Assembly: GCA_034667685.1 (NCBI GenBank)
Contig: JAXDQU010000124.1
Span: 1-64,000 of the forward strand
Direction: 5' to 3'
From: Thermoplasmata archaeon
GTDB lineage: Archaea; Thermoplasmatota; SW-10-69-26; JACQPN01; JAJPHT01
DNA: 64,000 nucleotides
Part shown: positions 1 to 64,000 of the stretch, piece after piece
Numbering within the stretch: the first letter of the stretch is position 1
Layout of the letters: each line of letters starts with the position of its first letter
Translations under genes and position numbers: made by a program
The notes under the pieces: model-generated
Told to the model about the DNA's origin: nothing
Database searches by the model: none
What the model saw: the letters and a program-made list of their open reading frames with translations, nothing else

Positions 1-64
1 GGGAACAAGGGCCCCCTTCTTCCCCAGTTCCCGTCTACCATCGCTTCCCCTCTTCCCTTCGGCG
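1..64. repeat. Partial purine/pyrimidine-arm palindromic repeat, same family as 10251-10346
   Basis: Ends GCTTCCCCTCTTCCCTTCGGCG, as does the 10251-10346 element; truncated by the window edge. Confidence 0.6.
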
Positions 65-66
65 TT

Positions 67-240
67 CTAGATAACGTGCAGAGCGTTCAGCGCGAGGTAG
101 ATCAGGATCGCGATGCCCACGACGAGCGCGATCTTGAACGCGGCCTTCACGAACTTCCAGATCAGGAAGACCAGGACGATGACGATGATCGCGGCGATGA
201 GCGCCTGCTGGGGGGCGAGGACCAGCGCGAGGGGAAGCAT
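67..240 (-). CDS. Small two-TM membrane protein (57 aa)
   Basis: Manual translation MLPLALVLAPQQALIAAIIVIVLVFLIWKFVKAAFKIALVVGIAILIYLALNALHVI; typical GC3 codons; absent from the ORF track. Confidence 0.75.
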   Translation of the reverse strand: MLPLALVLAPQQALIAAIIVIVLVFLIWKFVKAAFKIALVVGIAILIYLALNALHVI

Positions 241-276
241 ACGCCGGCAGCCCGGCCCGCAGGGATCAGCCTGTCG

Positions 277-396
277 TTAGATGCCGCGCTGCTTGGCGCA
301 CTCGGGGCAGATGGTGATGCTCTGGCCGTTCTCGGTGGTCCGGTACTTGACCTCCGAGGCCTCGATCTTCCGGCCGCAGCTCTTGCAGATCAGCAT
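277..396 (-). CDS. Small CxxC...CxxC zinc-finger microprotein (39 aa)
   Basis: MLICKSCGRKIEASEVKYRTTENGQSITICPECAKQRGI; TATA-like CCTATAGC about 25 nt upstream. Confidence 0.8.
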   Translation of the reverse strand: MLICKSCGRKIEASEVKYRTTENGQSITICPECAKQRGI

Positions 397-441
397 GGGC
401 GTGCGGGCCACGCCGGCCTTCGGCTATAGGGGTTTCGCCGA

Positions 442-536
442 GGCTCTGGGCTCAGGACTCTGGACTCGGGGCTCTCCGGATGCAGAGCAAGCGGGAGCCC
501 CGAGCCCAGAGTCCTGAGCCCAGAGCCCAGAGCCCC
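442..536. repeat. Heptamer-unit (GGCTCWG/GACTCNG) inverted-repeat element, copy 1
   Basis: Left-arm units pair with right-arm GAGCCCA/GAGTCCT units; near-identical to 17295-17385; directly after the kinase stop. Confidence 0.85.
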
Positions 537-542
537 GGCGGC

Positions 543-2726
543 TCACCCCAGCCTCGGCGTCGGCGCCGGCACGCGCGGCAGCGTGAACGAGAAGCACGCG
601 CCCTGGCCCGGCTCGCTCTCGACCCAGACGCGGCCGCCGTGCTGCTCGACGATGCGCTTGACGATGGCGAGCCCCGCGCCGCTCCCGGGGACCTCGGTGG
701 CGGGGCCGCGCTGGAAGAGCTGGAAGATGCGCTGGTGGTAGGCGGCCGGGATGCCCGGGCCGTTGTCGCGCACGAAGACGCGCAGCCCGTCGGGCGTCGC
801 CTCGTGGCCGATGAGGACCTTGGGCTCCTCGGCGTGGCCGTACTTGAGCGCGTTCTCGACGAGGTTCGCCACCACCTGGTGGATGCGGTGCGGCTGGGCG
901 CGCACGACGGGGAAGGGGCGCGCGGGGAGGACGATCTGCGCCCTGCGCTCCTCGACCTTCGTGGCGAGCCCTTCGACCACCTCGTCCACGACGGACTGGA
1001 GGTCGACGTCGCCGAACGCGTCGTCGCGCTGCACGATGAGGCTGAAGGCGTGCAGGGCCTTCACGCGCTCCTTGAGACGCTCGGCGCCCTCGCGGATCCG
1101 GCGCGTCATGCCGCGCGCCTCCTCGGGCGTGATCGTCTCGATCTCCTCGTGGAGCATCTCGGCGACGGTGCCGATGCTGCGGAGGGGCTCGCGCATGTCG
1201 TGCGTCGTCCAGAGCGTGAACTCCTCCAGCTCGCGGTTCATGTTCTCCAGACGGCGGATCGTCTCGTGCTGCGTGGCGTTCGCCTCGCGCAGCTCGGCCT
1301 CCATCCGCTTCATGGGCGTCACGTCGCGCGCGAAGAGCACGAGGCGGGGCGCGTCGCCGGCGAGCAGGCGCGCGTCGACGAGGAAGTGCCTGCCCTCGGC
1401 CGCGAGCGGCACGTCGCGCGCTTCGCCGGTCGCGTACCCTTGCGCGACGAGCCGCTCGATCGCCTCGCGCGCCTCGGGGATCAGCTCCGCCAGGCCCCGC
1501 CCGACGAGCTCCTCGCGCGGGCGGCCGAGCATGCGCGCGGCGGCCGGGTTGAGGTCGAGCAGGCGCCCGCTGCGGTCCAGCTCGGTGAGGTGCATGCGCG
1601 AGGTCTCGAAGAGCGTGCGGTAGCGCGTCTCGCTCTGCGCGAGGCTCCGGTTCGCGATCTCGGCCTGGCGCAGCGCGCGCGCGTTGGCGCACGAGGAGGC
1701 GACGGAGGCTGCGACGGTGCGGAGGAGCTGCTCCTCGCGCTCGCCGAACGCGCGCTGCCCGCGCCGGGGCCAGGCGGAGAGCGAGCCGAGCTTCGCGCCG
1801 CGCGCGTCGCGCACCTGCGCGCTGATGCCCCCGAGGGTGGCGGCCGGGGCGCGCTCCTCGCGCCACATGCGCGCGCCCTCGTCGAGCAGCAGGCGCGCCT
1901 CGCCCGCGTCGAGCAGGTCGCAGCACGCCGCGAGGATCGACTGCGCGACGGCGTCGAGGTCCGCGCTTCCCGCCACCTCGCCGGCGAGCGCGGCGAGGCG
2001 CTGGTGCGTGCGCAGCTCGGCGTCGGCGGTCTCGCTGAGGTGCCCGAAGCGGCGTAGCTGCCAGACGACGGGGACGACGGCGAGCGTCGCGAAGGGGGAC
2101 AGCCTCGCGAGCGCCACGACGCCCAGCCCGAGCGCCGCGCCCGCCGTCGCGCCCGCGAGGGCGAGCACGAGGAAGCGCGTGCGCAGGATGCGCCAGGCCG
2201 AGCCGCCTTCGAGCCGCGCGAAGACGAGGCTCACGAGCGCGCACGTGGCGAGGCTGAAGACGGCGGGCGAGGCGAGCGCGAACCACGGCGAGGGGACGCC
2301 CAGCGCGCGCAGGCCCGCGGCGGCCCCGAGGGCGGCGCTGGCGGCGAGCGCGTACTGCGCGACGTTGAACGCGGCCTTGGCGGGCTCGCGGCGGTGGACG
2401 AGCTGCGAGAGGGTGGAGCTGGCGACGACGCCGAGCACCACGAGCGGCGGCGGGAGCACCACCACGCCCACGAAGAGCGCCGCCTCGTCGAGGCTGATCT
2501 TGGTGCTCTCGCGCCCCCAGTGGAGGACGAAGCCCTGCCGCTGGAGGAGGAAGAAGAGCGCGGCGAACCCCGCGGCCCACAGGTAGGAGAGCGTCGGCTC
2601 GCGCCGGGCGAGCACCGCGGCCACGACGGAGGCCGCCAGGCCCAGCCCGACGGTGACCGAGATGAGCGGGGCGAGCGGGTCGGCGGCCTGCGAGGCGCGC
2701 GCGCGGCGGCTGGCGAATCCGGCCAT
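543..2726 (-). CDS. Membrane sensor histidine kinase (multi-TM N-terminus, GAF-like, PAS, HisKA, HATPase)
   Basis: H-box THDMREPL, N-box NLVENALKY, G1 DNGPGI, F-box IFQLFQR, G2 GSGAGLAIVK; hydrophobic N-terminal region; start could be GTG 2735. Confidence 0.92.
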   Translation of the reverse strand: MAGFASRRARASQAADPLAPLISVTVGLGLAASVVAAVLARREPTLSYLWAAGFAALFFLLQRQGFVLHWGRESTKISLDEAALFVGVVVLPPPLVVLGVVASSTLSQLVHRREPAKAAFNVAQYALAASAALGAAAGLRALGVPSPWFALASPAVFSLATCALVSLVFARLEGGSAWRILRTRFLVLALAGATAGAALGLGVVALARLSPFATLAVVPVVWQLRRFGHLSETADAELRTHQRLAALAGEVAGSADLDAVAQSILAACCDLLDAGEARLLLDEGARMWREERAPAATLGGISAQVRDARGAKLGSLSAWPRRGQRAFGEREEQLLRTVAASVASSCANARALRQAEIANRSLAQSETRYRTLFETSRMHLTELDRSGRLLDLNPAAARMLGRPREELVGRGLAELIPEAREAIERLVAQGYATGEARDVPLAAEGRHFLVDARLLAGDAPRLVLFARDVTPMKRMEAELREANATQHETIRRLENMNRELEEFTLWTTHDMREPLRSIGTVAEMLHEEIETITPEEARGMTRRIREGAERLKERVKALHAFSLIVQRDDAFGDVDLQSVVDEVVEGLATKVEERRAQIVLPARPFPVVRAQPHRIHQVVANLVENALKYGHAEEPKVLIGHEATPDGLRVFVRDNGPGIPAAYHQRIFQLFQRGPATEVPGSGAGLAIVKRIVEQHGGRVWVESEPGQGACFSFTLPRVPAPTPRLG

Positions 2727-2735
2727 CCTGCGCAC

Positions 2736-3962
2736 CTACAGGCTCGCCGCGAGGGCGGCGCGCACGTCCAGGACGCCGGCGGCCGAGTGGCCCGTCAGGT
2801 CGGAGCGCGTGGCCTGCGCGCTCGCGGAGGGGTGCGCGTCGCGGACGAGCGCGGCGGCGCCCGCGACCCACGCGGCGGCCATGCTCGTGCCCGTGCCGTA
2901 GGCGTACGTCCCGCCCAGGAACGTCGAGGCGACGTCGACGCCCGGCGCGAGGAGCGCGACCTGCGGGCCCGAGCTGCTGAAGGAGGCGGGCGCGAGGCTC
3001 TTCCCGATGGCGCCCACGGCGAGCACGTGCGGGTCGCTCGCGGGGAAGCCGACGCAGCTCGCGCACGGGCCCTGGTTGCCGGCCGACGCCACGAGCAGGA
3101 CGTCGTGGTCCGACGCGAACGCGAGCGCCTGCTTGAGCGTCCGGGTGCCGTCCGCCGAGAGCGACATGAGCGCGACCTTCGCGCCGTGCGTCGCGCACCA
3201 GACGAGGCCGAACGCGACGTCCGACTCGCGCCCATGGCCCGTGCCATCCAGCGCCTTCACGGTCATGATCGGCTCGTTGCCGACGCCCGCGACGCCCACG
3301 CCGTTGCCCACGACGGCCGCGGCGATGCCCGCGACGTGCGTGCCGTGGCCCGCGTCGTCCTGGGGCGGGCTGCCTGGCTGCACGAGGTTGACACCGTGCG
3401 ATCCGTCGGAGCCGGTCCAGAGGTTCGCGGCAAGGTCAGGGTGCGCGAGGTCCACGCCGCTGTCGAGGACGCAGATCGGCGCCGCGAGGCTGCCGGCGCT
3501 GATCGACCACGCGCGCGGCACGTCGGCGACCACGAGGCCCCACTGGATGACGACGCCCGGGTCCGCCGCGGCCGCGCCGTTCCACTGGGCTCCGTTCCAT
3601 TGCGCGCCGTTCCACTCCGCGCTGTTCCACTCGGCGCCGTTCCACTGCGCGCCCGCCTCGCTCGCGGCGCCGTCCTTCTCGGCGAAGGCGACGAGGCTGG
3701 AGAGCTTGAGCGCGGCGAGCGCCGCGTTGAGGTCCGCGAAGTCCGCGCGCACGACGCCGATCTCGGGGGAGCTCCCCGTCACGACGCCGCCCAGCGAGAC
3801 GACCAACGACGTCGCGCCGCCCAGGAGGCCGGGCTGCGCGCCCACGAGGAGCGTGCCGGGCGTCGGCGCGGGAAGCAGGCCGCCAAGCAGACCTGCCTCC
3901 GCGGCAGGCGCCAAGGCCGGCGCCAGGGCGAGGGCGAGCGTGAGGACGACAGTCGTACGCAT
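2736..3962 (-). CDS. Secreted S8 (subtilisin-family) serine peptidase with WNGAQ-type repeats
   Basis: Signal peptide; triad motifs VLDSG, HGTHVAG, GTSMA; oxyanion SAGN. Confidence 0.93.
   Translation of the reverse strand: MRTTVVLTLALALAPALAPAAEAGLLGGLLPAPTPGTLLVGAQPGLLGGATSLVVSLGGVVTGSSPEIGVVRADFADLNAALAALKLSSLVAFAEKDGAASEAGAQWNGAEWNSAEWNGAQWNGAQWNGAAAADPGVVIQWGLVVADVPRAWSISAGSLAAPICVLDSGVDLAHPDLAANLWTGSDGSHGVNLVQPGSPPQDDAGHGTHVAGIAAAVVGNGVGVAGVGNEPIMTVKALDGTGHGRESDVAFGLVWCATHGAKVALMSLSADGTRTLKQALAFASDHDVLLVASAGNQGPCASCVGFPASDPHVLAVGAIGKSLAPASFSSSGPQVALLAPGVDVASTFLGGTYAYGTGTSMAAAWVAGAAALVRDAHPSASAQATRSDLTGHSAAGVLDVRAALAASL
3573..3652 (-). repeat. 15-bp coding tandem repeat (5 x W-N-G/S-A-Q/E)
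   Basis: GCCGTTCCAC-type unit repeated at 15-nt period. Confidence 0.9.
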
Positions 3963-4041
3963 GCGGGGCGGTGCGCCGAATCGCCTATTTGACGATGACG
4001 CGAGTGCGCGGGTTCGCCGCTGTGCGACTCGCTAGGGGAGC

Positions 4042-4069
4042 ATAGGCCGACCCGGAGGTCGGCCGTGTG
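4042..4069. repeat. REP-like hairpin, second copy at 63701-63728
   Basis: ATAGGCCGACC-CGGA-GGTCGGCC-GTGTG; same flanks as the second copy. Confidence 0.65.
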
Positions 4070-4075
4070 TCGATG

Positions 4076-4474
4076 TCAGCCGACCAGGCGGCGGTGCTCG
4101 ACCTTGAGGCAACGGTCCTCGACGTAGCGCATGCCGGCCTCCTGCGCGACGCGGCGCGCCTCGTCGCTCTTGATGCCCAGCTGGAGCCAGAGCCCCTTCG
4201 CGTGGATCGCGGCGGCCTGGCGCGCGACCTCGGGCGCTTCGGCCGCGGGGCGGAAGACGTCGACGAGGTCCACGGGGCGGCCGATCTCCGCGAGCGAGCG
4301 GAACGCGCGCCGCCCCAGGATCTCCGGCGCGGTGGGGTTCACGGGGATGATATCATAGCCGTGGGCGAGCATGAAGCGCGGGATCTCGTGCGCGTCCTTG
4401 CCCGGCGTGGCGGAGCACCCCACGACGGCGATGGTCTTCGAGTGGCGGAGCACGTCAACGGGGTCGTCGGTCAT
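4076..4474 (-). CDS. CoA-binding protein (YccU-like)
   Basis: KTIAVVGCS...YDIIPVNP...VDLVDVFR...LWLQLGI...VEDRC; ATGA overlap with the upstream HAD gene. Confidence 0.9.
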   Translation of the reverse strand: MTDDPVDVLRHSKTIAVVGCSATPGKDAHEIPRFMLAHGYDIIPVNPTAPEILGRRAFRSLAEIGRPVDLVDVFRPAAEAPEVARQAAAIHAKGLWLQLGIKSDEARRVAQEAGMRYVEDRCLKVEHRRLVG

Positions 4475-5115
4475 AGCTGCATCAGCGCCTCGTGGAGCCT
4501 GGTGAGATCGGGGATGATGGCGTCGGGCTGCGCGGCGGCCAGCTCGCCCGGGTCGCCGTGGCCGTTCGCGACGGCGATGGTGCGCGCTCCCGCCCCGCGG
4601 CCGGCGACGACGTCCATCACGGTGTCGCCCACGAACGCCGCGCGCGGGGCCGCGACGGCGAGGCGCGAGAGCGCGATGCGGACGCCCTCGGGGTCGGGCT
4701 TGGGGCGCATCACGGTGTCGACGCCCACGACCACGGCGAAGTGGCGCTCGAAGCCCAGCGCGCGCAGCACGGTGCGGGCGGGCTCGACGGCCTTCGTCGT
4801 GACGACCGCCATCGGGACGCCGTGATATCGTTCCAGCGCCTCGCGCGCGCCGGGCGTGGGCCTGACGAGCCGCGGCGCCTCGGTCTCGAACCGCGCGCGG
4901 TAGGCGCGGACCAGGAGCGCGGCGTCGGCGTCGCTGGCCTGGCAAAGCTCGCGGAACATCAGCCGCAGCGGCGCGCCGATCATGCCGGCGACCTGGGCGC
5001 GCGGGACCGGCGGCATGCCCGTCTCGCGCAGCGCGTGCTCGAAGGCGTCGTGGATCGCGGCCGCGCCGTCGACGAGCGTGCCGTCCAGGTCAAAGAGCAG
5101 CGCCTCCGGGTCCAC
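4471..5115 (-). CDS. HAD-family hydrolase (phosphoglycolate phosphatase-like)
   Basis: FDLDGTL, VTTK, KPDPE, VGDTVMD motifs. Confidence 0.9.
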   Translation of the reverse strand: MDPEALLFDLDGTLVDGAAAIHDAFEHALRETGMPPVPRAQVAGMIGAPLRLMFRELCQASDADAALLVRAYRARFETEAPRLVRPTPGAREALERYHGVPMAVVTTKAVEPARTVLRALGFERHFAVVVGVDTVMRPKPDPEGVRIALSRLAVAAPRAAFVGDTVMDVVAGRGAGARTIAVANGHGDPGELAAAQPDAIIPDLTRLHEALMQL

Positions 5116-5151
5116 GGACCGCGGGAGGCGCGTCGAGGTCTTGAAAATTCT

Positions 5152-5223
5152 TCAGGGGAGCGACCAGGGGTCGACGTCGTCCGTGGGGACCTGAGGATGC
5201 TCCGAAGCCTTGGGGTTCGACAT
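5152..5223 (-). CDS. Candidate leaderless micro-ORF (23 aa)
   Basis: MSNPKASEHPQVPTDDVDPWSLP; TTGAAATA box 23 nt before the ATG. Confidence 0.4.
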   Translation of the reverse strand: MSNPKASEHPQVPTDDVDPWSLP

Positions 5224-5282
5224 GGTGCGGAGTTCCGATGCTTGAGTATTTCAAGCTGCGGAAAGCGACGCTTGGCCGGACG

Positions 5283-6194
5283 TCACCCGATCCGCGCCAG
5301 CTCGCGGAACTCGTGGACCCGCTCCTCGATCTCCTTCATGGTGAGGTCCACGAGCCGTTCGGGTCCGAATCGCTCGACGCAGAAGGAGGCGAGCGCGCTG
5401 CCGTACAGCACCGCCTGGCGCAGCGTGGTCTCGTCGGTCTTGCCCGCGCGCGCGACGTAGCCGTAGAAGCCGCCCGCGAAGGTGTCGCCCGCGCCGGTCG
5501 GGTCGAACACGTCCTCCAGCGGGTACGCCGGGGCGCTGAAGACCTTCCCCTCGTGGAAGAGGAGCGCGCCGTGCTCGCCCTTCTTGATGATGAGCGTGCG
5601 CGGACCCATCGCCTGGATCTGGCGCGCGGCCTTCACGAGGTTGGGCGTGCCGGCGAGCTGGCGCGCCTCCTCGTCGTTCACGATGAGCCCGCCCACGCGC
5701 GCGAGCGTCTTCTCCAGCTCGGGGCGCATGCTGCCGATCCAGAAGTTCATCGTGTCGGCCAAGGTCCAGCGCGGCGACTTGACCTGGTCGAGCACCTGGC
5801 GCTGGAGCACCGGGTCGATGTTGGCGAGGAAGACGTGGGGCGTCGTCTCCCAGCCCGCGGGGAGCTTGGGCTGGAACGTCTCCAGCACGTTGAGCCACGT
5901 GCCCAGCGTGTCGCGGTGGTTGAGGTCCTCGTGGTAGCGCCCGCTCCAGCGGAACGTCTTGCCGCCCGGCACCACCTCGATGCCGGAGAGGTCCACGCCG
6001 CGCTCGCGCAGGAAGTCGAGGCGCTCCAGCGGGAAGTCGTCGCCCACGACGCCCACCACGCGCACCGGCGCGAAGAACGAGGCGCCCGCCGCGAAGTACG
6101 TCGCGCTTCCGCCCAGCACGTCCTTGGCCTTGCCGTAGGGCGTCTCGACGTCGTCCAGGGCCACCGTGCCGACCACGAGGAGGGGGCTCGTCAC
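5283..6194 (-). CDS. PfkB-family carbohydrate/nucleoside kinase
   Basis: LLVVGTVALDDVETP, LGGSATY, DPTGAGDTFAGGF; GTG start. Confidence 0.92.
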   Translation of the reverse strand: MTSPLLVVGTVALDDVETPYGKAKDVLGGSATYFAAGASFFAPVRVVGVVGDDFPLERLDFLRERGVDLSGIEVVPGGKTFRWSGRYHEDLNHRDTLGTWLNVLETFQPKLPAGWETTPHVFLANIDPVLQRQVLDQVKSPRWTLADTMNFWIGSMRPELEKTLARVGGLIVNDEEARQLAGTPNLVKAARQIQAMGPRTLIIKKGEHGALLFHEGKVFSAPAYPLEDVFDPTGAGDTFAGGFYGYVARAGKTDETTLRQAVLYGSALASFCVERFGPERLVDLTMKEIEERVHEFRELARIG

Positions 6195-6230
6195 GGCGCG
6201 GCCAGCCGAGCGCGCGGGCATGAGCGTTTC

Positions 6231-6332
6231 GAACCCCGAGCCCGGAGTCCTGAGTCCGGAGCCCCGAGCCCTTCCACGCACCTGAAGGCAACGGGGCTCT
6301 GGGCTGAGGACTCAGGACTCAAGGCTCGGGAC
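6231..6332. repeat. Heptamer-unit inverted-repeat element, copy 2 (arms in opposite order)
   Basis: GAGCCCG/GAGTCCT units followed by GGCTCTG/GACTCAG units. Confidence 0.75.
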
Positions 6333-6544
6333 TAGAGCCAATCCCGCATGTCGGGTCCCAGCACGGCCACGACGAGCACGATGAGCCCCAGGAACGCCGC
6401 GCCCGCCTCCTTGGCCGAAAGGTCGGGCGCCCGCGCCGCGGGAGGAAGGAGCATCGCCAGGCCGGCGGCCAGGGCGGCGAGGCCCACGATGCCCGCGAAG
6501 AGAAGGCCGCGACGCATGCCGAGGGCAGCGCGCGCGGAGGGCAT
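6332..6544 (-). CDS. Small two-TM membrane protein
   Basis: Two hydrophobic helices; start at 6544 or 6517. Confidence 0.6.
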   Translation of the reverse strand: MPSARAALGMRRGLLFAGIVGLAALAAGLAMLLPPAARAPDLSAKEAGAAFLGLIVLVVAVLGPDMRDWL

Positions 6545-6579
6545 GGCGGCTTCGGGAGCGCCGAAGCGACACTCCTCCC

Positions 6580-6933
6580 CTACGCGATGGCCGCGAGCCA
6601 CGCGGCGAACCGGGGGAGCGCCAGCCCGCGCCCCTCGACGGCCTCCAGACGCGCCGTCTCGCGCTCGCCCAGGTAGGCCACGAGGGTGGGCGTGACGTCG
6701 ATGCCGTTCGCGCTGCCCACCGGTCCCTCGCCGCCCGCCTCGACGTCGCGCACGACGAGCCGCCAGCCGGGCGGCGCCTCCGTCCGCAGGAAGCGGTCGA
6801 GGAAGAGGTCGCTCCAGCCGCAGGGCACGCCGCGCCAGAGCACGACCGTCTGGCGCGCGTCGCGCAGGGCGCCCCAGAACGCGGCGTCGTCGGCGAGGCC
6901 GAAGTGGGGAACGCGGTCGAGTCGCTGCTGCAT
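6580..6933 (-). CDS. Thioredoxin-fold protein with CxxS (CGWS) motif
   Basis: VVLWRGVPCGWS and cis-Pro segment GIDVTPTLVAY...ETARL. Confidence 0.65.
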   Translation of the reverse strand: MQQRLDRVPHFGLADDAAFWGALRDARQTVVLWRGVPCGWSDLFLDRFLRTEAPPGWRLVVRDVEAGGEGPVGSANGIDVTPTLVAYLGERETARLEAVEGRGLALPRFAAWLAAIA

Positions 6934-6986
6934 GGACCGGGGCGGGGCCGGTCCGAGCATCGCGCTTCTGGCCGATCTTTCCGAGC

Positions 6987-8135
6987 CTACAGGCGCTCGA
7001 CGATCGTCGCGATACCTTGGCCGAATCCAATGCACATGGTCGACAAGCCGTAGCGCTTCCCCGTCCTCTCAAGCTCGTTGACGAGCTTAGTGACGAGCAT
7101 CGCGCCGGTCGCCCCGAGCGGGTGGCCATGCGCGATCGCGCCGCCGTTGACGTTGACCTTGGACGCGGGGATGCCGCAGTCCTTTATCCAGGCGAGCGGC
7201 ACGGACGCGAACGCCTCGTTGCACTCGAAGAGGTCGATGTCGTGGACGCCGAGCTTCGCCTTGGCGAGCACCTTCTGCGTCGCGGGGATGGGGCCCGTGA
7301 GCATGAGCACGGGGTCGCTGCCCACGGCGGCCTGCGCGACGATGCGGGCGCGGGGCTTCCAGCCGCGGCGCTGCGCGTTCTCGCTCGTGGTGACGACGAC
7401 CGCGGCCGCGCCGTCCACGATGCCGCTGCTGTTGCCCGCCGTGATGCGCCCGTGGTCCGGCCGGAAGACCGGCTTGAGCTTGGCGAGGCCCTCGGCGGTC
7501 GTGGGGCGCGGGTGCTCGTCGGCCTCGACGATCTTCTCCGCGCCGTCGAGCGTGACCTTCACGGGCGCGATCTGCGACTTGTAATGGCCCGCGTCGCGCG
7601 CCTTCGCGTACTTGGCCTGCGAGTCGAGCGCGAACGCGTCGAGGTCCGCGCGCGTGAAGCCCCACTTGTCGGCGATGCGCTCCGCGCTCTCGCCCTGGTG
7701 GAGGATCTCGTAGCGGTCGGCCAGCGCCTCCGAGACGGGGCCGGCGTCGCTGCCGATCGGCACGCGCGTCATGTGCTCGACGCCGCCCGCGATGACGAGG
7801 TCGTTGGCGCCCGCGATGACCGTGCTCGCCGCGAAGTTGATCGCCTGCTGGCCCGAGCCGCACATGCGGTTGAGCTGCACGCCGGGCACGGTGTCGACGT
7901 CCCACGCCAGGAGCGCGACCTTGCGCGCGATGTTGAGCCCCTGCTCGCCCACGGGCGTGACGTTGCCGTAGATCACGTCGTCGATCTCGGTGGGGCGCAG
8001 GCCGAGACGCTCGGTGAGCGCCTTCAGCGGCGCCGCGCCCAGGACCTCCGGGTGCGTGTCCTTGAACGAGCCGTTGCGCTTGCCGAACGGGGTGCGGATC
8101 GCGTCGACGATGACCGCGTCGCGGGGCTGGACCAT
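6987..8135 (-). CDS. Acetyl-CoA acyltransferase (thiolase)
   Basis: NRMCGSG, NEAF, NGGAIAHGHPLGATG, MCIGFGQG; TATA CTTATATT upstream. Confidence 0.95.
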   Translation of the reverse strand: MVQPRDAVIVDAIRTPFGKRNGSFKDTHPEVLGAAPLKALTERLGLRPTEIDDVIYGNVTPVGEQGLNIARKVALLAWDVDTVPGVQLNRMCGSGQQAINFAASTVIAGANDLVIAGGVEHMTRVPIGSDAGPVSEALADRYEILHQGESAERIADKWGFTRADLDAFALDSQAKYAKARDAGHYKSQIAPVKVTLDGAEKIVEADEHPRPTTAEGLAKLKPVFRPDHGRITAGNSSGIVDGAAAVVVTTSENAQRRGWKPRARIVAQAAVGSDPVLMLTGPIPATQKVLAKAKLGVHDIDLFECNEAFASVPLAWIKDCGIPASKVNVNGGAIAHGHPLGATGAMLVTKLVNELERTGKRYGLSTMCIGFGQGIATIVERL

Positions 8136-8205
8136 GCTTCGCCATCGGGCCGGCTCCAATATAAGGGATGCCTCTCCCGAGCGGAAGCCGCTGTGCCGGA
8201 GGACA

Positions 8206-8493
8206 CTACACCCGCAGCGGCTCGCGCACCACCGCATTGCGCTCCGGCACGACGACCCCAGGCGGCTCCTGCGACGTGACCCACGCGAGCACCTGGTCGA
8301 CGCACTGGGCCGCCGGCATCGCGCCGAAGGTGAACGAGGTGCGGTCGCGCAGGAAGGGGGAGGGGACGCCGCGCATCGCCATGTGGCCGGCCTGGAGGTC
8401 GACGAGGCGGCCGTCGGGCAGGTAGGCGCCGATGCGCTCGCGCGCCTGCGGATCGGTCTTCGTGGTGAACAGCACGACGCGCGGCCCGGCCAT
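8206..8493 (-). CDS. Hypothetical protein, resembles the N-terminal module of FAH-family proteins
   Basis: Typical codon use; ERIGAYLPDGRLVDL motif. Confidence 0.55.
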   Translation of the reverse strand: MAGPRVVLFTTKTDPQARERIGAYLPDGRLVDLQAGHMAMRGVPSPFLRDRTSFTFGAMPAAQCVDQVLAWVTSQEPPGVVVPERNAVVREPLRV

Positions 8494-8540
8494 GCCCCAC
8501 GCTCGACGCGCGGGCGCGTCAACGTTTCGCAACCTCCCGA

Positions 8541-8624
8541 CCCGAGCCCTCTTTCGAGCCCCAGCCCGAGCCCTGCTCGCGCGAGGCAGCCGGGCTCGGG
8601 CTGGGGCTCGAAAGAGGGCTCGGG
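8541..8624. repeat. 33-bp perfect inverted repeat of CCCGAG-type hexamers; probable terminator or stabiliser after mscS
   Basis: 8541-8573 is the reverse complement of 8592-8624. Confidence 0.85.
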
Positions 8625-8632
8625 ACGGAGCG

Positions 8633-10195
8633 CTACTTCTTGGCTGGCCTCGCCTCGCCGGGCGCCGCGGGCGTCAGGACCTTGCCCGCCTCGCCCTTCA
8701 TGACGAGCGTGCGGTGCGGGTAGGGGATGTCGATGCCGTTCGCCTCGAACGTCTTCTTGATCGCGAAGCGCAGGTCGGAGCCGATCTCGTTGCGGTCCTT
8801 GAACTCGGGGATCGTGACGCGCAGCGTGAAGTCGAGGCTCGAGTCGCCGAAGCTCTTGAAGCGCACGCGCGGCTCCCAGGGCGCATCCTTGAGGACCTTC
8901 GGGTGCGCCGCGGCGACCTGCAGCAGCAGGCGCTTGACGACCTCGGGGTCGCTCGCGTAATCGACGCCGACCTCGATGGGCAGGCGGAACTTCGAGTCCG
9001 GCCCTGTGTGGTTGACGATGCGCTTCGTCGCGAGGTTGTTGTTGGGCACGATGATGCTCTCGTGCGTCATGTAGTTGTAGAGCCGGGTCGTGCGCAGGCC
9101 GATCCGCTCGACGCGCGCCGTCTCGCCGCTCTCGAGCATGATATCATCGCCCTCCACGAAGGGCTGGTCGAGCATGAGGAAGACGCCGCTGAACAGGTTG
9201 CTGAACGTGTCCTGCGCGGCGAAGGCGATGACCAGCCCGGCAATGCCCGCGCCCGCGAAGATGATCGTGGGGTCCCAGCCGAGCTGCTTCAACGTCACGA
9301 TGACCGCCGCGACCCAGAAGACCACGACGCCCACCTTGCGCACCACCGGGATGACGACGTCGTCCATCTTCGTCTCGGTCTTCGGCGCGATCTCCTTCTC
9401 GTAGTAGTAGAGCCCCGCGTCGAGGAGCTTGTAGAGCACGTAGAGCCCGAAGATGCCCACGCCGATCGCGACCACGATGCGCGCCACGACCTCGGTGAGG
9501 AAGTTGCGCGGCAGCACGCCGATACTCCCCGAGAGGCCGAAGCTCGCGATGAACAGGAAAAGCGGCAGGCGCAGCTTGCTCGCCATCTCGGTCGAGACGT
9601 ACTTCGCCGCCCGCATCGTCGCGACGCGCACGAGCCAGTTCGCCGCGAAGACCGCGACGACGCCGAGCGCGACCCAGAACGTCATGTCCAGCAGGAACGT
9701 GCCCCAGACGTTGTCGAACGGCGCGCCCAACGGATTCTTGAGCGCATCGAGCACGCGCGGGGGCGCCGCGGAGGCCACCGGCACGTCCGCGGGGATCTTC
9801 GCCACGTCGCCCGTCGCGCTGTTGACCAGGCTGAACGTCACGTGGAACGTCGCCTCCGCGCGGGGAGCGTCGATCGGGCTGAACGTGATCGAGACGTTCG
9901 TCGCCACCGGATCGCCCGCCGCGCGCGCATGGAGCAGGAACTTGTTCGGCTGCACGTCCGCGGGCGCCCAGTCGCGCACGCCATCCACCACGACGCTCAC
10001 GTAGAAATCGGTCGTCGGGTTCAGGTTCGTGAGACCGAACACCGCCGTCGCGTTGCGGCCCGCGTCCGCCGCGAGCTGACCCGCGTCCACGCGCTCCACG
10101 AGCACGGGCGCCGTGTCGGCCGCCGCCGCGAAAGGAATCGCGACGAAGGCAAGGGCGAGGAAGAGGGCGAGGGTGAGGGACGCCGCGCGATCCAT
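8633..10195 (-). CDS. mscS: MscS-family mechanosensitive channel with extracellular N-terminal domain
   Basis: GAGIAGLVIAFAAQDTFSNLFSG, ERIGLRTT, IIVPNNNL, FKSFGDSSLDF, GIDIPYP. Confidence 0.92.
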   Translation of the reverse strand: MDRAASLTLALFLALAFVAIPFAAAADTAPVLVERVDAGQLAADAGRNATAVFGLTNLNPTTDFYVSVVVDGVRDWAPADVQPNKFLLHARAAGDPVATNVSITFSPIDAPRAEATFHVTFSLVNSATGDVAKIPADVPVASAAPPRVLDALKNPLGAPFDNVWGTFLLDMTFWVALGVVAVFAANWLVRVATMRAAKYVSTEMASKLRLPLFLFIASFGLSGSIGVLPRNFLTEVVARIVVAIGVGIFGLYVLYKLLDAGLYYYEKEIAPKTETKMDDVVIPVVRKVGVVVFWVAAVIVTLKQLGWDPTIIFAGAGIAGLVIAFAAQDTFSNLFSGVFLMLDQPFVEGDDIMLESGETARVERIGLRTTRLYNYMTHESIIVPNNNLATKRIVNHTGPDSKFRLPIEVGVDYASDPEVVKRLLLQVAAAHPKVLKDAPWEPRVRFKSFGDSSLDFTLRVTIPEFKDRNEIGSDLRFAIKKTFEANGIDIPYPHRTLVMKGEAGKVLTPAAPGEARPAKK

Positions 10196-10250
10196 CGAAG
10201 CGCCCAGAAGGGCGCTCGCTTTTGGACCTTTCGCGGACGACGCGGCGCAA

Positions 10251-10346
10251 CGAAGGGAAGACGGGAAGCGAGCGAAGAAGGGAAGACGGGAAGAAGGGCC
10301 TCTTCTTCCCAGCTCCCGCCTTCCCTGCTTCCCCTCTTCCCTTCGG
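10251..10346. repeat. Inverted repeat of about 9-nt GGGAAG-type units
   Basis: Purine arm CGAAGGGAAGACGGGAAG... and pyrimidine arm ...CTTCCCCTCTTCCCTTCG. Confidence 0.75.
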
Positions 10347-10388
10347 CGGAGGGAAAGGGCTTTGACGCAGCACGCATGAGGGGGGCTT

Positions 10389-10612
10389 GCCTGCCCGCGG
10401 CACTCCTGCCCCCGACCCATGACGGGGCCACGCCGCGGCTCGCGCACACGGATCCCCGGCCCAATGGGCCACCGCCAGAGCGGGGCGCGCGCCCCAGGCG
10501 TTGAATGCGGTTCAACCGGGGATCGAAGACTCACTGTCCCCAGCCCCCGAAACCCGACAGACGCGGGTCAGGAAGAGGAGACCGCAGGGCGGAGTGATGC
10601 CTGCCGGCGGAC
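10389..10612 (+). ncRNA. Structured ncRNA, HgcG-like
   Basis: 5' GGCACTCCTGCCC pairs with 3' GGGCGGAGTGATGCC; core GGCGTTGAATGCGGTTCAACCGGGG...CCCAGCCCCCGAAACCC...CAGACGC...GGAAGAGGAGACCGC resembles archaeal HgcG as I recall it; BRE/TATA-like AAAGGGCTTTGAC upstream; no credible ORF. Confidence 0.6.
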
Positions 10613-10716
10613 GAGGAATTGAGCTGTTTGCGTCTGGCAACAAGGGGCTCGGGACAAGGCAGAGAGGCTTCCGCCCAATCGAACCCTTCATGCCATCGGG
10701 CCAGGGTCCCGTCCGT

Positions 10717-11133
10717 GTGGCCGTCGCCGCCGGCACGCAGGACCTCAGCCCCTCCGAAGAGCTGAGCCGCATCCTGCACGAGGTGCTCCAATCGCTCCAG
10801 GCCAGCCTCTCGGGCATCCTGGGAAGCGTGCTCGTGGACGACAGCGGCCTGCCCCTCGCCTGGGACCTCAAGGGCGGCGCCGACCCCACGCTGATCGCCA
10901 CCGCCGGCGCCATGCTATCACGCACCAGCGACCGCACCACCGAGATCCTCGACTTCGGCACCCTGCGCAACGTCATCCTCGCCTCCGACAAAGGCACCAT
11001 CGGCGTCTTCCGCGTCAGCGCCCGCACGAGCCTCGTCGTCCTCCTGCAGCCAAGCACCAACAACATCCTCGCCACCGTCGAGATCCACAAGGCCCTCGAC
11101 CGCCTCCGGCAGGTGATCGCCCCTGGTTTCTGA
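10717..11133 (+). CDS. Roadblock/LC7 domain protein
   Basis: GILGSVLVDDSGLPLA...LIATAGAML...VILASDKGTIGVF pattern; start GTG 10717 or ATG 10690. Confidence 0.85.
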   Translation: MAVAAGTQDLSPSEELSRILHEVLQSLQASLSGILGSVLVDDSGLPLAWDLKGGADPTLIATAGAMLSRTSDRTTEILDFGTLRNVILASDKGTIGVFRVSARTSLVVLLQPSTNNILATVEIHKALDRLRQVIAPGF

Positions 11134-11587
11134 GCAGACCCTGTTCGGCCTCGAGATCGCCCAGTTCGCCTGCGCGATCCTCGCGGTCATGATCGTCCTG
11201 CGCATCCTCTACATCCTGAACGCCAACCCCATCGGCGAGTTCGCCCAGGAGCTGGTCTACCTCCGCATCCGCGAGCTGCGCACCGCCGGCTACGCCGTCC
11301 TCGTCGTCCTCCTCATCGAGACCGCGCAGCTCCTCATCCCCTTCCTTACCCGCCAAGGCATCCTCCACGAAGCGCCCGACCTCGTCCCCATCCTCAACAC
11401 CGCCGAAGGCGTCCTCATCCTCGTCGCCGCCGGCCTCGTCCTCCTCGTCGTGCGCCGCTACACCCACCGCGCGCTGGACCGCCGCATCCGCGAAAGCATG
11501 GAGACGCTCGCCTACCTCGAAGGACAACGCCGGCGGAGGCGCAGCCTGGAGCGGGGCGAAGTGCAACCGGTCGAGGAAGAGGATTGA
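11123..11587 (+). CDS. Multi-TM membrane protein, probable CTG start
   Basis: SD-like AGGTGAT just before an in-frame CTG; first ATG at 11189 lies inside TM1. Confidence 0.7.
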   Translation: MVSEQTLFGLEIAQFACAILAVMIVLRILYILNANPIGEFAQELVYLRIRELRTAGYAVLVVLLIETAQLLIPFLTRQGILHEAPDLVPILNTAEGVLILVAAGLVLLVVRRYTHRALDRRIRESMETLAYLEGQRRRRRSLERGEVQPVEEED

Positions 11588-11638
11588 GGCGCATCTGAAC
11601 GTTCAGGTGACCACATGGTCAGGTGAACGTTCAGATGC
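11587..11638. repeat. Palindromic element with TGAACGTTCA cores, left copy
   Basis: GCATCTGAACGTTCA...TGAACGTTCAGATGC; 19-bp exact direct repeat with 12012-12030. Confidence 0.85.
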
Positions 11639-11963
11639 TTCCAGGACCACCCTGCCGCCAGCGCTCGCGAAGCACGAGACGCGCGACCCGATCCCCCTCT
11701 TCCGTAATGCGATACACGGGGCGCCGCCAATGGCCATGCCTGGTCACGAAGCCGAGGCTCCGGTGCGACTGGTCGGGGCGGTAGTACGGCATGCGCCCGG
11801 CGTAGACCCACTTCACGCGTCCCGGGGGGATCGCGGCGGCGCGAGCAAGCTGGTTCGTCCGCGCTTCGCGGAGATGGTGGAGCGCGATGAGCATCCGGAC
11901 GCTGGCGACGCTGCGGCGCAGCGCGTGTTCGACCTGGGTGTCGCGGGCTGGCTTCGACATCAC
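11631..11963 (-). CDS. Winged-helix regulator, EarA/DUF1495-like
   Basis: ALRRS...LARAA...YAG...Y...S...LGFV...YRITEEG pattern. Confidence 0.65.
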   Translation of the reverse strand: MMSKPARDTQVEHALRRSVASVRMLIALHHLREARTNQLARAAAIPPGRVKWVYAGRMPYYRPDQSHRSLGFVTRHGHWRRPVYRITEEGDRVARLVLRERWRQGGPGSI

Positions 11964-12011
11964 GGCGGCCGTGGGACGAGGTTGGCTTACCTCTTATCCG
12001 GAGGTCGCCCC

Positions 12012-12064
12012 AGGCGCATCTGAACGTTCACATGACCGTGTGGTCAGGTGCGCGTTCAGGTGAC
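12012..12064. repeat. Palindromic TGAACGTTCA element, right copy
   Basis: AGGCGCATCTGAACGTTCACATGACCGTGTGGTCAGGTGCGCGTTCAGGTGAC. Confidence 0.8.
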
Positions 12065-12074
12065 TTGGGGTCGC

Positions 12075-13652
12075 TCACTTTCCCTTCTTCGTCCACTTCG
12101 GCGCGCGGAATTCCGTCATCCATTGCACCAGCAGTCGCACGCCGACGCCCGTGGATTTCTCGGGGCAGTATTCTTCGTTGAATCGGGGGGAGGCGCCTTC
12201 GTGCCAGGCGGTGCTGGCGATGTCGAGGTGGGTCCAGGGGTACTGCCCGTCGACGAAGTGGTCGAGGAACTTGCCCGCGGTCACGGCGCTGGCGATCCGG
12301 CCGGCGCTGTTCTTGACGTCGGCGACCTGCGACTTGATCATCTCGCCGTATTCGTCGAAGAAGGGGAGGGGCCAGACGCGCTCGTTGGTGATATCACCGG
12401 CCGCGCGCAGGGCGGAGAGCAGCTCGTCGGAGTTGCCCATGCCGGCGATGGCGTGGTGGCCCACGGCGATGACGCAGCCGCCGGTGAGGGTGGAGAGCTC
12501 GACGAGGGCGTCGGGCTCGTAGCGGGCGGCGTAGTGGAGGGCGTCGCTGAGGATCACGCGTCCTTCGGCGTCGGTGTTGATGATCTCGATGGTCTTGCCG
12601 CTCAGGGTCGTGACGACGTCGCCGGGCTTGTAGGCGTTGCCGGAGGGGAGGTTGTCGGTGAAGGGGGCGAGGGCGATGACGCGGAGGGGGAGTTCGAGGC
12701 GCTTGGCGGCGACGACCGCTGCCATGACGGCGCTGGCGCCCGACTTGTCCATCTTCATCGCTTCCATGCCGTCGGCGGGCTTGATGGAGATGCCGCCGCT
12801 GTCGAACGTGATGCCTTTGCCGACCAGCACGACCGTGCGTTTCGCGTCCTTGGGGGCGTGCTCCAGGATGCAGAAGCGCGGCTCGCGGACGCTGCCCCGC
12901 GCGACGGCCAGCACGCCGCCCATGCCGAGCTTCTCGATCTCGGCCTTGTTCATGACGTGAGCTTTGAGGCCGTGCTCGCGGGCGAGGGCGTGGACGCGTT
13001 CGCCGTAGCGCTCGGGGGCGGCGTCGTCGCCGCTCCAGGCGGCCCAGTCGCGGCATTGGTTCGTGGCCTCGGCGATGATGGCGCCGACGCGCGCTCCCTC
13101 GGTGGCGGCGCGGGCGGCGGGGGCGCGCTTGTCGACGAGAACGAGGCGCGCGAGGGGCTTCTTGCCTTCGTCCTTCTTCTTGGCGCCCTTGTAGACGTCG
13201 AGCTTGTAGAGGCCCAGGAGCGCGCCTTCGGCCATGGCCTGCGCGACGTCGCGCGGCGCGAGGCCTGCGCCGCCCACGCCCAGGAGGACGCTGCGCGCTT
13301 CGGTGACGCCGAGGTCGCGGGCGCGGCGGGCGACGATCGCGCTGACGCGGCGCACCTTGTCGGGCGTGAGCTTCTCGACGGGCCCCATGCCCACCAGCAG
13401 GACGCGTTTGATATCACCCGACGCGGGGTGGACCATGACGGTCTCCTTGAGCTTGCCCTTGAAGTCGCCCGCGGCGAGCACGCGGGAGAGGGCGCCGCCG
13501 GTCGCTTCGTCGACGGCCTTGGTGACGCCGCCGAAGGATTCGACGCCTTCGAACGCGTCGACGATCAGCAGCTCGGCGGCCTGCTTCGTGACGTCCGCAT
13601 GCTCGACGGTGACCACGACGCCCTTGGGCTCGGCGGGCTTCCCCTTCGCCAT
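12075..13652 (-). CDS. pepA: Leucyl aminopeptidase (M17)
   Basis: VGKGITFDSGGISIKP, MKMDKSGA, NTDAEGR, TLTGG, WTHLDIA. Confidence 0.95.
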   Translation of the reverse strand: MAKGKPAEPKGVVVTVEHADVTKQAAELLIVDAFEGVESFGGVTKAVDEATGGALSRVLAAGDFKGKLKETVMVHPASGDIKRVLLVGMGPVEKLTPDKVRRVSAIVARRARDLGVTEARSVLLGVGGAGLAPRDVAQAMAEGALLGLYKLDVYKGAKKKDEGKKPLARLVLVDKRAPAARAATEGARVGAIIAEATNQCRDWAAWSGDDAAPERYGERVHALAREHGLKAHVMNKAEIEKLGMGGVLAVARGSVREPRFCILEHAPKDAKRTVVLVGKGITFDSGGISIKPADGMEAMKMDKSGASAVMAAVVAAKRLELPLRVIALAPFTDNLPSGNAYKPGDVVTTLSGKTIEIINTDAEGRVILSDALHYAARYEPDALVELSTLTGGCVIAVGHHAIAGMGNSDELLSALRAAGDITNERVWPLPFFDEYGEMIKSQVADVKNSAGRIASAVTAGKFLDHFVDGQYPWTHLDIASTAWHEGASPRFNEEYCPEKSTGVGVRLLVQWMTEFRAPKWTKKGK

Positions 13653-13732
13653 GCGGCGCGCAGCAGGCCGCGGCGGTCTAAGCGTTGCGGCCTCGACAGG
13701 ATCATCCGTCGTGGCGCGATTGCCCGCAGCGC

Positions 13733-13912
13733 ATGAAGCTCGTCCTCGTGTTCGCGCTCGTCGCCCTTGCCTTCGCGCCCGTGCTCGTCGCCCCCGCCGC
13801 GGAGGCGGGCCCGCAGTGCATCGAGGTCTACCCGTGGAGCGATCTCTGCCACGGCGACGTCTCGGGATTCCTCTGCGACGAGCACGTCGCGTGCCTCGAG
13901 ACGGGGCCGTAG
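13733..13912 (+). CDS. Small secreted four-Cys peptide (59 aa)
   Basis: Signal peptide ending AEA; mature GPQCIEVYPWSDLCHGDVSGFLCDEHVACLETGP. Confidence 0.7.
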   Translation: MKLVLVFALVALAFAPVLVAPAAEAGPQCIEVYPWSDLCHGDVSGFLCDEHVACLETGP

Positions 13913-13918
13913 GCCGGA

Positions 13919-15280
13919 TCAGACGATCGTCGAGCCGCCGGTCTGCTTCGCCACGACGAGGTCGCTGTAGGTGAAGATCAGCTTGCCAGGCGCGACGGAG
14001 ACGGGGCTGGTGTGCACGGCGTCCGTGAACGGCACGTCGCGCGGGTACGCCACGAGCAGGTTGCCGGCGGCGTCGATGCGGGCCTCGAAGAAGTCGTACA
14101 CGCGGCGGTCGTACGGCGTCGGGTAGGGCCCGAGGCCGAGGTTCTGCGGACCGACGCACGCCAGGCCCGAGGTGCAGATGCTCCCCTGGTGGAAGCCGGC
14201 CGCGATGGTGCTCGTCGCGTAGAACGGGAGCTGCGCGTTGGCGTCCAGGCTCTGCGCGAGGCGCACGTCCCAGAGCGTCGTGGGGCCCGAGAGGTCGGGC
14301 GAGGCGAGCACCTCCGCGCCGCTGGTCTCGTAGAACGCGACGTCGACCTTGCCGGCCGCGCCCGCGACGATCCACGGGTAGACCGCGGTGCGCCCGCTGT
14401 CCGAGACCGCGAGGGGCGTGGTCCAGTGCGCGCCCTGGTCGGCGCTGCGCGCGACGTAGACGCGGCACGCGGTGCTCGCGACGCCGCCGATGCCGCCGCA
14501 GTTGTCCCACGCGCCGTAGAGGACGCCCGCGGCGTCCTGCGCGAGGGTCGGGAAGTGGATGCCGTTGGCGCGCGCGCCGGCCGCGTGGCTCGTCCACGAG
14601 ATGCCATCCGCGCTGCGCATGACGATGACGCTGCCGCAGTCGTCGTAGAGGAAGTACCACGCGCCGTCCGTGCCCACGCTGATCGGGCCGGGGATGCACT
14701 CGTCGCTGGCGAGGACGACGGGGCCGGTCCAGGTGACGCCCGCGTCGGTGGTGCGGAAGAGGTCGATGTCGGAGCCGCAGCGCACGGTGAGGATGGCTTC
14801 GCCGTTGCCGCGCGCGCCGATCCACTGGCGGTCGCAGCCGGCGGTGCCCGCGTTGGGCGTGAGGCTCTGCTGGCGGATCCATGCGTGGCCCCCGTCGAGG
14901 GAGACCTGCACGGGCGTGATGGTGTTGAGCGAGCCGTCGGTGAGCGCGGCGAGGTAGAGGACGCCGTTCGCGTCGCGCGCCATCGAGGCGTCGCCGTTCG
15001 TCTGCACGGCGGGCGAGGCGTCGAAGGGACCCTGCGCGAACTGCGAGTACGAGCCGCCTCCGTCCGTCGAGCCGTAGACGCCGAAGGCGGGCGCGGTGGC
15101 CCAGACGCGGGCGGGCGTCACGCTGGCGTCGACGAGCACGCTGGGCTCGCCCATCTGCCCGAGCATCGGCGCGGCGAGCACCTGCGCGAAGCTGGGCGGG
15201 GCGCTGGCGGGCGCCTGCCCCACGGGGGTGATGCCCAGGCTGGCGAGAAGGAGGACGGCGATCGTGGCGACGCGGAGCAT
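13919..15280 (-). CDS. Secreted Asp-box (BNR) beta-propeller, sialidase-like
   Basis: Signal peptide; STDGGGSY, SLDGGHAW, TTDAGVTW, SADQGAHW boxes. Confidence 0.85.
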   Translation of the reverse strand: MLRVATIAVLLLASLGITPVGQAPASAPPSFAQVLAAPMLGQMGEPSVLVDASVTPARVWATAPAFGVYGSTDGGGSYSQFAQGPFDASPAVQTNGDASMARDANGVLYLAALTDGSLNTITPVQVSLDGGHAWIRQQSLTPNAGTAGCDRQWIGARGNGEAILTVRCGSDIDLFRTTDAGVTWTGPVVLASDECIPGPISVGTDGAWYFLYDDCGSVIVMRSADGISWTSHAAGARANGIHFPTLAQDAAGVLYGAWDNCGGIGGVASTACRVYVARSADQGAHWTTPLAVSDSGRTAVYPWIVAGAAGKVDVAFYETSGAEVLASPDLSGPTTLWDVRLAQSLDANAQLPFYATSTIAAGFHQGSICTSGLACVGPQNLGLGPYPTPYDRRVYDFFEARIDAAGNLLVAYPRDVPFTDAVHTSPVSVAPGKLIFTYSDLVVAKQTGGSTIV

Positions 15281-15352
15281 GCCTCGGACCCCGCGCCGAA
15301 GGTGGACGCGCGGCCTATGAAGCCTCGCGCTGTCACGCCGGGGGGTGACCGT

Positions 15353-16507
15353 CTACTGCGGCAGCCAGCCCTTCAGCAGCGCCCCGCCGATGACCACGCG
15401 CTGGATCTCGTTGGTGCCCTCGTAGATCTGCGTGATCTTGGCGTCGCGGAAGTGGCGCTCGGCCGCGTAGTCGGTCGTGTAGCCGTTGCCGCCGTGGATC
15501 TGCACGCACTCGGTCGCGGCCCACATGGCGGTGTCGCCCGCGTAGCACTTCGCCATCGCGGCGGCCGGGCCGTAGTCCTTGCCCGCGTCCTTGAGCGACG
15601 CCGCCTGGTAGGTGAGGAGGCGCGCGGCCTGGACGCGCATCGCCATGTCGGCGAGCTTGAACTGGATGGCCTGGAAGTCCGCGATGGGCTTGCCGAACTG
15701 CTCGCGCTCCTTGGCGTACGCGATGCTCTCCTCGAGGCACGCCTGCGCGATGCCCAGCGCCTGTGCGGCGATGCCGATGCGCCCGCCGTCAAGCGTCTTC
15801 ATCGCGATCTTGAACCCGTCGCCCTCCTTGCCCAGGAGGTTCTCGTGGGGGACCTCGACGTTGTCGAAGTAGAGCTGCGTGCTGTGCGCGGCGCGGATGC
15901 CGACCTTGTGCTCGGGCTCGCTCCACGTGAAGCCCGGCATGCCCTTCTCCACGAGGAGCGCGCTCATGCCCTTGTGGCGCTGCGAGGGGTCGGTCTTGCA
16001 GAAGACGATGACCGTGTCCGCGTGGCCGCCGTTCGTGATGAAGTTCTTCTGGCCGTTGAGGACGAAGTGGTCGCCCTTCTTCACGGCCGTGCTCTGGCCG
16101 CCGGCGGGGTCGCTGCCCGCGACGGGCTCGCTGAGGCCGTACGCGCCCAGCTTGTGGCCCTGGGCGTAGGGCTTGGCGAACTTCTCGTGCTGGGCCGCGG
16201 TGCCGAAGGTGGTGACGGGCCAGAGGTAGAGCGAGTTGTTCACCGAGGCGATGACGCCGTGGCTCGCGCACACGCGGCTGAGCTCCTCGATCGCGATGGC
16301 GTAGCTGACCATGTCCGCGCCGGCGCCGCCCAGCTCCGCGGGCGTGTTGAGGCCCAGCAGGCCAAGCTCGGCCATCTTCGGAATGTTCTCCGCGGGCCAG
16401 CGCTTCTCCTGGTCGGCCTTGGCGGCGATGGGGCGCACGTTCTTCTCGGCGAACTCGCGCACCGTCTGCCGGATCAGCGTCTGGTCCGAGGTCAGCTCGA
16501 ACTGCAT
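15353..16507 (-). CDS. Acyl-CoA dehydrogenase
   Basis: YGLSEPVAGSD, LNGQKNFITN, REQFGKPI, IHGGNGY, IYEGTNEIQR. Confidence 0.95.
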   Translation of the reverse strand: MQFELTSDQTLIRQTVREFAEKNVRPIAAKADQEKRWPAENIPKMAELGLLGLNTPAELGGAGADMVSYAIAIEELSRVCASHGVIASVNNSLYLWPVTTFGTAAQHEKFAKPYAQGHKLGAYGLSEPVAGSDPAGGQSTAVKKGDHFVLNGQKNFITNGGHADTVIVFCKTDPSQRHKGMSALLVEKGMPGFTWSEPEHKVGIRAAHSTQLYFDNVEVPHENLLGKEGDGFKIAMKTLDGGRIGIAAQALGIAQACLEESIAYAKEREQFGKPIADFQAIQFKLADMAMRVQAARLLTYQAASLKDAGKDYGPAAAMAKCYAGDTAMWAATECVQIHGGNGYTTDYAAERHFRDAKITQIYEGTNEIQRVVIGGALLKGWLPQ

Positions 16508-16644
16508 GGCGCGGCGATCAGGACTTGGCTATTTGAGCCTGAGCCCGAGCCATCGGCTTGGGGTGGCTCCTTTCCAGACACCGAGAATCCCGGAATCCGC
16601 GCGGATGCCTCGGATGCGCGGTGTTGGGAAGGGAGCGCAACCGC

Positions 16645-17250
16645 TCACAGCTTGCGAAGCGCGAACTTGAGCCCCTGCGCGGGACCGACGTTCGGATCGA
16701 ACTTGAGCAGCTTCGGGAAATGATAGCCCGAGTGGAACCACTTGCCGAAGTGCAGGCTCCGCTGCACGCAGACCCAATCGACGCTGAAGCGCACCGGCGA
16801 CTGCGTGACGAGCGGGCTGTCGGGGCGGCGCGAGGGATCGAGGAAGTCGAAGCTCTCGGGCACGAAGTGGCGGTAGTGCGTGACCTCGTGCCAGTCGTTG
16901 CGCGAGCCGGCGTAGGGCACGCCGATGACGAAGTAGCCGCCCGGCGCCAGGATGCGGTGGATCTCGCCGAGCACCTGGAGCAGGCCGTCGTTGTCGCCGA
17001 TGCGCGGCGGGATGTGCTCCAGGACCTGCTCCGCGAGGATGTAGTCGAAGCTCGCGTCCTTGACGGGCCAGGGCAGCTCGAAGAGGTCGAAGCGCTCGTC
17101 CGCCTTCGGCGCGAAGCGGTCCGCGTTGGTCCAGCCCGGCCGGTAGTCGAACCCGCAGCCCAGGTTCATCTTGCGCGGAAAGTCGGCCAGCGTCTTGCCG
17201 GGTGGCGTCCAGCCGTCCCGGATCAGGCGCAGCGTGCGGGGGGTGAGCAA
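16645..17250 (-). CDS. Class I SAM-dependent methyltransferase domain protein
   Basis: NLGCG, SFDYI...VLEHI, EIHRILAPGG. Confidence 0.85.
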   Translation of the reverse strand: MLTPRTLRLIRDGWTPPGKTLADFPRKMNLGCGFDYRPGWTNADRFAPKADERFDLFELPWPVKDASFDYILAEQVLEHIPPRIGDNDGLLQVLGEIHRILAPGGYFVIGVPYAGSRNDWHEVTHYRHFVPESFDFLDPSRRPDSPLVTQSPVRFSVDWVCVQRSLHFGKWFHSGYHFPKLLKFDPNVGPAQGLKFALRKL

Positions 17251-17294
17251 CGGCGGCGCAGCCCAGGATCGGACGATGAAGGTTGCCTATTGCG

Positions 17295-17385
17295 CGGGGC
17301 TCTGGGCTCAGGACTCGGGACTCAGGGGTCTCCGGTTGCAGGCAGGCGGGAGCCCAGAGTCCCGAGTCCTGAGCCCAGAGCCCCG
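17295..17385. repeat. Heptamer-unit inverted-repeat element, copy 3
   Basis: Near-identical to 442-536 including the loop TCTCCGGxTGCAG. Confidence 0.85.
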
Positions 17386-17410
17386 CCAGCGGCCATTCTG
17401 TTCACGCCGG

Positions 17411-17433
17411 AACAGTTAAGTCACGAAACGATT
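17411..17433 (+). promoter_or_regulatory. Putative promoter and MarR operator
   Basis: AT-rich imperfect dyad AACAGTTAAGTCACGAAACGATT just before marR. Confidence 0.4.
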
Positions 17434-17445
17434 GAACGGCCCGCG

Positions 17446-17883
17446 ATGAGCAAGACCTGCGTCGCGTTGCTGGCAGACACCGCCCCCGCGATCCTGGACG
17501 TGATCCGCGACGGCGTGCGCGCCAGCCGCCGCAGCGACCTGACGCTCCCGCAGTTGCGCTGCATCGGCTACCTCGCGCGCCACGAGGGAGCCTCGCTGGC
17601 CGAGGTCGCCGAGCACGTGGGGCTCTCCTCGCCCGCGATGTCGCAGGTGGTCGACGGCCTCGTGGAGCGCAAGCTCGTGCGCCGCGCGCCGGCCGACGAG
17701 GATCGCCGCCGCGTGCGCCTCTCCGCCACGGCCGCGGGGCGCGCGCAGCTCGACGACGCGCGGGCCGGCGCGCACGCGCACCTCGCGCAGGTGGTCGCGC
17801 GCATGTCGCCCGCGGACGTCGCGAGGCTCGAAGAGGGGCTCGCGGCGCTGCGCGCGGCGCTCCTGCCGGAGGCGAGCGCGTGA
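17446..17883 (+). CDS. MarR-family regulator
   Basis: LTLPQLR, SQVVDGLVERKLV, DRRRV, TAAG. Confidence 0.9.
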   Translation: MSKTCVALLADTAPAILDVIRDGVRASRRSDLTLPQLRCIGYLARHEGASLAEVAEHVGLSSPAMSQVVDGLVERKLVRRAPADEDRRRVRLSATAAGRAQLDDARAGAHAHLAQVVARMSPADVARLEEGLAALRAALLPEASA

Positions 17884-19346
17884 AGGACAACTACCGCTGG
17901 ACGGCGCTCTCGGTCACGACCATCGGCGCGCTGCTGGCCAGCATCCAGTCGAGCGCGCTGATCATCGCGCTTCCCGACGTCATGACCGGCCTGGGCGCGA
18001 GCTTCCTCACCATCATGTGGGTGCTCCTGGGCTACCTCCTGGTCACGACGGCGCTCGTGCCCGTGGTGGGCCGCCTCGCTGACATGTTCGGGCGCAAGCA
18101 CCTCTACAACGCGGGCTTCGCCATCTTCACCGTCGCGTCGCTGCTCGCGGGCTTCGCGCGCCCCGACGCGCACGGCTGGGACCTCGTGGCCTATCGCCTG
18201 CTCCAGGGCGTGGGCGGCGCGCTGCTCATGGCCAACTCGACCGCGATCGTCACCGACGCGTTCCGCGGCAGCGGTCGCGTGGGGCTCGGCCTGGGCGTCA
18301 ACCAGATCGCGGGCGCGGCCGGCTTCCTGCTGGGCCCCGTCATCGGCGGCGCGCTCACCGCGGTGGGCTGGCGCTGGGTCTTCTGGTTCAACGTCCCCAT
18401 CGGCCTCTTCGGCACGCTCTGGGGCATGTGGCGGCTCCGCCAGACCGTGAAGGGCGAGACGCGACCCCAGTTCGACTGGGCCGGCAGCCTCCTCTTCGCC
18501 ATGGGGCTGGGCGCGTTCCTCATGGGGCTCTCGCTCGTGGCGTTCCCGCTGGTCGCCATGCCGATCGTCTACGGCCTCATCGTGGGCGGGCTCGTCCTGC
18601 TCGCCGCGTTCGTCCTCGTCGAGCGCCGGCAGAGGCACCCCATGATGGACCTCGGCATGTTCCGCGACCGCGTCTTCAGCGTCGCGAGCCTCAGCGCGCT
18701 CCTCAACTCGCTGGCGCGCGGCGCGGTGCTCTTCATCCTGATCTTCTTCCTCCAGGGGCCCTACGGCAAGGACCCGCTCGCGGCGGGCTTCCTCATGACG
18801 CCCTTCGGCGCCGCGTTCCTGCTCGTGGGCCCGCTCTCCGGCTGGCTCTCCGACAAGTGGGGCTCGCGCGCCCTCGCCACCGCGGGCCTCCTCGTCTCCG
18901 CCGTGGGCCTCTTCGGCCTCTCCACCGTGACGGAGCAGACGAGCTATCTCGCGCTCGCGTTCTGGATGGTGGTCATCGGCGGCGGCTCGGGGCTGTTCAA
19001 CTCGCCCAACATGAACAGCATCATGAGCCACGTGCGCCCCGACGAGCGCGGCATGGCGGCGGGCACCGCGACGATGCTGATGAACACGGGCCAGATGCTC
19101 TCGATCGCCGTCGCGTTCCCGCTCGTGCTATCCAAGATCCCGGAGCGGGTCATGATGAAGATCTTCCTCTTCGGCGGCGGGATGGGCGAGGCGCCCGACG
19201 CGCTCGCGGCGTTCGTCCACGGCATGCACGTCGCGTTCCTGCTCGCCGTGGGCATCACGCTCGTCGCGGCCGCCGTCTCGTGGTTCCGGCCGCATCATCG
19301 TCCGGGCGCGGCGCCCGCGAAGGACGCCGCGCCCGAGCGAGGATAG
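17880..19346 (+). CDS. MFS efflux transporter (DHA2, 14-TM type)
   Basis: GRLADMFGRK, RLLQGVGGA, WRWVFWFNVPIG; GTGA overlap with marR. Confidence 0.92.
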   Translation: MKDNYRWTALSVTTIGALLASIQSSALIIALPDVMTGLGASFLTIMWVLLGYLLVTTALVPVVGRLADMFGRKHLYNAGFAIFTVASLLAGFARPDAHGWDLVAYRLLQGVGGALLMANSTAIVTDAFRGSGRVGLGLGVNQIAGAAGFLLGPVIGGALTAVGWRWVFWFNVPIGLFGTLWGMWRLRQTVKGETRPQFDWAGSLLFAMGLGAFLMGLSLVAFPLVAMPIVYGLIVGGLVLLAAFVLVERRQRHPMMDLGMFRDRVFSVASLSALLNSLARGAVLFILIFFLQGPYGKDPLAAGFLMTPFGAAFLLVGPLSGWLSDKWGSRALATAGLLVSAVGLFGLSTVTEQTSYLALAFWMVVIGGGSGLFNSPNMNSIMSHVRPDERGMAAGTATMLMNTGQMLSIAVAFPLVLSKIPERVMMKIFLFGGGMGEAPDALAAFVHGMHVAFLLAVGITLVAAAVSWFRPHHRPGAAPAKDAAPERG

Positions 19347-19348
19347 GC

Positions 19349-21493
19349 TCACGAGCCGGCGTGCCCGCCGCTGCCTCCGTTGCCGCCGTAGTAGCCGGCG
19401 CCGGGGGCGCCGCCGGGGGCGCCGCAGCCGCCCGCCGCGGTGAACGTCGACGAGGAGCCGCTCGCGCCCGAGCCCATGCCGCCCGTGCCGCCCACGCCGC
19501 CGCGGGCCGTGCCCACCGCGCCGTGGTTGCCGCCGTTCCCGCCATTGCCGCCGTTGCCGCCGCGGTACGTCGTCGAGGACGCGTAGAGCCAGCCGCCCTG
19601 GCCCCCGACGCCGCCTTGTCCGCCGCAGCCGCCGTCGACGGTGCTGAGGAACGTGTCCGCGGAGTCGCTCTCGGCGCTGCCGCCGTTGCCGCCGAAACCA
19701 TTCTTCGAGGCGCCGCCGGCCCCGCCCGTCGCGCAGCCGCTCGCCGCGCCCGCGCCGCCGTTGCCGCCGAGGCCACCGTTGCCGCCGTTGCCGTAGTTGG
19801 ACCCGACCCAGCCGCCGTTGCCACCCACGCCGCCGTCGGCGCCGAAGCCGGAGATGCTCGTGGCCGAGCCGCCATCGCCGCCGGTCGCGTCGCGGCTCGT
19901 CCCGCCCGCGCCGCCCGTCGCGCACGCCGAGACGCCGGCCGCTCCGCCCACGCCGCCCGGCCCGCCAGCGCCCGCGCCATTGTTGACGCCGTTGTGGTAG
20001 TTGTCGCCGCCGACGCCGCCCGCGCCGCCGGACGCGCCGTCGCCGCCGTGGCTGTAGCCCCAGCCGCCCAGGCCGCCCTGGCCGGTGATGCCGGCGCCGC
20101 CCTTGCCGCCGGTGGCGGTCCCGCTGGAGCCGCCCGCGCCGCCCGCGCCTCCGGTGCCGCCCGCGCCACCCACGCCGGTGCCGCTGGTCCAACCGCCCGC
20201 GCCGCCTGCGCCGCCCGGAGCGCCGTTCCCGCCGTAGCTCGTGGCGTTGCCGCCCGGGCCGCCGCAGGCCGCGCCGTCGCCGCCCGCGCCGCCCACCGCG
20301 GCCGCTGCGTTGCCGCCCCGGCCGCCCGCGCCGCCGTTGCCTCCCTTGCCGCCGCTGCTGCTGCCGGCCGAGCCCGCGGTGGCCGCGGCGCCCGCCGCCC
20401 CCGCGGCGCCGTAGGCGGTCGCGAAGCCACCCTTGCCGCCGCAACCCGTGGTCGCCGTGCGGAAGCTGGGCACGCCCAGCCCCGGGTCTCCGGGCGTCCC
20501 GACCGCGAAGGCATCGCCGCCGTCGCTGCCCGAGCCGCCGTCGCTGCCATCGGCCGCGGGGAGCGCGTCCTCGCCGCAGGGCGCGCCGCAGGGCTGATCG
20601 CCCTGCACGACGACCTCGTCGACGTCCCACGGACCGGCGCCCGCGCACTGAAGGCCGGCGTAGTGGTTCGACTCGTGCCAGACCGTGGGTCCCACGGGGC
20701 TGACGTAGTAGTCGCCGACGCTGATGACCTCGCCGCACTCGTCGCTCGAGAGGGGCGCGACGGCCGCCTGCTGGTCCCACGCCGCGCCGACCACGCGGGA
20801 GGCGCGCACCGCGAGCAGCGAGGCGATGCCGCCCGCGCCCGCGACGCTGCCCCCCTCGCCCGTGGCGTCGAGCGTGCCGTGCGTGACGCTGTCGCCGCCC
20901 GCGCCCCCCGCGCCCAGGCGGAAGTTTCCCAGGAGCTGGGCTTCGGAGGCCGCGACGTACAGCACGCCCGCGGGACCGCCCTGGCCGCCCATGGCCGTGG
21001 GGCTCGCGCCCGTCGCGTCGGCCTTGCCGCCCGCGCCGCCCGCGCCCACCTGCACCAGCGCGCCCGGCGCGATGCGCACGACGCCGCTGGCGGGGTCGGC
21101 GAGGAGCACGAGGCTGCCCCCGGCGCCGCCCGCGCCCGCGACGGCCTTCTCCGCGCCCCGCGCGTCGCGCCCCGCGAGACCGTCGGCCAGCAGGACCGCG
21201 CCGTTGACCTCGATGCGGCCCGGCGCGCTCAACGTGAGGCTCGCCGGGTGGCCATCCGGCGCGCGGCCGCCCAGGATGGTCCCGTCGATCCGGATGGAGC
21301 CGGCCGCGCGGATCGTGGTGTCGTGGGCCAGCCTCAGCACCTCGCCCGGCGGAAGGAGGAAGTCGGTCGGAAGCGCCGTCGCGGAGAGCGCTGAGGATTC
21401 CGAGAGCGCCGGAAGGGAGCCAAGCAGGGCGATCGCGACGAGCGCGCCAAAGAGCTTGGAGATCTTGCTAACACGTGCGGGATTGGGAGCCAT
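19349..21493 (-). CDS. Secreted glycine-rich (PGRS-like GGxGGx) protein
   Basis: Signal peptide followed by extensive GGAGG/GGNGG repeats with scattered Cys. Confidence 0.8.
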   Translation of the reverse strand: MAPNPARVSKISKLFGALVAIALLGSLPALSESSALSATALPTDFLLPPGEVLRLAHDTTIRAAGSIRIDGTILGGRAPDGHPASLTLSAPGRIEVNGAVLLADGLAGRDARGAEKAVAGAGGAGGSLVLLADPASGVVRIAPGALVQVGAGGAGGKADATGASPTAMGGQGGPAGVLYVAASEAQLLGNFRLGAGGAGGDSVTHGTLDATGEGGSVAGAGGIASLLAVRASRVVGAAWDQQAAVAPLSSDECGEVISVGDYYVSPVGPTVWHESNHYAGLQCAGAGPWDVDEVVVQGDQPCGAPCGEDALPAADGSDGGSGSDGGDAFAVGTPGDPGLGVPSFRTATTGCGGKGGFATAYGAAGAAGAAATAGSAGSSSGGKGGNGGAGGRGGNAAAAVGGAGGDGAACGGPGGNATSYGGNGAPGGAGGAGGWTSGTGVGGAGGTGGAGGAGGSSGTATGGKGGAGITGQGGLGGWGYSHGGDGASGGAGGVGGDNYHNGVNNGAGAGGPGGVGGAAGVSACATGGAGGTSRDATGGDGGSATSISGFGADGGVGGNGGWVGSNYGNGGNGGLGGNGGAGAASGCATGGAGGASKNGFGGNGGSAESDSADTFLSTVDGGCGGQGGVGGQGGWLYASSTTYRGGNGGNGGNGGNHGAVGTARGGVGGTGGMGSGASGSSSTFTAAGGCGAPGGAPGAGYYGGNGGSGGHAGS

Positions 21494-21594
21494 TCTCACA
21501 CCCGCCGGCAACCAAGGGCCGGCGAAGCATCCCCTTTCTCTGCAGGTGGTTTCTCGACTGGAGGTCGCGCGTGAAGCCGGGACCGCCTGGCCAA

Positions 21595-21805
21595 GCTATA
21601 TGTACGCGCGGTGGGTTGCGCGGCCACCAGCCTGCACCCTTGCAGGATGCGGCCCACGGAGGCCGGGACGATTCCCGGGCGACCCGTGCGCCGACGGGCG
21701 ACCTTGGGAAGGTCGGGCGCGACGCGAGCGCGCGCCTATGCCTGCCACTCAGCGAGGGTATGGGTGCGAGCGCCTCGCGGCCCGCGAATCTGGAGGAAAC
21801 CTACC
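21595..21805 (+). promoter_or_regulatory. tuf promoter, long hairpin-rich 5' leader and SD
   Basis: CTATATGTA at about 21596; consecutive hairpins; GGAGG at 21792. Confidence 0.5.
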
Positions 21806-23071
21806 ATGGCTGACAAGCCCCACATGAACGTCGTGTTCATCGGACACGTCGACGCTGGCAAGTCCACGACCGTCGGTCGCATTCTTCTCGACACGGGCCA
21901 CATCGAAGCGCACGTGATCGAGAAGCTCAAGAAGGAAGCCGAAGAGAAGGGCAAGGCCACCTTCGAGTTCGCCTTCGTGATGGACAACCTCAAGGAGGAG
22001 CGCGAGCGCGGCGTCACGATCGACATCGCCCACAAGCGCTTCAACACGGACAAGTACTACTTCACGATCATCGACGCGCCCGGCCACCGGGACTTCGTGA
22101 AGAACATGATCACCGGCGCCTCCCAGGCCGACGCGGCCGTGCTCGTCGTGAGCGCGGTCTCCGGCATCGAGGCCCAGACGAAGGAGCACGTGTTCCTCTC
22201 GCGCACCCTCGGCGTCGAGCAGCTGATCGTCTACGTCAACAAGATGGACGCGATCAACTACGACCAGAAGAAGTTCGAGGCGCTCAAGGAGGAGCTCACG
22301 AAGCTCATCCGCATGGTCGGCTACAAGCCCGACAACGTGCCCGTCGTCCCCGGCTCGTCCTACAAGCAGGCCAACATCACCGTGGCCCACCCCGAGTTGA
22401 AGTGGTACAAGGGCCCGACCCTCCTCGACGCGCTCAACAACCTCAAGGAGCCCCAGAAGCCCACGAACCTCCCGCTCCGCCTCCCGGTGCAGGACGTCTA
22501 CTCGATCACCGGCATCGGCACCGTGCCGGTCGGCCGCGTCGAGACGGGCATCCTCAAGGTCAACGACACGCTGGTCTTCGAGCCCTCGGGCGTCACCGGC
22601 GAGTGCAAGACCATCGAGATGCACCACGAGACGCACGCCCAGGCGCTCCCCGGCGACAACGTCGGCTTCAACGTCCGTGGCATCGGCAAGAAGGACATCC
22701 GCCGCGGCGACGTGGCGGGCCGCCCCGACAACAAGCCCAAGGTCGCCAAGACCTTCATCGCGCAGGTCGCCGTCCTGCAGCACCCCTCCGTGATCGCCGC
22801 CGGCTACACGCCCGTGTTCCACATCCACACGGCGCAGGTCGCCTGTACCTTCGAGGAGCTGCAGAAGAAGCTCGACCCCAAGACGGGCCAGGTCAAGGAG
22901 GAGAACCCGCAGTTCCTCAAGACCGGAGACATCGCGATCGTGAAGATCCGCCCGAGCCGCCCGCTCTCCATCGAGCGCAGCAAGGACATCCCCCACATGT
23001 CCCGCTTCGCCATCCGCGACATGGGCACGACCGTCGCGGCCGGCCTGTGCCTCGACATCGAAGAGCGCTGA
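21806..23071 (+). CDS. tuf: Translation elongation factor EF-1alpha (archaeal)
   Basis: [51 protein letters not shown]. Confidence 0.98.
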
Positions 23072-23075
23072 GCCG

Positions 23076-23120
23076 TTTCCCCGGGGGCCCAGCGCCCCCA
23101 TTTTCTTTCATTTTCCTTCT
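23076..23120 (+). terminator. Hairpin plus T-rich terminator of tuf
   Basis: GGGGGC-CCAGC-GCCCCC followed by ATTTTCTTTCATTTTTCCTTCT. Confidence 0.75.
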
Positions 23121-23298
23121 GACGGCACAGCTTCGGCGCCCCGGCGCCGGCAGCCATGAGCGCGTGTTACGAAGGCTAACGCTTCACCGCCACCCGCAAG
23201 GATCCACGTCCCTTTGTCGTCCCTCCTCGCACCATCGCGGCGCTTGACACCTCGGTGGGGGACGGGCGCTTATCTCCATGCCAGGACTTTCCACCGCG

Positions 23299-23736
23299 AT
23301 GCTCCGCCGAATCGCCTGCGCGCTGCTCGTCGCCTCCTTCGGTCTCGCGTTTCTCGTCCCCGCCGACGCCGTGGGCGTGAGCGTCTACGTCGGGCAGGGT
23401 CCTGGGACGCTCACGACGGATTTCGGGCGTAACTGCGGCAACGTCACGGTGGCGCTCTCCATCCGCGCGATCGGAGCGCCGGAGGAGAACCGCTGGGAGT
23501 TCCGCGAGGTGGAGACCGACCCCACGTGCGTCGCGTCCCATTCCGAGTGGACCGCGACCGGTTCCCCCCAGGAGGGGTGGCACTTCGTCCGGGTGCAGCC
23601 CTGCACCACCATCGACACGACGGTGGGCCCGATCTCGGCGCACACGGCCTATGCGGACGCCATCGAGGATCGCTGCAACGGCGCGCCCACCCACCGCTAC
23701 GTGAACGCGACGCTCGACTTCGGGCCGTTCGTCTGA
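23299..23736 (+). CDS. Secreted hypothetical protein
   Basis: Signal peptide MLRRIACALLVASFGLAFLVPADA; four Cys in the mature part; CTTATCT box upstream. Confidence 0.7.
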   Translation: MLRRIACALLVASFGLAFLVPADAVGVSVYVGQGPGTLTTDFGRNCGNVTVALSIRAIGAPEENRWEFREVETDPTCVASHSEWTATGSPQEGWHFVRVQPCTTIDTTVGPISAHTAYADAIEDRCNGAPTHRYVNATLDFGPFV

Positions 23737-23801
23737 GCGCCAGAACGATAGCACCGAGCCCGAGCGGATCTCTCGGGCATCGTTTCTTTTCAGCCTGGTC
23801 C

Positions 23802-24311
23802 TCACACCGCAGGCTGCGCGCACTCGGCCCACCAGAGGAAGGCGCCGAGGCTCGCGCCGGCGGCCAGGTTCACGGTGCACGTGAAGGGCAGGCTGCCCAC
23901 GCCGAGGGTCCGGCCGAAGCAGACGTTGGCCGGGGCGGGGCCCGTCGTGCAGGAGGCGCTGGCCGAGCCGCCGCACGCGGCGGTCGTCGTGATCTGGCCG
24001 TTGGCGGCGTCGGTCATGCCGAACGCGAGCGGGTCGGCGCAGGTGGACGGGCCGGTGCAGGTGACGGTCAGCGTGTTGCTCGTGGGGGAGGGGAGCGTGG
24101 CGGGGCCGCAGGCGAGGCCGGCGGTCGCGATCACGAAGACGCCGACGCCGGGGACGTTCTGGATGCCCACGGCGCCCGCGCCCGGCACGGGAAGGCACTG
24201 CACCTGGACGACGGTGGGCAGGGGGCTGCAGTTCGCGGCGGCGCCGACGGGCTGGAAGGAGACGGCGAGGGCGGCGACGAGGACGAACGCGACGAGCAGG
24301 GTTGCACGCAT
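23802..24311 (-). CDS. Secreted Cys-rich hypothetical protein
   Basis: Signal peptide MRATLLVAFVLVAALAVSFQPVGA; ten Cys. Confidence 0.7.
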   Translation of the reverse strand: MRATLLVAFVLVAALAVSFQPVGAAANCSPLPTVVQVQCLPVPGAGAVGIQNVPGVGVFVIATAGLACGPATLPSPTSNTLTVTCTGPSTCADPLAFGMTDAANGQITTTAACGGSASASCTTGPAPANVCFGRTLGVGSLPFTCTVNLAAGASLGAFLWWAECAQPAV

Positions 24312-24490
24312 GGCGCTGCCTGCCATGGGCGCCTGGGCCATCCCGGCTCTGGTCGCTTCCTTGGAACGTGGATGCGCTCCGCCAAGGTCATCCTCATCTG
24401 GCCATCTGGGTAGGTGGCCTCGGGATCTTTTGGACTCGTCATCGCGCGCGCCGCAGACGACGGCCCCGCTTTTAGGGCCTTGCACGGATC

Positions 24491-25060
24491 CTACGCGTGC
24501 AGCGCGCCGTGGCGCGGGTGCCCGACGCGCGGATCGCTCACCTTCACGCGCAGCTTGGTGCGCTCCTCGATGACCTCGGCGCGGCCGTCGAGCTGGGAGG
24601 CGAACCCGTCGAGGAACGCCTTCACGAACGGCTTGGCGCTCGGCTCGGTGAGGATCAAGGCCCAGCTCCGGTCGCTCTCGGGGGCGAGGTAGAACCAGTT
24701 GGCCGATTCCATCACGCGCAGCATGTCCAGCATGTCGGCCATCCCCTTGTCGCGGTACTGGCGGCCGTGCTCCGCGCCGATCTCGCGCAGCCCCGTCCAG
24801 AAGGAGTCGGGCGAGCCGGCGAGCTGCTCGAAGAACAGGCGAACGTGCGCGACGTCGAGGATCACGTGCTCGCGGTTGGCGAGCAGCTCGGCCCACGTGC
24901 GCAGGTCGAAGTCGGTGGGCCGGTCGCGTCCGCGCTGCCGCTTGAGGTACATGCGGAGCGCGCGGCGCACGAGGTTCGCCTTCGAGTCGCCCCCGTTCCC
25001 GGCGAGCGAATCGAGCGCGCCGGCCAGGTCGTCGTCCAACGAGATGGTCAGGCGCTGCAT
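24491..25060 (-). CDS. CopG/ribbon-helix-helix regulator with C-terminal putative effector domain
   Basis: MQRLTISLDDDL...SKANLVRRAL. Confidence 0.85.
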   Translation of the reverse strand: MQRLTISLDDDLAGALDSLAGNGGDSKANLVRRALRMYLKRQRGRDRPTDFDLRTWAELLANREHVILDVAHVRLFFEQLAGSPDSFWTGLREIGAEHGRQYRDKGMADMLDMLRVMESANWFYLAPESDRSWALILTEPSAKPFVKAFLDGFASQLDGRAEVIEERTKLRVKVSDPRVGHPRHGALHA

Positions 25061-25336
25061 GGCCGCTCCGAGGCGGCGCGCGGCGTCAACCTTCTGGCCG
25101 CTTCACCAGCGTTCACCACGCCGCACCGCGCCGCATCGCGGGCCGCCGCGCCGCATCGTCGCCTCCATGTCCCCGGCGCGCCTACAAAGGGTTGCGCTCG
25201 TGCGGTGTCTTCCCGCGGACTGCCTGGCCGTTCTTCACCTTCCGGCCGGGCCTCCTCCGCGGCGGGCGTCTCGCCATGCGCGGCCTTCGCCGCTCCGGGC
25301 GGGCCGCGCGGCGAGCGTTCCCTGCCGGCCACGTCC

Positions 25337-25462
25337 TCAGTGGGAATCGTTGGCCGTCCCCATGTCGTCGGCCTCCTCGCGCTCGGCGTCCTCCTCGTCG
25401 TGCTCCTTCTCGCGCTCCTCGTCGACCTCGGCGCCGGATCTCGAACGCACCCTGGGCGGCAT
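25337..25462 (-). CDS. Small acidic hypothetical protein (41 aa)
   Basis: MPPRVRSRSGAEVDEEREKEHDEEDAEREEADDMGTANDSH; GC3-typical codons. Confidence 0.45.
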   Translation of the reverse strand: MPPRVRSRSGAEVDEEREKEHDEEDAEREEADDMGTANDSH

Positions 25463-25523
25463 GATCGGGGGTTGCGCCCGGCGCCGGCTTCCCTGCTCTG
25501 ATCGGCGCGTCGATCGGCCGCGC

Positions 25524-25748
25524 TCAGCGCTGGCGCTTGGAACGGCGCGTCCAGCCGCCCTGCTGCTGCCGGACGTGCGAGTGCCGCGGCGCGGCCCCCT
25601 CGCGGGCCTCGTGGGCGGCGGGTCCCAGGCGATCGAGCCACTCGGCCTCATCGCCGACGGCCTTCTCGCCCCCCTCGATCGTGTCGCGCGCGCGGCGCTC
25701 CGCGAGGTCCGCGTCGTGCGTGGGCGGGTGGTTCCTCCGGCCCGGCAT
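25524..25748 (-). CDS. Small hydrophilic hypothetical protein
   Basis: ATG abuts the upstream stop (TGA-ATG). Confidence 0.5.
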   Translation of the reverse strand: MPGRRNHPPTHDADLAERRARDTIEGGEKAVGDEAEWLDRLGPAAHEAREGAAPRHSHVRQQQGGWTRRSKRQR

Positions 25749-26198
25749 TCAGATCCCGTCCCGGGCATCGCGCTGGGCGGCCCTCTGGGCGAGATCGTCG
25801 CGCGAGAGCGCGTCGGCGAGGTCGGATTCCGCGCGGTCGAGCCGGTGCGGATGGAGGTCCTCGCCGGAGTCGTGCGCGCCGCGCTCATCGAGGAAGCGGC
25901 TCGTCGCCTCGCGCGTGCTCATCGGCTTCGCCGGCGCTCCGAGCCCCAGCTTGCGGCGCCAGCGTCCGCGCCGTTCGCGGCGCCGGTCGCCTTGCGCGTG
26001 CGCGGCGCTCGCCGCGGCCTCGGTCCGCTCGGCGAGCATGAGGCGCATCCGCTCGACCTCCTCCGCGTCGAGGAGCGCCCGGTTCCGGGGCGCCTCCCGG
26101 AGCGCGGCCTGGGCGCGGGCGAGCGCCTCGCGGCTTTCCTCGACCTTCAGCCTGGCGTGGGCGATGCCTGCCGCTTCGCTGCTTGGAGTTGAACGCAT
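25749..26198 (-). CDS. Hydrophilic helical hypothetical protein
   Basis: Codon pattern; start uncertain. Confidence 0.5.
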   Translation of the reverse strand: MRSTPSSEAAGIAHARLKVEESREALARAQAALREAPRNRALLDAEEVERMRLMLAERTEAAASAAHAQGDRRRERRGRWRRKLGLGAPAKPMSTREATSRFLDERGAHDSGEDLHPHRLDRAESDLADALSRDDLAQRAAQRDARDGI

Positions 26199-26288
26199 GT
26201 CGACACCTGGCTAGCATAGGCCCGTCTATCGGGATATAGGCGCGCTTGCCACGGCGCTTATTCAAGGGATGCGCGCCTTCGCCGCGGC

Positions 26289-27260
26289 ATGGACCTCGGG
26301 AAGCTGCTGCGCAGCGCCGACGGCCGCGCCGCGCTCGACCTCGTGCGCCCGCCCACGCCCCCGGCCGAGACGGTGCCGCTCCTCGCGCCGCCGGCCCGCG
26401 CCAGCCCGGCCATCGCCGCGTCCGCCTTCGCGCACCTCCTGCGCGCCGAGGCCACGCGCCGCAACCCGGCCGCCACGCTTCGAACGCTCGCCGAGCCCGC
26501 CGACGCGCCCGCCCTCGACCCCGACGTCGCGCAGGCCGCCGAGCGGACGCTCGACGAGGCGCGCCGCGACTTCGCGCGCTACGTCGCGCTCCGCGAGCCC
26601 GACGCCACCCTGCGCGCCGCGATGGCCGCCCACGCGCTCCTGCTCGCGCGCCTCGACGCGCGCGACGCCCGCCTCGGCCAGCCCGAGGAGCCCGACGACG
26701 TCGCCGACCTCCTCGCCATGCTCGCGCTCGTCCCGTGGGACCAGATGGGCGGCGCCGCCGAGGCGGACCTGGGGGATGATATCATCCTCGACGGGCGGCT
26801 CGTCCTCCTGAAGACCTCGCGCCGCGCGCCGCCCGACGCGGACGCGATGCGCGAGCTCGTCGCGCGCCTCGTGCTGGTCCGCGTCGAACGCGACGTCCGC
26901 GAGGTCGCGATCTACGCCGCGCGCCACGGCCGCCTCTGGACCTGGCCCGCCGAGCCCATCGTCTCCCACCCCGCGTTCCCCCAGCTGGAGCGCTGGCTCC
27001 TCCGCCAGCGCGCGCCAGCCGGCCCCGCCAAGCCCCCCTCGTGGGCCCGCCAGCGCGCCTCGCCGGGTGTGGGCTCCGCGGCGATCCGGCGCGCAGGCAA
27101 GGCCGAGACGAAGAAGCCGCCACGCCCGCCACAGGACGCGCCCCAGGCAAGGTTCCGCGGCGAGCGCGAACCGGAGCCCGAGGAGCCGGCCCCGCCCCGG
27201 CGCGCGCCGCGTCCCGACTGGCGCAAGGGCTCCGCATGGCGGCGCGAGCGCGGGCGGTGA
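26289..27260 (+). CDS. Hypothetical protein, possible degenerate PD-(D/E)XK fold with basic disordered tail
   Basis: DDIILDGRLVLLKTS...EVAIYAARHGRLWTWP; CTTATTCAA box upstream. Confidence 0.65.
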   Translation: MDLGKLLRSADGRAALDLVRPPTPPAETVPLLAPPARASPAIAASAFAHLLRAEATRRNPAATLRTLAEPADAPALDPDVAQAAERTLDEARRDFARYVALREPDATLRAAMAAHALLLARLDARDARLGQPEEPDDVADLLAMLALVPWDQMGGAAEADLGDDIILDGRLVLLKTSRRAPPDADAMRELVARLVLVRVERDVREVAIYAARHGRLWTWPAEPIVSHPAFPQLERWLLRQRAPAGPAKPPSWARQRASPGVGSAAIRRAGKAETKKPPRPPQDAPQARFRGEREPEPEEPAPPRRAPRPDWRKGSAWRRERGR

Positions 27261-27299
27261 ACGGAACGGGCTATGCGTGAGCGCGACGCTGCCCGCGCG

Positions 27300-27911
27300 A
27301 TGGACCCACCCCGCATGCAGCGCCTTGGCGCCCTCAGCATCGCGCTCGCGGGCCTCGGCGACGTCGCCATCCTGCTCGTCTACGCCCTCGTGCTATCAAA
27401 AGCCGGATTGCGGGGCAACGACGACGTCCTCGACCCCGCGCGCGCCGCCGCGTTCCGCCCTGGCCTGCTCATGATCGCGGGCATCACGCTCGCCTTCGGC
27501 CTGCTGATCCTCCCGGCCGCCGAGGGGCTGCGCGCGCGCATCGCGGGCGCTCCGGACCTGATGCGCCTGGCGACCGGCGCGGCCGCGGTCGCCGCGGCGC
27601 TCTTCCTCGCCGCCGCGCTCGTGCAGCTCACCGCGCCGGCCTCGCTGGCGGGCGACGCGGCCTGGCGCCCCGTGCAGGTCGTCGTCGACGGCCTGGAGGA
27701 CGGCGGCATCTTCGCCGTGGGCCTCGTCTGGATCGTCGCGGGCGTGGCCGGCGTCCGCACCGCAGCGCTGCCCCGCGCGCTGGGCTGGAGCATGGTCGTC
27801 GCGGGCGCGCTGGGCGTCCTCGCGTGGACGAATCCGCTCGTGCCGCTCGTGGAGACTGTGGCCTACGTCGTGACCACGGCCTGGCTCGCGATCGTCCTCG
27901 GGAGGGGCTGA
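27300..27911 (+). CDS. Membrane protein (DUF4386-like)
   Basis: About six TM helices; LPRALGWSMVVAG motif. Confidence 0.75.
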   Translation: MDPPRMQRLGALSIALAGLGDVAILLVYALVLSKAGLRGNDDVLDPARAAAFRPGLLMIAGITLAFGLLILPAAEGLRARIAGAPDLMRLATGAAAVAAALFLAAALVQLTAPASLAGDAAWRPVQVVVDGLEDGGIFAVGLVWIVAGVAGVRTAALPRALGWSMVVAGALGVLAWTNPLVPLVETVAYVVTTAWLAIVLGRG

Positions 27912-27913
27912 CG

Positions 27914-28312
27914 GTGGCCGACCTCTGGCTCGTCGCGCTCGTGTCGCTGCACGTCCTGGGCGCCGCGCTCTGGGTGGGCGGGCAGATCGTGCTGGCGCCC
28001 GCGACGCGCGTCCTGCGCGGCGAGCGCGACCGCATGCGCGCCGTGGCGAACGCCGCGCAGCCCGTCCTCTGGTCGGGGCTCGCGCTCGCGGCCGCGACGG
28101 GCGCGCTGCTCGTCGCGCGGCGCGGCCTCCCGTGGAGCGGCTTGCCGGCCGCGAAGGCGCTCCTCGCCCTCGCGGCGGCCGCGGGCGCCGCGCTGCACGT
28201 CGTCGCGGGCCGCCGCCGCATGTCGCCCGGCCTCGTGGGCGCGGGCGCCGGGCTTGCCCTCGCGGCGGGGCTCGCGCTCGTCGTGCTGGGCGCGATGCTC
28301 AGGCTTTCTTGA
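27914..28312 (+). CDS. Small four-TM membrane protein (CopD/DUF4149-like)
   Basis: LHVLGAALWVGGQ...ATG...AKALL; GGAGG before the GTG. Confidence 0.7.
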   Translation: MADLWLVALVSLHVLGAALWVGGQIVLAPATRVLRGERDRMRAVANAAQPVLWSGLALAAATGALLVARRGLPWSGLPAAKALLALAAAAGAALHVVAGRRRMSPGLVGAGAGLALAAGLALVVLGAMLRLS

Positions 28313-28796
28313 CCACGCTCTTCTGCAGGTAGTCCGTCGTCACGTGCGGGATCTGGCTCTGGAACCAGTTGGCCATCTCGACCTCCTGGTCGAGGATCTC
28401 CTGGCAGACGCGCTTGACGTCGGGAAGGCCCTGCGCGTCGGCCGCGGCGATGAGCGAACGATAGCACGCGATCTCGAAGCTCTCCACCGCGAAGCCGGCC
28501 AGCGCGTTCTTCACGACGGCGTCGGGCGCGGCGGAGGCCGTGAGCCCCTGGAAGTTGGCGAAGAGCTTGCCGAAGCCCTCCTTCAGGCCGGAGGTGCTGC
28601 CGCCCATCTTCTTGATGAGCGCCTCGAGCTTCTTCTCCTGCTCCTTCGTGACCTGGATGTGCTCGTTGAGCTTCATCTGGATGCTCGGCTTGTCGTTCAG
28701 GCTCGCCGATTGCCGCTCGAGCAGGCTCACGAGCGAGACTTCCATCGCGTGCGCGTCGCGCAGCCAGTCCATGATCGTTTCCTTGGCGTCCACCAT
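28299..28796 (-). CDS. Ferritin-like DUF892 (YciE/YciF) protein
   Basis: DWLRDAHAME, HIQVTKEQ, ESFEIACYRSL, ILDQEVEMA. Confidence 0.9.
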   Translation of the reverse strand: MVDAKETIMDWLRDAHAMEVSLVSLLERQSASLNDKPSIQMKLNEHIQVTKEQEKKLEALIKKMGGSTSGLKEGFGKLFANFQGLTASAAPDAVVKNALAGFAVESFEIACYRSLIAAADAQGLPDVKRVCQEILDQEVEMANWFQSQIPHVTTDYLQKSVVKKA

Positions 28797-28915
28797 GAGA
28801 ACCGACCGGCCAACGCGCCGCCCAGGTTTGCCGTCTCCGGAACGATGCGCGAAGTTGGACCACGACGACGCCAGGCGGCGATGGTCTTTTCTCCGGACGC
28901 GCGCCTGGCCCACGC

Positions 28916-30271
28916 ATGGCGGAGGCGCGGCTGCCCGGACGGCTCTCCGCGTTCGTCGCGGGCTGCTTCGTCGTGGGCTACGTCGTGGGCCTCTCCACGA
29001 TCGGCTTCCTCGTGCAGACGACGCCCTCGATGCTCGGCATGGTGCTCGTGCTCCTCGTGGGCGCGCTCTACACCGGCGCCGGCAGCCTCGTCTACGCCGA
29101 GCTCTCGACGCGCGTCCCCCGCGCGGGCGGCGAGTACGCGTACGTGGAGCGCGCCTTCGGCCCGCGCTGGGGCTTCTTCCGCGCGTGGGCCGCGTTCGCC
29201 GTCGTGCTGCCCGCGACGCTCGCGCTCATCGCGCAGATCGACGTGCAGTTCCTCGAGCAGCTCTTCGGCGCGCTCACCCCCGCGGGCGAGACGCAGGCCG
29301 CGATGCTCCTCCTGGCCGCGGGCTTCTGGGCCAACGCCTTCGGCGTCAAGGCGAGCGGCCGCCTCGTGGTCGCGTGGGCCGCGATCAAGGCCATCGTGCT
29401 CGCGGCGCTCGTCGCGGGCGCCGTCTGGGTCGTCGCGCACGGGCGCGTGGCGGCGGACGCCGTGGCCCCCGCGACGCCCGCGCCGCTCTGGCCGCTCCTG
29501 GTCGCCGCCGTGCCCATCGCGATGCTGCTCTACGACGGGAGCTACGACGTCGTCGCGCTCGCCGAGGACCTCCAGGAGCCGCGCCGCGCCCTCCCGCGCG
29601 CGCTGCTGGGCGGCCTGGCGATATCATTCCTGCTCTTCGCCCTCATGGGCGTGGCGACGCTGCTCGTGCTCGGCTTCGCGGGCGCCGACGGCAACAGCCT
29701 CGGCGTGTTCGCGGGCATCGGCGCGGCCTTCGGCCCCGGCGCGCAGCGCGTCATGCTCGCGCTCTACTTCACGGTGGGCAGCGCCGGCACCGCGGGCATC
29801 CTGCTCGCCGCCTCGCGCTACGCGTACGGCGCGGCCCGCGACGGCCACTTCTTCCGCTCGTTCGCGGCGCTGCATCCGCGTCTGGGCACGCCGGTGCGCG
29901 CGCTGGGCCTCGTGCTCGCCTTCGCGCTGGCCTACACGATGATGGCCGGCGTGCGCGGGCTCGTCTCCTTCTACATCAGCGCGCTCGGATTGCTCTCGCT
30001 CCTGGCGGTGGCCGCGCTCTTCCGCCTGCGCCGCCGGGGGCTGGGCGAGCCCGACCACTTCCGCGCGCCGGGCGGCGCGTGGCTCCCGCTCCTCTGGGCC
30101 GCGGCGACCCTCGCCGTGACCGCGGCCTCGCTCTGGGACGCCAAGGACCGCATCGGGCTCGCGGGCGCCGCCGCGATGCTGCTGATGCTGGGGCTCGCGT
30201 TCCCGATCCACTGGGCCGCGACGCGCCGGCGCGCCGATCCCGAGCCGGAGGGCGAGCCCGCGGTTGCCTGA
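28916..30271 (+). CDS. APC-family amino acid permease
   Basis: YAELSTRVPRAGGEYAYVERAFG, YDGS, HPRLGTP. Confidence 0.88.
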   Translation: MAEARLPGRLSAFVAGCFVVGYVVGLSTIGFLVQTTPSMLGMVLVLLVGALYTGAGSLVYAELSTRVPRAGGEYAYVERAFGPRWGFFRAWAAFAVVLPATLALIAQIDVQFLEQLFGALTPAGETQAAMLLLAAGFWANAFGVKASGRLVVAWAAIKAIVLAALVAGAVWVVAHGRVAADAVAPATPAPLWPLLVAAVPIAMLLYDGSYDVVALAEDLQEPRRALPRALLGGLAISFLLFALMGVATLLVLGFAGADGNSLGVFAGIGAAFGPGAQRVMLALYFTVGSAGTAGILLAASRYAYGAARDGHFFRSFAALHPRLGTPVRALGLVLAFALAYTMMAGVRGLVSFYISALGLLSLLAVAALFRLRRRGLGEPDHFRAPGGAWLPLLWAAATLAVTAASLWDAKDRIGLAGAAAMLLMLGLAFPIHWAATRRRADPEPEGEPAVA

Positions 30272-31166
30272 GCTTCCGGACGTGACCGCGTACGTCGAGG
30301 CGCTGCGCGAGCGCGTGCTGGGCGAGCCGCTGATCGCCGTGCGCGTCAACAGCCCGTTCGTCCTGCGCACGTTCGAGCCCCCGCTCGCCGCGCTGCACGG
30401 CCGGCGCGTCGTCGAGGCGCGCCGCGTGGGCAAGCGCATCGTGCTCGCGCTCGAAGGCGGCTTCTTCCTCTCCATCCACCTCATGATCGCGGGCCGCCTG
30501 GCGTGGAAGGCGCCTGATGTCAGGCCGAAGGGGCGCGGCCAGCTCGCCACGCTGGAGTTCCCGAAGGGCGCGGTGCTCCTCACCGAGCAGGCCACGCGGC
30601 AGCGCGCCGCGATGCACGCGATCGCGGGCGAGGCGGACCTTCGCACGCTCGACGCGGGCGGGATCGAGCCGCTCGACGCGACGCCCGCGCAGTTCGCCGA
30701 GGCGCTGCGCCGCGAGACGCACACGCTGAAGCGCACGCTCACCGACCCGCGCGTCTTCGCCGGGATCGGCAACGCCTACAGCGACGAGATCCTCCACGCG
30801 GCGCGCCTCTCGCCCATGCAGCTCACCACGAACCTCGACGACTCGGAGGTGGAGCGCCTGCGCGAGGCCACGATCCGCGTGCTTGCTGAGTGGACGGAGC
30901 GGCTGCGGCGCGAGCGCAAGGGCGGGTGGCCCACCAAGGTCATGGCGTTCCGCAAGGGCATGGCCGTCCACGGGCGCTTCGGCGAGCCGTGCCCCGACTG
31001 CGGGACCGCCATCCAGCGCATCGTGCGCGGCGAATCGGAGAGCCACTACTGCCCGCGCTGCCAGACCGGCGGGAGGATGCTGGCCGACCGCTCCCTCTCG
31101 AAGCTCATGCACGACGACTGGCCCGCCACCATCGACGCCTGGGAGGCCAGGTTTCAGGGGGGTTGA
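30264..31166 (+). CDS. Fpg/Nei-family DNA glycosylase/AP lyase
   Basis: N-terminal PELPDV, HLMIAG, GIGNAYSDEILH, CPDC...CPRCQ zinc finger. Confidence 0.93.
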   Translation: MPELPDVTAYVEALRERVLGEPLIAVRVNSPFVLRTFEPPLAALHGRRVVEARRVGKRIVLALEGGFFLSIHLMIAGRLAWKAPDVRPKGRGQLATLEFPKGAVLLTEQATRQRAAMHAIAGEADLRTLDAGGIEPLDATPAQFAEALRRETHTLKRTLTDPRVFAGIGNAYSDEILHAARLSPMQLTTNLDDSEVERLREATIRVLAEWTERLRRERKGGWPTKVMAFRKGMAVHGRFGEPCPDCGTAIQRIVRGESESHYCPRCQTGGRMLADRSLSKLMHDDWPATIDAWEARFQGG

Positions 31167-31224
31167 CAGATCACAGGGCGCCGCGGCGAAGGTACATTAC
31201 CCCCTCCTTGCAGGACACAGGAGC

Positions 31225-31761
31225 ATGGCTGATTGGAGCAGGCGCGTCTTGATCGTCGCCTTCTGCGTTCTCACCGCCGCGGCCCCCGGGGCTGCGGCGC
31301 AGCTCATCAACGTCGGTCCGGGCGACGGACGCGGCGGGGGCATCGTCGTCTCGACGGGAAGCTCCTCGTCGGACTGCATCAACCTCCTCTACACCTGCGC
31401 GCCCGGCGTCGCGGTCTCGGGCGTCGGCGCGGCCGACGGCGACACCGCCATCGCGCTCGACGGATCGAGCGACGGCGCGATCCTCGCCGTCTCGGGCATC
31501 GGCGACGCGAAGAGCTCGTCCATCGCCGTCTCGACCGTGGGCAGCGCGAAGGCGCCGCTCCTGGCCGTCTCGCTCGTGGGCACCGCCGACTGCGGCGGCG
31601 CGCACCACTGCTACGCGATCTCCGGCACGGGGAACGCCAACAGCCCCAACGGCACCGCCGTGGGCGGCTGCAACTACCTGACGAGCAACGAGATGGGCGC
31701 CATGTGCGGCATCGGCGCGTACAACACCGCCTACTGGGACGTCTGGGATTTGATGGGCTGA
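31225..31761 (+). CDS. Secreted protein with about 13-aa A[VI]SxxGxA repeats
   Basis: Signal peptide; AVSGVGAA, AVSGIGDA, AVSTVGSA, AVSLVGTA, AISGTGNA. Confidence 0.7.
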   Translation: MADWSRRVLIVAFCVLTAAAPGAAAQLINVGPGDGRGGGIVVSTGSSSSDCINLLYTCAPGVAVSGVGAADGDTAIALDGSSDGAILAVSGIGDAKSSSIAVSTVGSAKAPLLAVSLVGTADCGGAHHCYAISGTGNANSPNGTAVGGCNYLTSNEMGAMCGIGAYNTAYWDVWDLMG

Positions 31762-31767
31762 GCGGTG

Positions 31768-32778
31768 TCAGCCGGAGCCCCACGCCAACACGCTCGCGTC
31801 GGCCGCAAAAAGCGCCGCCAGCGGCTCCCCGCCGCGGGGCGCCAGCGCCACGAAGTCCGCGGGCTCGCCCTCGCGCCACGCGCGCATGGCGCCGGGCGGG
31901 GCGAGCGCTTCGCGTGGCGCGTCGATCGCCATGCGCGCCAGCTCGCGCGGCGCCACCTGCGGCCACGCGTCGCGGGCGAAGCGCAGCTCGTCGAGCAGGC
32001 TCACGCTCTGGAGCATCGCGTTGTCGCTGCCCAGGCACGCGACGACGCCCGCGTCGAGCCAGGCGCGCGCGTCGGGCAGGCGCTTGAGCAGCCGCGCGTT
32101 GCTGCGCGGGCACGCCACGAGCGGGATGCGCGCCTGCGCGATGCGCGCGAGGTCCGCGGGCTGCGCCCAGACGGCGTGGACCGCGAAGTCGGGCGCGAGG
32201 TCGAGCAGCGCGTCGAGCGGCTCGCGCGCCGCCTCGCTCCAGTGCAGCGCGAAGCGCTTCCCGGCCGCGCGCGCCGCGTCGCGTTGGGCCTTCGCCTCGG
32301 CGGGCTCCACGTCGCGGATCGCGGAGAGCCCGAGCCCGTCGGCCTGCGCGAGCGCCGCCGCGGGCCGCCCCAACGCGACCGCCTCGGGCCACGTCTCGCG
32401 CAGCATCGCCGCGCCCTCCGGGCCCCCCTCGCGGAAGTCGTAGACGACGCGCGTGCCGGCGGCCAGGGCCTCGGCGCGCGCCTCGCGCATGCCCTTCGCG
32501 AGCAGCAGCGGCGGCGTCTGCGCCAGGAGCTTGTGCTTCAGGCCGTGCGGCGGCGCGACGAGCGCCTCCAGGCTGATATCAGGCGGGATGCGGCCGCGCA
32601 GGGCGAAGTCGCCCACGTGCGTGTGCGCGTTGACGAGCGAGGGCACCAGCACGCCGGTCACGTCCGCGGGCTGGGGCGGCGCGCCGCAGCCCACGCGCGC
32701 CAGGCGCCCCGCCTCCACGCCGACCCACCCCTCGACGAACTTACCCTCCTCCCAGCGCGGCCCGCGGAAGATCCTCAG
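31768..32778 (-). CDS. Amidohydrolase-family metalloenzyme, probable CTG start
   Basis: VNAHTHVGD, LHWSE, VHAV, CPRSN, LGSDN; CTGA overlap with the sua5 stop and GGAGG upstream. Confidence 0.85.
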   Translation of the reverse strand: MRIFRGPRWEEGKFVEGWVGVEAGRLARVGCGAPPQPADVTGVLVPSLVNAHTHVGDFALRGRIPPDISLEALVAPPHGLKHKLLAQTPPLLLAKGMREARAEALAAGTRVVYDFREGGPEGAAMLRETWPEAVALGRPAAALAQADGLGLSAIRDVEPAEAKAQRDAARAAGKRFALHWSEAAREPLDALLDLAPDFAVHAVWAQPADLARIAQARIPLVACPRSNARLLKRLPDARAWLDAGVVACLGSDNAMLQSVSLLDELRFARDAWPQVAPRELARMAIDAPREALAPPGAMRAWREGEPADFVALAPRGGEPLAALFAADASVLAWGSG

Positions 32779-33740
32779 CGCGACCCCTCCGCCGCCTTGC
32801 GCAGGCGCTCCATGACGGCGTGCCCCACGCCCTCCTCGGGGATCGCCTCGACCACGATGGCGTCGTACCCCTCCGCGTCGAGGTCGCGCAGGAGCGCGAA
32901 GAGCTGCCGCGCCCACGCCTCGGCATCGCGCCGCGAGCCCGGCACGCGCACGTCGGGCCCCACGAGGCCGCTCTCCGCCGCGGCGACGATGGCGACACGT
33001 CCCGGCAGCCCCCCCGCGGCCGCGCGCAGCCCCGCCGAATCTGATAGCACGACGCGGGCGCTTGGCGCGTAGTGCCGGTAGCGCGTGCCGGGCGAGCGCG
33101 CGGAGCCCGTCTCGCGCCCGACCTCGCCGAGCGCCTCGCGGATGCGCTCCACGGGCGTGCCGCCGGGCCGGAGCACGACGGGCTTGGGGCCCAGGACCGA
33201 GACGACGGTGGACTCGACGCCGACCTGCGCGGGGCCCCCGTCGAGGTAGACCGCGACCGCGTCGCCCAGGTCCTCCCGCGCGTCGGCGACCCGGGTTGGG
33301 CTGGGCCGCCCCGAGCGGTTCGCGCTGGGCGCCGCGATCGGCAACCCGCTTTCCGCAAGGAGCGCGCGCGCCGCGGGGTGCGCCGGCACGCGCAGGGCCA
33401 CGCTGTCGAGCCCGCCCGCCGTGATATCAGGGACCCGCGGGCCGCGCGGCACCACGAGCGTCAGGGGGCCGGGCCAGAAGGCGCGCGCGAGCGTCTCGGC
33501 GGCCGGGGGCCACGCGCGGGCCAGCGCGCGCGCCGCCGCCAGGTCGGCCACGTGCACGATGAGCGGGTTGTCGGCCGGGCGCCCCTTCGCCGCGAAGATG
33601 CGCGCCACCGCGTCGGGCCGCAGCGCGTCGGCGCCCACGCCGTACACCGTCTCCGTCGGGAACACGACGAGCGCGCCCGCCCGGAGCGCGTCGGCGGCGA
33701 GGCGAATGCCCTCCGCGTCGGGCGCGACGAGACGGCTCAT
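32775..33740 (-). CDS. sua5: Threonylcarbamoyl-AMP synthase Sua5
   Basis: FPTETVYG, KGRPADNPLIVH, FWPGPLT, APSANRSG, SPG..YRHYAP plus SUA5 C-terminal domain. Confidence 0.95.
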   Translation of the reverse strand: MSRLVAPDAEGIRLAADALRAGALVVFPTETVYGVGADALRPDAVARIFAAKGRPADNPLIVHVADLAAARALARAWPPAAETLARAFWPGPLTLVVPRGPRVPDITAGGLDSVALRVPAHPAARALLAESGLPIAAPSANRSGRPSPTRVADAREDLGDAVAVYLDGGPAQVGVESTVVSVLGPKPVVLRPGGTPVERIREALGEVGRETGSARSPGTRYRHYAPSARVVLSDSAGLRAAAGGLPGRVAIVAAAESGLVGPDVRVPGSRRDAEAWARQLFALLRDLDAEGYDAIVVEAIPEEGVGHAVMERLRKAAEGSR

Positions 33741-33800
33741 CGGGCAAACGCACGGGAGATCGGGGGAAAGCCCTTTCGCGGCGTCGCGCCTCCGCCCCGC

Positions 33801-34379
33801 GTGCACGACGTGACGCTGCGCGGCAAGCGCGTGATCCTGGAGCCGCTCGTCCCCGCGATGGCGGAGGACCTCGCCGCCGCGATCCAGCCGGGGGACGACG
33901 TGTACCGCTGGACCAACACGAACCCGCGCACATCTGAAGAGATGCGCGCGTGGATCGAGGCGCGCGGCACGCCCCGCCCCGGCCTGCGCAACCTGGCCTT
34001 CGCGCAGCGCGACCCGGCCACGGGCCGCCTCGCGGGCAGCACGAGCCTCTTCGACGTGGACGAGAAGGCGGAAAGCGCCGAGATCGGCCACACGTGGATC
34101 GCCGCGCCCTGGCGCCGCACGGGCCTCAACACGGAGGCGAAGCTCCTGCTGCTCACCTACGCGTTCGAGACGCTGCGCCTGAAGCGCGTGCAGCTCTGCA
34201 CCGACCTGCGCAACACGCGGAGCCAGGATGCCATCGCGCGCCTCGGCGCGGTCCGCGAGGGCGTGCTGCGCAACTTCCGGCGCAACCTCGAAGGCGGGCT
34301 GCGGGACACCGTGGTCTACAGCGTCATCGCGCAGGAGTGGCCCGCGACGAAGGCGCGCCTCGAAGGGATGCTACGCTGA
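33801..34379 (+). CDS. GNAT acetyltransferase (RimJ/RimL-like)
   Basis: EIGHTW...RTGLNTEAKLLLL.YAFE, N.RSQ.AI.RLGA..EG.LR. Confidence 0.9.
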   Translation: MHDVTLRGKRVILEPLVPAMAEDLAAAIQPGDDVYRWTNTNPRTSEEMRAWIEARGTPRPGLRNLAFAQRDPATGRLAGSTSLFDVDEKAESAEIGHTWIAAPWRRTGLNTEAKLLLLTYAFETLRLKRVQLCTDLRNTRSQDAIARLGAVREGVLRNFRRNLEGGLRDTVVYSVIAQEWPATKARLEGMLR

Positions 34380-34739
34380 GCCGGTACGCTTCGCGACCTC
34401 GGCCTCGACGGCGCGCAGCGCCTCCGCGAGCTTCGCGGGGTCCTTGGCCGCGTCCTTGAGCTGGCCGCCCCAGGTTTGCAGGTCGGAGGTGCTAACCTTG
34501 CGCACGCCGTTGTCCTTCGCCCACTCCGCCGCGATGAGCCGGCCGACGGACTCGATCTGCGCGCGGGCGGCGGGCGCCCTGGCCACGAGGTCCTTCTCGC
34601 GGTCGGCCCACCCGGCGATCGGCGGGAACTTCTGCCCCTCGTAGAAGCGCGTCACCCACTTGCGGTACTCGTCCCAGCTCTGCTTGCCCTGGTTCGCCTT
34701 GTCGGCGTCGTACTTCGCGCGGAAGAAGGCCTCGTCCAT
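34371..34739 (-). CDS. Hypothetical protein
   Basis: Strong codon bias; IAAEWAKDN.VRK motif. Confidence 0.7.
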   Translation of the reverse strand: MDEAFFRAKYDADKANQGKQSWDEYRKWVTRFYEGQKFPPIAGWADREKDLVARAPAARAQIESVGRLIAAEWAKDNGVRKVSTSDLQTWGGQLKDAAKDPAKLAEALRAVEAEVAKRTGSA

Positions 34740-34763
34740 GGCGGCCGCAGGCGCGGGAAATCG

Positions 34764-34769
34764 CTTAAG
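34764..34769. promoter_or_regulatory. Putative bidirectional TATA box (CTTAAG)
   Basis: Exactly centred in the 54-nt gap between divergent ATGs. Confidence 0.55.
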
Positions 34770-34793
34770 GGCTGGCGCGGAATCCCCGCCCCG

Positions 34794-35639
34794 ATGGTCA
34801 CGCTGGTCCTCGAAGGCGGCGCCGCCCGGGCCACGTACGGGAGCGGCGTGTGCGACGCCCTGCTGCGCGCGGGGCTCGTGCCCGAGGCCATCTACGGCAC
34901 CAGCGCGGGCGCGGCGATCGGCGCGTGGTTCGCCTCCGGCCAGACCGAGGCGGGCATCTCCACGTGGGACGCGATCGGGGAGCGCGAGCTGCTATCGTTC
35001 CGCCGCGCGTTCACGCGCAGGCCCATCATCGACTTCGCGCGCCTCTACGGCCACATGTACCCGAACCGCTTCGGCATGGACGTCGCGCGCCTCCGCAGCG
35101 CGCCTTTCCCGGTGTGGGTCACGCTCACCGACGCCGAGCGCGCCACGTCGCGCTACGTCGACCTGCGCCGCGCGCCCGACCCGTTCAAGGTGCTCCACGC
35201 CACGAGCGCCATGCCCATCATCTCCGAGGCGCCCGTCGTGCTCGAGGATGGCCGGCCCTACGTCGACGGCGGGATGACCGACCCGATCCCGCTCGCCAAG
35301 GCGCTCGCCGACGGGCACCGCGATATCATCGTGGTCACGAACCGCGTCGAGGGCGACCGGCGCCCGGAGCCGGCCTTCGTCGTCTCGCTCGTGGGCCGCA
35401 GGTTCCCCGCGCTGCGCGCCGCCACCGCGCGCCACCACGCCATCCAGCAGGAGGCGCTCGCCCTGGCCGCCCACCCGCCCGAAGGCGCGCGCGTCCGGCT
35501 CGTGCGCCCCCAGCGCCCGCTGGGCATCTCGCGCCTCACGCGCGACGTGCGCAAGCTCCGCGCCGCGGTCGAGACGGGCCGCGCCGACGGCGCCGCGCTC
35601 GCGCGCGAGATCGGCCTCCTCCCGAAGGCGGCGCCATGA
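34794..35639 (+). CDS. Patatin-like phospholipase
   Basis: LEGGAAR, GTSAG, VDGG motifs. Confidence 0.9.
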   Translation: MVTLVLEGGAARATYGSGVCDALLRAGLVPEAIYGTSAGAAIGAWFASGQTEAGISTWDAIGERELLSFRRAFTRRPIIDFARLYGHMYPNRFGMDVARLRSAPFPVWVTLTDAERATSRYVDLRRAPDPFKVLHATSAMPIISEAPVVLEDGRPYVDGGMTDPIPLAKALADGHRDIIVVTNRVEGDRRPEPAFVVSLVGRRFPALRAATARHHAIQQEALALAAHPPEGARVRLVRPQRPLGISRLTRDVRKLRAAVETGRADGAALAREIGLLPKAAP

Positions 35640-36763
35640 TCGCGGTGCGCGCGCACGCCGCCCTGGGGCTCGCGCTCGCCGCGCTGGCCGCCGCCTCCGC
35701 GCTCGCGGGCTGGCCGATGCCCGACGCGCACGTGGCGCTCTCGCTCGCCGCCGTGACGCTCGTGGCGCAAGCGCTCCTCTTCTGGTACCTGCCCAGCTTC
35801 GCGAAGCGCGAGCTGATGACGCTCCCCGTCGCGCAGTTCGCGTGCCCGTGGCTCGTCGCCGCGGCCGGCGTCGTGGGCGCGTTCGGCATCGGCCCGCCCG
35901 CGGCCGCGCTCGCCGCGCTGGGGCTGGGCGCGACGGGCGCGGTCGTGCTCGCCAGCGCGCTGCGCGGCAAGCCCTGGCGTGGCGGCGTCCCCTTCTGGCG
36001 CGCGCCGGGCGACCGGCGCGGGTCCGACGCGGCCGCCGCCCTGGCGCTCCTCTCGGGCCTCGTGGGACTCGTGCTCGCGGCGCTCCTCTTCGTCGCGTTC
36101 CCGTTCCACAGCCCTCCGCCGACGCTCGCGTGGATCGCCGCGCTCGCGATGCTATCGTTCGGCGCGCTGGCGCACTGGCTTCCGCGGCTGCGCGGCGTCC
36201 CGCTCGCCATCCAGCCCTTCCGCCTCGGCGTCCTCGCCTTCGACGTGGGCGCGCTGCTCGCCGTCGCCGCCTTCCTCGCGCCCCCCGTCGTCGGCCTCGC
36301 CGCGGCGTTCCTCCTGGGCGCGGGCCTCGCGCTCGCGCTGGGCGCCCTCGCCCGCCCCGCCGGAAAGGAGCGCGGCCCCCGCGCCCGTGACGCGGCGCCC
36401 TTCCTCCTGGCCGGGGCGCCCCTCGCGCTCGTCGCCGCGCTCCTCGTCGTCGCGGGCTTCCCCGCCAGCGCGCCGCTCGTGGGCGCCGCCGCCGAGGTCG
36501 GGCTCGCCGCGCTCGCGTGCGCCTGGGCCGCGCTCGCCCTCCTCGGGCTCCCCGTCGTGCTCAACAACGTCCCCGAGACGCGCGCCACCTGGCCCGCCGC
36601 GCTGGGCCTCGCGCTCGCCGGGCTCCTCGCCGGCGCCTCGCAGCTCGTGCCCGTCCCCGAGTGGGCCGCCGGCGCGTGCGCGGCGCTGGGCGTCATCGCG
36701 CTGGGCGTCGCGCTGGCGCCGCTCCGGACGCCGCGCCGCGACTGCCCGCCGCAGGATTCTTGA
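35636..36763 (+). CDS. Polytopic membrane protein of unknown function
   Basis: About 12 hydrophobic helices; ATGA overlap with the patatin gene. Confidence 0.7.
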   Translation: MIAVRAHAALGLALAALAAASALAGWPMPDAHVALSLAAVTLVAQALLFWYLPSFAKRELMTLPVAQFACPWLVAAAGVVGAFGIGPPAAALAALGLGATGAVVLASALRGKPWRGGVPFWRAPGDRRGSDAAAALALLSGLVGLVLAALLFVAFPFHSPPPTLAWIAALAMLSFGALAHWLPRLRGVPLAIQPFRLGVLAFDVGALLAVAAFLAPPVVGLAAAFLLGAGLALALGALARPAGKERGPRARDAAPFLLAGAPLALVAALLVVAGFPASAPLVGAAAEVGLAALACAWAALALLGLPVVLNNVPETRATWPAALGLALAGLLAGASQLVPVPEWAAGACAALGVIALGVALAPLRTPRRDCPPQDS

Positions 36764-36786
36764 CGGAGGCCAGGGTAGGAGGCTCC

Positions 36787-37068
36787 GTGGCCGCGCCCGA
36801 GTACAGCGTCCTGGAGCTCTGCAAGAACAGGGCCGGCTACGAGGCGATCCCGAAGACGCGCCTCAAGCTCAAGCTCGCCGACGTCGAGCGCGACCTCGCC
36901 TCCGCCGGCTTCGAGCCGCTCGCCAACGCGGGCATCGTCCTCGTCCTGCGCTGGGAGGACGTCGAGCTCTCCGTCTTCGAATCGGGCAAGCTCCTCTTCA
37001 AGACGCGGGAGATGGACCAGGCGCGCGTCGCGATGGCGGCGTTCAAGGGCGCGATGGGGTGGACTTAG
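36787..37068 (+). CDS. Small hypothetical protein
   Basis: GGAGG before the GTG; ELSVFESGKLLFKT motif. Confidence 0.7.
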   Translation: MAAPEYSVLELCKNRAGYEAIPKTRLKLKLADVERDLASAGFEPLANAGIVLVLRWEDVELSVFESGKLLFKTREMDQARVAMAAFKGAMGWT

Positions 37069-37089
37069 CATGGTTCTCCGTGGGCCGAC

Positions 37090-37190
37090 CCCCAGGAACA
37101 CGAAGGCACGAAGACACGAAGACACGAAGCTTGGTGTCTTCGTGTCTTCGTGCCTTCGTGTTCCTGGGGTCTGGGGGCAGAGCCCCCAGC
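37090..37190. repeat. 36-bp perfect inverted repeat of CACGAAGA octamers plus a small adjacent hairpin
   Basis: 37090-37125 pairs with 37134-37169; then CTGGGGGC-AGA-GCCCCCAG. Confidence 0.9.
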
Positions 37191-37206
37191 GTGGAGGCAA
37201 ATCCCC

Positions 37207-38415
37207 ATGATCGGCGAGCAGATCCGGCAGGACTTCCCGCTGCTATCAAAATTGGAGCCGCCGATCTACCTCGACAGCGCGTGCATGACGCTGAAGCCGC
37301 GCAGCGTGATCGACGCGGTCGTCCGCTACTACGAGGAGACGCCGTTCTGCGCGGGGCGCGCGGTCTACGAGGGCTCGCTCGCCGTCGAGGAAGCGATGGA
37401 AGCGGCCCGGTGCGACCTCGCCGCGCTCCTGGGCGGCCGCCGCGAGGCGACCGTCTTCACCAAGAACGCGACCGAGGCGATCAACCTCGTCGCGCACGCC
37501 TTCCCCTGGCGCCCGGGCGACGTCGTGCTCACCACGGACCGCGAGCACAACAGCAACCTCGTGCCCTGGCAGATGCTATCAAGCCGCGGCGTCAGGCACG
37601 AGGTCGTCCCCTCGCGCGAGGACGGCACGCTCGACCTCGACGCGTGGCGCGGCCGGCTCGCGCGCGGCGACGTCGCGCTGGTGGCGGCGGTGCACGTCTC
37701 GAACCTCGACGGCTACGAGGCGCCCGTCCGCGAGCTGACCGCGATCGCGCACGAGGCCGGCGCGAAGGTCCTGCTGGATGGCGCGCAGGCCGCGGGCCAC
37801 CAGCCGGTCGACCTCGGCCGGGTCGGCGCGGACTTCTATGCCGTCTCGCTCCACAAGATGCTCGGACCCACGGGTGTCGGCGCCCTGCTCGCGCGCCCCG
37901 AGGCGCTCGCCGCGCTGGGCCCGTTCATGACCGGCGGCGACACCGTCGCGCGCACCACGTACGAAGGGGCGGACCTGCTCGAAGCGCCCGCCAAGTTCGA
38001 GGCCGGGCTCCAGAACTACGCGGGGCTCGCCGGCAGCGTCGCCGCGCTCGCGTACCTCCGCGGCCTCGGGCCCGAGCGCATCCACGCGCACGCCTGCGCG
38101 CTGATGCGCCGCGCCGCGGAGGGGCTCGCGGGCGCGCCCGGCCTCGCGCTCGTGGGCGCGCCGCTGGAGACGCGCGCGGGCATCGTCCCCTTCACGCTCG
38201 ACGAGCAGGATCCGCATACCCTCGCCATCCTCCTGGAGGACAAGCACCGCGTCCTCGTCCGCAGCGGCGACCACTGCCTCCACAGCTGGTTCAATGCGCG
38301 CGGCGTGCCCGGCGCCGTCCGGGCCAGCGTGGGCCCCTACACGACCGCGGCCGAGATCGACGCCTTCGTCGAGGCGACCCGGGGCCTGCTCCGCCAGCTC
38401 GCTCACAAGCGGTGA
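37207..38415 (+). CDS. Cysteine desulfurase (class V PLP, SufS/CsdA-like)
   Basis: YLDSAC, EHNSNLVPW, DGAQ, HKMLGPTG, RSGDHC. Confidence 0.9.
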   Translation: MIGEQIRQDFPLLSKLEPPIYLDSACMTLKPRSVIDAVVRYYEETPFCAGRAVYEGSLAVEEAMEAARCDLAALLGGRREATVFTKNATEAINLVAHAFPWRPGDVVLTTDREHNSNLVPWQMLSSRGVRHEVVPSREDGTLDLDAWRGRLARGDVALVAAVHVSNLDGYEAPVRELTAIAHEAGAKVLLDGAQAAGHQPVDLGRVGADFYAVSLHKMLGPTGVGALLARPEALAALGPFMTGGDTVARTTYEGADLLEAPAKFEAGLQNYAGLAGSVAALAYLRGLGPERIHAHACALMRRAAEGLAGAPGLALVGAPLETRAGIVPFTLDEQDPHTLAILLEDKHRVLVRSGDHCLHSWFNARGVPGAVRASVGPYTTAAEIDAFVEATRGLLRQLAHKR

Positions 38416-38465
38416 TCCAGGGGCGTACCTCAACCGGGTTGCCACCCCATGCCGCCGCGGCGGCC

Positions 38466-38777
38466 ATGGATCCGGTCGGTTTCGGGACGTTCGGCGAGCG
38501 GCGCGGCGAGTTCGACATCCTGGTCGCCATCCTCCGCCTCGCGGCCCAGGGGCACGGCCGCACGCGCATCATGTACGGCGCGAACATCAGCCACGCCATG
38601 CTCCGGCGCTACCTCGACGGCCTGGAGAGCAAGGGCTTCGTCGCGCGCGACGGGGAGTCCTACGCGCTCACCGCCAAGGGCGAGCAGCTCCGCCGCGACA
38701 TGGAGCGCGTGCTGACCCACTTCGAGCGGGCGCCGCGGGACGCGCCCTTCTCGCCGGACGCCAAGGCTGCCCCATAG
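38466..38777 (+). CDS. Archaeal winged-helix protein
   Basis: RR.EFDILVAIL...TRIMYGANIS...YLDGL...YALTAKG. Confidence 0.85.
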   Translation: MDPVGFGTFGERRGEFDILVAILRLAAQGHGRTRIMYGANISHAMLRRYLDGLESKGFVARDGESYALTAKGEQLRRDMERVLTHFERAPRDAPFSPDAKAAP

Positions 38778-38836
38778 CTACGCTACGGCGTGGGCGGAAC
38801 GTCCCCGGCTTCAGGACGCCCCCTGGCATGGCCGGC

Positions 38837-39127
38837 TCAGAGCATCCGCCAGGGCGTCTTGACGAACGGCCCTTGGCCGTCGCCCGGGCACTGGTTGCTC
38901 ACGAAGAAGTAGCACTGGCGGCAGTCCATCAGGTTGCAGCGCGCGCCCAGCACGCCGGCCTCGCGCAGCCGGCCCACGGCGTAGCGCACCGTGCGGCCGG
39001 GCATGCCCGTCGCCGCCACGAGGTCCTTGTGTGTCAGCGGCCCGGCGCGGGTGAGCGTCTCGAAGACGTGGCGCGCGCTGGGCGGGAGCCCATCGGGCAT
39101 GGCGACCAGGGGCGCGACGTTTGCCAC
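38837..39127 (-). CDS. Archaeal MarR-like HTH regulator with four-Cys C-terminus
   Basis: LPPSARHVF.TL...GPLT...RTVRYAV.RL; CNLMDCRQC-x7-C; start GTG 39127 or ATG 39100. Confidence 0.8.
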   Translation of the reverse strand: MANVAPLVAMPDGLPPSARHVFETLTRAGPLTHKDLVAATGMPGRTVRYAVGRLREAGVLGARCNLMDCRQCYFFVSNQCPGDGQGPFVKTPWRML

Positions 39128-39181
39128 GCTCGTTCGATTCCAGGCCTTGGATATAATGATGATGGGAACCCTGGGGCCACC

Positions 39182-39721
39182 GTGCTGAGGATCTGGACCA
39201 TCGGCCACAGCAACCGGACGCCCGAGGCGTTCCTCGACCTGCTCGTCCAGAATGGCATCCAGCGCGTCGTCGACGTGCGGACCCTTCCCCGCTCGCGGCA
39301 CAATGCATGGACCAGCGTGGACGCGCTGCCGGGCATCCTGGCGGCGCGCGGCATCTCCCACGCGCACCTTCCCACGCTGGGCGGCCTGCGCAAGCCGAGG
39401 CCCGAGAGCCCCAACGGCGCGTGGCGCAACGAGAGCTTCCGCGGCTACGCGGACCACATGCGCACGCCCGAGTTCGAGGAAGGGCTCGCCACGCTCCTGC
39501 GCGGGGCGGCGCGCGAGCCCACGGCGATCATGTGCGCGGAGGCCGTGCCCTGGCGCTGCCACCGCTCGCTGATCGCGGACGCCCTCCTGGCGCGCGGCGT
39601 CGAGGTGCTTGATATCATCGACGGGCCGGCCAAGCCGCATCGGATGACGCCCTTCGCGCGCGTCGTCGAGGGGCGCGTCACGTACCCGCCCGCGGGCGGC
39701 GAGCAGACGCGGCTCCTCTAG
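39182..39721 (+). CDS. DUF488 protein
   Basis: IWTIGHSNR, VDVR, LGGLR, SFRGYADHM, MCAEAVPWRCHRSLIADAL. Confidence 0.92.
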   Translation: MLRIWTIGHSNRTPEAFLDLLVQNGIQRVVDVRTLPRSRHNAWTSVDALPGILAARGISHAHLPTLGGLRKPRPESPNGAWRNESFRGYADHMRTPEFEEGLATLLRGAAREPTAIMCAEAVPWRCHRSLIADALLARGVEVLDIIDGPAKPHRMTPFARVVEGRVTYPPAGGEQTRLL

Positions 39722-41253
39722 TCGCGCGGCAGCGGCATGGGCGGCGCCAGGTCGAGCGGCGCCACGTCGCCCTTGCCCGTGAGCGACGGTCCGGAGACCT
39801 GGACGGCGACGCCCACCTGGCGCTCGCGGCTCTGGCCGCCCACGACGTCCGCGACGTTGCCCGCGCAGCCGTTGCGCGGCACGCAGCCGTCGGTGAACGC
39901 GACGTACCAGCGCCCATCCTTGTCGTGGACCATGTCGATGAAGTCCAGGAGGTTGCGGCAGCCGTGCGGCCCGCCGCCTCCGCCTTCGAGCCAGATGCAG
40001 CCCACCTGCACGGGGTCCTCGTTGGGCGTGACCTGCGTCGTGACGAACGTGGGGCTCGCGGACTCCGCGTCGTCCACGGTGGTCACGAACAGGTGCCACG
40101 CGCTGCCCAGCGTCGCGTTGCTCGGCGAGGCGCCGGGGTCTTGCGGGTCGCGCGTGCCCACGTACGCCATGGCGAGGCGGCCGTCGGCGCCGCTGGTGAT
40201 CGCGGTGAACTCGTCGAGCGTCTGGCCGGGCGGCGCGACGCGGAAGCTCTGGCAGGTCTGGAACTTGTCCTTGCTGCGGAGCAGATGCGTCATCTCGTCG
40301 TGGTCGCGGTAGAGCAGATACGCCGTGCCGTCGGGGGTGACGGTGATATCAGCGTCGATCTCGAGCTGGCCGAGCTTGGGGTCGCATTGGCGGACGCTCC
40401 ACGTGACGCCGCCGTCCTCCGAGAGCACGACGGTGAGGGGCCGCTCGCAGCGCGTGCCGCCCAGGTTGCCCAGCACGAGCGCGACGGTGCCGTCGGGGAA
40501 CGCGGCCGGGTGGCCGTTGATGTTGCTGCAGAGATGGTCGTTGACGTAGACCTCGCGCTCCAGCGGGAACGACAGCCCGCCATCGAAGCTCGTCATGCAC
40601 GAGGTGCCCATGCCGTCGGCCAGCCCGCCCAGGCCCGTGTCGAGCATCTTGTTGACGCACATGTAGACGAGGCTCGGGTACTGGCCGGGCGCGCGCGGGA
40701 TCGTCGCGGGCGGCGGCGCCGTCATGACCTTCTGGTGGTCGAGGCCGGGCGTGGCGCAGTCGAGAGGACGCTCCGTCCACGTGTTGCCATCGTCGTCGCT
40801 CCAGCTCATCCACGTGCACAGGAGCGCAGGGTGCATCTGGTTGGCGAAGACGCGGTCCGTGCCGGCGTCCACCCACATCATGGGGTCTGACGTGCCGAAC
40901 TGGTCGTCGGTCAGGGGCGCGCCGGGCGTCACGAGATCCTCGACCACCTTCCACGTCTTGCCGTGGTCGGTGCTGCGCCGCACCTGGTCGAGCGTCGTGA
41001 CGAAGAGGCTGCCCTTCGACGTCACGCCGACGTTGGGCTCGGCCCCCGTGCCGGGCACGAGCTGCTCGATCCCCTTCACGACGTCGGCGGGGACCGGGCG
41101 CGCGGTGCCGTTGCCATCGTACGCCACGGGCGCCGGCCACGTGTAGGCGGTCGCGGGCTGCGCGACGGAGAGCGGCTGGAGCGGGAGCGGCGCGCCGCCC
41201 AGGCAGCCGGAGAGCAGCAGCGCGAGCGCGAGGACGATCATCCTGTTACTCAA
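39718..41253 (-). CDS. Asp-box beta-propeller lipoprotein, sialidase-like
   Basis: Lipobox LSGC; STDHGKTW, SDDDGNTW, SFDGGLSF, SEDGGVTW. Confidence 0.85.
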   Translation of the reverse strand: MSNRMIVLALALLLSGCLGGAPLPLQPLSVAQPATAYTWPAPVAYDGNGTARPVPADVVKGIEQLVPGTGAEPNVGVTSKGSLFVTTLDQVRRSTDHGKTWKVVEDLVTPGAPLTDDQFGTSDPMMWVDAGTDRVFANQMHPALLCTWMSWSDDDGNTWTERPLDCATPGLDHQKVMTAPPPATIPRAPGQYPSLVYMCVNKMLDTGLGGLADGMGTSCMTSFDGGLSFPLEREVYVNDHLCSNINGHPAAFPDGTVALVLGNLGGTRCERPLTVVLSEDGGVTWSVRQCDPKLGQLEIDADITVTPDGTAYLLYRDHDEMTHLLRSKDKFQTCQSFRVAPPGQTLDEFTAITSGADGRLAMAYVGTRDPQDPGASPSNATLGSAWHLFVTTVDDAESASPTFVTTQVTPNEDPVQVGCIWLEGGGGGPHGCRNLLDFIDMVHDKDGRWYVAFTDGCVPRNGCAGNVADVVGGQSRERQVGVAVQVSGPSLTGKGDVAPLDLAPPMPLPRD

Positions 41254-44200
41254 GGTCGGGCACCCCCTTGTCGAGGCGGCGGAAGCGCAGGAGCATCCCG
41301 CCCACGGCGACGACGCCGGCGAACGCGCCCACGCCGGAGAGGATGCTCGGCACGAGGACCGGCGCGCCCTCGTCCTGCACGGAGAAAGGCGTGCGGGCCG
41401 CGGCGGCTTCGAGCTTCTCCACGGCCTGCTCGCCCGGCGTCGCGCCCGGCACGTGCGCCAGGAGGTCGGCCTGCTGAAGGTGCGGGAGGCTCCACGTCGA
41501 GGCGCCCGTGCGCGAGGTGACGAGCATCAGCTGGGGCATCACGGTGTCCAGCTCGTAGAGGAGCGACTCCGATCCGTTGCCGGTGAGGAAGATCCCCTCC
41601 TGGAGCTGGCTTGCGGCCAGGTGGACGTCCACCAGGACGTCCTGCCGCCCGTCGGGCTGCGCGAGCCCCTGGAGCGAGACGTAGGGCAGCGCCTCGGCGT
41701 AGCCGGTGGTGGAGACCGCGGAGACGCGGCGCGACCAGATCGCGCCCCCGCCGGCGCCGTCGTAGAGCGTGAGCCAAAGGTCGTTGACGTCTCCCGAAAG
41801 CACGCCCATCTCACGCCGGCCGTCGCCATTGGCGTCGGGCGCCGCGATGGGGGAGCAGAACGTCCCCACGCACGACACGGTGGACAGCGGCCGCGCCGTG
41901 CGTCCGTCCAGGAACGAGAGATGGTGGAGGACGGTCTGGTCGCCCAGCAGCTCCGGCCGGTCCACGGGCACCTCTCCCACGCCGTCGCCGTTGACGTCGA
42001 CGATGCCCGCGCGGCGCATGGCGTCGAGGAAGTAGGCGACGTCCGCGGGCGCCTCGAGGCTGGTGGCCGTCCAGAGCGTCTTGCCCGTGCGGCCCGAGAG
42101 GACGAAGACGTGCGCCGGCTGGACGACCGCGCGGTCTTCGCTGGTGGCGTACCACTCGGTCGCGACGAGGTCGGCCGCCCCGTCGCCGTCCGAGTCGCCA
42201 AGGAGCGCGGCGTCGATCGCGCGCGGCGCCTCGCGCGACCACAGAAGGTGGCCGTCGCGGCCGCTGCGCGCCGAGAGGACGTCGCGCGGCTCCGAGCCGG
42301 TCAGGCGCTCGCGCAGGATGACGTCCGAGGCGCCGTCGCCGTCGAGGTCGGCGGTCGCCAGGATGCGCACCTCGTGCGCGGGCACGTTGAGCTCGGCGGC
42401 CAAGCGCAGCCGCGGGTTGGGATAGGGATGCGCGCCCGTGGTGGCGGGCACGTCGCGCCGGATCGTCTGGTCCCACAGCTTCTTGCCCGTGGCGCCGCCG
42501 AACGCGACGAGGTGGACGTCGAAGTCGCGCGGACCCGTGTTCGCGTTGGGCGTGGGCGACCAGACGTTCTCGCGGTAGAGGACGTCGGGCACGCCGTCGC
42601 CATCGAGGTCGGGGCAGCAGGGAGCCGGGTCCCAGGCCCGGTCCTTGACGCTGACGGGAGGCGCGTCCTCGTCGCGCTCGGCGTAGGCGGCGTCGAGGAT
42701 CCACGCCTCGCGGCTCGCGGCGGGATCGGCGGTGAAGGTGTCCGTGCGCCACGCGACGTGGCCGGTCTGCGGATCGAGGCGCGCGACCCACTCCACGCTG
42801 TCGTAGCGGTCGAGCAGGATCGGCCCGTTGTTGAAGCCGGGCGCGGACACGTACGACTTCACCTCGCCCACGCTCCAGCCGACGCCTTCGACGAAGAGCG
42901 CGCCGGACGCCACGAAGGTCTGGATGAAGAAGGTGTCCGCCTGCGAGGCCATGACGCCGTCCTCGGCCTCGCGTCCCTGGAACGCCCAGCGCCAGAGCGT
43001 CGCGCCGTCGCGCGCGTCGATCATGGCGATCTCGTGGAGCGAGACGGCGGCCCCGAAGAGGAGGCTCGGGCGCTCGACGCGCGTGCGCTCCACGACGATG
43101 CCGGTCCCGTTGGCGAGGCGCATGGTGCCCACGACGCGCGCGTTGGAGCAGCCCATCTGCGTCGAGTTCTCGTTGAGGTCCACGGCCCACGCGACGGTCC
43201 CGCGCGCGCCGTCGAGGCCGAAGAGCCTGTGCTCGGGCGGGCAGCGCCAGATGGCCTCGTGGTCGGCGTCCTCGGGCAGGCGGAAGGCGCCCTCGCAGTC
43301 GTACCGGACGACGCAATAGACGTCCGCCACCACGTCGGCGCGCCCGTCTCCCGTGACGTCGCCGATGGGGTAGGTGAACGCGAGCGTGTCGTTGTCGTCG
43401 AAGACGCGCTGCGTCGTGGCGTTGGGCTCGGGCGTGGCCGCTTCCGTGGGCGGGGGCAGGAGCGTGGGCGGGGGCGAGGGCAACGGCGCGCGGCCGCCCA
43501 GGGACAGGCTCAGCGCGGGCGAGACGGGGAGCGCCGTGACGAGGACGACGAGCACCACGCCCGCGGCGAGGAGCTTGAGCGGAAGACGGCTCAGCGCGAG
43601 CAGCGTCGCGAGCCCCAGCGCCAGCCCAAGCGCGACGCCCACGACGACGCCCCATGCGACCCGCGGCGCCAGCGGCGCGGGCGGGGCGTCCACGCTGGCC
43701 AACGAGAGCGGCTGCGTGCTCGCGGGCGAGCTGAGGTTGGGCGAGCGCCACACGAGGCTCCCGTCGTTGGCGATCCTCGCGCGGGGCGTGATGACCTCGT
43801 GGCGGCGCTCGAAGCTGAAGTCCTGGAGGTCGGCCCACGCGAGCGTCGCGCCGCCCGGAAGGCCCGCGCAGCCGGCGCCCAAGGCCTCGAGCTCGATGCC
43901 GGTGGTCGCGGCGTGGGGCGCGCTGCTGCTGTGCAGCGGCACGCGCCAGAGCGTCTGGCCGCTGCTCGCGTCCAGGCGCGTGACGTCGACGCGCCGCGCG
44001 TGGCCCGAGACGACGGTGAGCTTCGTGCCCGCGTCGCCGCACGCGACGACGCGCCCGTCCGGACCCCAGGCGGAGAGCGTCTGGAGCACGTGGCCGTCGA
44101 CGCCGCTGCGCACCTCGTAGACGTGGCTCGACGTGGCCAGGAGCGCCTGGTCGCGCCCCGTCTCGAAGGCGGGCTGGGCGGGCGTGACGAGGTCTCGCAC

Positions 44201-45841
44201 GCCATCGCCGTCGAGGTCGAAGGGGGCGAGCGCTTCGCCATACTGCGCCAGCGCCAATTGATAGCTCAGGTAGGAATTCTCCGCGAAGCTGCGCTCCCAC
44301 GTCCAGCGAGAGGCGCCGGTGGCCGCGTCGAGCCCGACCAGGCGGAGGCTCTTGGCAGGGAAGCGCCCGCCCGGCGGGGGGAGGGTGGGCACGTCGACCA
44401 GGCCCACGCCCAGGAGCCCCTTGCCCAGCGGCGCCGCGCGGCCCCAGCCTTGCAGGCGCGCGTCCCACATGGGCGTGCCGTTGGCGCCGCGCAGCGGGAC
44501 GAAGTGCGTCCGGTACTGGCCGTTCGGCGTCGCCTGGAGGCCAAGCTCCTGGCCGACCCACGAGGCCATGACATCAGGGTGGCCGTCCCCGTCGAGGTCC
44601 GCGACGGCGTACGCCTGCTCCCACTGGAGCTGCTCGACGCCCTCTTCCAGCGGCGGGCTGGCGCGCGGGGCCAGCGCATCGACGAGCGTGCGGTTCCAGC
44701 CCACCTCGCCAGACCTGCCCTCCAATGCCAGGACGGCCATCCCGCGGCCCGCCTGCGCGAGGCTCGCGCCGGTGGGATCGACGATGCCGGTGGCGCGCGG
44801 GCTCTCCAGCGTCGTCTGGTCGAGCACGATCTCGGGCCAGGCGTCGCCGTCGAGGTCGGTGGCGCTCGCGAGCCACGTCAGGTTCGTGACCTTGCCGTCG
44901 GCCGCGAGGTCGCGCGTCCACATCGTGGTGCCGTTGGCCGCGTCGAGCGCGAGGACGTGGTCGGTCGCCGCGGCGGCGTCGTACGAGAAGGGCGTCTGGA
45001 AGGGCAGGTCGAGCGAGTTGCCGATCTGGGCGTTGGTGAAGCCGATGGGGTCCTCGGCCTTTTGCTCCAGGACGTCGGTGGTCTGGAGCACGACCTCGGC
45101 GCCATGCGGCGTGCGGGCCACCATGAGGCCCGTCGGGAAACCCTGGATGGAACGGACGAAGACGCTCGCGAAGCCATAGAGGGGCGCTGCGTCGTCGGCG
45201 CGCGTGTCGCGCCCATCCAGAGCGCGCGTCCAGAGCGGGCGGCCGTCCTTGCCCGAGAGCGCCTTGACGATGGCCGCGTACGTGACGACCTGGACGTTGC
45301 TCTGCGTGGGCGGCGCGTCCAGCCTCGTGCCGGGCTGGTAGCCGAACGCCACGACGTCGCATGCGCCGTCCCCGTTGAGGTCGGGCGCCGCGACGACGTT
45401 GCGGGGCGCGTCGGGGACCGGCTGGCCGAGACGCTGCCACGAGTCGCCATCGTCGCGCAGCGTGACGGCGAAGAGGTTGTCGGCGGCCCAGAGCTGCGAG
45501 CCGTTGGCGCCGCTCCACGCGACGACCTTGGAGGGGGCGTCCTCCAGCCGCGGGGGCGCGCGCAGGTCGAGGTCGTTCGAGATCATGTCGGGGACGCCGT
45601 CTCCGTCGAGGTCGCACGTCGCGTGCACGTCGCGGTACGTCGTGCGCGGCGCGTTCCCGTCCACGGCCGCGGCCGCGGCGGCCTCCGTCGCGCCCGGCGG
45701 GAGCGCGCCCATCCGCTCCATCTGCGCGAGGAAGGCCGGACCCATGCCTCCCACCTGCGGCGCGACCTGGGGCGCGCTGGCCCGGGCCGGCGCGAGGGGC
45801 GCCAGGAGCAGCACGGCCAGGAGCGCGGGGAGCAGCCTCAT
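41246..45841 (-). CDS. Large membrane-anchored FG-GAP/VCBS plus PQQ-like repeat protein (1531 aa)
   Basis: Signal peptide; many DLDGDGxPD loops and (D/S)GxxGxxLW motifs; central TM pair; C-terminal TM. Confidence 0.88.
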   Translation of the reverse strand: MRLLPALLAVLLLAPLAPARASAPQVAPQVGGMGPAFLAQMERMGALPPGATEAAAAAAVDGNAPRTTYRDVHATCDLDGDGVPDMISNDLDLRAPPRLEDAPSKVVAWSGANGSQLWAADNLFAVTLRDDGDSWQRLGQPVPDAPRNVVAAPDLNGDGACDVVAFGYQPGTRLDAPPTQSNVQVVTYAAIVKALSGKDGRPLWTRALDGRDTRADDAAPLYGFASVFVRSIQGFPTGLMVARTPHGAEVVLQTTDVLEQKAEDPIGFTNAQIGNSLDLPFQTPFSYDAAAATDHVLALDAANGTTMWTRDLAADGKVTNLTWLASATDLDGDAWPEIVLDQTTLESPRATGIVDPTGASLAQAGRGMAVLALEGRSGEVGWNRTLVDALAPRASPPLEEGVEQLQWEQAYAVADLDGDGHPDVMASWVGQELGLQATPNGQYRTHFVPLRGANGTPMWDARLQGWGRAAPLGKGLLGVGLVDVPTLPPPGGRFPAKSLRLVGLDAATGASRWTWERSFAENSYLSYQLALAQYGEALAPFDLDGDGVRDLVTPAQPAFETGRDQALLATSSHVYEVRSGVDGHVLQTLSAWGPDGRVVACGDAGTKLTVVSGHARRVDVTRLDASSGQTLWRVPLHSSSAPHAATTGIELEALGAGCAGLPGGATLAWADLQDFSFERRHEVITPRARIANDGSLVWRSPNLSSPASTQPLSLASVDAPPAPLAPRVAWGVVVGVALGLALGLATLLALSRLPLKLLAAGVVLVVLVTALPVSPALSLSLGGRAPLPSPPPTLLPPPTEAATPEPNATTQRVFDDNDTLAFTYPIGDVTGDGRADVVADVYCVVRYDCEGAFRLPEDADHEAIWRCPPEHRLFGLDGARGTVAWAVDLNENSTQMGCSNARVVGTMRLANGTGIVVERTRVERPSLLFGAAVSLHEIAMIDARDGATLWRWAFQGREAEDGVMASQADTFFIQTFVASGALFVEGVGWSVGEVKSYVSAPGFNNGPILLDRYDSVEWVARLDPQTGHVAWRTDTFTADPAASREAWILDAAYAERDEDAPPVSVKDRAWDPAPCCPDLDGDGVPDVLYRENVWSPTPNANTGPRDFDVHLVAFGGATGKKLWDQTIRRDVPATTGAHPYPNPRLRLAAELNVPAHEVRILATADLDGDGASDVILRERLTGSEPRDVLSARSGRDGHLLWSREAPRAIDAALLGDSDGDGAADLVATEWYATSEDRAVVQPAHVFVLSGRTGKTLWTATSLEAPADVAYFLDAMRRAGIVDVNGDGVGEVPVDRPELLGDQTVLHHLSFLDGRTARPLSTVSCVGTFCSPIAAPDANGDGRREMGVLSGDVNDLWLTLYDGAGGGAIWSRRVSAVSTTGYAEALPYVSLQGLAQPDGRQDVLVDVHLAASQLQEGIFLTGNGSESLLYELDTVMPQLMLVTSRTGASTWSLPHLQQADLLAHVPGATPGEQAVEKLEAAAARTPFSVQDEGAPVLVPSILSGVGAFAGVVAVGGMLLRFRRLDKGVPDLE

Positions 45842-45850
45842 GATATCATC

Positions 45851-47815
45851 TCAGCGGCGGACGTGGAGGCGGCCCGAGAGCGCGACCTTGGCCTGGGGCG
45901 TCGCGTCGAGCGCGGCGTCGAGGACCTCGGCGAGGTCGTGGCACGCGACGATCTCCAGGGTGGCCAGGCCGGGCTCGTCGGCGAGGAGCGAGGCCAGCGC
46001 GGCGGCGGGGACGATGGCGCGCCGGTAGCCGAGCGCGGCGGCGGCCTCCAGGCGCTGGAGCGTCGCGCGCACCGGGCGCAGCGCGCCGCTCACCGCGACC
46101 TCGCCCACCAGCACGACGTCCTGCCGGACCGGGAGCGACTCCAGCGCCGAGACCGCGGCGACGGCGGCGGCCATGCCGATCCCCTCCGCCTCGGCGTGCG
46201 GGTGGGCGATGCGGGCGTCGACGTGGATGTCGTGGTCCGCGATCGCGTCGCCCTTGAGGATCTTCAGGACGGCCCCGACGTTCTCGACGCCGTGGCCGTG
46301 CGCGCCCTTGAGGCCGGGGCCCAGCACGATGGCGCCGCCGTGGCGCGAGAGCGCCGGGACGACGGCCGCCTCGACGGGCGCGACGAGGCCGGCGGGCTCG
46401 CCCACCTCGCCGGTGCCCACGATGGCGACGCCGATCGCGCTTCCCACCTCGGCGCCCGCGCGCACCGCGAACCCTTCGCGGGCCAGCGAGCCCTCGACGT
46501 CCTTCTCCATGATCTGCTGCTCCAGCGAGCGCGAGGCGCGCTTGGCGGAGCGCACGTGCTCGACCGTCACGAGGGTCGCGCCCGCGGCGCTCGCGAAGTC
46601 GCCGGCCGTGCGCACGAGGCCGCCCAGCTCGCGCAGGCGCAGCGTGAGCTTGCCGGTGCGGCCGCTGCGGCGCTGGGCCTCGCGGATCACCTCGCCCACG
46701 GCGTCGGCGTCGAAGTGCGGGATGCGCCCGTCGCGCGCGACCTCCTGGGCCACGAACTGCACGAGCTTCGCGCGGTTCGCGTCGGTGTCGTCCATGAGCG
46801 CGTTGACGTGGATCTCGTAGCCGTAGCCGCGGATGCGCGAGCGCAGCGCGGGGTGCATGCCGCCCGCGCCGTTCTGCTCGGGGGGCGCGACGGCGTCGAG
46901 GTTGCCGGCCGCCACGAGGATGAAGTCGCAGGGCACGGGCTCGGTGCGGATCATCGCGCCGCTGCTGCTCTGCGACTGGCCCACGATCGCATACTGGCGG
47001 TCCTGCATCGCGGTGAGGAGCGCCTGCTGCGAGGGCAGGCGGAGCACGTTGATCTCGTCGATGAAGAGCACGCCCTTGTGCGCGCGGTGGATCGCGCCCT
47101 CCTCCACGCGCGCGTGGGGCGGCGTCTCCAGGCCGCCGCTCTGGAAGGGGTCGTGGCGCACGTCGCCCAGGAGCGCGCCCGCGTGCGAGCCCGTGGCGTC
47201 CACGTAGGGCGCCTTCTCGGGCCGCGCCGCGTGCTCGGCGAGGAGCTTCGGGACGAGGAGCTCCTTCTTGGGCGCCTTCTGGCCCATGAAGTAGACGAAC
47301 ATGAGGCCGATCAGGACGCTGAAGAGGAACGAGAGCACGCCCTGGGCCAGCGCGAGCCACATCACCAGGCCGAAGAGGATCGTGCCCGCCGCGATGCCGT
47401 ACTCGACGGCGCGGTAGAGCAGGACCTTCCTCGTCGCCTTGCGCTCGTACTTCTCCAGGATGCGGCGCCCCAGGCCCCCTTCCACCTGCGCGACCTTCGG
47501 CATGTTGGGGTTCTTCGCGTTGTGGTGGACGAGGACGTCCTTCTGCGCCTCGGCGGGAAGCAGCTCCGCCATCGCCTTCGCGATCATCGACTTGCCCGTG
47601 CCGGGGTCGCCGATGAGCAGGATGTTGCGCTTCTGCTCCGCCGCCCTGCGCACGATCTCGACGGCGTGATCCTGTCCAATGACCTGCTCGATGAGGCGGT
47701 CCGGGATGGCCACGTCCGCCGTCGTGGCGAATCCCTGGCGGCGGGCCCACTGGCGCGGGTCGGCTTCGAGCGGGGCGTTCACGGGGATGCGGCGGGTCTG
47801 GGTCTCTTCGGTCAT
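45851..47815 (-). CDS. LonB-like AAA+ protein with degenerate protease domain
   Basis: GDPGTGKS, two-TM insert, GALLGDVRHDPFQSGG, LFIDE, MHPALRSRIRGYG; catalytic Ser and Lys motifs altered. Confidence 0.9.
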   Translation of the reverse strand: MTEETQTRRIPVNAPLEADPRQWARRQGFATTADVAIPDRLIEQVIGQDHAVEIVRRAAEQKRNILLIGDPGTGKSMIAKAMAELLPAEAQKDVLVHHNAKNPNMPKVAQVEGGLGRRILEKYERKATRKVLLYRAVEYGIAAGTILFGLVMWLALAQGVLSFLFSVLIGLMFVYFMGQKAPKKELLVPKLLAEHAARPEKAPYVDATGSHAGALLGDVRHDPFQSGGLETPPHARVEEGAIHRAHKGVLFIDEINVLRLPSQQALLTAMQDRQYAIVGQSQSSSGAMIRTEPVPCDFILVAAGNLDAVAPPEQNGAGGMHPALRSRIRGYGYEIHVNALMDDTDANRAKLVQFVAQEVARDGRIPHFDADAVGEVIREAQRRSGRTGKLTLRLRELGGLVRTAGDFASAAGATLVTVEHVRSAKRASRSLEQQIMEKDVEGSLAREGFAVRAGAEVGSAIGVAIVGTGEVGEPAGLVAPVEAAVVPALSRHGGAIVLGPGLKGAHGHGVENVGAVLKILKGDAIADHDIHVDARIAHPHAEAEGIGMAAAVAAVSALESLPVRQDVVLVGEVAVSGALRPVRATLQRLEAAAALGYRRAIVPAAALASLLADEPGLATLEIVACHDLAEVLDAALDATPQAKVALSGRLHVRR

Positions 47816-49437
47816 TCGTCGCGGACCTCCACGGTCTGCTGGCGCCGGGCCATGGCGACGCGGGCCATGGCGGTGCCGGCGAGGACGCCGGCGGGGATGC
47901 CGACGAGGACGGGGATGCCGCCGGGGGCGGCGGCGGGAACGGGGGGAGCCTGCGCGGCCAGGGGGACCACGGGCGGCGCGAACCCGTGCTCGCGGACCTC
48001 GGCGAAGCGGACGAAGCCGTAGTCGCCGTAGGCCAGCAGCTCGCGCGGGGCGCCGCCGGCGGGATCGCGCCGGACGACGAGGCTGTCGTGCAGGTCGTCG
48101 TAGACGTCCTCGCCCAGGCCCGTGGCGGTGGGGCTCACGTCCACGCGGCGCACCTGGCCCAGAGCGAGGTCGAGGCTCGCCCGGACGCCCTCGGGACCCA
48201 GCGCGACGAGCGTCTTGGCGATGCCGGGCTGGGCGTCGGTCGCGCGGCGCGTCTCGAAGACGAGGTGCAGGCTCCCCGAGCCAGGCGCGTAGGCCGCGGC
48301 CGTCGCGCGCGCCTCCAGGAGCGCGCCTTGGGAGCCCAGCCCGGGCGGCTGGACGTCGGGACCCACGTCGCGGGGCGCGCTCCAGGCGGAGCCGTTGCGC
48401 GCGCGGAACGACACGACGAGGCTCGGGTGACCGTCCTGCACGCCGGCGGCCCACGCCGCGTAACGGCCGGGTCCGTCCAGGGGCGCGAGGCCCACCTGGC
48501 CCAGGTCCGGCAGAGGGAGCGCGCCCAGGTCCGAGGCCCGCGACGTGCGCGGGTCGAGCGACACGAGCCGCGATCCGCAGGCGAAGACGAGGCTCGCCCC
48601 CTCGGCGAAGGGCCGCGAGAGCGAGGCGCACCCCTGCGGCGTGAGGTTCGCGTCGAGCGGCGTCCACGCGCCGGACGTCCCGTTCGCCCACGCGCCGGCG
48701 AGGGTGACGCGCCGCGGGGCGTCCTCCTGGCGCCAGAGCGCGACGAGGGCGTCCGCGTCGGGGACGTAGGTCAGATGCAGGCTGTCCGCGCGCGAATCGG
48801 CGGGGAGCGGCAGCACCGTGAGGCCGTTGAAGTAGTCCATCCCGGCCGCGGGCTTCCCCTCGCGCCAGAGGGCGACCGTGTAACGGTAGGGCGTCGAGGC
48901 CGTGGCGCCCGCGTCGCGCGACGCGTAGAGGGCCGCCAGCGCGACGCGGCCCTGGCCGTCGAGCGCCATCGCGTTGTCCTCGCCGTACGCCTCGCGCGCC
49001 TGGCCCGCCCGCACCGGGACGCCGGGCAGCGTGGAGGCGGGCAGGATGGCCGTGGGCGGATCGTACGGGTAGTCATGCCACGTCGAGCCGCCGTCGCGGG
49101 TCACGAAGGTCGTGTGCGGCTGGTGGACCGAGGCGTCGCGGCTCCGGGGCGACGGGGGCTGGCCGCTCGGGAGCGGATGCAGCCCCGCGCCGCCGTGCAT
49201 GGCGCTGAACGCGAGGACCGACGGATCGCGCGCGTCGGCCACGAGGTCAGGCTGCCCGAACAGGTCTTCCTGGTCGAGCACGTAGAGGGGGCAGGTCGGC
49301 GGCTGCGCGGGCGAGGCCGCGACGACCGGTGGGCAGGCCAGCTCGAAGCCGGCGCCGCCCGGGGCCGCGTGGACGACCGGGACCGCGAGCAGGACCAGGA
49401 GAAGGGGGGCGACCCAGCGGACGGACTCGGACGCCAC
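47812..49437 (-). CDS. Secreted Asp-box-containing protein with C-terminal TM anchor
   Basis: GAGGTG before the GTG; signal peptide; FVTRDGGSTW; ATGA overlap with the Lon-like gene. Confidence 0.8.
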   Translation of the reverse strand: MASESVRWVAPLLLVLLAVPVVHAAPGGAGFELACPPVVAASPAQPPTCPLYVLDQEDLFGQPDLVADARDPSVLAFSAMHGGAGLHPLPSGQPPSPRSRDASVHQPHTTFVTRDGGSTWHDYPYDPPTAILPASTLPGVPVRAGQAREAYGEDNAMALDGQGRVALAALYASRDAGATASTPYRYTVALWREGKPAAGMDYFNGLTVLPLPADSRADSLHLTYVPDADALVALWRQEDAPRRVTLAGAWANGTSGAWTPLDANLTPQGCASLSRPFAEGASLVFACGSRLVSLDPRTSRASDLGALPLPDLGQVGLAPLDGPGRYAAWAAGVQDGHPSLVVSFRARNGSAWSAPRDVGPDVQPPGLGSQGALLEARATAAAYAPGSGSLHLVFETRRATDAQPGIAKTLVALGPEGVRASLDLALGQVRRVDVSPTATGLGEDVYDDLHDSLVVRRDPAGGAPRELLAYGDYGFVRFAEVREHGFAPPVVPLAAQAPPVPAAAPGGIPVLVGIPAGVLAGTAMARVAMARRQQTVEVRDE

Positions 49438-49570
49438 GTGGCCACCTCGCACGAGGCCGCTATGCCTGCCCGCTTTCAAGGTTGTTGGTGCGCGCCTTGC
49501 CCAAGCCGTCGAGGCGTCCCACCCGAAAGGCCGGGCGAAGGATCATGGCCTGCGCGCCGCTTCCCCGCGC

Positions 49571-49690
49571 GTGCCCCGCCGCAAGTACGGCCACCTGGTC
49601 ACGACGATGGGCAAGAAGCACAAGGACACGCGCCCCGTCCCGGGCTGCCCCAAGTGCGCGCGCGGGTCGTGCGCCACGCACATGGGATGA
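49571..49690 (+). CDS. Basic CxxC-x4-CxxH microprotein (39 aa)
   Basis: MPRRKYGHLVTTMGKKHKDTRPVPGCPKCARGSCATHMG; absent from the ORF track; alternative ATG at 49607. Confidence 0.6.
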   Translation: MPRRKYGHLVTTMGKKHKDTRPVPGCPKCARGSCATHMG

Positions 49691-49726
49691 GGCAACGCTC
49701 AAGCGGCGCCCCTTCGTCCGTGGCGC

Positions 49727-50266
49727 GTGACTTTCCTCGCCCCGCCGGATGGCCCCGGCGTCGTCTACGAGTTCTTCGCCCCGTTCGCGCACGTCGAGGG
49801 GAAGTACGAGTGGTGCCGCATCCGGAGCCCCACGCACGGCGTCTTCGACGTGCTGATCCTCCTGGGTGCGAGCACGTCGGTGGCTGCGACGGTCTACGTG
49901 GGGTCGGAGGCCGGCGTCCGCTACATGGCGGAGCGTTACCCGGAGTGCCGGACGTTCCGCGGCGAGGTCTCGCTGGTGGAGCGCGAGGGGGGCCTGGCGC
50001 TGGAGGGGCGGCTCGCGGCGGCCGAGGGTCCGCTGCGCGCGGCGCGCATGGCGCTCGTGGCGCCCCCGCAGGTGCCGCAGCAGGTCCCGTACGGCGGGGC
50101 CGGGCAGCCGGTGTGGGGCTCGAAGCGCTTCACATGCTGGGGCGTCGACCTCGTGCTGCGCGGGCACGCGTCGGGCACCCTCGCGTGGGCGGAGGGGCGC
50201 GAGGAACGCATCGACGCGCCCGCCATCGTCACGATGGGGAGCTTCGGACGGATCGCCCCGCTCTGA
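49727..50266 (+). CDS. Hypothetical protein (beta-rich)
   Basis: Typical codon use and globular composition. Confidence 0.65.
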   Translation: MTFLAPPDGPGVVYEFFAPFAHVEGKYEWCRIRSPTHGVFDVLILLGASTSVAATVYVGSEAGVRYMAERYPECRTFRGEVSLVEREGGLALEGRLAAAEGPLRAARMALVAPPQVPQQVPYGGAGQPVWGSKRFTCWGVDLVLRGHASGTLAWAEGREERIDAPAIVTMGSFGRIAPL

Positions 50267-50269
50267 GGC

Positions 50270-51565
50270 TCATCGCGTGACGGTCAGCCGCCGTCTCCGG
50301 TAGAGCCACGCGCCCACGAGGAAGAAGAGCGCGCTGAGGACCACGAGCATCGTCAGCGGCACGGCCTCTTCGCCCAGCCCCTTGCCGTAGAGCAGCACGT
50401 CGCGCAGCGCGCGGTTGGCGTGCGTGGGCGGAAGGATATCATAGGGCTGGACGACGTAGCCGCCGACCTTGAGCAGCGGCACGGCGGGGATCGGGAAGAA
50501 CGAGCCCGAGAGGAAGCCCGCGGGGACGCTGAAGAGGATGCCGTAGTTGGCGGCCTCCTGCGACTTGGTCGCGAAGCTCGCGATGACGAGGCCGACGCCC
50601 ACGACGCAGAGCGCCGTCAGGAGCACGATGAGGATGCCGGCCGGGAGCGAGCCGACGTTGTGGTAGCCCATCAGGCGCGCGACGGCGAACATGAGCAGGA
50701 CCTCCATCGCGGCGATGACGAGCTGCGCGAGCGAGACGCCGCCGAGCAGCTCGGCCGTGCGGACGCGCGTGATCTTGATCCGCTCCAGCGTGCCCTTCTC
50801 CATCTCCTGCGTGAGGATGGCGGCGCACTGCGGCGCGATGTTGAGCATGCTGTACACCATGAGGCCGGGCACGATGAAGTCGAAGGGCTCCAGCCTGCTC
50901 GACAGGATCGATTCGGTGGTCGTCCCGACGCTCGGGCCGGTCGCGGGCGCAAGGCGCTGCGCGTAGTCGTGGACGACGCCCTGCACGATGCCGCCCGCGA
51001 CGGTGAACGACGCGTACGAGGGGTCGCCCACGAGGCGGATCGTCGCGTTGGGCGCGGGGTCGGGCGCCAGGAGGACGAGGCCGAGGCGCGCGCCCTGCGC
51101 CTGGAACGCCATCGCGCCGAGGCTCTGGGAAAAATTCTCGGGCAGCACGATCATGGCGACGGCGTCGCGCGAGCGCACGAGCCCCGCGCCCGCGTCCTCG
51201 TCCGCGGCGCGGACCACCTCCAGGAGCGGCTTGCCGTCCGCGTAGGTGAGGTTGGCGAGGATGCCGGTGAGGTTGGCGCCGAAGCGCGCGTCGTCGCCGA
51301 AGGCCGCGGCGAGGCCCGCGCGCACGCCCGCGGTGGCGGCGGGCGCCGGCTGCGTGCCGTTGCCCAGCTCGAACGAGGCGAGCGTCGCGCCGCGGTCGTG
51401 GTCCACGACGGCGACCTTGTACGTCTCCTCGGAGCTTCCGCCGCCGAACGCGAAGCCGAAGATCAGCACGAAGAGCATCGGCAGGCCCAGCGTGAGGAAC
51501 ATGTTGCGCCGGTTGCGGAAGAACTCGCGCAGCGTCTTGCGCGCCACGCTGAGGACCTTACTCAC
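50270..51565 (-). CDS. ABC-2 type permease
   Basis: N-terminal TM, extracellular domain, DFIVPG, EMEKGTLERI, FLSGSFFP. Confidence 0.92.
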   Translation of the reverse strand: MSKVLSVARKTLREFFRNRRNMFLTLGLPMLFVLIFGFAFGGGSSEETYKVAVVDHDRGATLASFELGNGTQPAPAATAGVRAGLAAAFGDDARFGANLTGILANLTYADGKPLLEVVRAADEDAGAGLVRSRDAVAMIVLPENFSQSLGAMAFQAQGARLGLVLLAPDPAPNATIRLVGDPSYASFTVAGGIVQGVVHDYAQRLAPATGPSVGTTTESILSSRLEPFDFIVPGLMVYSMLNIAPQCAAILTQEMEKGTLERIKITRVRTAELLGGVSLAQLVIAAMEVLLMFAVARLMGYHNVGSLPAGILIVLLTALCVVGVGLVIASFATKSQEAANYGILFSVPAGFLSGSFFPIPAVPLLKVGGYVVQPYDILPPTHANRALRDVLLYGKGLGEEAVPLTMLVVLSALFFLVGAWLYRRRRLTVTR

Positions 51566-52487
51566 GCAATCCCCTCCCGGTCAGGGTAACAAAGACGTCT
51601 TCGAGCGAGTTGCCCCGGTAACGCAGGTCGTCGATGGGCGCGGCGGCCGCCTCCGCCTCGCGGAAGATGGCGGGGAGGCGCGCGGTGAGGTCGAGCCCGC
51701 GCACGGTGACGGTCGCCTCGCGCTGCGCGACGGTGGCGCCCGGCATGGCCGCGAGCCGCCGCGCCAGGGCCTCGGCGTTGGCGCGCACCGTCAGCTCCAG
51801 CGCGTCGCCCGCGCCCACGCGGCGCTTGAGGTTGGCCGGCGTGTCGAGCGCGATGAGCTTGCCGTGGTCGATGATCGCCACGCGGTCGACCAGGCGCTCC
51901 GCCTCGTCCATGTTGTGCGTGGTGAAGATGATGGTCTTCTCGCGCCGGAGCCCGTCGATGAACTCGCGCAGCACGACGCGCGCCTGCGGGTCGAGCCCCG
52001 CCTCCGGCTCGTCGAGCACGACGACCTTGGGATCGTGCACGAGCGCCATCGCGACGTTGAGCCGGCGCTTCATGCCGCCCGAGAGCGCCGCCGCGCGCGC
52101 GTCCGCCTTCTCGTCGAGCGAGAGCATGCGGAGCAGCTCCTGGCCGCGCTCGCGCGCCTTCGCGGCGGGCATGCCGTACATCTCGCCGAGGAACGCGAGG
52201 TTCTCCAGCGCGGTCAGGTTCTCCCAGAGGACGACCTCCTGGGGGCAGACGCCCACGAGCCCCTTCGCGCGGCCGCCGCCGGGCTCGACGCGCTCGCCGA
52301 GGATCTCGACCTCGCCCGCGGTGGGCGGGAGCAGGCCCGTCATCATGCGGATGCTGGTGGTCTTGCCGGCGCCGTTGGGACCCAGGAAGCCGAACACCTC
52401 GCCCTCGGCGATCTCCAGCGAGAGCCCGTCGACGGCGCGGAGCGTCCCGAAGTCCTTGACGAGGTCGCGCGCGACGAGGGCGGGCAC
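51558..52487 (-). CDS. ABC transporter ATP-binding protein (DrrA-like)
   Basis: GPNGAGKTT, LSGGMKRR, LDEP, TTH, LEDVFVTLTG. Confidence 0.95.
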   Translation of the reverse strand: MPALVARDLVKDFGTLRAVDGLSLEIAEGEVFGFLGPNGAGKTTSIRMMTGLLPPTAGEVEILGERVEPGGGRAKGLVGVCPQEVVLWENLTALENLAFLGEMYGMPAAKARERGQELLRMLSLDEKADARAAALSGGMKRRLNVAMALVHDPKVVVLDEPEAGLDPQARVVLREFIDGLRREKTIIFTTHNMDEAERLVDRVAIIDHGKLIALDTPANLKRRVGAGDALELTVRANAEALARRLAAMPGATVAQREATVTVRGLDLTARLPAIFREAEAAAAPIDDLRYRGNSLEDVFVTLTGRGLRE

Positions 52488-52577
52488 GCGCCGCGCATGC
52501 CCGCGGGGCGGCTTGAATGGAAAGGGATCTCGGCGCCGCAAAGCAGCTTTATGCCGCGAGGCGGCGTGGGCCGCGTC

Positions 52578-53885
52578 ATGGCGGTCCGGCCCGCGCGGGC
52601 GCTCCTTCTCGCGGCGCTCGTCGGGCTCGCCGGATCGGCCGCAGGCTGCGCGAAGCTCACCGGCCTCCAGGAGACGCCCACGCAGAGCGGCTTCCGCATC
52701 GTGGGCGCGCGCCTGGCGGGGAACGACTCGGCGGCGCACCTCGTCCTCGACTACGCGAGCGGCGTCTCCTCGCTCGTCGTCAGCGTCACCTCGCCCTCCG
52801 GGACGGTCCTGGGCACGCAGGCCGCGGCGCGCTCGCCGGCGAACATCCCCCTTCCTCCGCTCGCGTCGTACTACGACGGCCGCGGCCCGCTCACGCTCCG
52901 GATCGTCGCGAGCGACGGGAAGGGGGCGCGCCTCGCGTCCGAGGATTACGCGTTCTACGCGCCCCGCCTCGCGATGCCGGGCGCCGCGCGCGCCGTGGGC
53001 GAGCAGGGAGCCGGCCTTGCCGTCGCGTTGCGCAACACGGGCGATGCTCCCGCCGTGCCCGCCGGCGCGACGCTCCGCGTGGATGGTGACGCCTACGTCG
53101 CGCGCGTGCGCAACGGCACCGTCTACCCCGATCCGCAGCAGACCACGACGATCCTCCTCGACGTGCCCGGCCTGGGCCTCGCGCCCGGCCCGCACGTCGT
53201 GGAGGCGGAGGTCGATTTCGCCAACGCGCCTCCGCTCGTGGTCAACGCCACCGGGGCCGCGGGGATCCTCGTCGACGCGGCGCCCCTGGGCTGGGACGAG
53301 GCGGGGCTCACGGGACTGCGGCTCACCCTCGCGGGCCGCGGCAGCCTGCCCGTCGCGGTGGAGAACGTCACGCTCGCGTTCCAGAACGAGTCCACGACGC
53401 AGCCGCTCCACGCGCTCGTGAGCGCCGCCGCGCCGGCAAGGCTCGACGTCGCGCGTCCCGCCGGCACCGCGCTGCGCCCCGCCAACGGCCACGACGCGCT
53501 CGACCTGCGCCTCGCGGACGCGCAGAACGCCACGCTCGCCGAGCGCAATCTCACGTTCTGGTCCGGCGCGCCCGCGCTCAATCTGACCGGCGCGACGTTC
53601 CGCTGCGAGCCGTCGCCCGGCCCCTGCACGCTCGCCTCCGCCACGCTCCGCTTCGACCAGACGAACGACTCGACGCGCTACGTGGGCGCCTACCGCCTCT
53701 CGCTCGGAGGCGTGAACGCGACGCTCGCGCCGCCGCTCAGCCTGCACCAGGGCCCGGTCGTGGACGACCTCGCGCTCGCCGTGGGCCCGCTGCGCCGCGG
53801 CCTCGCCAACCTCAGCGTCTCCGCGCTGGGCCTCGACGGATCGACGATCGCCTCGACGCGCGCCCGCGTCGACGTCAGCGGGTGA
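52578..53885 (+). CDS. Lipoprotein with beta-rich, possibly Ig-like domains
   Basis: Lipobox AAGC; many NxT/S sequons; CTTTATG box upstream. Confidence 0.75.
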   Translation: MAVRPARALLLAALVGLAGSAAGCAKLTGLQETPTQSGFRIVGARLAGNDSAAHLVLDYASGVSSLVVSVTSPSGTVLGTQAAARSPANIPLPPLASYYDGRGPLTLRIVASDGKGARLASEDYAFYAPRLAMPGAARAVGEQGAGLAVALRNTGDAPAVPAGATLRVDGDAYVARVRNGTVYPDPQQTTTILLDVPGLGLAPGPHVVEAEVDFANAPPLVVNATGAAGILVDAAPLGWDEAGLTGLRLTLAGRGSLPVAVENVTLAFQNESTTQPLHALVSAAAPARLDVARPAGTALRPANGHDALDLRLADAQNATLAERNLTFWSGAPALNLTGATFRCEPSPGPCTLASATLRFDQTNDSTRYVGAYRLSLGGVNATLAPPLSLHQGPVVDDLALAVGPLRRGLANLSVSALGLDGSTIASTRARVDVSG

Positions 53886-53891
53886 ACGCGC

Positions 53892-54758
53892 ATGCGATCC
53901 GCCGCGCGCAACGCGCTGGCCGCCCTGCTTCTCGTCGCGGCGGTGGGCGCGCTCGTGGTGCTCGTGGTGGGCCTCCAGGCGCCCGACACCGGCGGAGGCG
54001 GCCAGGAGGGCTCGCAGGTCACGCTGCCCACGCCGAGCTTCCCGACGCCCACGCCCTGCAACGCGACGACGCCTTCGCCTTCGCCCTCGCCCGCGTCGGC
54101 CGCCCTCGCCCTTCCGATCGGCGTCGTCCCGCGTCGGAAGGCGCGCTGGCTGCTCGCGCCGCTCGGCCTCGCCGCGCTGGGCGGCTGCGCCTCGTCGGGC
54201 TGCAACCCGCCCACCGGCACGCCGCCCTCGGTCACGTTCCCCAACTCCGGCTCGCCCGGCACCGGCGGCGGGACTGGCGGCGGCAACGGCCCGGGGAACG
54301 GCGCGGGCACGGGCAGCGGCTCCGCGCCCGACCCGATTACGCTCCCCACGGGCCTGCTCTGGATCCTGCTCGCGGTCGTCCTCGCGCTCGCCGTCGTGGC
54401 CGCCGTCGTCCTGCTATCACGCCGCCGCGCCAAGGCCGCGCTCGCCGTCCCGCCGCCGCCCTCCGCGCCCGCGCTCGCCGAGGCCGAGGCCGCGCTTGCC
54501 CTCGCGGAGCCGGGCCCGCCGCACGACGTCATCGCCGCGTACGTCGAGGCGCTCCGGGCGCTCGCGGGCGCGGGCGTCGTGCGCGCCGGCTGGGAGACGC
54601 CGCGCGAGCTGGCGGCGCGCGCGCCCGAGGCCGCGCAGGAGCCCCTGCGCCAGCTCACGCGCATGTACGAGGGCGTGCGCCACGGCGGCCACGCGCCGGG
54701 CGAGGAGGGCGTCGCGCGCGCCCGCGCCCACGCGCAGGAGGTGCGGCAGCGCCTATGA
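53892..54758 (+). CDS. DUF4129 domain membrane protein
   Basis: C-terminal VIAAY...ETPRE...LTRMYE.VRHG. Confidence 0.8.
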   Translation: MRSAARNALAALLLVAAVGALVVLVVGLQAPDTGGGGQEGSQVTLPTPSFPTPTPCNATTPSPSPSPASAALALPIGVVPRRKARWLLAPLGLAALGGCASSGCNPPTGTPPSVTFPNSGSPGTGGGTGGGNGPGNGAGTGSGSAPDPITLPTGLLWILLAVVLALAVVAAVVLLSRRRAKAALAVPPPPSAPALAEAEAALALAEPGPPHDVIAAYVEALRALAGAGVVRAGWETPRELAARAPEAAQEPLRQLTRMYEGVRHGGHAPGEEGVARARAHAQEVRQRL

Positions 54759-55216
54759 CCCACGCGCTCTCCGTCACGCTGGGCGTCGTCGCGGGGCTCG
54801 CCGCGGGCGCGCTCGCGATCCGCTTCGTCGCCAAGGCGCCCGTCGTGCGCCCGCTCCCCCCGCCGCCGCGCGCCCAGGCGCCGCGCCCCGGCCCCGCCGC
54901 GGCGATGGTGCAATATTCCACGGGCGCCAAGGCGCTCGCGGCGCGTCTCGAGCCCAGCGCGCGCGATCTTGTCGCCGCGTGGCTGCGCGAGGGCCACCGC
55001 GCGGACGCGCTGCCCGCCTCGCTCCGGCACCTCATGGCCGGCGGATCGGCGGACGAGTGGGCGCGCGCGAAGCGCCAGGCCGCCTGGCGCGGGCCCGACT
55101 TCCTCTTTCCCGCCTGGAGCTTCCTCGCCGAGCGGCTGGAGCGCGACGACGCGCGCGCCGCGCGTTGGCTCGACGAGATGACCCGGGACCTGATCGCCAC
55201 GGTGGAGCACCCATGA
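54755..55216 (+). CDS. Membrane-anchored hypothetical protein
   Basis: ATGA overlaps at both ends; N-terminal TM. Confidence 0.7.
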   Translation: MTHALSVTLGVVAGLAAGALAIRFVAKAPVVRPLPPPPRAQAPRPGPAAAMVQYSTGAKALAARLEPSARDLVAAWLREGHRADALPASLRHLMAGGSADEWARAKRQAAWRGPDFLFPAWSFLAERLERDDARAARWLDEMTRDLIATVEHP

Positions 55217-56196
55217 CCACGTACGCCGAGATCGCCGCGAAGCTGCGCACCCTGCAAGCCGAGGTCGCCAAGGTGGTCGTGGGCAAGGAGGCCGTGCTGG
55301 AGCGCGCCTGCCTCGCCCTCGCCGCCGAAGGCCACGTCCTGCTGGAGGACAACCCGGGCCTCGCCAAGACGCTCATGGTCAAGTCGTTCTCCCAGGCGCT
55401 CGGCATTCCGTTCCGCCGCGTGCAGTTCACGCCCGACCTGCTGCCCGCTGATATCACCGGCTCGTTCTTCTTCAACCTGCAGGCCAACAAGTTCGAGATC
55501 CGGAAGGGGCCCATCTTCACGAGCTTCCTGCTCGCGGACGAGATCAACCGCGCGCCGCCCAAGACGCAGAGCGCGCTTCTCGAGGCGATGCAGGAGCGCC
55601 AGACGACGCTCGAAGGCGAGACGCACGCGCTGCCCAGCCCCTTCTTCGTCTTCGCCACGCAGAACCCCATCGAGATCGAGGGCACCTACCCGCTCCCCGA
55701 GGCGCAGCTCGACCGGTTCCTGATGCGCCTCTCCGTGGGCTACCCGAGCCCGGCGGCCGAGGTCGAGATGCTGCGCCGCCGGGACGCCGCGAAGCAGGAC
55801 GAGACCAAGCTCGCGCCCGTGATGAGCGTGGAGGAGCTTCGCGCGATCCAGCGCGCGACGGAGCAGGTGCGCCTCGACGACGCGAACAAGGAGTACATCG
55901 TGCGGCTCGTCAATGCCACGCGGCAGGACCCGCGCCTTCAGCTTGGCGCCTCGCCGCGCGGGAGCCTCGCGCTCTTCAAGCTCGGCAAGGCGCACGCGAT
56001 GATGCAGGGGCGCGGCTACGTCGTGCCCGACGATATCAAGGCGATCGCCGAGGCGGCGCTCGCGCATCGCCTCGTGGTGCGCCCCGAGATGCGCGTGCGG
56101 GGCCTACGCGCCGAGCAGGTCGTGCAGGAGGCGCTGCGCAGCGTGCCCGCCCCCGCGCCGCCGGCCCCGACCTCGTTCGGCGTGGCGGGAGGCTGA
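55213..56196 (+). CDS. moxR: MoxR-family AAA+ ATPase
   Basis: DNPGLAKT, VQFTPDLLPADITG, LADEINRAPPKTQSALLEAMQE, YPLPEAQLDRF. Confidence 0.95.
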   Translation: MTTYAEIAAKLRTLQAEVAKVVVGKEAVLERACLALAAEGHVLLEDNPGLAKTLMVKSFSQALGIPFRRVQFTPDLLPADITGSFFFNLQANKFEIRKGPIFTSFLLADEINRAPPKTQSALLEAMQERQTTLEGETHALPSPFFVFATQNPIEIEGTYPLPEAQLDRFLMRLSVGYPSPAAEVEMLRRRDAAKQDETKLAPVMSVEELRAIQRATEQVRLDDANKEYIVRLVNATRQDPRLQLGASPRGSLALFKLGKAHAMMQGRGYVVPDDIKAIAEAALAHRLVVRPEMRVRGLRAEQVVQEALRSVPAPAPPAPTSFGVAGG

Positions 56197-56198
56197 AG

Positions 56199-57464
56199 TT
56201 GCTCACGCGCAAGGGCGCGCTGCTGGCGGCCGCGCTCGTGGGCGTCGTCTCGCTGGCGCTCCTGGCGCGCTCGTGGGTGCTGGCGCTCGCCGCGCTCCCG
56301 CTGCTCGCCGCCTTCGGCGCCGGGCTCGCCCGCGCGCTGCTGCCCGCGCCGCGCCCCGTGGCCCGCGCCGAGCATGCGCCCGAGCGCGCGCTGGCGGGCG
56401 ACGAGGCTGATATCACGGTCGTCGTGCGGGGCGCGCGGACGGGGCTCTGCGAGGTCGCCTTCCAGCCGCACCCCTTCCTCGAGCTGGAGAAAGGCGCCCC
56501 CGTCGCCCTGCGCCCGCTCTCGCCGCGCGACCCGGCGCGCTTCGACCTGCGCCTGAAGACCGCCGTGCGCGGGCGCGTGCCCCTGGGCGAGGCCGTCGCG
56601 CGCGAGCGGAGCCTCTTCGGCGTGCTCTCACGCGAGGGGCGCGCGCACGTCGAGCGGGAGGTCGTCGTGCTCCCGCGCTGGGAGCCGCTGCCCGAGATCC
56701 GCTGGCTCGCGCGGCGCCCTCGCGCGCTCCCCGTGGGCACCAGCATCGCGCGGCCCGGCGCGGGCGACGAGTTCTACGCGCTGCGCCAGTACCTCCCCGG
56801 CGACCCGATCGACAGCGTGAACTGGAAGCAGACCGCGAAGCTGGGCCGCCCGATCGTCAACGAGCACGAGCTGCAGGCGCCGGCGGACGTCCTCGTGGCG
56901 CTCGACGCGCGGGTGAGCGTGCACGCGGGGGCGGGCTATCATTCCACCTTCGAGGCCGCCGTCCGCGCGTGCGTCTCGATCAGCGAGCGCGCGCTGGCCT
57001 CCCGCGCCAAGGTCGGCCTGCTCGTGCTGGGCGCCCGCCTCGCGTGGATCCACCCCGCGCACGGCCGCCGCCAGCAGGAGAAGATCGTCGAGCACCTGCT
57101 CTCGGCCTTCCCGGGCGGCGACTACGACCTCGCCGACGCTTTGCTATCGCTTCCCCCGACCGTCGTCCCGCGCGCGGCCACCGTCGTCCTCGTCACGACG
57201 GGGTACGGGGACGCGCGGCTCCCGCGCGCGGTCGAGACGTTCGCGGCCTCCGGCGTGCGCGCGGTGCTCGTCGCCGTCTCCCCCGAGGCGTGCGAGATGG
57301 CCTCGGGCGACCTCACGCCGCAGGGCGAGGCCGCGGCGCGCGTGCTCATGGCGGAGCGGACGCGCTGGCTCGACGCGCTGCGCGGCGCGGGCGCCGACGT
57401 CGTCGCGTGGGACCCGCGCCAGCCGCTCGCGATCCCGCTCTCGCTCCTGGAGGCGCGCCGGTGA
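56199..57464 (+). CDS. DUF58 domain protein
   Basis: GDEFYALRQYLPGDP...VNWKQTAK...VNEHE. Confidence 0.9.
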   Translation: MLTRKGALLAAALVGVVSLALLARSWVLALAALPLLAAFGAGLARALLPAPRPVARAEHAPERALAGDEADITVVVRGARTGLCEVAFQPHPFLELEKGAPVALRPLSPRDPARFDLRLKTAVRGRVPLGEAVARERSLFGVLSREGRAHVEREVVVLPRWEPLPEIRWLARRPRALPVGTSIARPGAGDEFYALRQYLPGDPIDSVNWKQTAKLGRPIVNEHELQAPADVLVALDARVSVHAGAGYHSTFEAAVRACVSISERALASRAKVGLLVLGARLAWIHPAHGRRQQEKIVEHLLSAFPGGDYDLADALLSLPPTVVPRAATVVLVTTGYGDARLPRAVETFAASGVRAVLVAVSPEACEMASGDLTPQGEAAARVLMAERTRWLDALRGAGADVVAWDPRQPLAIPLSLLEARR

Positions 57465-58198
57465 GGACGCCCCCGCTCGTCCCCGCGCTCGCCCTCGCGC
57501 TCGCGTTCGCCGCGGCGGGCGGGATCGCGCAGGCGGGGCCCGACCTCGGCGCGTGGACCCAGCCCGCCCTCGTCGCGGGGCTCGCGTTCGCGCTGGGCCT
57601 CGCCGCGTCGTTCGCCCTCGCCCTCCTCGCCTCGCGCGACCCGGAGCGCGGCTGGGCCCTCTCGCGCCCCGCAGGCCTGGGCATCCTCGTCGTCGCGGGC
57701 GTCGCCGGCTTCCTCGCGGGCGTCGGGCCAGGCGCCGCGCTCGCCTCGGGCCTGGGCGCCGGCTGGCTCGCGGGGCGCAAGGGCGTGCATGCCTCCGACG
57801 TCGCGTTCCTGGGCGCCGCGGGGCTCGTCGCGGCCGGCGTGGCGCTCCAGCCCTCCGCGTGGAATGATAGCACGACGTTCCTCGCGCCCGCGGCGACGGT
57901 GGCGCTGGCCCTCGCGGCGCGCGAGGCGTGGGACCTCGCGGACCTGCGCCGCGCCGCCCGCGAGCGCGCGATCGACGCGCCGGTGGACGACCGATCGTGG
58001 GGCGCGCTCCTCGCGGCGCTCGTGGTCCTCGCGGGCGCCACGCTGGCGGGGCTCGTCCTGGGTCTCACGCGGGACGCGTGGCAGGCGTTGGGCCTGAGCG
58101 ATATCTCGATCCGCATCGGGGCCGCGACGATCCTGCTCGCTTCGGTGGTCGGGCTCGCGCGGCTGTTCCTGCCGGCGCGGACGCGCGCGAGGGGCTGA
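57461..58198 (+). CDS. Polytopic membrane protein
   Basis: GTGA overlap with GGAGG upstream; about seven TM helices. Confidence 0.7.
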   Translation: MRTPPLVPALALALAFAAAGGIAQAGPDLGAWTQPALVAGLAFALGLAASFALALLASRDPERGWALSRPAGLGILVVAGVAGFLAGVGPGAALASGLGAGWLAGRKGVHASDVAFLGAAGLVAAGVALQPSAWNDSTTFLAPAATVALALAAREAWDLADLRRAARERAIDAPVDDRSWGALLAALVVLAGATLAGLVLGLTRDAWQALGLSDISIRIGAATILLASVVGLARLFLPARTRARG

Positions 58199-58209
58199 GG
58201 GCCCCCGGC

Positions 58210-59268
58210 TCACTCGTTCTCCGGGCCTTTGGCGGCCGTCTCGCGCAGCGGCACCACGACGTATCGGCTCCCCGCGCCGACGCCTTCCCGCCGGAGGAAA
58301 CCCAGGTCCTCGAGCTCGGCGAGGCGACGGATCACCGTTCGGCGGCTGTCGTCGAGGAAGACGTCGCGCACGTCGCCCAGGCGGAACCTGTCGACGCGGT
58401 GGACGTAGGCGTGCTCCAGAAGGCGCCGCGAGGAGGCAGGGACCTTGGGGGGGATCCGCTGGAGCCTCTGCGCGAGAAGGTGCGCGCGCTGGTAGCCATG
58501 GTGGAGCTGCGCGCCGAAGTAGCCAACCCAATACTCGAGGTCGCCCGCGTCGCCGCGCGCGAGCGCGAGGTAGTACTCTTGCCGATCTTCGTTGATCGCG
58601 TCGTCGACCGGCGCGTAACGGATGCCTTCCAGCCCTCCGGCGGACAGGAGAAAGAGCGCCGCGAGCCGGCCCACGCGACCGTTGCCGTCGCCGAAGGGGT
58701 GGATGCGTTGGAAGCCGTGGAAGAAGATCGCGGCGCGCGCGACGAGCGGAAGCTTGCCTCGCGTCCGATTGTACCAGGAGAGCAGGCTCTCGAGGTCTTC
58801 CTCGGTCCGCTCCCTGGGCGAGGTTTCGAGCGTCCGCCACGGCGTGGCGACGACGTTGTCACGCTCCTTCCATCGTCCCGGCCGCGCTTCGTTCTGCAGC
58901 GGCACCTCGCGGAAATACTCCTGGTGGAGCAGCCGGACGTCCTCGGCGCTCGCGTCGAAGTCGCTCGTGGGCAGGTCCTCGACGAGGCGGAAGTAGTTGA
59001 TGACCTCGCGCTCGGTGGGCAGGATCTTGGTCGCGCCGGCCGCGCCGCGCTCGTAGGCTTCGTAGAGCGCCTCGACGCGGGCGAGCTCGATGGGACCGGC
59101 GTCGATGTTGGTGGTGCCCCAGGAGTTGCGGATGAGCGCGTAGCGGTAGAGGCTCCGGCGCACGTCCGTGGTGAAGGCGTCGCTGGGAAGGAGCTTGTCG
59201 AGCCGCTCGATCCGAGACTCCGTCTCCTCGTGGAACGGAGTCGCCACGAAATCCTCGCGCGGCACCAT
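58210..59268 (-). CDS. Fic-domain protein with C-terminal winged helix
   Basis: IHPFGDGNGRVGR; C-terminal SRRTVIRRLAELEDLGFL...GSRY; start at 59268 or 59280. Confidence 0.92.
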   Translation of the reverse strand: MVPREDFVATPFHEETESRIERLDKLLPSDAFTTDVRRSLYRYALIRNSWGTTNIDAGPIELARVEALYEAYERGAAGATKILPTEREVINYFRLVEDLPTSDFDASAEDVRLLHQEYFREVPLQNEARPGRWKERDNVVATPWRTLETSPRERTEEDLESLLSWYNRTRGKLPLVARAAIFFHGFQRIHPFGDGNGRVGRLAALFLLSAGGLEGIRYAPVDDAINEDRQEYYLALARGDAGDLEYWVGYFGAQLHHGYQRAHLLAQRLQRIPPKVPASSRRLLEHAYVHRVDRFRLGDVRDVFLDDSRRTVIRRLAELEDLGFLRREGVGAGSRYVVVPLRETAAKGPENE

Positions 59269-59278
59269 CAAAGGTGAC

Positions 59279-59334
59279 ATTGTGCCATTATAGTATAAGA
59301 ACATTCGCCATCAATGGCACAATCTTTGGTGCCA
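59279..59334 (-). promoter_or_regulatory. AT-rich fic promoter with inverted-repeat operator
   Basis: ATTGTGCCAT (59279-59288) and ATGGCACAAT (59314-59323) flank CTTATACTATA; also TGGCAC-N8-GTGCCA. Confidence 0.65.
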
Positions 59335-59346
59335 AGGTGGGGCACC

Positions 59347-60306
59347 TCAGCCCGCGATCGGCCCAAGCTCCTTCGCGAGCGCCGCCGCGGTGAGGCGGAT
59401 CGCCTCGGCGCTGCCGTGCCTGGGCTTCCAGCCGAGCTTCTTGATCTTCTCGTTGGCGAGGCCCATGCGGCGCACGTCGCCCTTCCAGCCGCCCGAGCCC
59501 GCCGCGCCCGTCGCGACGAGCTGGACGTCCTTCAGCCCCCACGCGGAGATGGCGGCGCGCGCCAGGTCGAAGACGTCGATGGCGTCATCGCTGCCGATGT
59601 TGTAGGCGTCGTAGCGCTCCGGGAAGCGCTCGGCGGCGAAGAGCATCGCGCTCACGCAGTCGTCCACGTGGCAGTAGCTCTTGAGCTGCTTGCCGTCGCC
59701 GAGGATCTCCAGGCGCTTCGGGCTCGCCTTGAGCTTGTGGTAGAAGTCGTAGGTGACGCCGTGCGTGGAGCGCGGGCCGACGATGTTCGCGAAGCGGAAC
59801 GAGAGCCCCTGCATGTCGAACGTGCTGCAGTACGCGCTGATGAGCGCCTCGCTGCCCAGCTTGGAGGCGCCGTAGAGGCTGATCGGGTGGAGCGGCGCGT
59901 ACTCCTCCGGCGTCGGGATCGTCTTCGCCTCGCCGTAGACCGTGCTCGTGCTGGTGAACGCGATGCGCTTGACGCCCGCGACGCGCATGGCCTCCAGCAC
60001 GCGCAGCGTCGCGATGACGTTCTGCTGCACGTGGACCTCGGCGCGCAGGCCGCTGGTCCGCACGTCCGGGTCGGCCGCGACGTGCCAGACGATGTGCGCG
60101 CCCTTCATCGCGATGGCGGCGTCGGCCGTGTCGAGCACGTCGGCGTGCACGAAATGATAGCGCGGGTCGCCCTTGTGCGCGGCGAGGAACGACTCCTTGC
60201 CGGCGCTCAGGTTGTCGTAGACGACGACCTCGTCGCCGCGCGCCAGGAGAGCGTCCACGAGGTGGCTTCCGATGAAGCCCGCGCCACCTGTCACGACGTG
60301 ACGCAT
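59347..60306 (-). CDS. NAD-dependent nucleotide-sugar epimerase/dehydratase
   Basis: TGGAGFIG, STSTVYG, YGASK, RFANIVG. Confidence 0.93.
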   Translation of the reverse strand: MRHVVTGGAGFIGSHLVDALLARGDEVVVYDNLSAGKESFLAAHKGDPRYHFVHADVLDTADAAIAMKGAHIVWHVAADPDVRTSGLRAEVHVQQNVIATLRVLEAMRVAGVKRIAFTSTSTVYGEAKTIPTPEEYAPLHPISLYGASKLGSEALISAYCSTFDMQGLSFRFANIVGPRSTHGVTYDFYHKLKASPKRLEILGDGKQLKSYCHVDDCVSAMLFAAERFPERYDAYNIGSDDAIDVFDLARAAISAWGLKDVQLVATGAAGSGGWKGDVRRMGLANEKIKKLGWKPRHGSAEAIRLTAAALAKELGPIAG

Positions 60307-61233
60307 CTAGCGCCACCCGCGCCGGTTGCCGAAGTCACCACCGGGGCGGCGGTCGTCGCGCGGGGGCGGGGCGCGGTCCTCGCGGGGCTGCCACTTGCCC
60401 TTGCCGGGGGGCGGGCCGCGCTTGTCCTCGCGGGGGCGGAAGCCGCCGCCACCGCCGCCTTCGCGCTTCTGGAAGCCGCCCTGCTGGCGCGGGCGCTCGT
60501 CGCGGCGCTGCTCGTAACGCGGCCGCTCCTCGCGGCGCTCCTGCTGCGGTTGGGGCTGCGGGCGCTTCCTGCCCGTGCCGGGGCGCAGGACGAGCGCCGC
60601 GTGGTCGCGCTCGAAGGGCCCGAGGTCGATGCTGTCGACGACCTCGTAGCCGCTGCGCTCCTCGACCTCGCGGGCGACCTGCTCGTAGACCTCGCGCGGG
60701 TGCGCGGCGACGTTCACGCTGCGCGCCTTCACCGCGATCATCGCCACGTCGGGCTTGAACGCCTCGATGTTCTTGGCGAAGATGGCGGCCTGCTGGCGCT
60801 GCGCGATGTCCTGGAAGAGGAAGTCCACGTGGCCGACGTAGCGCTCGTAGAGCTCGGGGCGCCAGGCGTCCGCGAGCACGGGCACGATGTTGGCGCGCGG
60901 CTCGCTCATGCGCAGCAGGTCGCGGAAGCTACGCGGGCTGAACTCGACGGCGACCATCGTGCCTTCGCGGACGATGTCGCTGACGTGCGAGGGCGTCGTG
61001 CCGTTCGCGGCGCCGAGGTACACGATGGTGCTGTTCGCGCGCAGCTCGACGGCGCGGCCGCCCTTCACGAGGTACGCGCCCAGCTTGCTCTTCGTGGGGT
61101 TCCACGTGCGGAACTCGGCGCCCTCGACGGTGTGCAGTTCCTCGTCGTAGACGCGCTGACCGGGCACGAGGCTGCGCGAGAGGATGCGTCCGTCGTCGAA
61201 CGCGATGACGTTGGGCAGGAGCTCGCGCGCCAT
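60307..61233 (-). CDS. flpA: Fibrillarin (box C/D RNA 2'-O-methyltransferase) with 90-aa C-terminal extension
   Basis: VYDE, WNPTKSKLGA, YLGAANGTTPSHVSDIV, VEFS, QDIAQ, IKA-like VKARSV, PFERDHA. Confidence 0.95.
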   Translation of the reverse strand: MARELLPNVIAFDDGRILSRSLVPGQRVYDEELHTVEGAEFRTWNPTKSKLGAYLVKGGRAVELRANSTIVYLGAANGTTPSHVSDIVREGTMVAVEFSPRSFRDLLRMSEPRANIVPVLADAWRPELYERYVGHVDFLFQDIAQRQQAAIFAKNIEAFKPDVAMIAVKARSVNVAAHPREVYEQVAREVEERSGYEVVDSIDLGPFERDHAALVLRPGTGRKRPQPQPQQERREERPRYEQRRDERPRQQGGFQKREGGGGGGFRPREDKRGPPPGKGKWQPREDRAPPPRDDRRPGGDFGNRRGWR

Positions 61234-62402
61234 CAGCGGCCACCCCCGCGGAACTTGGCCTTGCCTTGGAAGCCGCCGCCTCCGAAGCCTCCGCCGCCGC
61301 CACCGCGCGGGGGACCCTGCGGGCGTCCGGTGAAGCCGGCCTTCTTCTGCTTGATGCGCTTCATGCGCTGGCCCTTCTCCTTCAGCGCTTCGGCGCGCTT
61401 GGCGAACTCCTCCGCGAGGCGCGCGCCGCTCTCCTTGCTCTTGGTGAACACGTCCGCGCGGGCCGCGAGCGCGACCTTCGCCGCGAGGCTGCGCGCGAGG
61501 GCGCCGCGCTGGTGGCGGGGGGCACGGTGGACGAGCGGGTGCTGCATGAGGAAGCCGTGCTTGGGGGGGCGCTTGCCCTCCTTGATGTGGCGGAAGAGCG
61601 CCTTCTCGGCGCCCAAGGTCTGGATGGTGCCCGCGGGCATCGTGGCGAGGCGACGGATGCCGCCGGCCTGCTTCACCATGCGCGCCGCGAGGACGGGCTG
61701 GAGCAGCACCGACACGTTGGGCGCCACCTCGGGCATCGCCTGGTCGAGGTACTTCTCCAGCTCGGCGCGCGTGCTGTAGAGGGTGCTCGCGGTGCGCGCG
61801 AGCTGGCGCACGGCGGCCTGCTCCAGCTCGGGCAGGGGGCCGCCCATGCTGGAGGCGATCTTGTATTGCGGCTGCGCGGCCATGATCGCGTCGCGGTCCG
61901 CGTGGCTGGAGATCAGCGCGGCGACCTCCTCGTTGGGCTGCGAGGCGTCGACCATCTCGGGGAAGTGGAGGCCGTACCACTCGCGGAGGCGCTCCACGAG
62001 GATGTTGGCCTGCTCGTGCAGTTCGTCGATGGCGTCCACGGCCTGCACGACGTGCATGTCGCGCTTGGACGACGCCGTGCGCACGCCGCTGCGGCCCAGC
62101 TCCATCGTGGCCTGGTGGAGCAGCTTGCGGTCGTAGCCGTACTGCGCGGCCTGGTCGGCCATGCTGGGCGCCTTCGTGACGTGCTTCGCGGAGGGCAGGC
62201 GCACTTGGCGCATCTCGCGGACCTGCACGTCGCCCTCGGCGCGCACGGCGAGCTGGCGCTCCTCCTCCAGGATCATCCCGTCCTGGAGGCGCTGGAGGAT
62301 GGTGGCGAGCGCGGCGGCGTCCTTGGGGAAGAGCCGCTCCTCCTTGACGGAGCCGTCCTCGGCGAGGAGGAACGCGCCGAACCACTCGGTGATCAGGAAC
62401 AT
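61233..62402 (-). CDS. nop5: Nop5 (Nop56/58) box C/D RNP protein
   Basis: ERLREWYGLHFPE, APNV, IQTLGAEKALFRH, PPKHG, RSLAAKVALAARAD; TATA CTTTATAC upstream. Confidence 0.95.
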   Translation of the reverse strand: MFLITEWFGAFLLAEDGSVKEERLFPKDAAALATILQRLQDGMILEEERQLAVRAEGDVQVREMRQVRLPSAKHVTKAPSMADQAAQYGYDRKLLHQATMELGRSGVRTASSKRDMHVVQAVDAIDELHEQANILVERLREWYGLHFPEMVDASQPNEEVAALISSHADRDAIMAAQPQYKIASSMGGPLPELEQAAVRQLARTASTLYSTRAELEKYLDQAMPEVAPNVSVLLQPVLAARMVKQAGGIRRLATMPAGTIQTLGAEKALFRHIKEGKRPPKHGFLMQHPLVHRAPRHQRGALARSLAAKVALAARADVFTKSKESGARLAEEFAKRAEALKEKGQRMKRIKQKKAGFTGRPQGPPRGGGGGGFGGGGFQGKAKFRGGGR

Positions 62403-62435
62403 GACACGCGGGCAGACCCCATCTCCTGTATAAAG

Positions 62436-62556
62436 GGGAGGGCGGGGAGCACGGGGAGGCCGAGGGAGGCTTGGGGAGGCCGAGGGAGGCGAGGGGAGGC
62501 TGAGGGCGGAGAGGGGCACGTTCCCTCGCCTCCCTCAGCCTCCCTCAGCCTCCCTG
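62436..62556. repeat. Inverted repeat of GGGAGGCYGA decamers
   Basis: About six purine-arm units followed by three CCTCCCTCAG-type units. Confidence 0.8.
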
Positions 62557-62597
62557 CGCGGCAAGCCTTCAAGTGCCCCAGGTCGCGTGCGCCGCGC

Positions 62598-63680
62598 GTG
62601 CTCTACGACCTCGCCCGGCCCGTGCTCTTCCGCATGGACGCCGAGCGGATCCACGAGTTCATGGTCAGGCGCCTGGAGCGCTGGGGCCGGAGCGAGCGGA
62701 TCACGCGGTCGCTGCGCGCGCGCTACTTCATGGAGGACACGCGCCTCTCGCAGGACCTCTGGGGGCTGCGCTTCCCCAACCCGGTCGGGCTCGCGGCGGG
62801 CTTCGACAAGAACGCGCGCCTCGTGAACGCCATGCCGCACCTGGGCTTCGGCTTCGTGGAGGTCGGCACGGTCACGAGCGAGGCGCAGGCCGGGAACCCC
62901 AAGCCGCGCCTCTTCCGCCTGCCCCAGGACCGCGCGCTGATCAACCGGCTCGGGTTCAACAACGAGGGCGCCGACGCCGTGGCCGCGCGCCTGGCGAAGA
63001 GCGGCCCGCACGTCGTGCCCGTGGGCGTCAACATCGGCAAGGCGCGCCGCGTGCCCAACAGCGAGGCGACGCAGGACTACCTCCGCACGTTCGAGAGGCT
63101 CTCGCCCTACGGCGACTACTTCGTCGTCAACGTGAGCAGCCCGAACACGCCGGGCCTGCGCGACCTGCAGGCGCGCGACAGCATGGAGGACCTCGTCCGC
63201 GCGCTCAAGTCGAAGAACGCCGAGCTTGCGCGCGCGCAGGGCGCGAGGCCGCGGCCGCTGCTCGTGAAGATCGCGCCCGACCTCCAGCCCAAGGACCTCG
63301 AGGCGTTCGTCGAGGTGGCGAAGGCCGAGAAGCTCGACGGCATCATCGCGACGAACACGACCGTCACGCGCGCCGGCCTCAAGACGCAGATCCAGCAGGA
63401 GGGCGGGCTCTCGGGCGCGCCCCTGCGCGAGCGCGCGACGGCGATGATCCGCGAGGTCCACCGGCTCGCCGACGGGCGCATCCCGATCGTGGGCGTGGGC
63501 GGCGTCTTCACCGCCGAGGACGCCTGGGAGAAGATCCAGGCCGGCGCGAGCCTCGTGCAGCTCTACACGGGCTTCATCTACGGCGGCCCGGAGACGGCGC
63601 GCCAGATCAACGAGGGGCTCGTCGAATTGCTATCGGCGGCCGGCTACGAGCACGTGGCCGACGCGGTCGGGACGGGCTGA
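62598..63680 (+). CDS. pyrD: Quinone-dependent dihydroorotate dehydrogenase (class 2)
   Basis: GLAAGFDKN, GNPKPRLFRL, INRLGFNN, NVSSPNTPGLR, KIAPDL, GGLSG, VQLYTG. Confidence 0.95.
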   Translation: MLYDLARPVLFRMDAERIHEFMVRRLERWGRSERITRSLRARYFMEDTRLSQDLWGLRFPNPVGLAAGFDKNARLVNAMPHLGFGFVEVGTVTSEAQAGNPKPRLFRLPQDRALINRLGFNNEGADAVAARLAKSGPHVVPVGVNIGKARRVPNSEATQDYLRTFERLSPYGDYFVVNVSSPNTPGLRDLQARDSMEDLVRALKSKNAELARAQGARPRPLLVKIAPDLQPKDLEAFVEVAKAEKLDGIIATNTTVTRAGLKTQIQQEGGLSGAPLRERATAMIREVHRLADGRIPIVGVGGVFTAEDAWEKIQAGASLVQLYTGFIYGGPETARQINEGLVELLSAAGYEHVADAVGTG

Positions 63681-63700
63681 GCCGCAGTTCAACCGTCCTG

Positions 63701-63728
63701 ATAGGCCGGACCGAGGTCCGGCCGTGTG
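63701..63728. repeat. REP-like hairpin between convergent genes, related to 4042-4069
   Basis: ATAGGCCGGACC-GA-GGTCCGGCC-GTGTG. Confidence 0.65.
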
Positions 63729-63740
63729 GGCGGCGGCTGA

Positions 63741-64000
63741 TCACTCGATCGGGATGCCGCGGCCGCCGCTCTCCTCGACGTCCGTCTTCGGCAGCGTCAC
63801 GTGGAGCACGCCGTTGGCGAAGCGCGCGTTCGCCTGCTCGGCGCGCACCTCGTCGGGCAGCCGGATGACGCGGTCGAACGTCATCTGCGAGCGCTCGCGG
63901 CGCAGGTAGGTCGTCGCCTCCGGCCGCGCCGCGCTGCCGCCCGAGCGGCCCGCGCCGCGCTTGAGGGTGCGCTCCGCCTGCTCGCCCAAGGTGGGCTGCG
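63741..64000 (-). CDS. Hsp20/alpha-crystallin protein, 3' part only
   Basis: RRERS..TFDRVIRLP.EV...ARFANGVLHVTLPK...IPIE; frame open to the window edge. Confidence 0.88.
   Translation of the reverse strand, partial: QPTLGEQAERTLKRGAGRSGGSAARPEATTYLRRERSQMTFDRVIRLPDEVRAEQANARFANGVLHVTLPKTDVEESGGRGIPIE

Follow-up and report, generated by a model that had tools for sequence, protein, structure and literature searches.

An iterated, HIP1-like palindromic octamer in a single genus of GC-rich Thermoplasmatota archaea from soil

One genus of archaea writes an AT-rich palindromic octamer, TGATATCA, and a one-letter variant of it, TGCTATCA (or TGATAGCA on the other strand), hundreds of times into its genes against codon choice, as is known for HIP1. 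In the 3.48-Mb genome studied (71% GC), 378 palindromes were found where about 4 are expected, together with 329 variants, and among all 8-mers with counts of at least 60 the palindrome had the highest zero-order observed-to-expected ratio. An earlier note on the window, i.e., the whole stretch of 64,000 nucleotides that was analyzed, had proposed a chromosome-wide signal, and this genome-wide count bears it out.

The 12 palindromes and seven variants (five on the plus strand, two on the minus strand) that had been located in the window are all exactly in place. Shuffled sequences contained 0.05 palindromes on average (maximum 1), the same value as the earlier estimate of chance occurrence per window, and 0.29 variants. 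Eight of nine additional GATATC, GCTATC, or GATAGC cores are also present; the one at 60216 is not, the closest GATAGC being at 60156. As had been described, the host genes are unrelated and the sites use rare codons (GAT, NNT, CTA, TCA, and TAT). In contrast, the claim that the sites fall in different frames did not hold: GC3 phase puts every one of the 12 window palindromes in the reading NNT GAT ATC ANN, on the plus or the minus strand, while the variants read NTG CTA TCA in six cases and GAT AGC in one. AT-rich flanks did not prove general either, as the flanks carry just the ordinary three-base periodicity of codons. The sites are as follows.

4348..4355, TGATATCA: minus-strand reading TAT GAT ATC ATC (Y-D-I-I); exact match and GC3 phase
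9139..9146, TGATATCA: GAT GAT ATC ATG (D-D-I-M) in a minus-strand MscS-like channel gene (8636-10195); exact match and GC3 phase
10913..10920, variant TGCTATCA, plus strand: ATG CTA TCA (M-L-S) in a Roadblock/LC7 gene (10690-11130)
12389..12396, TGATATCA: minus-strand reading GGT GAT ATC ACC (G-D-I-T) by GC3 phase; the crude ORF call is on the plus strand, with GTG ATA TCA
13409..13416, TGATATCA: minus-strand reading GGT GAT ATC AAA (G-D-I-K); exact match and GC3 phase
26777..26784, TGATATCA: GAT GAT ATC ATC (D-D-I-I) in a plus-strand gene (26289-27257) without a Pfam family
27391..27398, variant TGCTATCA, plus strand: GTG CTA TCA (V-L-S) in gene 27273-27908
32574..32581, TGATATCA: minus-strand reading CCT GAT ATC AGC (P-D-I-S); the orthologous place in the congener G003 has TGATGTCG
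33042..33049, variant, TGATAGCA on the plus strand: minus-strand reading GTG CTA TCA; the orthologous place in G003 has the perfect palindrome
33422..33429, TGATATCA: NNT GAT ATC ANN phase; shared at the orthologous place with G003 and G004 but not with G001
37241..37248, variant TGCTATCA, plus strand: CTG CTA TCA (L-L-S) in a gene for a class-V aminotransferase (37207-38412), with TGCTGTCG at this place in G003
37574..37581, variant TGCTATCA, plus strand: ATG CTA TCA (M-L-S) in the same gene (37207-38412); present in G003, not in G001, G002, or G004
39610..39617, TGATATCA: plus-strand reading CTT GAT ATC ATC (L-D-I-I); exact match and GC3 phase
40344..40351, TGATATCA: GCT GAT ATC ACC (A-D-I-T) in a minus-strand BNR-repeat gene (39721-41253)
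45841..45848, TGATATCA: directly 5′ of the ATG of a minus-strand, 1531-aa FG-GAP gene (41249-45841), in ...TGA GAT GAT ATC ATG, its final A being the A of the start codon
54412..54419, variant TGCTATCA, plus strand: CTG CTA TCA (L-L-S)
55449..55456, TGATATCA: plus-strand reading GCT GAT ATC ACC (A-D-I-T); exact match and GC3 phase
56408..56415, TGATATCA: plus-strand reading GCT GAT ATC ACG (A-D-I-T); exact match and GC3 phase
57865..57872, variant on the minus strand, TGATAGCA on the plus strand: AAT GAT AGC ACG (N-D-S-T) in a plus-strand gene

The excess persisted under a synonymous-codon shuffle, the null that had been proposed as a check. Over 60 within-gene shuffles of 2,448 crude, GC3-based CDS calls covering 71% of the genome, the palindrome occurred 245 times against 3.68 +/- 1.94 (largest shuffle, 8), TGCTATCA 179 times against 6.85, and TGATAGCA 59 times against 0.75, so that the asymmetric variant is enriched both ways round (26- and 79-fold). 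Short true spacers totaling 128 kb held 12 palindromes where 0.245 are expected (49-fold), alongside 4 variants. No conservation was detected in the flanks beyond codon periodicity. These results support a DNA-level signal that is neither a codon nor a peptide artifact. Regarding the consensus TGMTAKCA proposed earlier, the single variants stand, whereas the double variant that it implies, TGCTAGCA, has only 3 copies genome-wide; this near-absence fits the strong avoidance of CTAG (observed/expected, 0.22). Other one-letter deviants cluster at the two ends of the word (TGATATCG/CGATATCA, n = 164).

Within genes, the palindrome is mainly read as NNT-GAT-ATC-ANN (Asp-Ile) and the variant as NTG-CTA-TCA (Leu-Ser). 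The frames are restricted to those that coding permits because an in-frame TGA is a stop codon, and the word, being AT-rich where the genome is 71% GC, forces the use of the rarest codons. By the crude gene calls, the word fills 234 of 536 x-Asp-Ile-(A..) contexts, 25 of 26 Cys-Tyr-His/Gln contexts, 149 of 883 (L/V/M)-Leu-Ser contexts, and 54 of 432 x-Asp-Ser-(A..) contexts. Filling is uneven even for the same double-stranded word, with Ala-Ile at 3/829 against Asp-Ser at 54/432, a gap for which lower context baselines account only in part. As the x-Asp-Ile-(A..) context holds 234 copies of TGATATCA against 34 of CGATATCA, the two codons need the T that precedes them and the A that follows. 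The two rare positions depend on one another: after a T, 89% of cases have GAT, compared with 22% otherwise (about 2% in control contexts). Of the 529 CTA codons, 187 have TCA as the next codon. The word also leaves a footprint in proteins. The residue after Asp-Ile is skewed to those with A-initial codons (Thr 2.4-fold, Ile 2.2-fold, Lys 1.9-fold, Asn 1.8-fold), a bias absent from the controls Asp-Val-X and Glu-Ile-X, and the tripeptide Cys-Tyr-Gln is enriched 3.0-fold.

Most copies of TGATATCA are single, dispersed, and inside genes. Over about 700 sites on 124 contigs, dispersal is Poisson (20-kb bins; mean, 4.16; variance, 4.05). The word is scarce on the low-GC contigs C118 and C42, with 0.86 and 0.48 copies per 10 kb compared with about 2. 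The orientation of the variant tracks the gene strand, with no other strand polarity. A search for arrays found none, only 11 pairs being less than 160 nt apart, 9 of them inside genes; neither inverted pairs nor a terminator-like arrangement of sites was found, and there was no peak of copies at promoter distance.

The trait is confined to one genus of uncultured, GC-rich soil Thermoplasmatota archaea. Palindromes number 53 to 378 in all five genomes of the genus and 0 to 9 in the 16 other genomes of the class, and the variant is enriched in all four congeners (63 to 229 copies). Congeners differ five-fold in density (37 to 203 per Mb). A sister genus of equal GC content (G007, 71.2%) has no palindrome in the 206 kb sampled of 3.1 Mb, where it spells the same dipeptide CGACATCA or GGACATCA. 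Conservation in relatives, which had been suggested as a check, was seen between G000 and G003 (797 kb sampled of 3.8 Mb). Within conserved amino-acid contexts, G000 shares 8 of the 10 Asp-Ile sites and all 5 of the Leu-Ser sites of G003, whereas of the places that lack the word in G003 just 6 of 30 and 12 of 102 are sites in G000 (P = 0.0012 and 6e-5, respectively). Ordinary GAT codons are retained in 79 of 237 cases. Xu et al. (PMC5861425) took retention of sites between species as support for selection over biased repair.

We also looked for a protein that might read the word. The genome has 8 methyltransferase-family hits, and profiling in relatives of the orphan and genome-private enzymes among them revealed none that is genus-specific. 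Two orphan methyltransferases, one C5 and one of N4/N6 type, were rejected, being conserved, including their recognition region, in motif-poor sister genera; two others are private to this genome among nine family genomes and were likewise rejected. One weak hit looks, from its sequence, like an RNA methyltransferase. The remaining hits are two C5 fragments, located at the ends of contigs C103 and C51, and a weak D12-type match within a 1090-aa ORF of a low-GC contig. The Vsr family was searched for and not found in the genome. Mismatch repair looks to be of the NucS/EndoMS type, for which we know of no methyl-directed strand choice.

A directional force works per site on the double-stranded word itself and accepts a weaker form, in which position 3 is C or position 6 is G but not both. 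It overrides codon usage, fills much of each permissive coding context, shifts amino-acid choice beside Asp-Ile, acts in spacers, and keeps existing sites. We tentatively favor an HIP1-like iterated palindrome maintained by a dimeric reader protein and a write-and-keep process, an explanation that we hold with less than even confidence. A symmetric 8-bp word with half-site tolerance would suit the recognition site of a dimeric DNA-binding or DNA-modifying protein, whose activity may date from the base of the genus. The likeliest source of the excess would be "write and keep" as for HIP1: recognition of the word, possibly via methylation, might skew mismatch repair or gene conversion across genome copies or cells, with word-matching alleles replacing near-matches more often than vice versa. 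Speaking against this explanation are that no reader was found among the methyltransferases profiled, and no Vsr, that mismatch repair looks to be of the NucS/EndoMS type, that retention between species is the argument for selection made by Xu et al. (PMC5861425), and that contexts for the same word are filled unequally (Ala-Ile against Asp-Ser).

Rather unlikely, though the strongest alternative, is that purifying selection for chromosome folding or segregation maintains the words as docking sites of a nucleoid-associated or condensin-loading type of protein. The symmetric site with half-site tolerance, retention in excess of that of ordinary rare codons, and occurrence in coding and spacer DNA alike would fit, and Xu et al. 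(PMC5861425) make the same case for HIP1. However, the Poisson dispersal shows neither regular spacing nor clusters at the 20-kb scale (124 contigs), a need for site density does not predict near saturation of cheap contexts (25/26; 234/536), congeners differ five-fold in density, and no candidate protein was found. Slightly less probable still is a self-DNA tag, an archaeal counterpart of uptake sequences or Chi, where preferential uptake, sparing, or recombination of tagged DNA would pile up the word by molecular drive. Lineage specificity, per-site accumulation, the protein footprint, and scarcity in atypical low-GC DNA are consistent with such a tag, and so, given small numbers, are spacer palindromes at 4 in 18 kb convergent and 2 in 39 kb divergent; a role of HIP1 in transformation has lately been proposed (PMC13756078; 10.1101/2024.09.10.611283). 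Yet the bacterial-type uptake genes ComEC (PF03772) and DprA (PF02481) were found in 0 of 9 family genomes, inverted pairs or a terminator-like layout are absent, there is no strand polarity beyond that of genes, and a literature search yielded no archaeal uptake sequence.

A signal in RNA or translation (codon pair, ribosome pause, or start-site element) is very improbable. The single codon frame per word, which might suggest it, is explained by TGA being a stop codon, and 13 start-like TGATATC-ATG cases, several preceded by GG to give a Shine-Dalgarno-like GGTGAT, have to be set against a variant enriched in both orientations, the excess in spacers, and the required outer T and A. An artifact, whether of composition in bases or codons, of a frequent peptide or dispersed repeat, or of assembly, can be dismissed with near certainty: GAT-ATC encoding a common dipeptide is the sole point in its favor, and it is refuted by the codon shuffle, the 206 kb of a sister genus of equal GC, the unconserved flanks and unrelated host genes, and the presence of the trait in five separately assembled genomes.

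Among known systems, matS, SBS, and NBS, to which the word had been likened, number in the tens and are confined to chromosome regions, and thus fit poorly with about 700 Poisson-spread palindromes and variants. Chi and KOPS/SRS are also genome-wide 8-bp words, read by DNA-processing machines, but they are asymmetric and co-oriented with replication, whereas ours is a palindrome whose variant follows the gene strand alone. DNA uptake sequences include the DUS of Neisseriaceae and the USS of Pasteurellaceae (PMC2397512, PMC3868556). Like these, TGATATCA is hyperabundant and lineage-private, accumulates site by site in the least-cost reading frames, leaves a protein footprint, and is rarer in low-GC DNA; unlike them, it is palindromic and unpaired (no terminators), its density is about five times lower, and neither ComEC nor DprA was found in any of the nine family genomes. 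Maughan and Redfield reportedly modeled molecular drive of uptake sequences, Findlay and Redfield are said to have studied their effect on proteomes, and we know of no uptake specificity in archaea.

The closest parallel is HIP1 (GCGATCGC), with the alternate HIPs of cyanobacteria, as portrayed by Elhai 2015 (PMC4390886), Xu, Lawrence and Durand 2018 (PMC5861425), and Rodriguez-Cruz et al. 2026 (PMC13756078). Unlike HIP1, TGATATCA resides in an archaeon, is AT-rich in a 71% GC genome, has a second favored deviant at position 3/6, and is tracked by no methyltransferase that we found; at about 1 site per 5 to 9 kb it is sparser than in the densest HIP1 genomes, and it is Poisson-distributed at 20 kb (124 contigs), whereas HIP1 is reported to be periodic at 10 to 90 kb. 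The likeness to HIP1 that had been suggested nevertheless holds: both are palindromic octamers, over-represented tens- to hundred-fold in genes and spacers, lineage-specific, and retained between species, with one-letter deviants mainly at the first and last positions.

The palindromic octamer TGATATCA was found 378 times in the draft genome (3,481,428 bases in 124 contigs, the largest of 167 kb; 71.1% GC), where about 4 copies are expected from base composition, and it had the highest observed-to-expected ratio of all 8-mers counted at least 60 times. Its variant, TGCTATCA or, on the other strand, TGATAGCA, occurred 329 times versus 19.7 expected. Within the window, which forms the first 64 kb of contig C124 and has a GC content of 69-76%, the earlier note had placed 12 palindromes and 7 variants by eye, and every one of these coordinates was exact; dinucleotide-preserving shuffles of the window gave expectations of 0.05 palindromes (largest count, 1) and 0.29 variants. 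Eight of the nine further hexamer cores that it named were present, and the one at 60216 was absent.

One-letter deviants of the palindrome were biased to its first and last positions (TGATATCG/CGATATCA, 164; TGATATCC, 52; TGATATCT, 29), with the position 3/6 variant in addition, and most inner changes were found 1 to 9 times. The double variant TGCTAGCA was counted 3 times in the whole draft, TGATACCA 6 times and TGATAACA 9 times. We then compared the coding copies with 60 synonymous-codon shuffles performed inside each gene of a set of 2,448 coding sequences, which were called by a crude script of our own as open frames with a GC3 signature and which cover 71% of the genome. This null is conservative, because the rare codons of the word remain in the pool.

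Sense-strand counts in called genes and means of the synonymous-codon shuffles
TGATATCA: 245 observed; shuffle mean 3.68 +/- 1.94 (largest 8)
TGCTATCA: 179 observed; shuffle mean 6.85
TGATAGCA: 59 observed; shuffle mean 0.75
TGATATCG: 38 observed; shuffle mean 3.07

For most remaining one-letter neighbours of the palindrome the ratio was 1- to 5-fold. The over-representation claimed from the window thus survives a codon-shuffled null (245 versus 3.68) and is present genome-wide (378 versus about 4). We rejected the idea that the variant is a frustrated intermediate, since other words one letter off were not enriched (TGGTATCA, 2 versus 1.9; TGATACCA, 1 versus 0.7), so that the acceptance of C at position 3 is specific.

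In the same genome, CTAG was strongly avoided (768 versus 3,415 expected; observed/expected 0.22), and TACGTA, AAGCTT, CTCGAG and CAGCTG stood at 0.1-0.31 of expectation. The top 8-mers under a Markov-6 model were G8/C8 runs (208 versus 61), and TCAGGACT, TCTGGACT and TCAGGGCT were also over-represented (114-146 versus 38-56); these 8-mers may be pieces of a repeat family.

Palindromes in the called genes were read as NNT GAT ATC ANN in 234 of 245 cases and as NTG ATA TCA in 11, the third frame containing a TGA stop. Variants were read as NTG CTA TCA (151), NNT GAT AGC ANN (54) or TGC TAT CAN (25), and the frames requiring GCT or GCA were rare (3 and 5). The congener G003 uses the same frames. 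The statement in the earlier note that the sites fall in different frames is incorrect because one frame dominates each word, in the called genes as in the window, where the GAT-ATC phase holds for 12 of 12 palindromes and the CTA-TCA phase for 6 of 7 variants. The host genes in the window are unrelated (an MscS-like channel, Roadblock/LC7, GNAT, a class-V aminotransferase, and BNR and FG-GAP proteins). The flanks of all 378 palindromes displayed a clean three-base periodicity and nothing more.

Amino acid contexts differed widely in how often they carried the word: 25 of 26 Cys-Tyr-His/Gln places did so, as did 234 of the 536 places where Asp-Ile precedes a residue with an A-initial codon, 149 of 883 [Leu/Val/Met]-Leu-Ser places and 54 of 432 x-Asp-Ser-(A..) places; the word was rare at Ala-Ile (3 of 829) and at Ile-Ala (5 of 649). 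GAT usage was 89% after T and 22% otherwise, against about 2% in control contexts, and the rare positions were strongly interdependent. TCA came next at 187 of 529 CTA codons, and CTA preceded 184 of 630 TCA codons; the word thus explains the odd codon use, about one third of CTA and TCA codons lying inside it. The footprint extended to the protein sequence. After Asp-Ile, residues with A-initial codons were enriched (Thr, 2.42; Ile, 2.24; Lys, 1.86; Asn, 1.79; Met, 1.42), and no such enrichment was seen after the control dipeptides Asp-Val or Glu-Ile; Cys-Tyr was followed by Gln and His at 3.0 and 2.1 times expectation, respectively. The force on the word suffices to shift the choice of neighbouring amino acids and, by our own estimate from context baselines, overrides codon bias by roughly thousand-fold in odds.

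Genes called with confidence are separated by 906 short spacers (128 kb, 68% GC), in which 12 palindromes were counted versus 0.245 expected, and 4 variants versus 1.05 expected. As the palindrome beats the variant there, the perfect palindrome is preferred where coding does not interfere.

Some copies overlap gene boundaries. The stop codon was the TGA of TGATATCA or TGATAGCA in 27 of the 2,448 called genes, 1,505 of which have TGA stops. At a recurrent junction, TGATATC-ATG, the last A of the word is that of the start codon in 13 start-like cases genome-wide, i.e., with an in-frame stop at most 90 nt upstream and an ORF of 60 codons or more. Several of these junctions are preceded by GG, which creates a Shine-Dalgarno-like GGTGAT, and the stop of the upstream gene often lies a few bases before. 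One junction is found in the window:

45841-45848, minus strand: the word, joined to the ATG at 45839-45841

Short GC-rich hairpins flank several intergenic copies (e.g., C20:20103, C21:54870 and C41:2622). A promoter or TATA reading was rejected, as the A/T peaks near -34, -28 and -10 in 1,810 upstream regions came with no concentration of GATATC, and no GATATC peak was present near -27. An autoregulated reader with operator arrays was also rejected, as neither the 30 clearly intergenic sites nor the 11 close pairs revealed one.

Palindrome and variant together occur about twice per 10 kb on all large contigs. Their dispersal is Poisson, with a mean of 4.16 and a variance of 4.05 in 20-kb bins and a median gap of 2,812 bases versus 2,841 for an exponential distribution; gaps below 100 bases are mildly under-represented (5 versus 14 expected), and 9 of the 11 pairs closer than 160 nt lie inside genes. 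Position along genes is roughly uniform. Variant orientation follows the gene strand alone, and no replication polarity was detected, orientation matching the sign of the GC skew at 59 of 141 variants, the same as for genes (439 of 1079). The low-GC contigs C118 (81 kb, 67.4% GC), C42 (63 kb, 66.4% GC) and C117 are poor in the word and presumably represent recently acquired DNA.

All five genomes of the genus carry the palindrome (378, 210, 141, 111 and 53 copies), versus 0-9 copies in the remaining 16 of 21 genomes of the class; a reversed control word was counted 0-4 times. The variant was enriched in all four congeners (72, 229, 151 and 63; controls, 0-24), and the density of the word differs five-fold among congeners. 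A 206-kb sample of the 3.1-Mb genome of G007, from a sister genus in the same family with equal GC content (71.2%), contained no palindrome and one variant, and spelled Asp-Ile-A as CGACATCA (12) or GGACATCA (7). No alternative hyper-abundant palindrome was seen in these 206 kb or in 180 kb of G009, from a sister lineage. The word arose once, in one genus, and equally GC-rich sister genera are without it. In another family of the phylum, the 3.3-Mb genome G030 contains 215 copies of TGATATCA versus 17 of the reversed control word, with the variant unenriched (87 versus 50); this excess may reflect ordinary GAT-ATC codon use or be a separate case. A partial check of the assignment to Thermoplasmatota found genes for the primase small subunit (PF01896) and for the PAC2 proteasome chaperone (PF09754) in the genome under study. 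A metagenome scan for nearer relatives of the locus returned one 72%-identical match of 1,975 bp, which is without the word, and 79 further loci were kept, with identities of at most 48%.

Conservation was analyzed with a 797-kb sample of G003, 533 kb of which aligned to the genome under study at 79% identity. In the aligned columns, the latter has 59 palindromes and 61 variants and G003 has 29 and 19; 20 sites are identical in both. Compared without regard to codon phase, 13 of the 59 palindromes (22%) were identical in G003 versus 35-45% of AT-rich control octamers, a comparison that is unfair because the A/T letters of the controls occupy constrained codon positions. It was superseded by a codon-aware test on a small sample, the places whose amino acid context is kept in both genomes.

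Presence of the word in the genome under study at kept contexts (small sample)
Asp-Ile: 8 of 10 places where G003 has the word, 6 of 30 where G003 lacks it; Fisher P = 0.0012
Leu-Ser: 5 of 5 places where G003 has the word, 12 of 102 where G003 lacks it; Fisher P = 6e-5

In the pooled conserved contexts of this small sample, 13 of 15 G003 sites were also sites in the genome under study, which had the word at 18 of 132 places without it in G003; an ordinary GAT codon of G003 was still GAT in 79 of 237 cases. This retention indicated that sites, once made, are kept. The genome under study has also gained many sites absent from G003. At differing sites, G003 carries the default codons (CGACATCA, TGATGTCG, TGCTCTCG and TGCTGTCG), and transversions are as frequent as transitions. 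An origin by transitions or deamination only was rejected, as G003 has TGCTCTCG, a transversion, more often (8) than TGCTGTCG (4) opposite TGCTATCA. Contigs of four public soil runs over positions 26001-46000 of the window were identical in two runs and represented strains 2-5% divergent in the other two; among the differences listed, none fell in a covered site, and with about one change expected there this carries no weight.

We next consider potential readers of the word. The genome was searched for four methyltransferase families, Vsr, the EcoRV endonuclease, NucS and MutS, which identified two orphan DNA methyltransferases:

C63:5378-6319: C5 type, complete, adjoining the primase small-subunit gene
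C106:109070-109960: N4/N6 type with an SPPY motif, among housekeeping genes

Both are also present, at 59-69% identity, in the sister genera poor in the word, are kept across the whole family, and have recognition regions conserved across genera. Two more methyltransferase-like genes occur in this genome alone among nine family genomes, and the remaining matches are contig-end C5 fragments (C103 and C51) or weak. Among the candidates profiled in relatives, which were the two orphans and the two genes seen in this genome alone, none had the distribution of a genus-specific reader. Contig C118 carries a weak D12-methylase match inside a 1090-aa ORF, which we take to resemble DUF1156-type methylases. 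The archaeal-lineage C5 methyltransferase has a copy, 91% identical, at a locus (L098) whose record is titled 'Proteobacteria bacterium', probably a mislabel; two other relatives with this gene are titled Thermoplasmatota.

The family search of the genome yielded no Vsr, and the EcoRV endonuclease family had no match there and none in control genomes either. NucS/EndoMS is present, and a MutS-like match was below threshold. ComEC (PF03772) and DprA (PF02481) were found in none of the nine family genomes (completeness 72-100%) and in 10 and 11, respectively, of 14 known genomes used as controls. Among the families searched in this genome, none was identified as the reader.

A per-site directional force acts on a double-stranded 8-bp word and is specific to one archaeal genus. 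Such a force is favoured over a need for a given number of sites because cheap contexts are filled almost completely, because dispersal is Poisson and because density varies five-fold among congeners. With these three features, biased conversion cannot be told apart from per-site selection, nor from a drive by uptake or recombination. A dimeric sequence-specific protein would recognize the word, with methylation as a possible basis of recognition, and the excess might build up by a 'write and keep' process like that of HIP1, the highly iterated palindrome of cyanobacteria, in which repair or gene conversion is biased by word recognition. As less likely rivals, selection at each site might keep the sites, or a drive by uptake or recombination might accumulate the word. 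Beyond biased repair or conversion, we tentatively raise the possibility that the octamer is a recognition tag of an undescribed archaeal system, by which 'own' DNA is singled out for end-processing, for exchange or for gene conversion between copies; it would then be a counterpart of DUS or Chi, would date from the origin of one genus of soil Thermoplasmatota, and would still be on the increase, with codons and even amino acids changed in the process.

Supplementary tables aside, the searched literature yielded no account of a comparable word from an archaeon. Short words in great excess, such as HIP1, the DNA uptake sequences (DUS/USS) and Chi, are rare examples of a force at the DNA level that visibly overrides protein coding. 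Here, the 71% GC of the genome leaves an AT-rich word with a background near zero, and the reader should be findable by gene-content comparison given the single origin, the sister genera without the word and the five-fold spread in density. Public soil metagenome reads can decide between selection and biased conversion. For practical work with these genomes, the word offers a strong marker in binning and in the detection of foreign DNA.

Known systems resemble the word to different degrees. Restriction-modification targets come with a cognate endonuclease, on which the EcoRV search is uninformative here, and are palindromes that are usually avoided; the word is enriched. Transcription factor operators lie at a fixed upstream distance or in arrays, unlike the word, which is mostly inside genes and forms no arrays. 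The polarity of Chi and KOPS follows replication, but the word is a palindrome and its variant has no replication polarity. With DUS/USS, the evolutionary signature is in common and the machinery is not, as ComEC and DprA were not found in the nine family genomes; moreover, DUS/USS frequently form inverted pairs as intergenic terminators, whereas only 11 pairs of the word are closer than 160 nt, 9 of them in genes. HIP1 has, to our knowledge, found no explanation after three decades. Its spacing is reportedly quasi-periodic at 10-90 kb; for the word, a draft of 124 contigs allowed dispersal to be assessed at 20 kb, where it is Poisson. According to Elhai (2015; PMC4390886), a methyltransferase for HIP1 or its core is present wherever HIP1 is abundant; for the archaeal word, none of the methyltransferases profiled tracks its distribution. 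Xu et al. (2018; PMC5861425) describe HIP1 sites as kept between relatives more often than neutrality predicts, and a further source for comparison is Rodriguez-Cruz et al. (2026; PMC13756078). The word shares with HIP1 a palindromic octamer, a genome-wide excess beyond an order of magnitude, dispersal in coding and non-coding DNA, sites kept between related genomes and deviants at the two end positions. Together with the alternate HIPs, HIP1 is the closest known system and has most descriptive features in common with the word.

Follow-up and report, generated by a model that had tools for sequence, protein, structure and literature searches.

The window analysed here is a stretch of 64,000 nucleotides from a soil-derived Thermoplasmata archaeon (contig JAXDQU010000124.1), and ORF analysis of its minus strand places four coupled genes, g1, pseudo-LonB, g3 and g4, between 49437 and 39718 (Table 1). 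The stop codon of g1 overlaps the start of the Lon gene in an ATGA at 47812-47815, the Lon stop is followed after a 9-nt gap (45842-45850) by the ATG of g3, and g3 shares 8 nt with g4 (41246-41253), provided that g4 begins at its TTG. An earlier note on this DNA had described four tightly coupled genes with these junctions, and both the junctions and the coordinates match the ORFs. The start of g1 is ambiguous and could be either GTG 49437 or TTG 49479. We found no mobile-element genes adjoining the operon, and near-identical DNA also occurs in a second sample of soil, taken in a different study (share 0.97). A MoxR-vWA-beta-propeller ternary system was rejected as an identity for the locus, since pseudo-LonB scored 23.1 against bpMoxR (PF20030; cut-off 27), over the P-loop only, and the four operon proteins and six flanking ORFs that were scanned gave no match to the vWA family.

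Table 1. Genes and sequence features of the pseudo-LonB operon, with positions counted from the first letter of the window.
Feature	Position	Strand	Description
g1	47812..49437	(-)	541 aa from GTG 49437; predicted tail-anchored surface beta-propeller protein; invariant partner of pseudo-LonB
pseudo-LonB	45851..47815	(-)	654 aa; membrane-anchored LonB-family AAA+ ATPase, S16 domain predicted to be catalytically dead
Walker A GDPGTGKS	47588..47611	(-)	residues 69-76, intact; identical in 27/27 pseudo-LonBs
Membrane-anchoring insert	47267..47425	(-)	~residues 131-183; a pair of hydrophobic helices set within the AAA+ module; aligns with the 4zpx insert
Dead nucleophile site HAEAEGIG	46175..46198	(-)	residues 540-547; replaces GVEGDSAS; Gly545 at the Ser column
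Dead general-base site PVRATLQRLEAA	46040..46075	(-)	residues 581-592; replaces P[IV]GGxTPKIEAA; Arg588 at the Lys column
g3	41246..45841	(-)	1531 aa; FG-GAP/PQQ-type, two ectodomains; with subclade A only
g3 central TM hairpin	43493..43672	(-)	~residues 724-783; joins the first half's C-terminal anchor to the second half's signal peptide (hydropathy, split orthologues)
g4	39718..41253	(-)	511 aa; BNR/Asp-box lipoprotein; with subclade A only

Using Pfam, g3 scored above the cut-offs of both FG-GAP (55.2 vs 22.1) and PQQ_2 (47.2 vs 27.6), and g4 above that of BNR_2 (38.0 bits vs 31.4). The g4 protein has a lipobox-like LLSGC and no C-terminal anchor, and the description of these two products in the earlier note, as a 1531-aa FG-GAP protein and an Asp-box lipoprotein, is upheld by these features. 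The g3 protein runs from a signal peptide through ectodomain 1, the TM hairpin, ectodomain 2 and a C-terminal TM segment to a tail ending in GVPDLE, and represents two fused tail-anchored proteins, which are encoded by separate genes in loci L067 and L069. For g1, which had been called a TM-anchored Asp-box protein, the anchor stands while the Asp-box assignment does not reach the gathering score of BNR_2 (16.5 bits vs 31.4), and the propeller comes instead from a fold model and look-alikes in the ESM Atlas.

The product of the Lon gene scored 645.7 bits against the TIGR00764 'ATP-dependent protease LonB' profile (cut-off 516.6), and aligned both to T. onnurineus LonB (3k1j; E 1e-161) and to the protease domain of Archaeoglobus fulgidus LonB (1z0w; E 1.3e-22). 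We take GDPGTGKS and LFIDEIN to be its Walker A and Walker B motifs, HDPFQSGG its pore loop, ALRSRIRG its arginine finger and LRLRELGG its sensor 2, and all of these stretches are intact. The available text of PMC9569914 gives as a hallmark of LonB a membrane-anchoring insert of TM helices within the AAA+ module, and in keeping with what had been read from the letters, the motif table and the alignment to 4zpx confirm retention of this insert together with both Walker motifs and the arginine-finger region. A LonB protease, as described in the available text of PMC2605481 and PMC9569914, has a Ser in [E/D]GDSA[S/T] and a Lys 43 positions later, the latter source giving this Ser-Lys spacing. Alignment with characterised LonB places Gly545 and Arg588 at these columns, with an offset of the same 43 residues, and so agrees with the earlier claim that both members of the dyad are lost. 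Judged on its sequence, the protein is a member of the LonB family and not a LonB protease, since it has neither dyad residue.

Dyad-less LonBs form one clade (28 rows, SH-aLRT 100, stem 0.65), which is present in 25 of 401 Thermoplasmatota genomes under five family codes and splits into four subtypes, with subclades named A, B, M and Q. While the tree holds 28 pseudo-LonBs, the motif alignment holds 27, and all 27 keep Walker A, Walker B, the pore loop (with F or Y), RSRIRG and LRLRELGG. Neither the Ser nor the Lys of the dyad is present in any of these 27 sequences, the Ser column being occupied by Gly (12), Ala (10), Pro (4) and Leu (1), and the Lys column by Met (14), Arg (8), Gln (2), Leu (2) and Val (1). 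Likewise, a database check of 43 clusters found none with Ser at the nucleophile column and a single member that retains the Lys; this Lys, together with the Arg at the same column in subclade A, leaves a small doubt over total chemical inertness. In the history that we propose from these sequences, the dyad would have been lost once, long ago.

An intact canonical LonB is encoded on another contig of the same genome (G000:C70), scoring 911.2 bits against TIGR00764 and carrying GVEGDSAS and PIGGATPKIEAA, which makes the operon's Lon gene a paralogue, as had been suspected. Canonical LonB was found in four of the six close-relative genomes with a pseudo-LonB (G000, G006, G007 and G010) and was not found in G001 and G005, with assemblies 86 and 72% complete. 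A comparison of the two G000 proteins gives 35% identity over the protease domain and 17% over the TM insert. From genus to genus, identity of the dead domain is 63–72%, compared with 69–78% for the live domain of canonical LonB, and that of the AAA core 80–84% compared with 82–85%; these domain identities show that purifying selection acts on the dead domain. The fastest-evolving section of pseudo-LonB is the TM insert, where dN is 0.54–0.55, ~4–6 times higher than in the canonical gene (0.09–0.15) over identical pairs of genomes. Adaptation to a membrane partner that itself evolves fast would produce such a pattern, although relaxed constraint could do so equally.

The g1 gene lies directly upstream of pseudo-LonB on the same strand in all 28 loci. 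Of 26 related loci, 13 have a 4-nt overlap of its stop with the Lon start, 12 a spacing of -1 to +14 nt and one a spacing of +52 nt; these counts are biased towards small gaps as starts were picked by nearness. Among 61 relatives searched, pseudo-LonB occurs in six, and strong g1 matches (≥300 bits) occur in exactly these six, always on the contig that carries pseudo-LonB, and in none of the other 55. No canonical lonB is linked to any g1 gene. Several genomes contain two or three modules, with each pseudo-LonB paired to its own g1, and despite this the g1 tree mirrors the Lon subclades, of which A, B and Q are recovered at 99–100, with a long branch (1.09) for the g1 of the window. By its strict linkage, co-occurrence and co-diversification with pseudo-LonB, g1 is an obligate partner, and the two proteins are probably produced at a constant ratio.

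The g1 protein comprises a signal peptide, a propeller at ~residues 30–484, a Pro-rich linker, a TM helix at ~515–536 and an 11-residue cytoplasmic tail, RRQQTVEVRDE, and the predicted topology for the family puts a propeller outside the cell, followed by a linker, one TM helix and a basic tail of 11–15 residues with subclade-specific motifs. The ectodomains diverge fast (21–41% identity). Tail identity in subclades A, M and Q is 43, 41 and 35%, compared with 38, 41 and 47% for the ectodomain; the anchor and tail are thus no more conserved than the ectodomain, and the tail is not singled out by selection.

Of the three beta-propeller partners that had been proposed for the Lon protein, only g1 has proved obligate, as g3 and g4 accompany subclade A alone. 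The neighbourhood is conserved, with g1 in place at every locus, while the order of g3 and g4 varies. Orthologues of g4 with 47–63% identity are present in L029, L030, L066, L069 and L070. Three of the five genomes from this genus (completeness 88, 94 and 88%) yielded no copy of the module, and it is therefore dispensable. Its genomic position differs between G000 and G001.

Our preferred reading, which we hold to be somewhat the more probable outcome, is that pseudo-LonB forms a functional, non-proteolytic ring acting on the anchor and tail of its cognate surface propeller. Pseudo-LonB would assemble as a membrane-embedded hexameric AAA+ ring in which the translocation machinery is kept and the ring of protease domains is inert, and with g1 it would make up a two-gene module. 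We infer that this ring binds its cognate g1, most plausibly through the anchor helix and tail, and that in the subclade of this operon it may also bind the anchors and tails of both g3 halves, with the g4 lipoprotein joining on the outside. ATP would then be used to grip, pull or reposition the anchors, perhaps for assembly, for remodelling or for passing force or a signal across the membrane, with no degradation. More tentatively, and rather doubtfully, these modules may represent an unrecognised class of archaeal transmembrane machine, ancient and with at least four cognate subtypes in the Thermoplasmatota, in which a non-degrading AAA+ ring holds extracellular propellers by their anchor helices and pulls or rotates these with ATP, working like a winch or an inside-out/outside-in switch that conveys force or information through the membrane. 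The C-terminus of g1, with its Pro-rich motif, helix and basic cluster, resembles archaeosortase sorting signals, and three exosortase/archaeosortase-family genes lie elsewhere in G000. NCBIfam sorting-signal models gave no match on g1 or g3 at E 0.01 or better, although such short models are easily missed; were the g1 anchor cut off, a model in which the ring grips the tail would fail.

Some known systems offer partial parallels. FtsH works with HflK and HflC as a membrane AAA+ ring joined to single-pass proteins with large domains across the membrane, an arrangement analogous to that proposed for pseudo-LonB and g1, although FtsH is an active protease, HflK and HflC are SPFH proteins and not propellers, and there is no homology. 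In plastids, FtsHi forms an import motor together with Ycf2. RadA/Sms, ComM/YifB and BrxL also retain an inert, dyad-less Lon-type domain in a ring ATPase, but these act on DNA, have other ATPase modules and lack the membrane insert. As identities for pseudo-LonB all three were rejected (RadA 42.9 vs 403.05, YifB 52.7 vs 362.4, BrxL 23.5 vs 628.25). Archaeal membrane LonB (TIGR00764; MEROPS S16; 3k1j and 4zpx from Thermococcus onnurineus, 1z0w from A. fulgidus) shares its domain order, membrane insert and ATPase motifs with pseudo-LonB, which differs in lacking the Ser-Lys dyad, in being a second copy beside an intact lonB and in its obligate linkage to a surface-protein gene. The plastid FtsHi pseudo-proteases, as far as the available text of PMC8197885 describes them, are likewise membrane-anchored AAA+ paralogues that have lost the proteolytic site, kept the ATPase and coexist with an active paralogue, and they are put to a non-degrading use of the kind that we propose by analogy for pseudo-LonB. 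The features that mark an FtsHi-type pseudo-protease, namely loss of catalytic residues, retained ATPase motifs, purifying selection and an active paralogue in the genome, are all found here; however, FtsHi falls in the M41 metalloprotease family rather than the S16 Ser-Lys one, belongs to another domain of life, has other partners and is not homologous.

The linkage evidence for g1 would look the same if g1 were a regulatory or sensory subunit, with a ligand on the propeller signalling through the anchor helix and the ring unfolding or remodelling cytoplasmic targets. Such an outside-in sensor, which would resemble the modulation of FtsH by HflK/C, seems to us unlikely. Translational coupling and strict 1:1 pairing are indeed more natural between subunits of a stable complex than between enzyme and substrate, and propellers commonly serve as ligand-binding modules, but no cytoplasmic partner gene is conserved across the 28 neighbourhoods, and the data at hand give nothing that separates this reading from action on the anchor. 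It is quite unlikely that pseudo-LonB instead assists a real protease, forming mixed rings with canonical LonB or passing substrates to it for a dedicated turnover of the co-encoded surface proteins, in the manner of the mixed FtsH/FtsHi complexes of plastids (available text of PMC8197885). The two proteins are both membrane-anchored, have a common fold and coexist in the four genomes listed above; against this are their low identities within G000 in the ring-forming protease domain and the TM insert, the absence of any link between canonical lonB and g1, and the pairing of every pseudo-LonB with its own g1 in multi-copy genomes, which suggests self-contained modules. A fast-evolving accessory surface system, serving for example in virus exclusion or receptor masking, with the ATPase removing or remodelling surface proteins on demand, would fit the patchy distribution even inside the genus, the several paralogous modules of some genomes, the divergence of g1 ectodomains with the long branch of the window's g1, and the different positions of the module in G000 and G001. 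None-the-less we consider it improbable, as pseudo-LonB belongs to no PADLOC family (BrxL reached 32.5 bits over the Lon-like domain only, a generic AAA and Lon-domain likeness), mobile elements do not adjoin the operon, and the module is old with a mostly vertical pattern within subclades.

Our preferred reading of a ring acting on the g1 anchor also presumes that the dead domain is inert and the gene functional. Peptide-bond cleavage through other residues is very improbable: the dead domain does have invariant Asp529, His531 and Ser556, a Cys stands beside the former Ser column in subclade Q and one of the 43 database members keeps the Lys, but canonical LonB conserves these DIHV and SALE positions too, which are thus structural features of the fold, while subclade A has no Ser, Thr or Cys at the nucleophile column and all 27 aligned proteins lack the Lys. 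A decaying duplicate or an assembly artefact is scarcely credible. One in-frame TAA is present in each of two related copies (G078:C64 and G348:C14), yet frames are open in 26 of the 28 loci retrieved, the exception being L067, and this explanation is already contradicted by those open frames, the spread of the clade over five family codes, the conservation of the dead domain between genera and the recurrence of the DNA in the second soil sample. Decay, which the earlier note had named as counting against its proposal, is accordingly not seen.

Taken together, pseudo-LonB and its propeller point to a non-degrading membrane machine that was previously undescribed; our literature searches found no description of a pseudo-LonB/propeller system, and the earlier note had likewise known of none. 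In archaea, LonB is regarded as the sole housekeeping protease of the membrane, and here a whole clade, with each gene linked to one for a surface propeller protein, appears to have given up proteolysis and kept the motor. If the complex does form, it would be an archaeal counterpart of the plastid pseudo-protease motors and would offer a way into a little-understood matter, namely how archaea handle or actuate surface proteins with tail anchors. For annotation, a LonB-family match without Ser and Lys at the dyad columns and with a g1-type gene before it should not be called a protease. Public records label these proteins "ATP-dependent protease LonB".

The four operon genes, all with a GC3 of 0.95-0.96, lie on contig C124 of a 3.48-Mb genome (G000; 99% complete, 73% G+C) and encode, in order, a tail-anchored surface beta-propeller protein (g1), a LonB-like protein (P0001), an FG-GAP/PQQ-type protein (g3) and a BNR/Asp-box lipoprotein (g4). 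The tight junctions listed in the earlier note were reread in the sequence and are as it had them, with an ATGA overlap between g1 and Lon, a 9-nt gap after the Lon stop and an 8-nt overlap between g3 and g4.

Coordinates of the operon (49437 to 39718 of the window) and of other features discussed in the text
Feature	Location	Strand	Length	Score
g1	47812-49437	-	541 aa	
LonB-like gene (P0001)	45851-47815	-	654 aa	
g3	41246-45841	-	1531 aa	
g4	39718-41253	-	511 aa	
ORF with DUF488 domain	38294-39721	+		105 bits
Split g3 counterpart (genome G237)	L069:670-5771			
Split g3 counterpart (genome G078)	L067:2401-7244			
Three lipoprotein-like genes	L069:11129-16558		501, 493, 813 aa	
AAA-core-only frame, example	G052:C4:43195-43968			
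Exosortase/archaeosortase-family gene	G000:C71:19222-19962			114.7 bits, PF09721
Exosortase/archaeosortase-family gene	G000:C122:54212-54772			51.4 bits, PF09721
Exosortase/archaeosortase-family gene	G000:C106:77649-78359			43.5 bits, PF09721

On the family model TIGR00764 (cut-off 516.6) P0001 reaches 645.7 bits, and it aligns over its full length with Thermococcus onnurineus LonB (3k1j, E 1e-161; 4zpx, E 8e-136), and with the Archaeoglobus fulgidus protease domain (1z0w, E 1.3e-22). At the catalytic columns of the alignment it has Gly545 for Ser and Arg588 for Lys, an offset of 43 that equals the Ser-Lys spacing described as invariant among Lon proteases in PMC9569914. No change is seen in Walker A, Walker B, the pore-loop Phe (HDPFQSGG), ALRSRIRG or LRLRELGG, and the protein keeps the membrane insert with its two helices. 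A second LonB gene of G000, on contig C70, scores 911 bits and carries GVEGDSAS and PIGGATPKIEAA; the genome thus retains an intact housekeeping LonB. The earlier note had proposed a paralogue that lost both Ser and Lys while retaining its ATPase motifs and insert, and had asked whether a separate intact lonB exists; the alignment with characterised LonB and the gene on C70 bear it out. By homology P0001 is a LonB-family protein, though one whose sequence lacks the family's catalytic dyad.

Copies 58-73% identical to P0001 occur in 6 of 61 relatives, as against 45-51% identity for canonical LonBs, and at least 26 of 401 sampled genomes of the phylum have two or three full-length LonB matches, three candidates having been scored per genome so that these counts are lower bounds. 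We read the dyad columns in 8 copies and in 24 loci, 19 of which lack the dyad while 5 are canonical, giving verified dyad-less copies in 25 genomes (families f1, f3, f30, f33 and f47). Across 27 aligned dyad-less copies the Ser column is Gly (12), Ala (10), Pro (4) or Leu (1) and the Lys column Met (14), Arg (8), Gln (2), Leu (2) or Val (1), with all five ATPase motifs present in every copy. A quick maximum-likelihood tree (LG+G4, 44 rows) places all 28 dyad-less rows on one side of a branch of length 0.65 with SH-aLRT 100, adjoining the canonical LonBs of the phylum; the groups compared were defined by the trait itself, which accounts for 2 of 684 columns. The dyad-less LonBs are a clade rather than an accident, and split into four subclades, A (that of the window, with Lys to Arg), B, M and Q.

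Searching a collection of 5.8 billion proteins with the dead domain gave 43 clusters at E 1e-10 or better, none with Ser at the nucleophile column, the Ser/Lys columns reading G/R in 37, G/M in 4, L/M in 1 and G/K in 1. Their sources label them 'ATP-dependent protease LonB' or 'Lon-like ATP-dependent protease'; those named by NCBI come from Thermoplasmatota. Such public names probably misstate the activity of dyad-less proteins; P0161, P0164, P0166, P0174, P0177, P0189 and others are dyad-less yet publicly named as proteases.

Two pseudo-LonB genes, at locus L067 (G078:C64) and on G348:C14, each have one in-frame TAA and may be young pseudogenes or assembly errors; at L067 no start codon can be placed near the g1 stop. 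Five of seven subclade-Q copies have Cys directly after the former Ser column (ACG, PCG and GCG patterns), with Gln, Val, Met or Leu at the Lys column (loci concerned: L072, L074, L075, L076, L077 and L079). Many other Thermoplasmatota have frames of ~500-550 aa that match LonB residues 200-438, the AAA core, only (46-52% identity; also on G022:C11 and G024:C16) and seem to lack the protease domain. Dyad-less LonB-like proteins are also found on contigs binned as bacterial and labelled Planctomycetota (P0014, G/R at the dyad columns; locus L089), with no g1, g3 or g4 match within 17.8 kb, and Thermincola (P0021, Asp at the Ser column; locus L091).

Comparison of the same genome pairs gave identities, for dyad-less and canonical LonB respectively, of 63-72% and 69-78% in the protease-like domain, 80-84% and 82-85% in the AAA core, and 42-56% and 51-86% in the TM insert. 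Between G000 and two relatives (G006 and G007) dN was 0.28-0.29 in the dead domain against 0.19-0.21 in the live one, 0.18-0.20 against 0.11-0.12 in the AAA part, and 0.54-0.55 against 0.09-0.15 in the insert. In four pairs, dN/dS (NG86) lay at 0.26-0.37 in the AAA part and at 0.35-0.67 in the dead domain, and the canonical gene's live domain gave 0.34-0.56. At ~95% GC3, however, dS is saturated, levelling off at 0.4-0.9, which makes these ratios unreliable, and dN and identities were used instead. By these measures the dead domain is kept under constraint, and the membrane insert is the most changed part of the dyad-less paralogue. Although Asp529, His531 and Ser556 do not vary among the dead domains, canonical LonB conserves the equivalent positions too, so they do not point to a substitute active site; neither decay nor an alternative dyad, either of which would have counted against the earlier note, was found.

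In all 28 loci (the window, 7 and then 20 related loci), the gene immediately upstream of pseudo-LonB belongs to the g1 family and shares its strand. Spacing in 26 related loci is -4 in 13, -1 in 3, +1 to +14 in 9 and +52 in 1, taking the start codon nearest the g1 stop, a choice that favours small gaps. A g1 profile built from 27 proteins has strong matches (300-684 bits) in exactly those 6 of 61 relatives that have pseudo-LonB, always on the pseudo-LonB contigs, and none in the other 55; weak matches occur in G012 (one, 67 bits) and G005 (three, 42-61 bits). Three of the subclades reappear in the g1 tree at 99-100, namely A (9 rows), Q (6) and B (3), and M is represented by 8 rows with L068 lying outside them; this is so even though G237, G078, G063, G270, G006 and G007 have two or three modules each. 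Lon and g1 have therefore duplicated and diverged as a pair.

The conserved neighbourhood expected by the earlier note holds for g1 but not for g3 and g4, which accompany subclade A only and in varying order: g1-Lon-g3-g4 in family f1 and G078:C118, and g3-g4-g1-Lon in G237. Subclades B and Q have extra g1 paralogues instead, some without an anchor. At L067 and L069 the g3 counterpart is two separate, adjacent tail-anchored genes, which accounts for the TM hairpin in the middle of the fused g3 of the window. The fused gene (1531-1677 aa) is present in G000, G001, G007 and G237:C23, with anchor plus signal peptide becoming the hairpin. Downstream of the G237 module, the first two of three lipoprotein-like genes share a similar C-terminal ending, and the trio did not turn up at other loci.

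An AlphaFold2 model of g1 (27-row alignment; pLDDT 83.2, pTM 0.82) has an all-beta domain (30-484), a poorly ordered Pro-rich linker, a helix (515-536) and an 11-residue tail. Foldseek placed sialidases top at low TM-scores of 0.35-0.39, and by its ESM Atlas features g1 resembles BNR_2 and sialidase-labelled clusters (0.93-0.90). Four Cys residues are nearly invariant in the family, which suggests extracellular disulfides. The tails have a basic cluster followed by subclade-specific motifs, with conservation only about equal to that of the ectodomain. The end branch of the window g1, at 1.09, is longer than those of its nearest relatives (0.44-0.50), and the protein's amino-acid composition is unusual; its tail ends VEVRDE, where most of subclade A end EAP[ST][LE].

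This analysis shows a protease-dead LonB ring that selection maintains, that is competent as a motor and that goes together genetically, without exception, with a tail-anchored surface propeller. Because the substrate entry of LonB faces the membrane in the T. onnurineus structure, the simplest mechanism would have the ring engage its cognate g1 at the anchor helix and short tail, and in subclade A also the anchors and tails of the g3 halves, spending ATP to hold, pull or reposition them with no cutting. Tight translational coupling and cognate pairing favour a stable complex rather than a casual enzyme-substrate relation; the ATP step may lead to assembly, extraction, force transmission or signalling. 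A functional non-protease tied to g1 is the part in which we have high confidence, and the full proposal of a non-proteolytic ring working on the cognate anchor or tail we judge slightly better than even. That the g1 tail or anchor is the ring's grip point is a tentative suggestion, somewhat improbable in our estimate. Complex prediction of pseudo-LonB with g1 residues 465-541 scored 0.00 in two runs made without controls, which speaks neither for nor against contact.

The likeness of pseudo-LonB to the plastid FtsHi pseudo-proteases, and to RadA, ComM and BrxL with their inert Lon-like rings, is one of analogy; pseudo-LonB is a member of neither group, on family scores in the latter case. We class it, on that analogy, as a pseudo-protease AAA+ motor of a known kind with an undescribed obligate partner, g1. 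The earlier note's reading of a paralogue reused as a membrane motor for surface proteins is partly supported: it stands as regards the pseudo-protease, its intact counterpart and the conserved linkage to g1, whereas g3 and g4 are not general partners and the proposed adhesion or uptake complex is a conjecture. Searches of the main texts of open-access PMC and bioRxiv turned up no account of an archaeal LonB without the dyad, nor of one paired with a propeller protein; PMC2605481 reports 42 serine-protease homologues as putatively inactive across 91 genomes, and a Lon-family case may be among them.

The genes around the operon are unrelated: on one side they encode a class-V aminotransferase, a wHTH protein and a DUF488 protein, on the other an ABC-2 transporter. 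Within the genus the module is dispensable. The flanks lie on different contigs in G003 and 60 kb apart in G001, which leaves an empty-site comparison within the genus uninformative. A PADLOC scan placed the operon in no defence system. Near-identical DNA is present in three soil-metagenome data sets, all DNA and none RNA. The g1 C-terminus formally looks like an archaeosortase signal, and G000 has three exosortase/archaeosortase-family genes, away from the operon. The convergent DUF488 ORF ends 4 nt inside the end of g4 and in its listed form probably begins too far upstream, since the domain covers residues 311-431 only.
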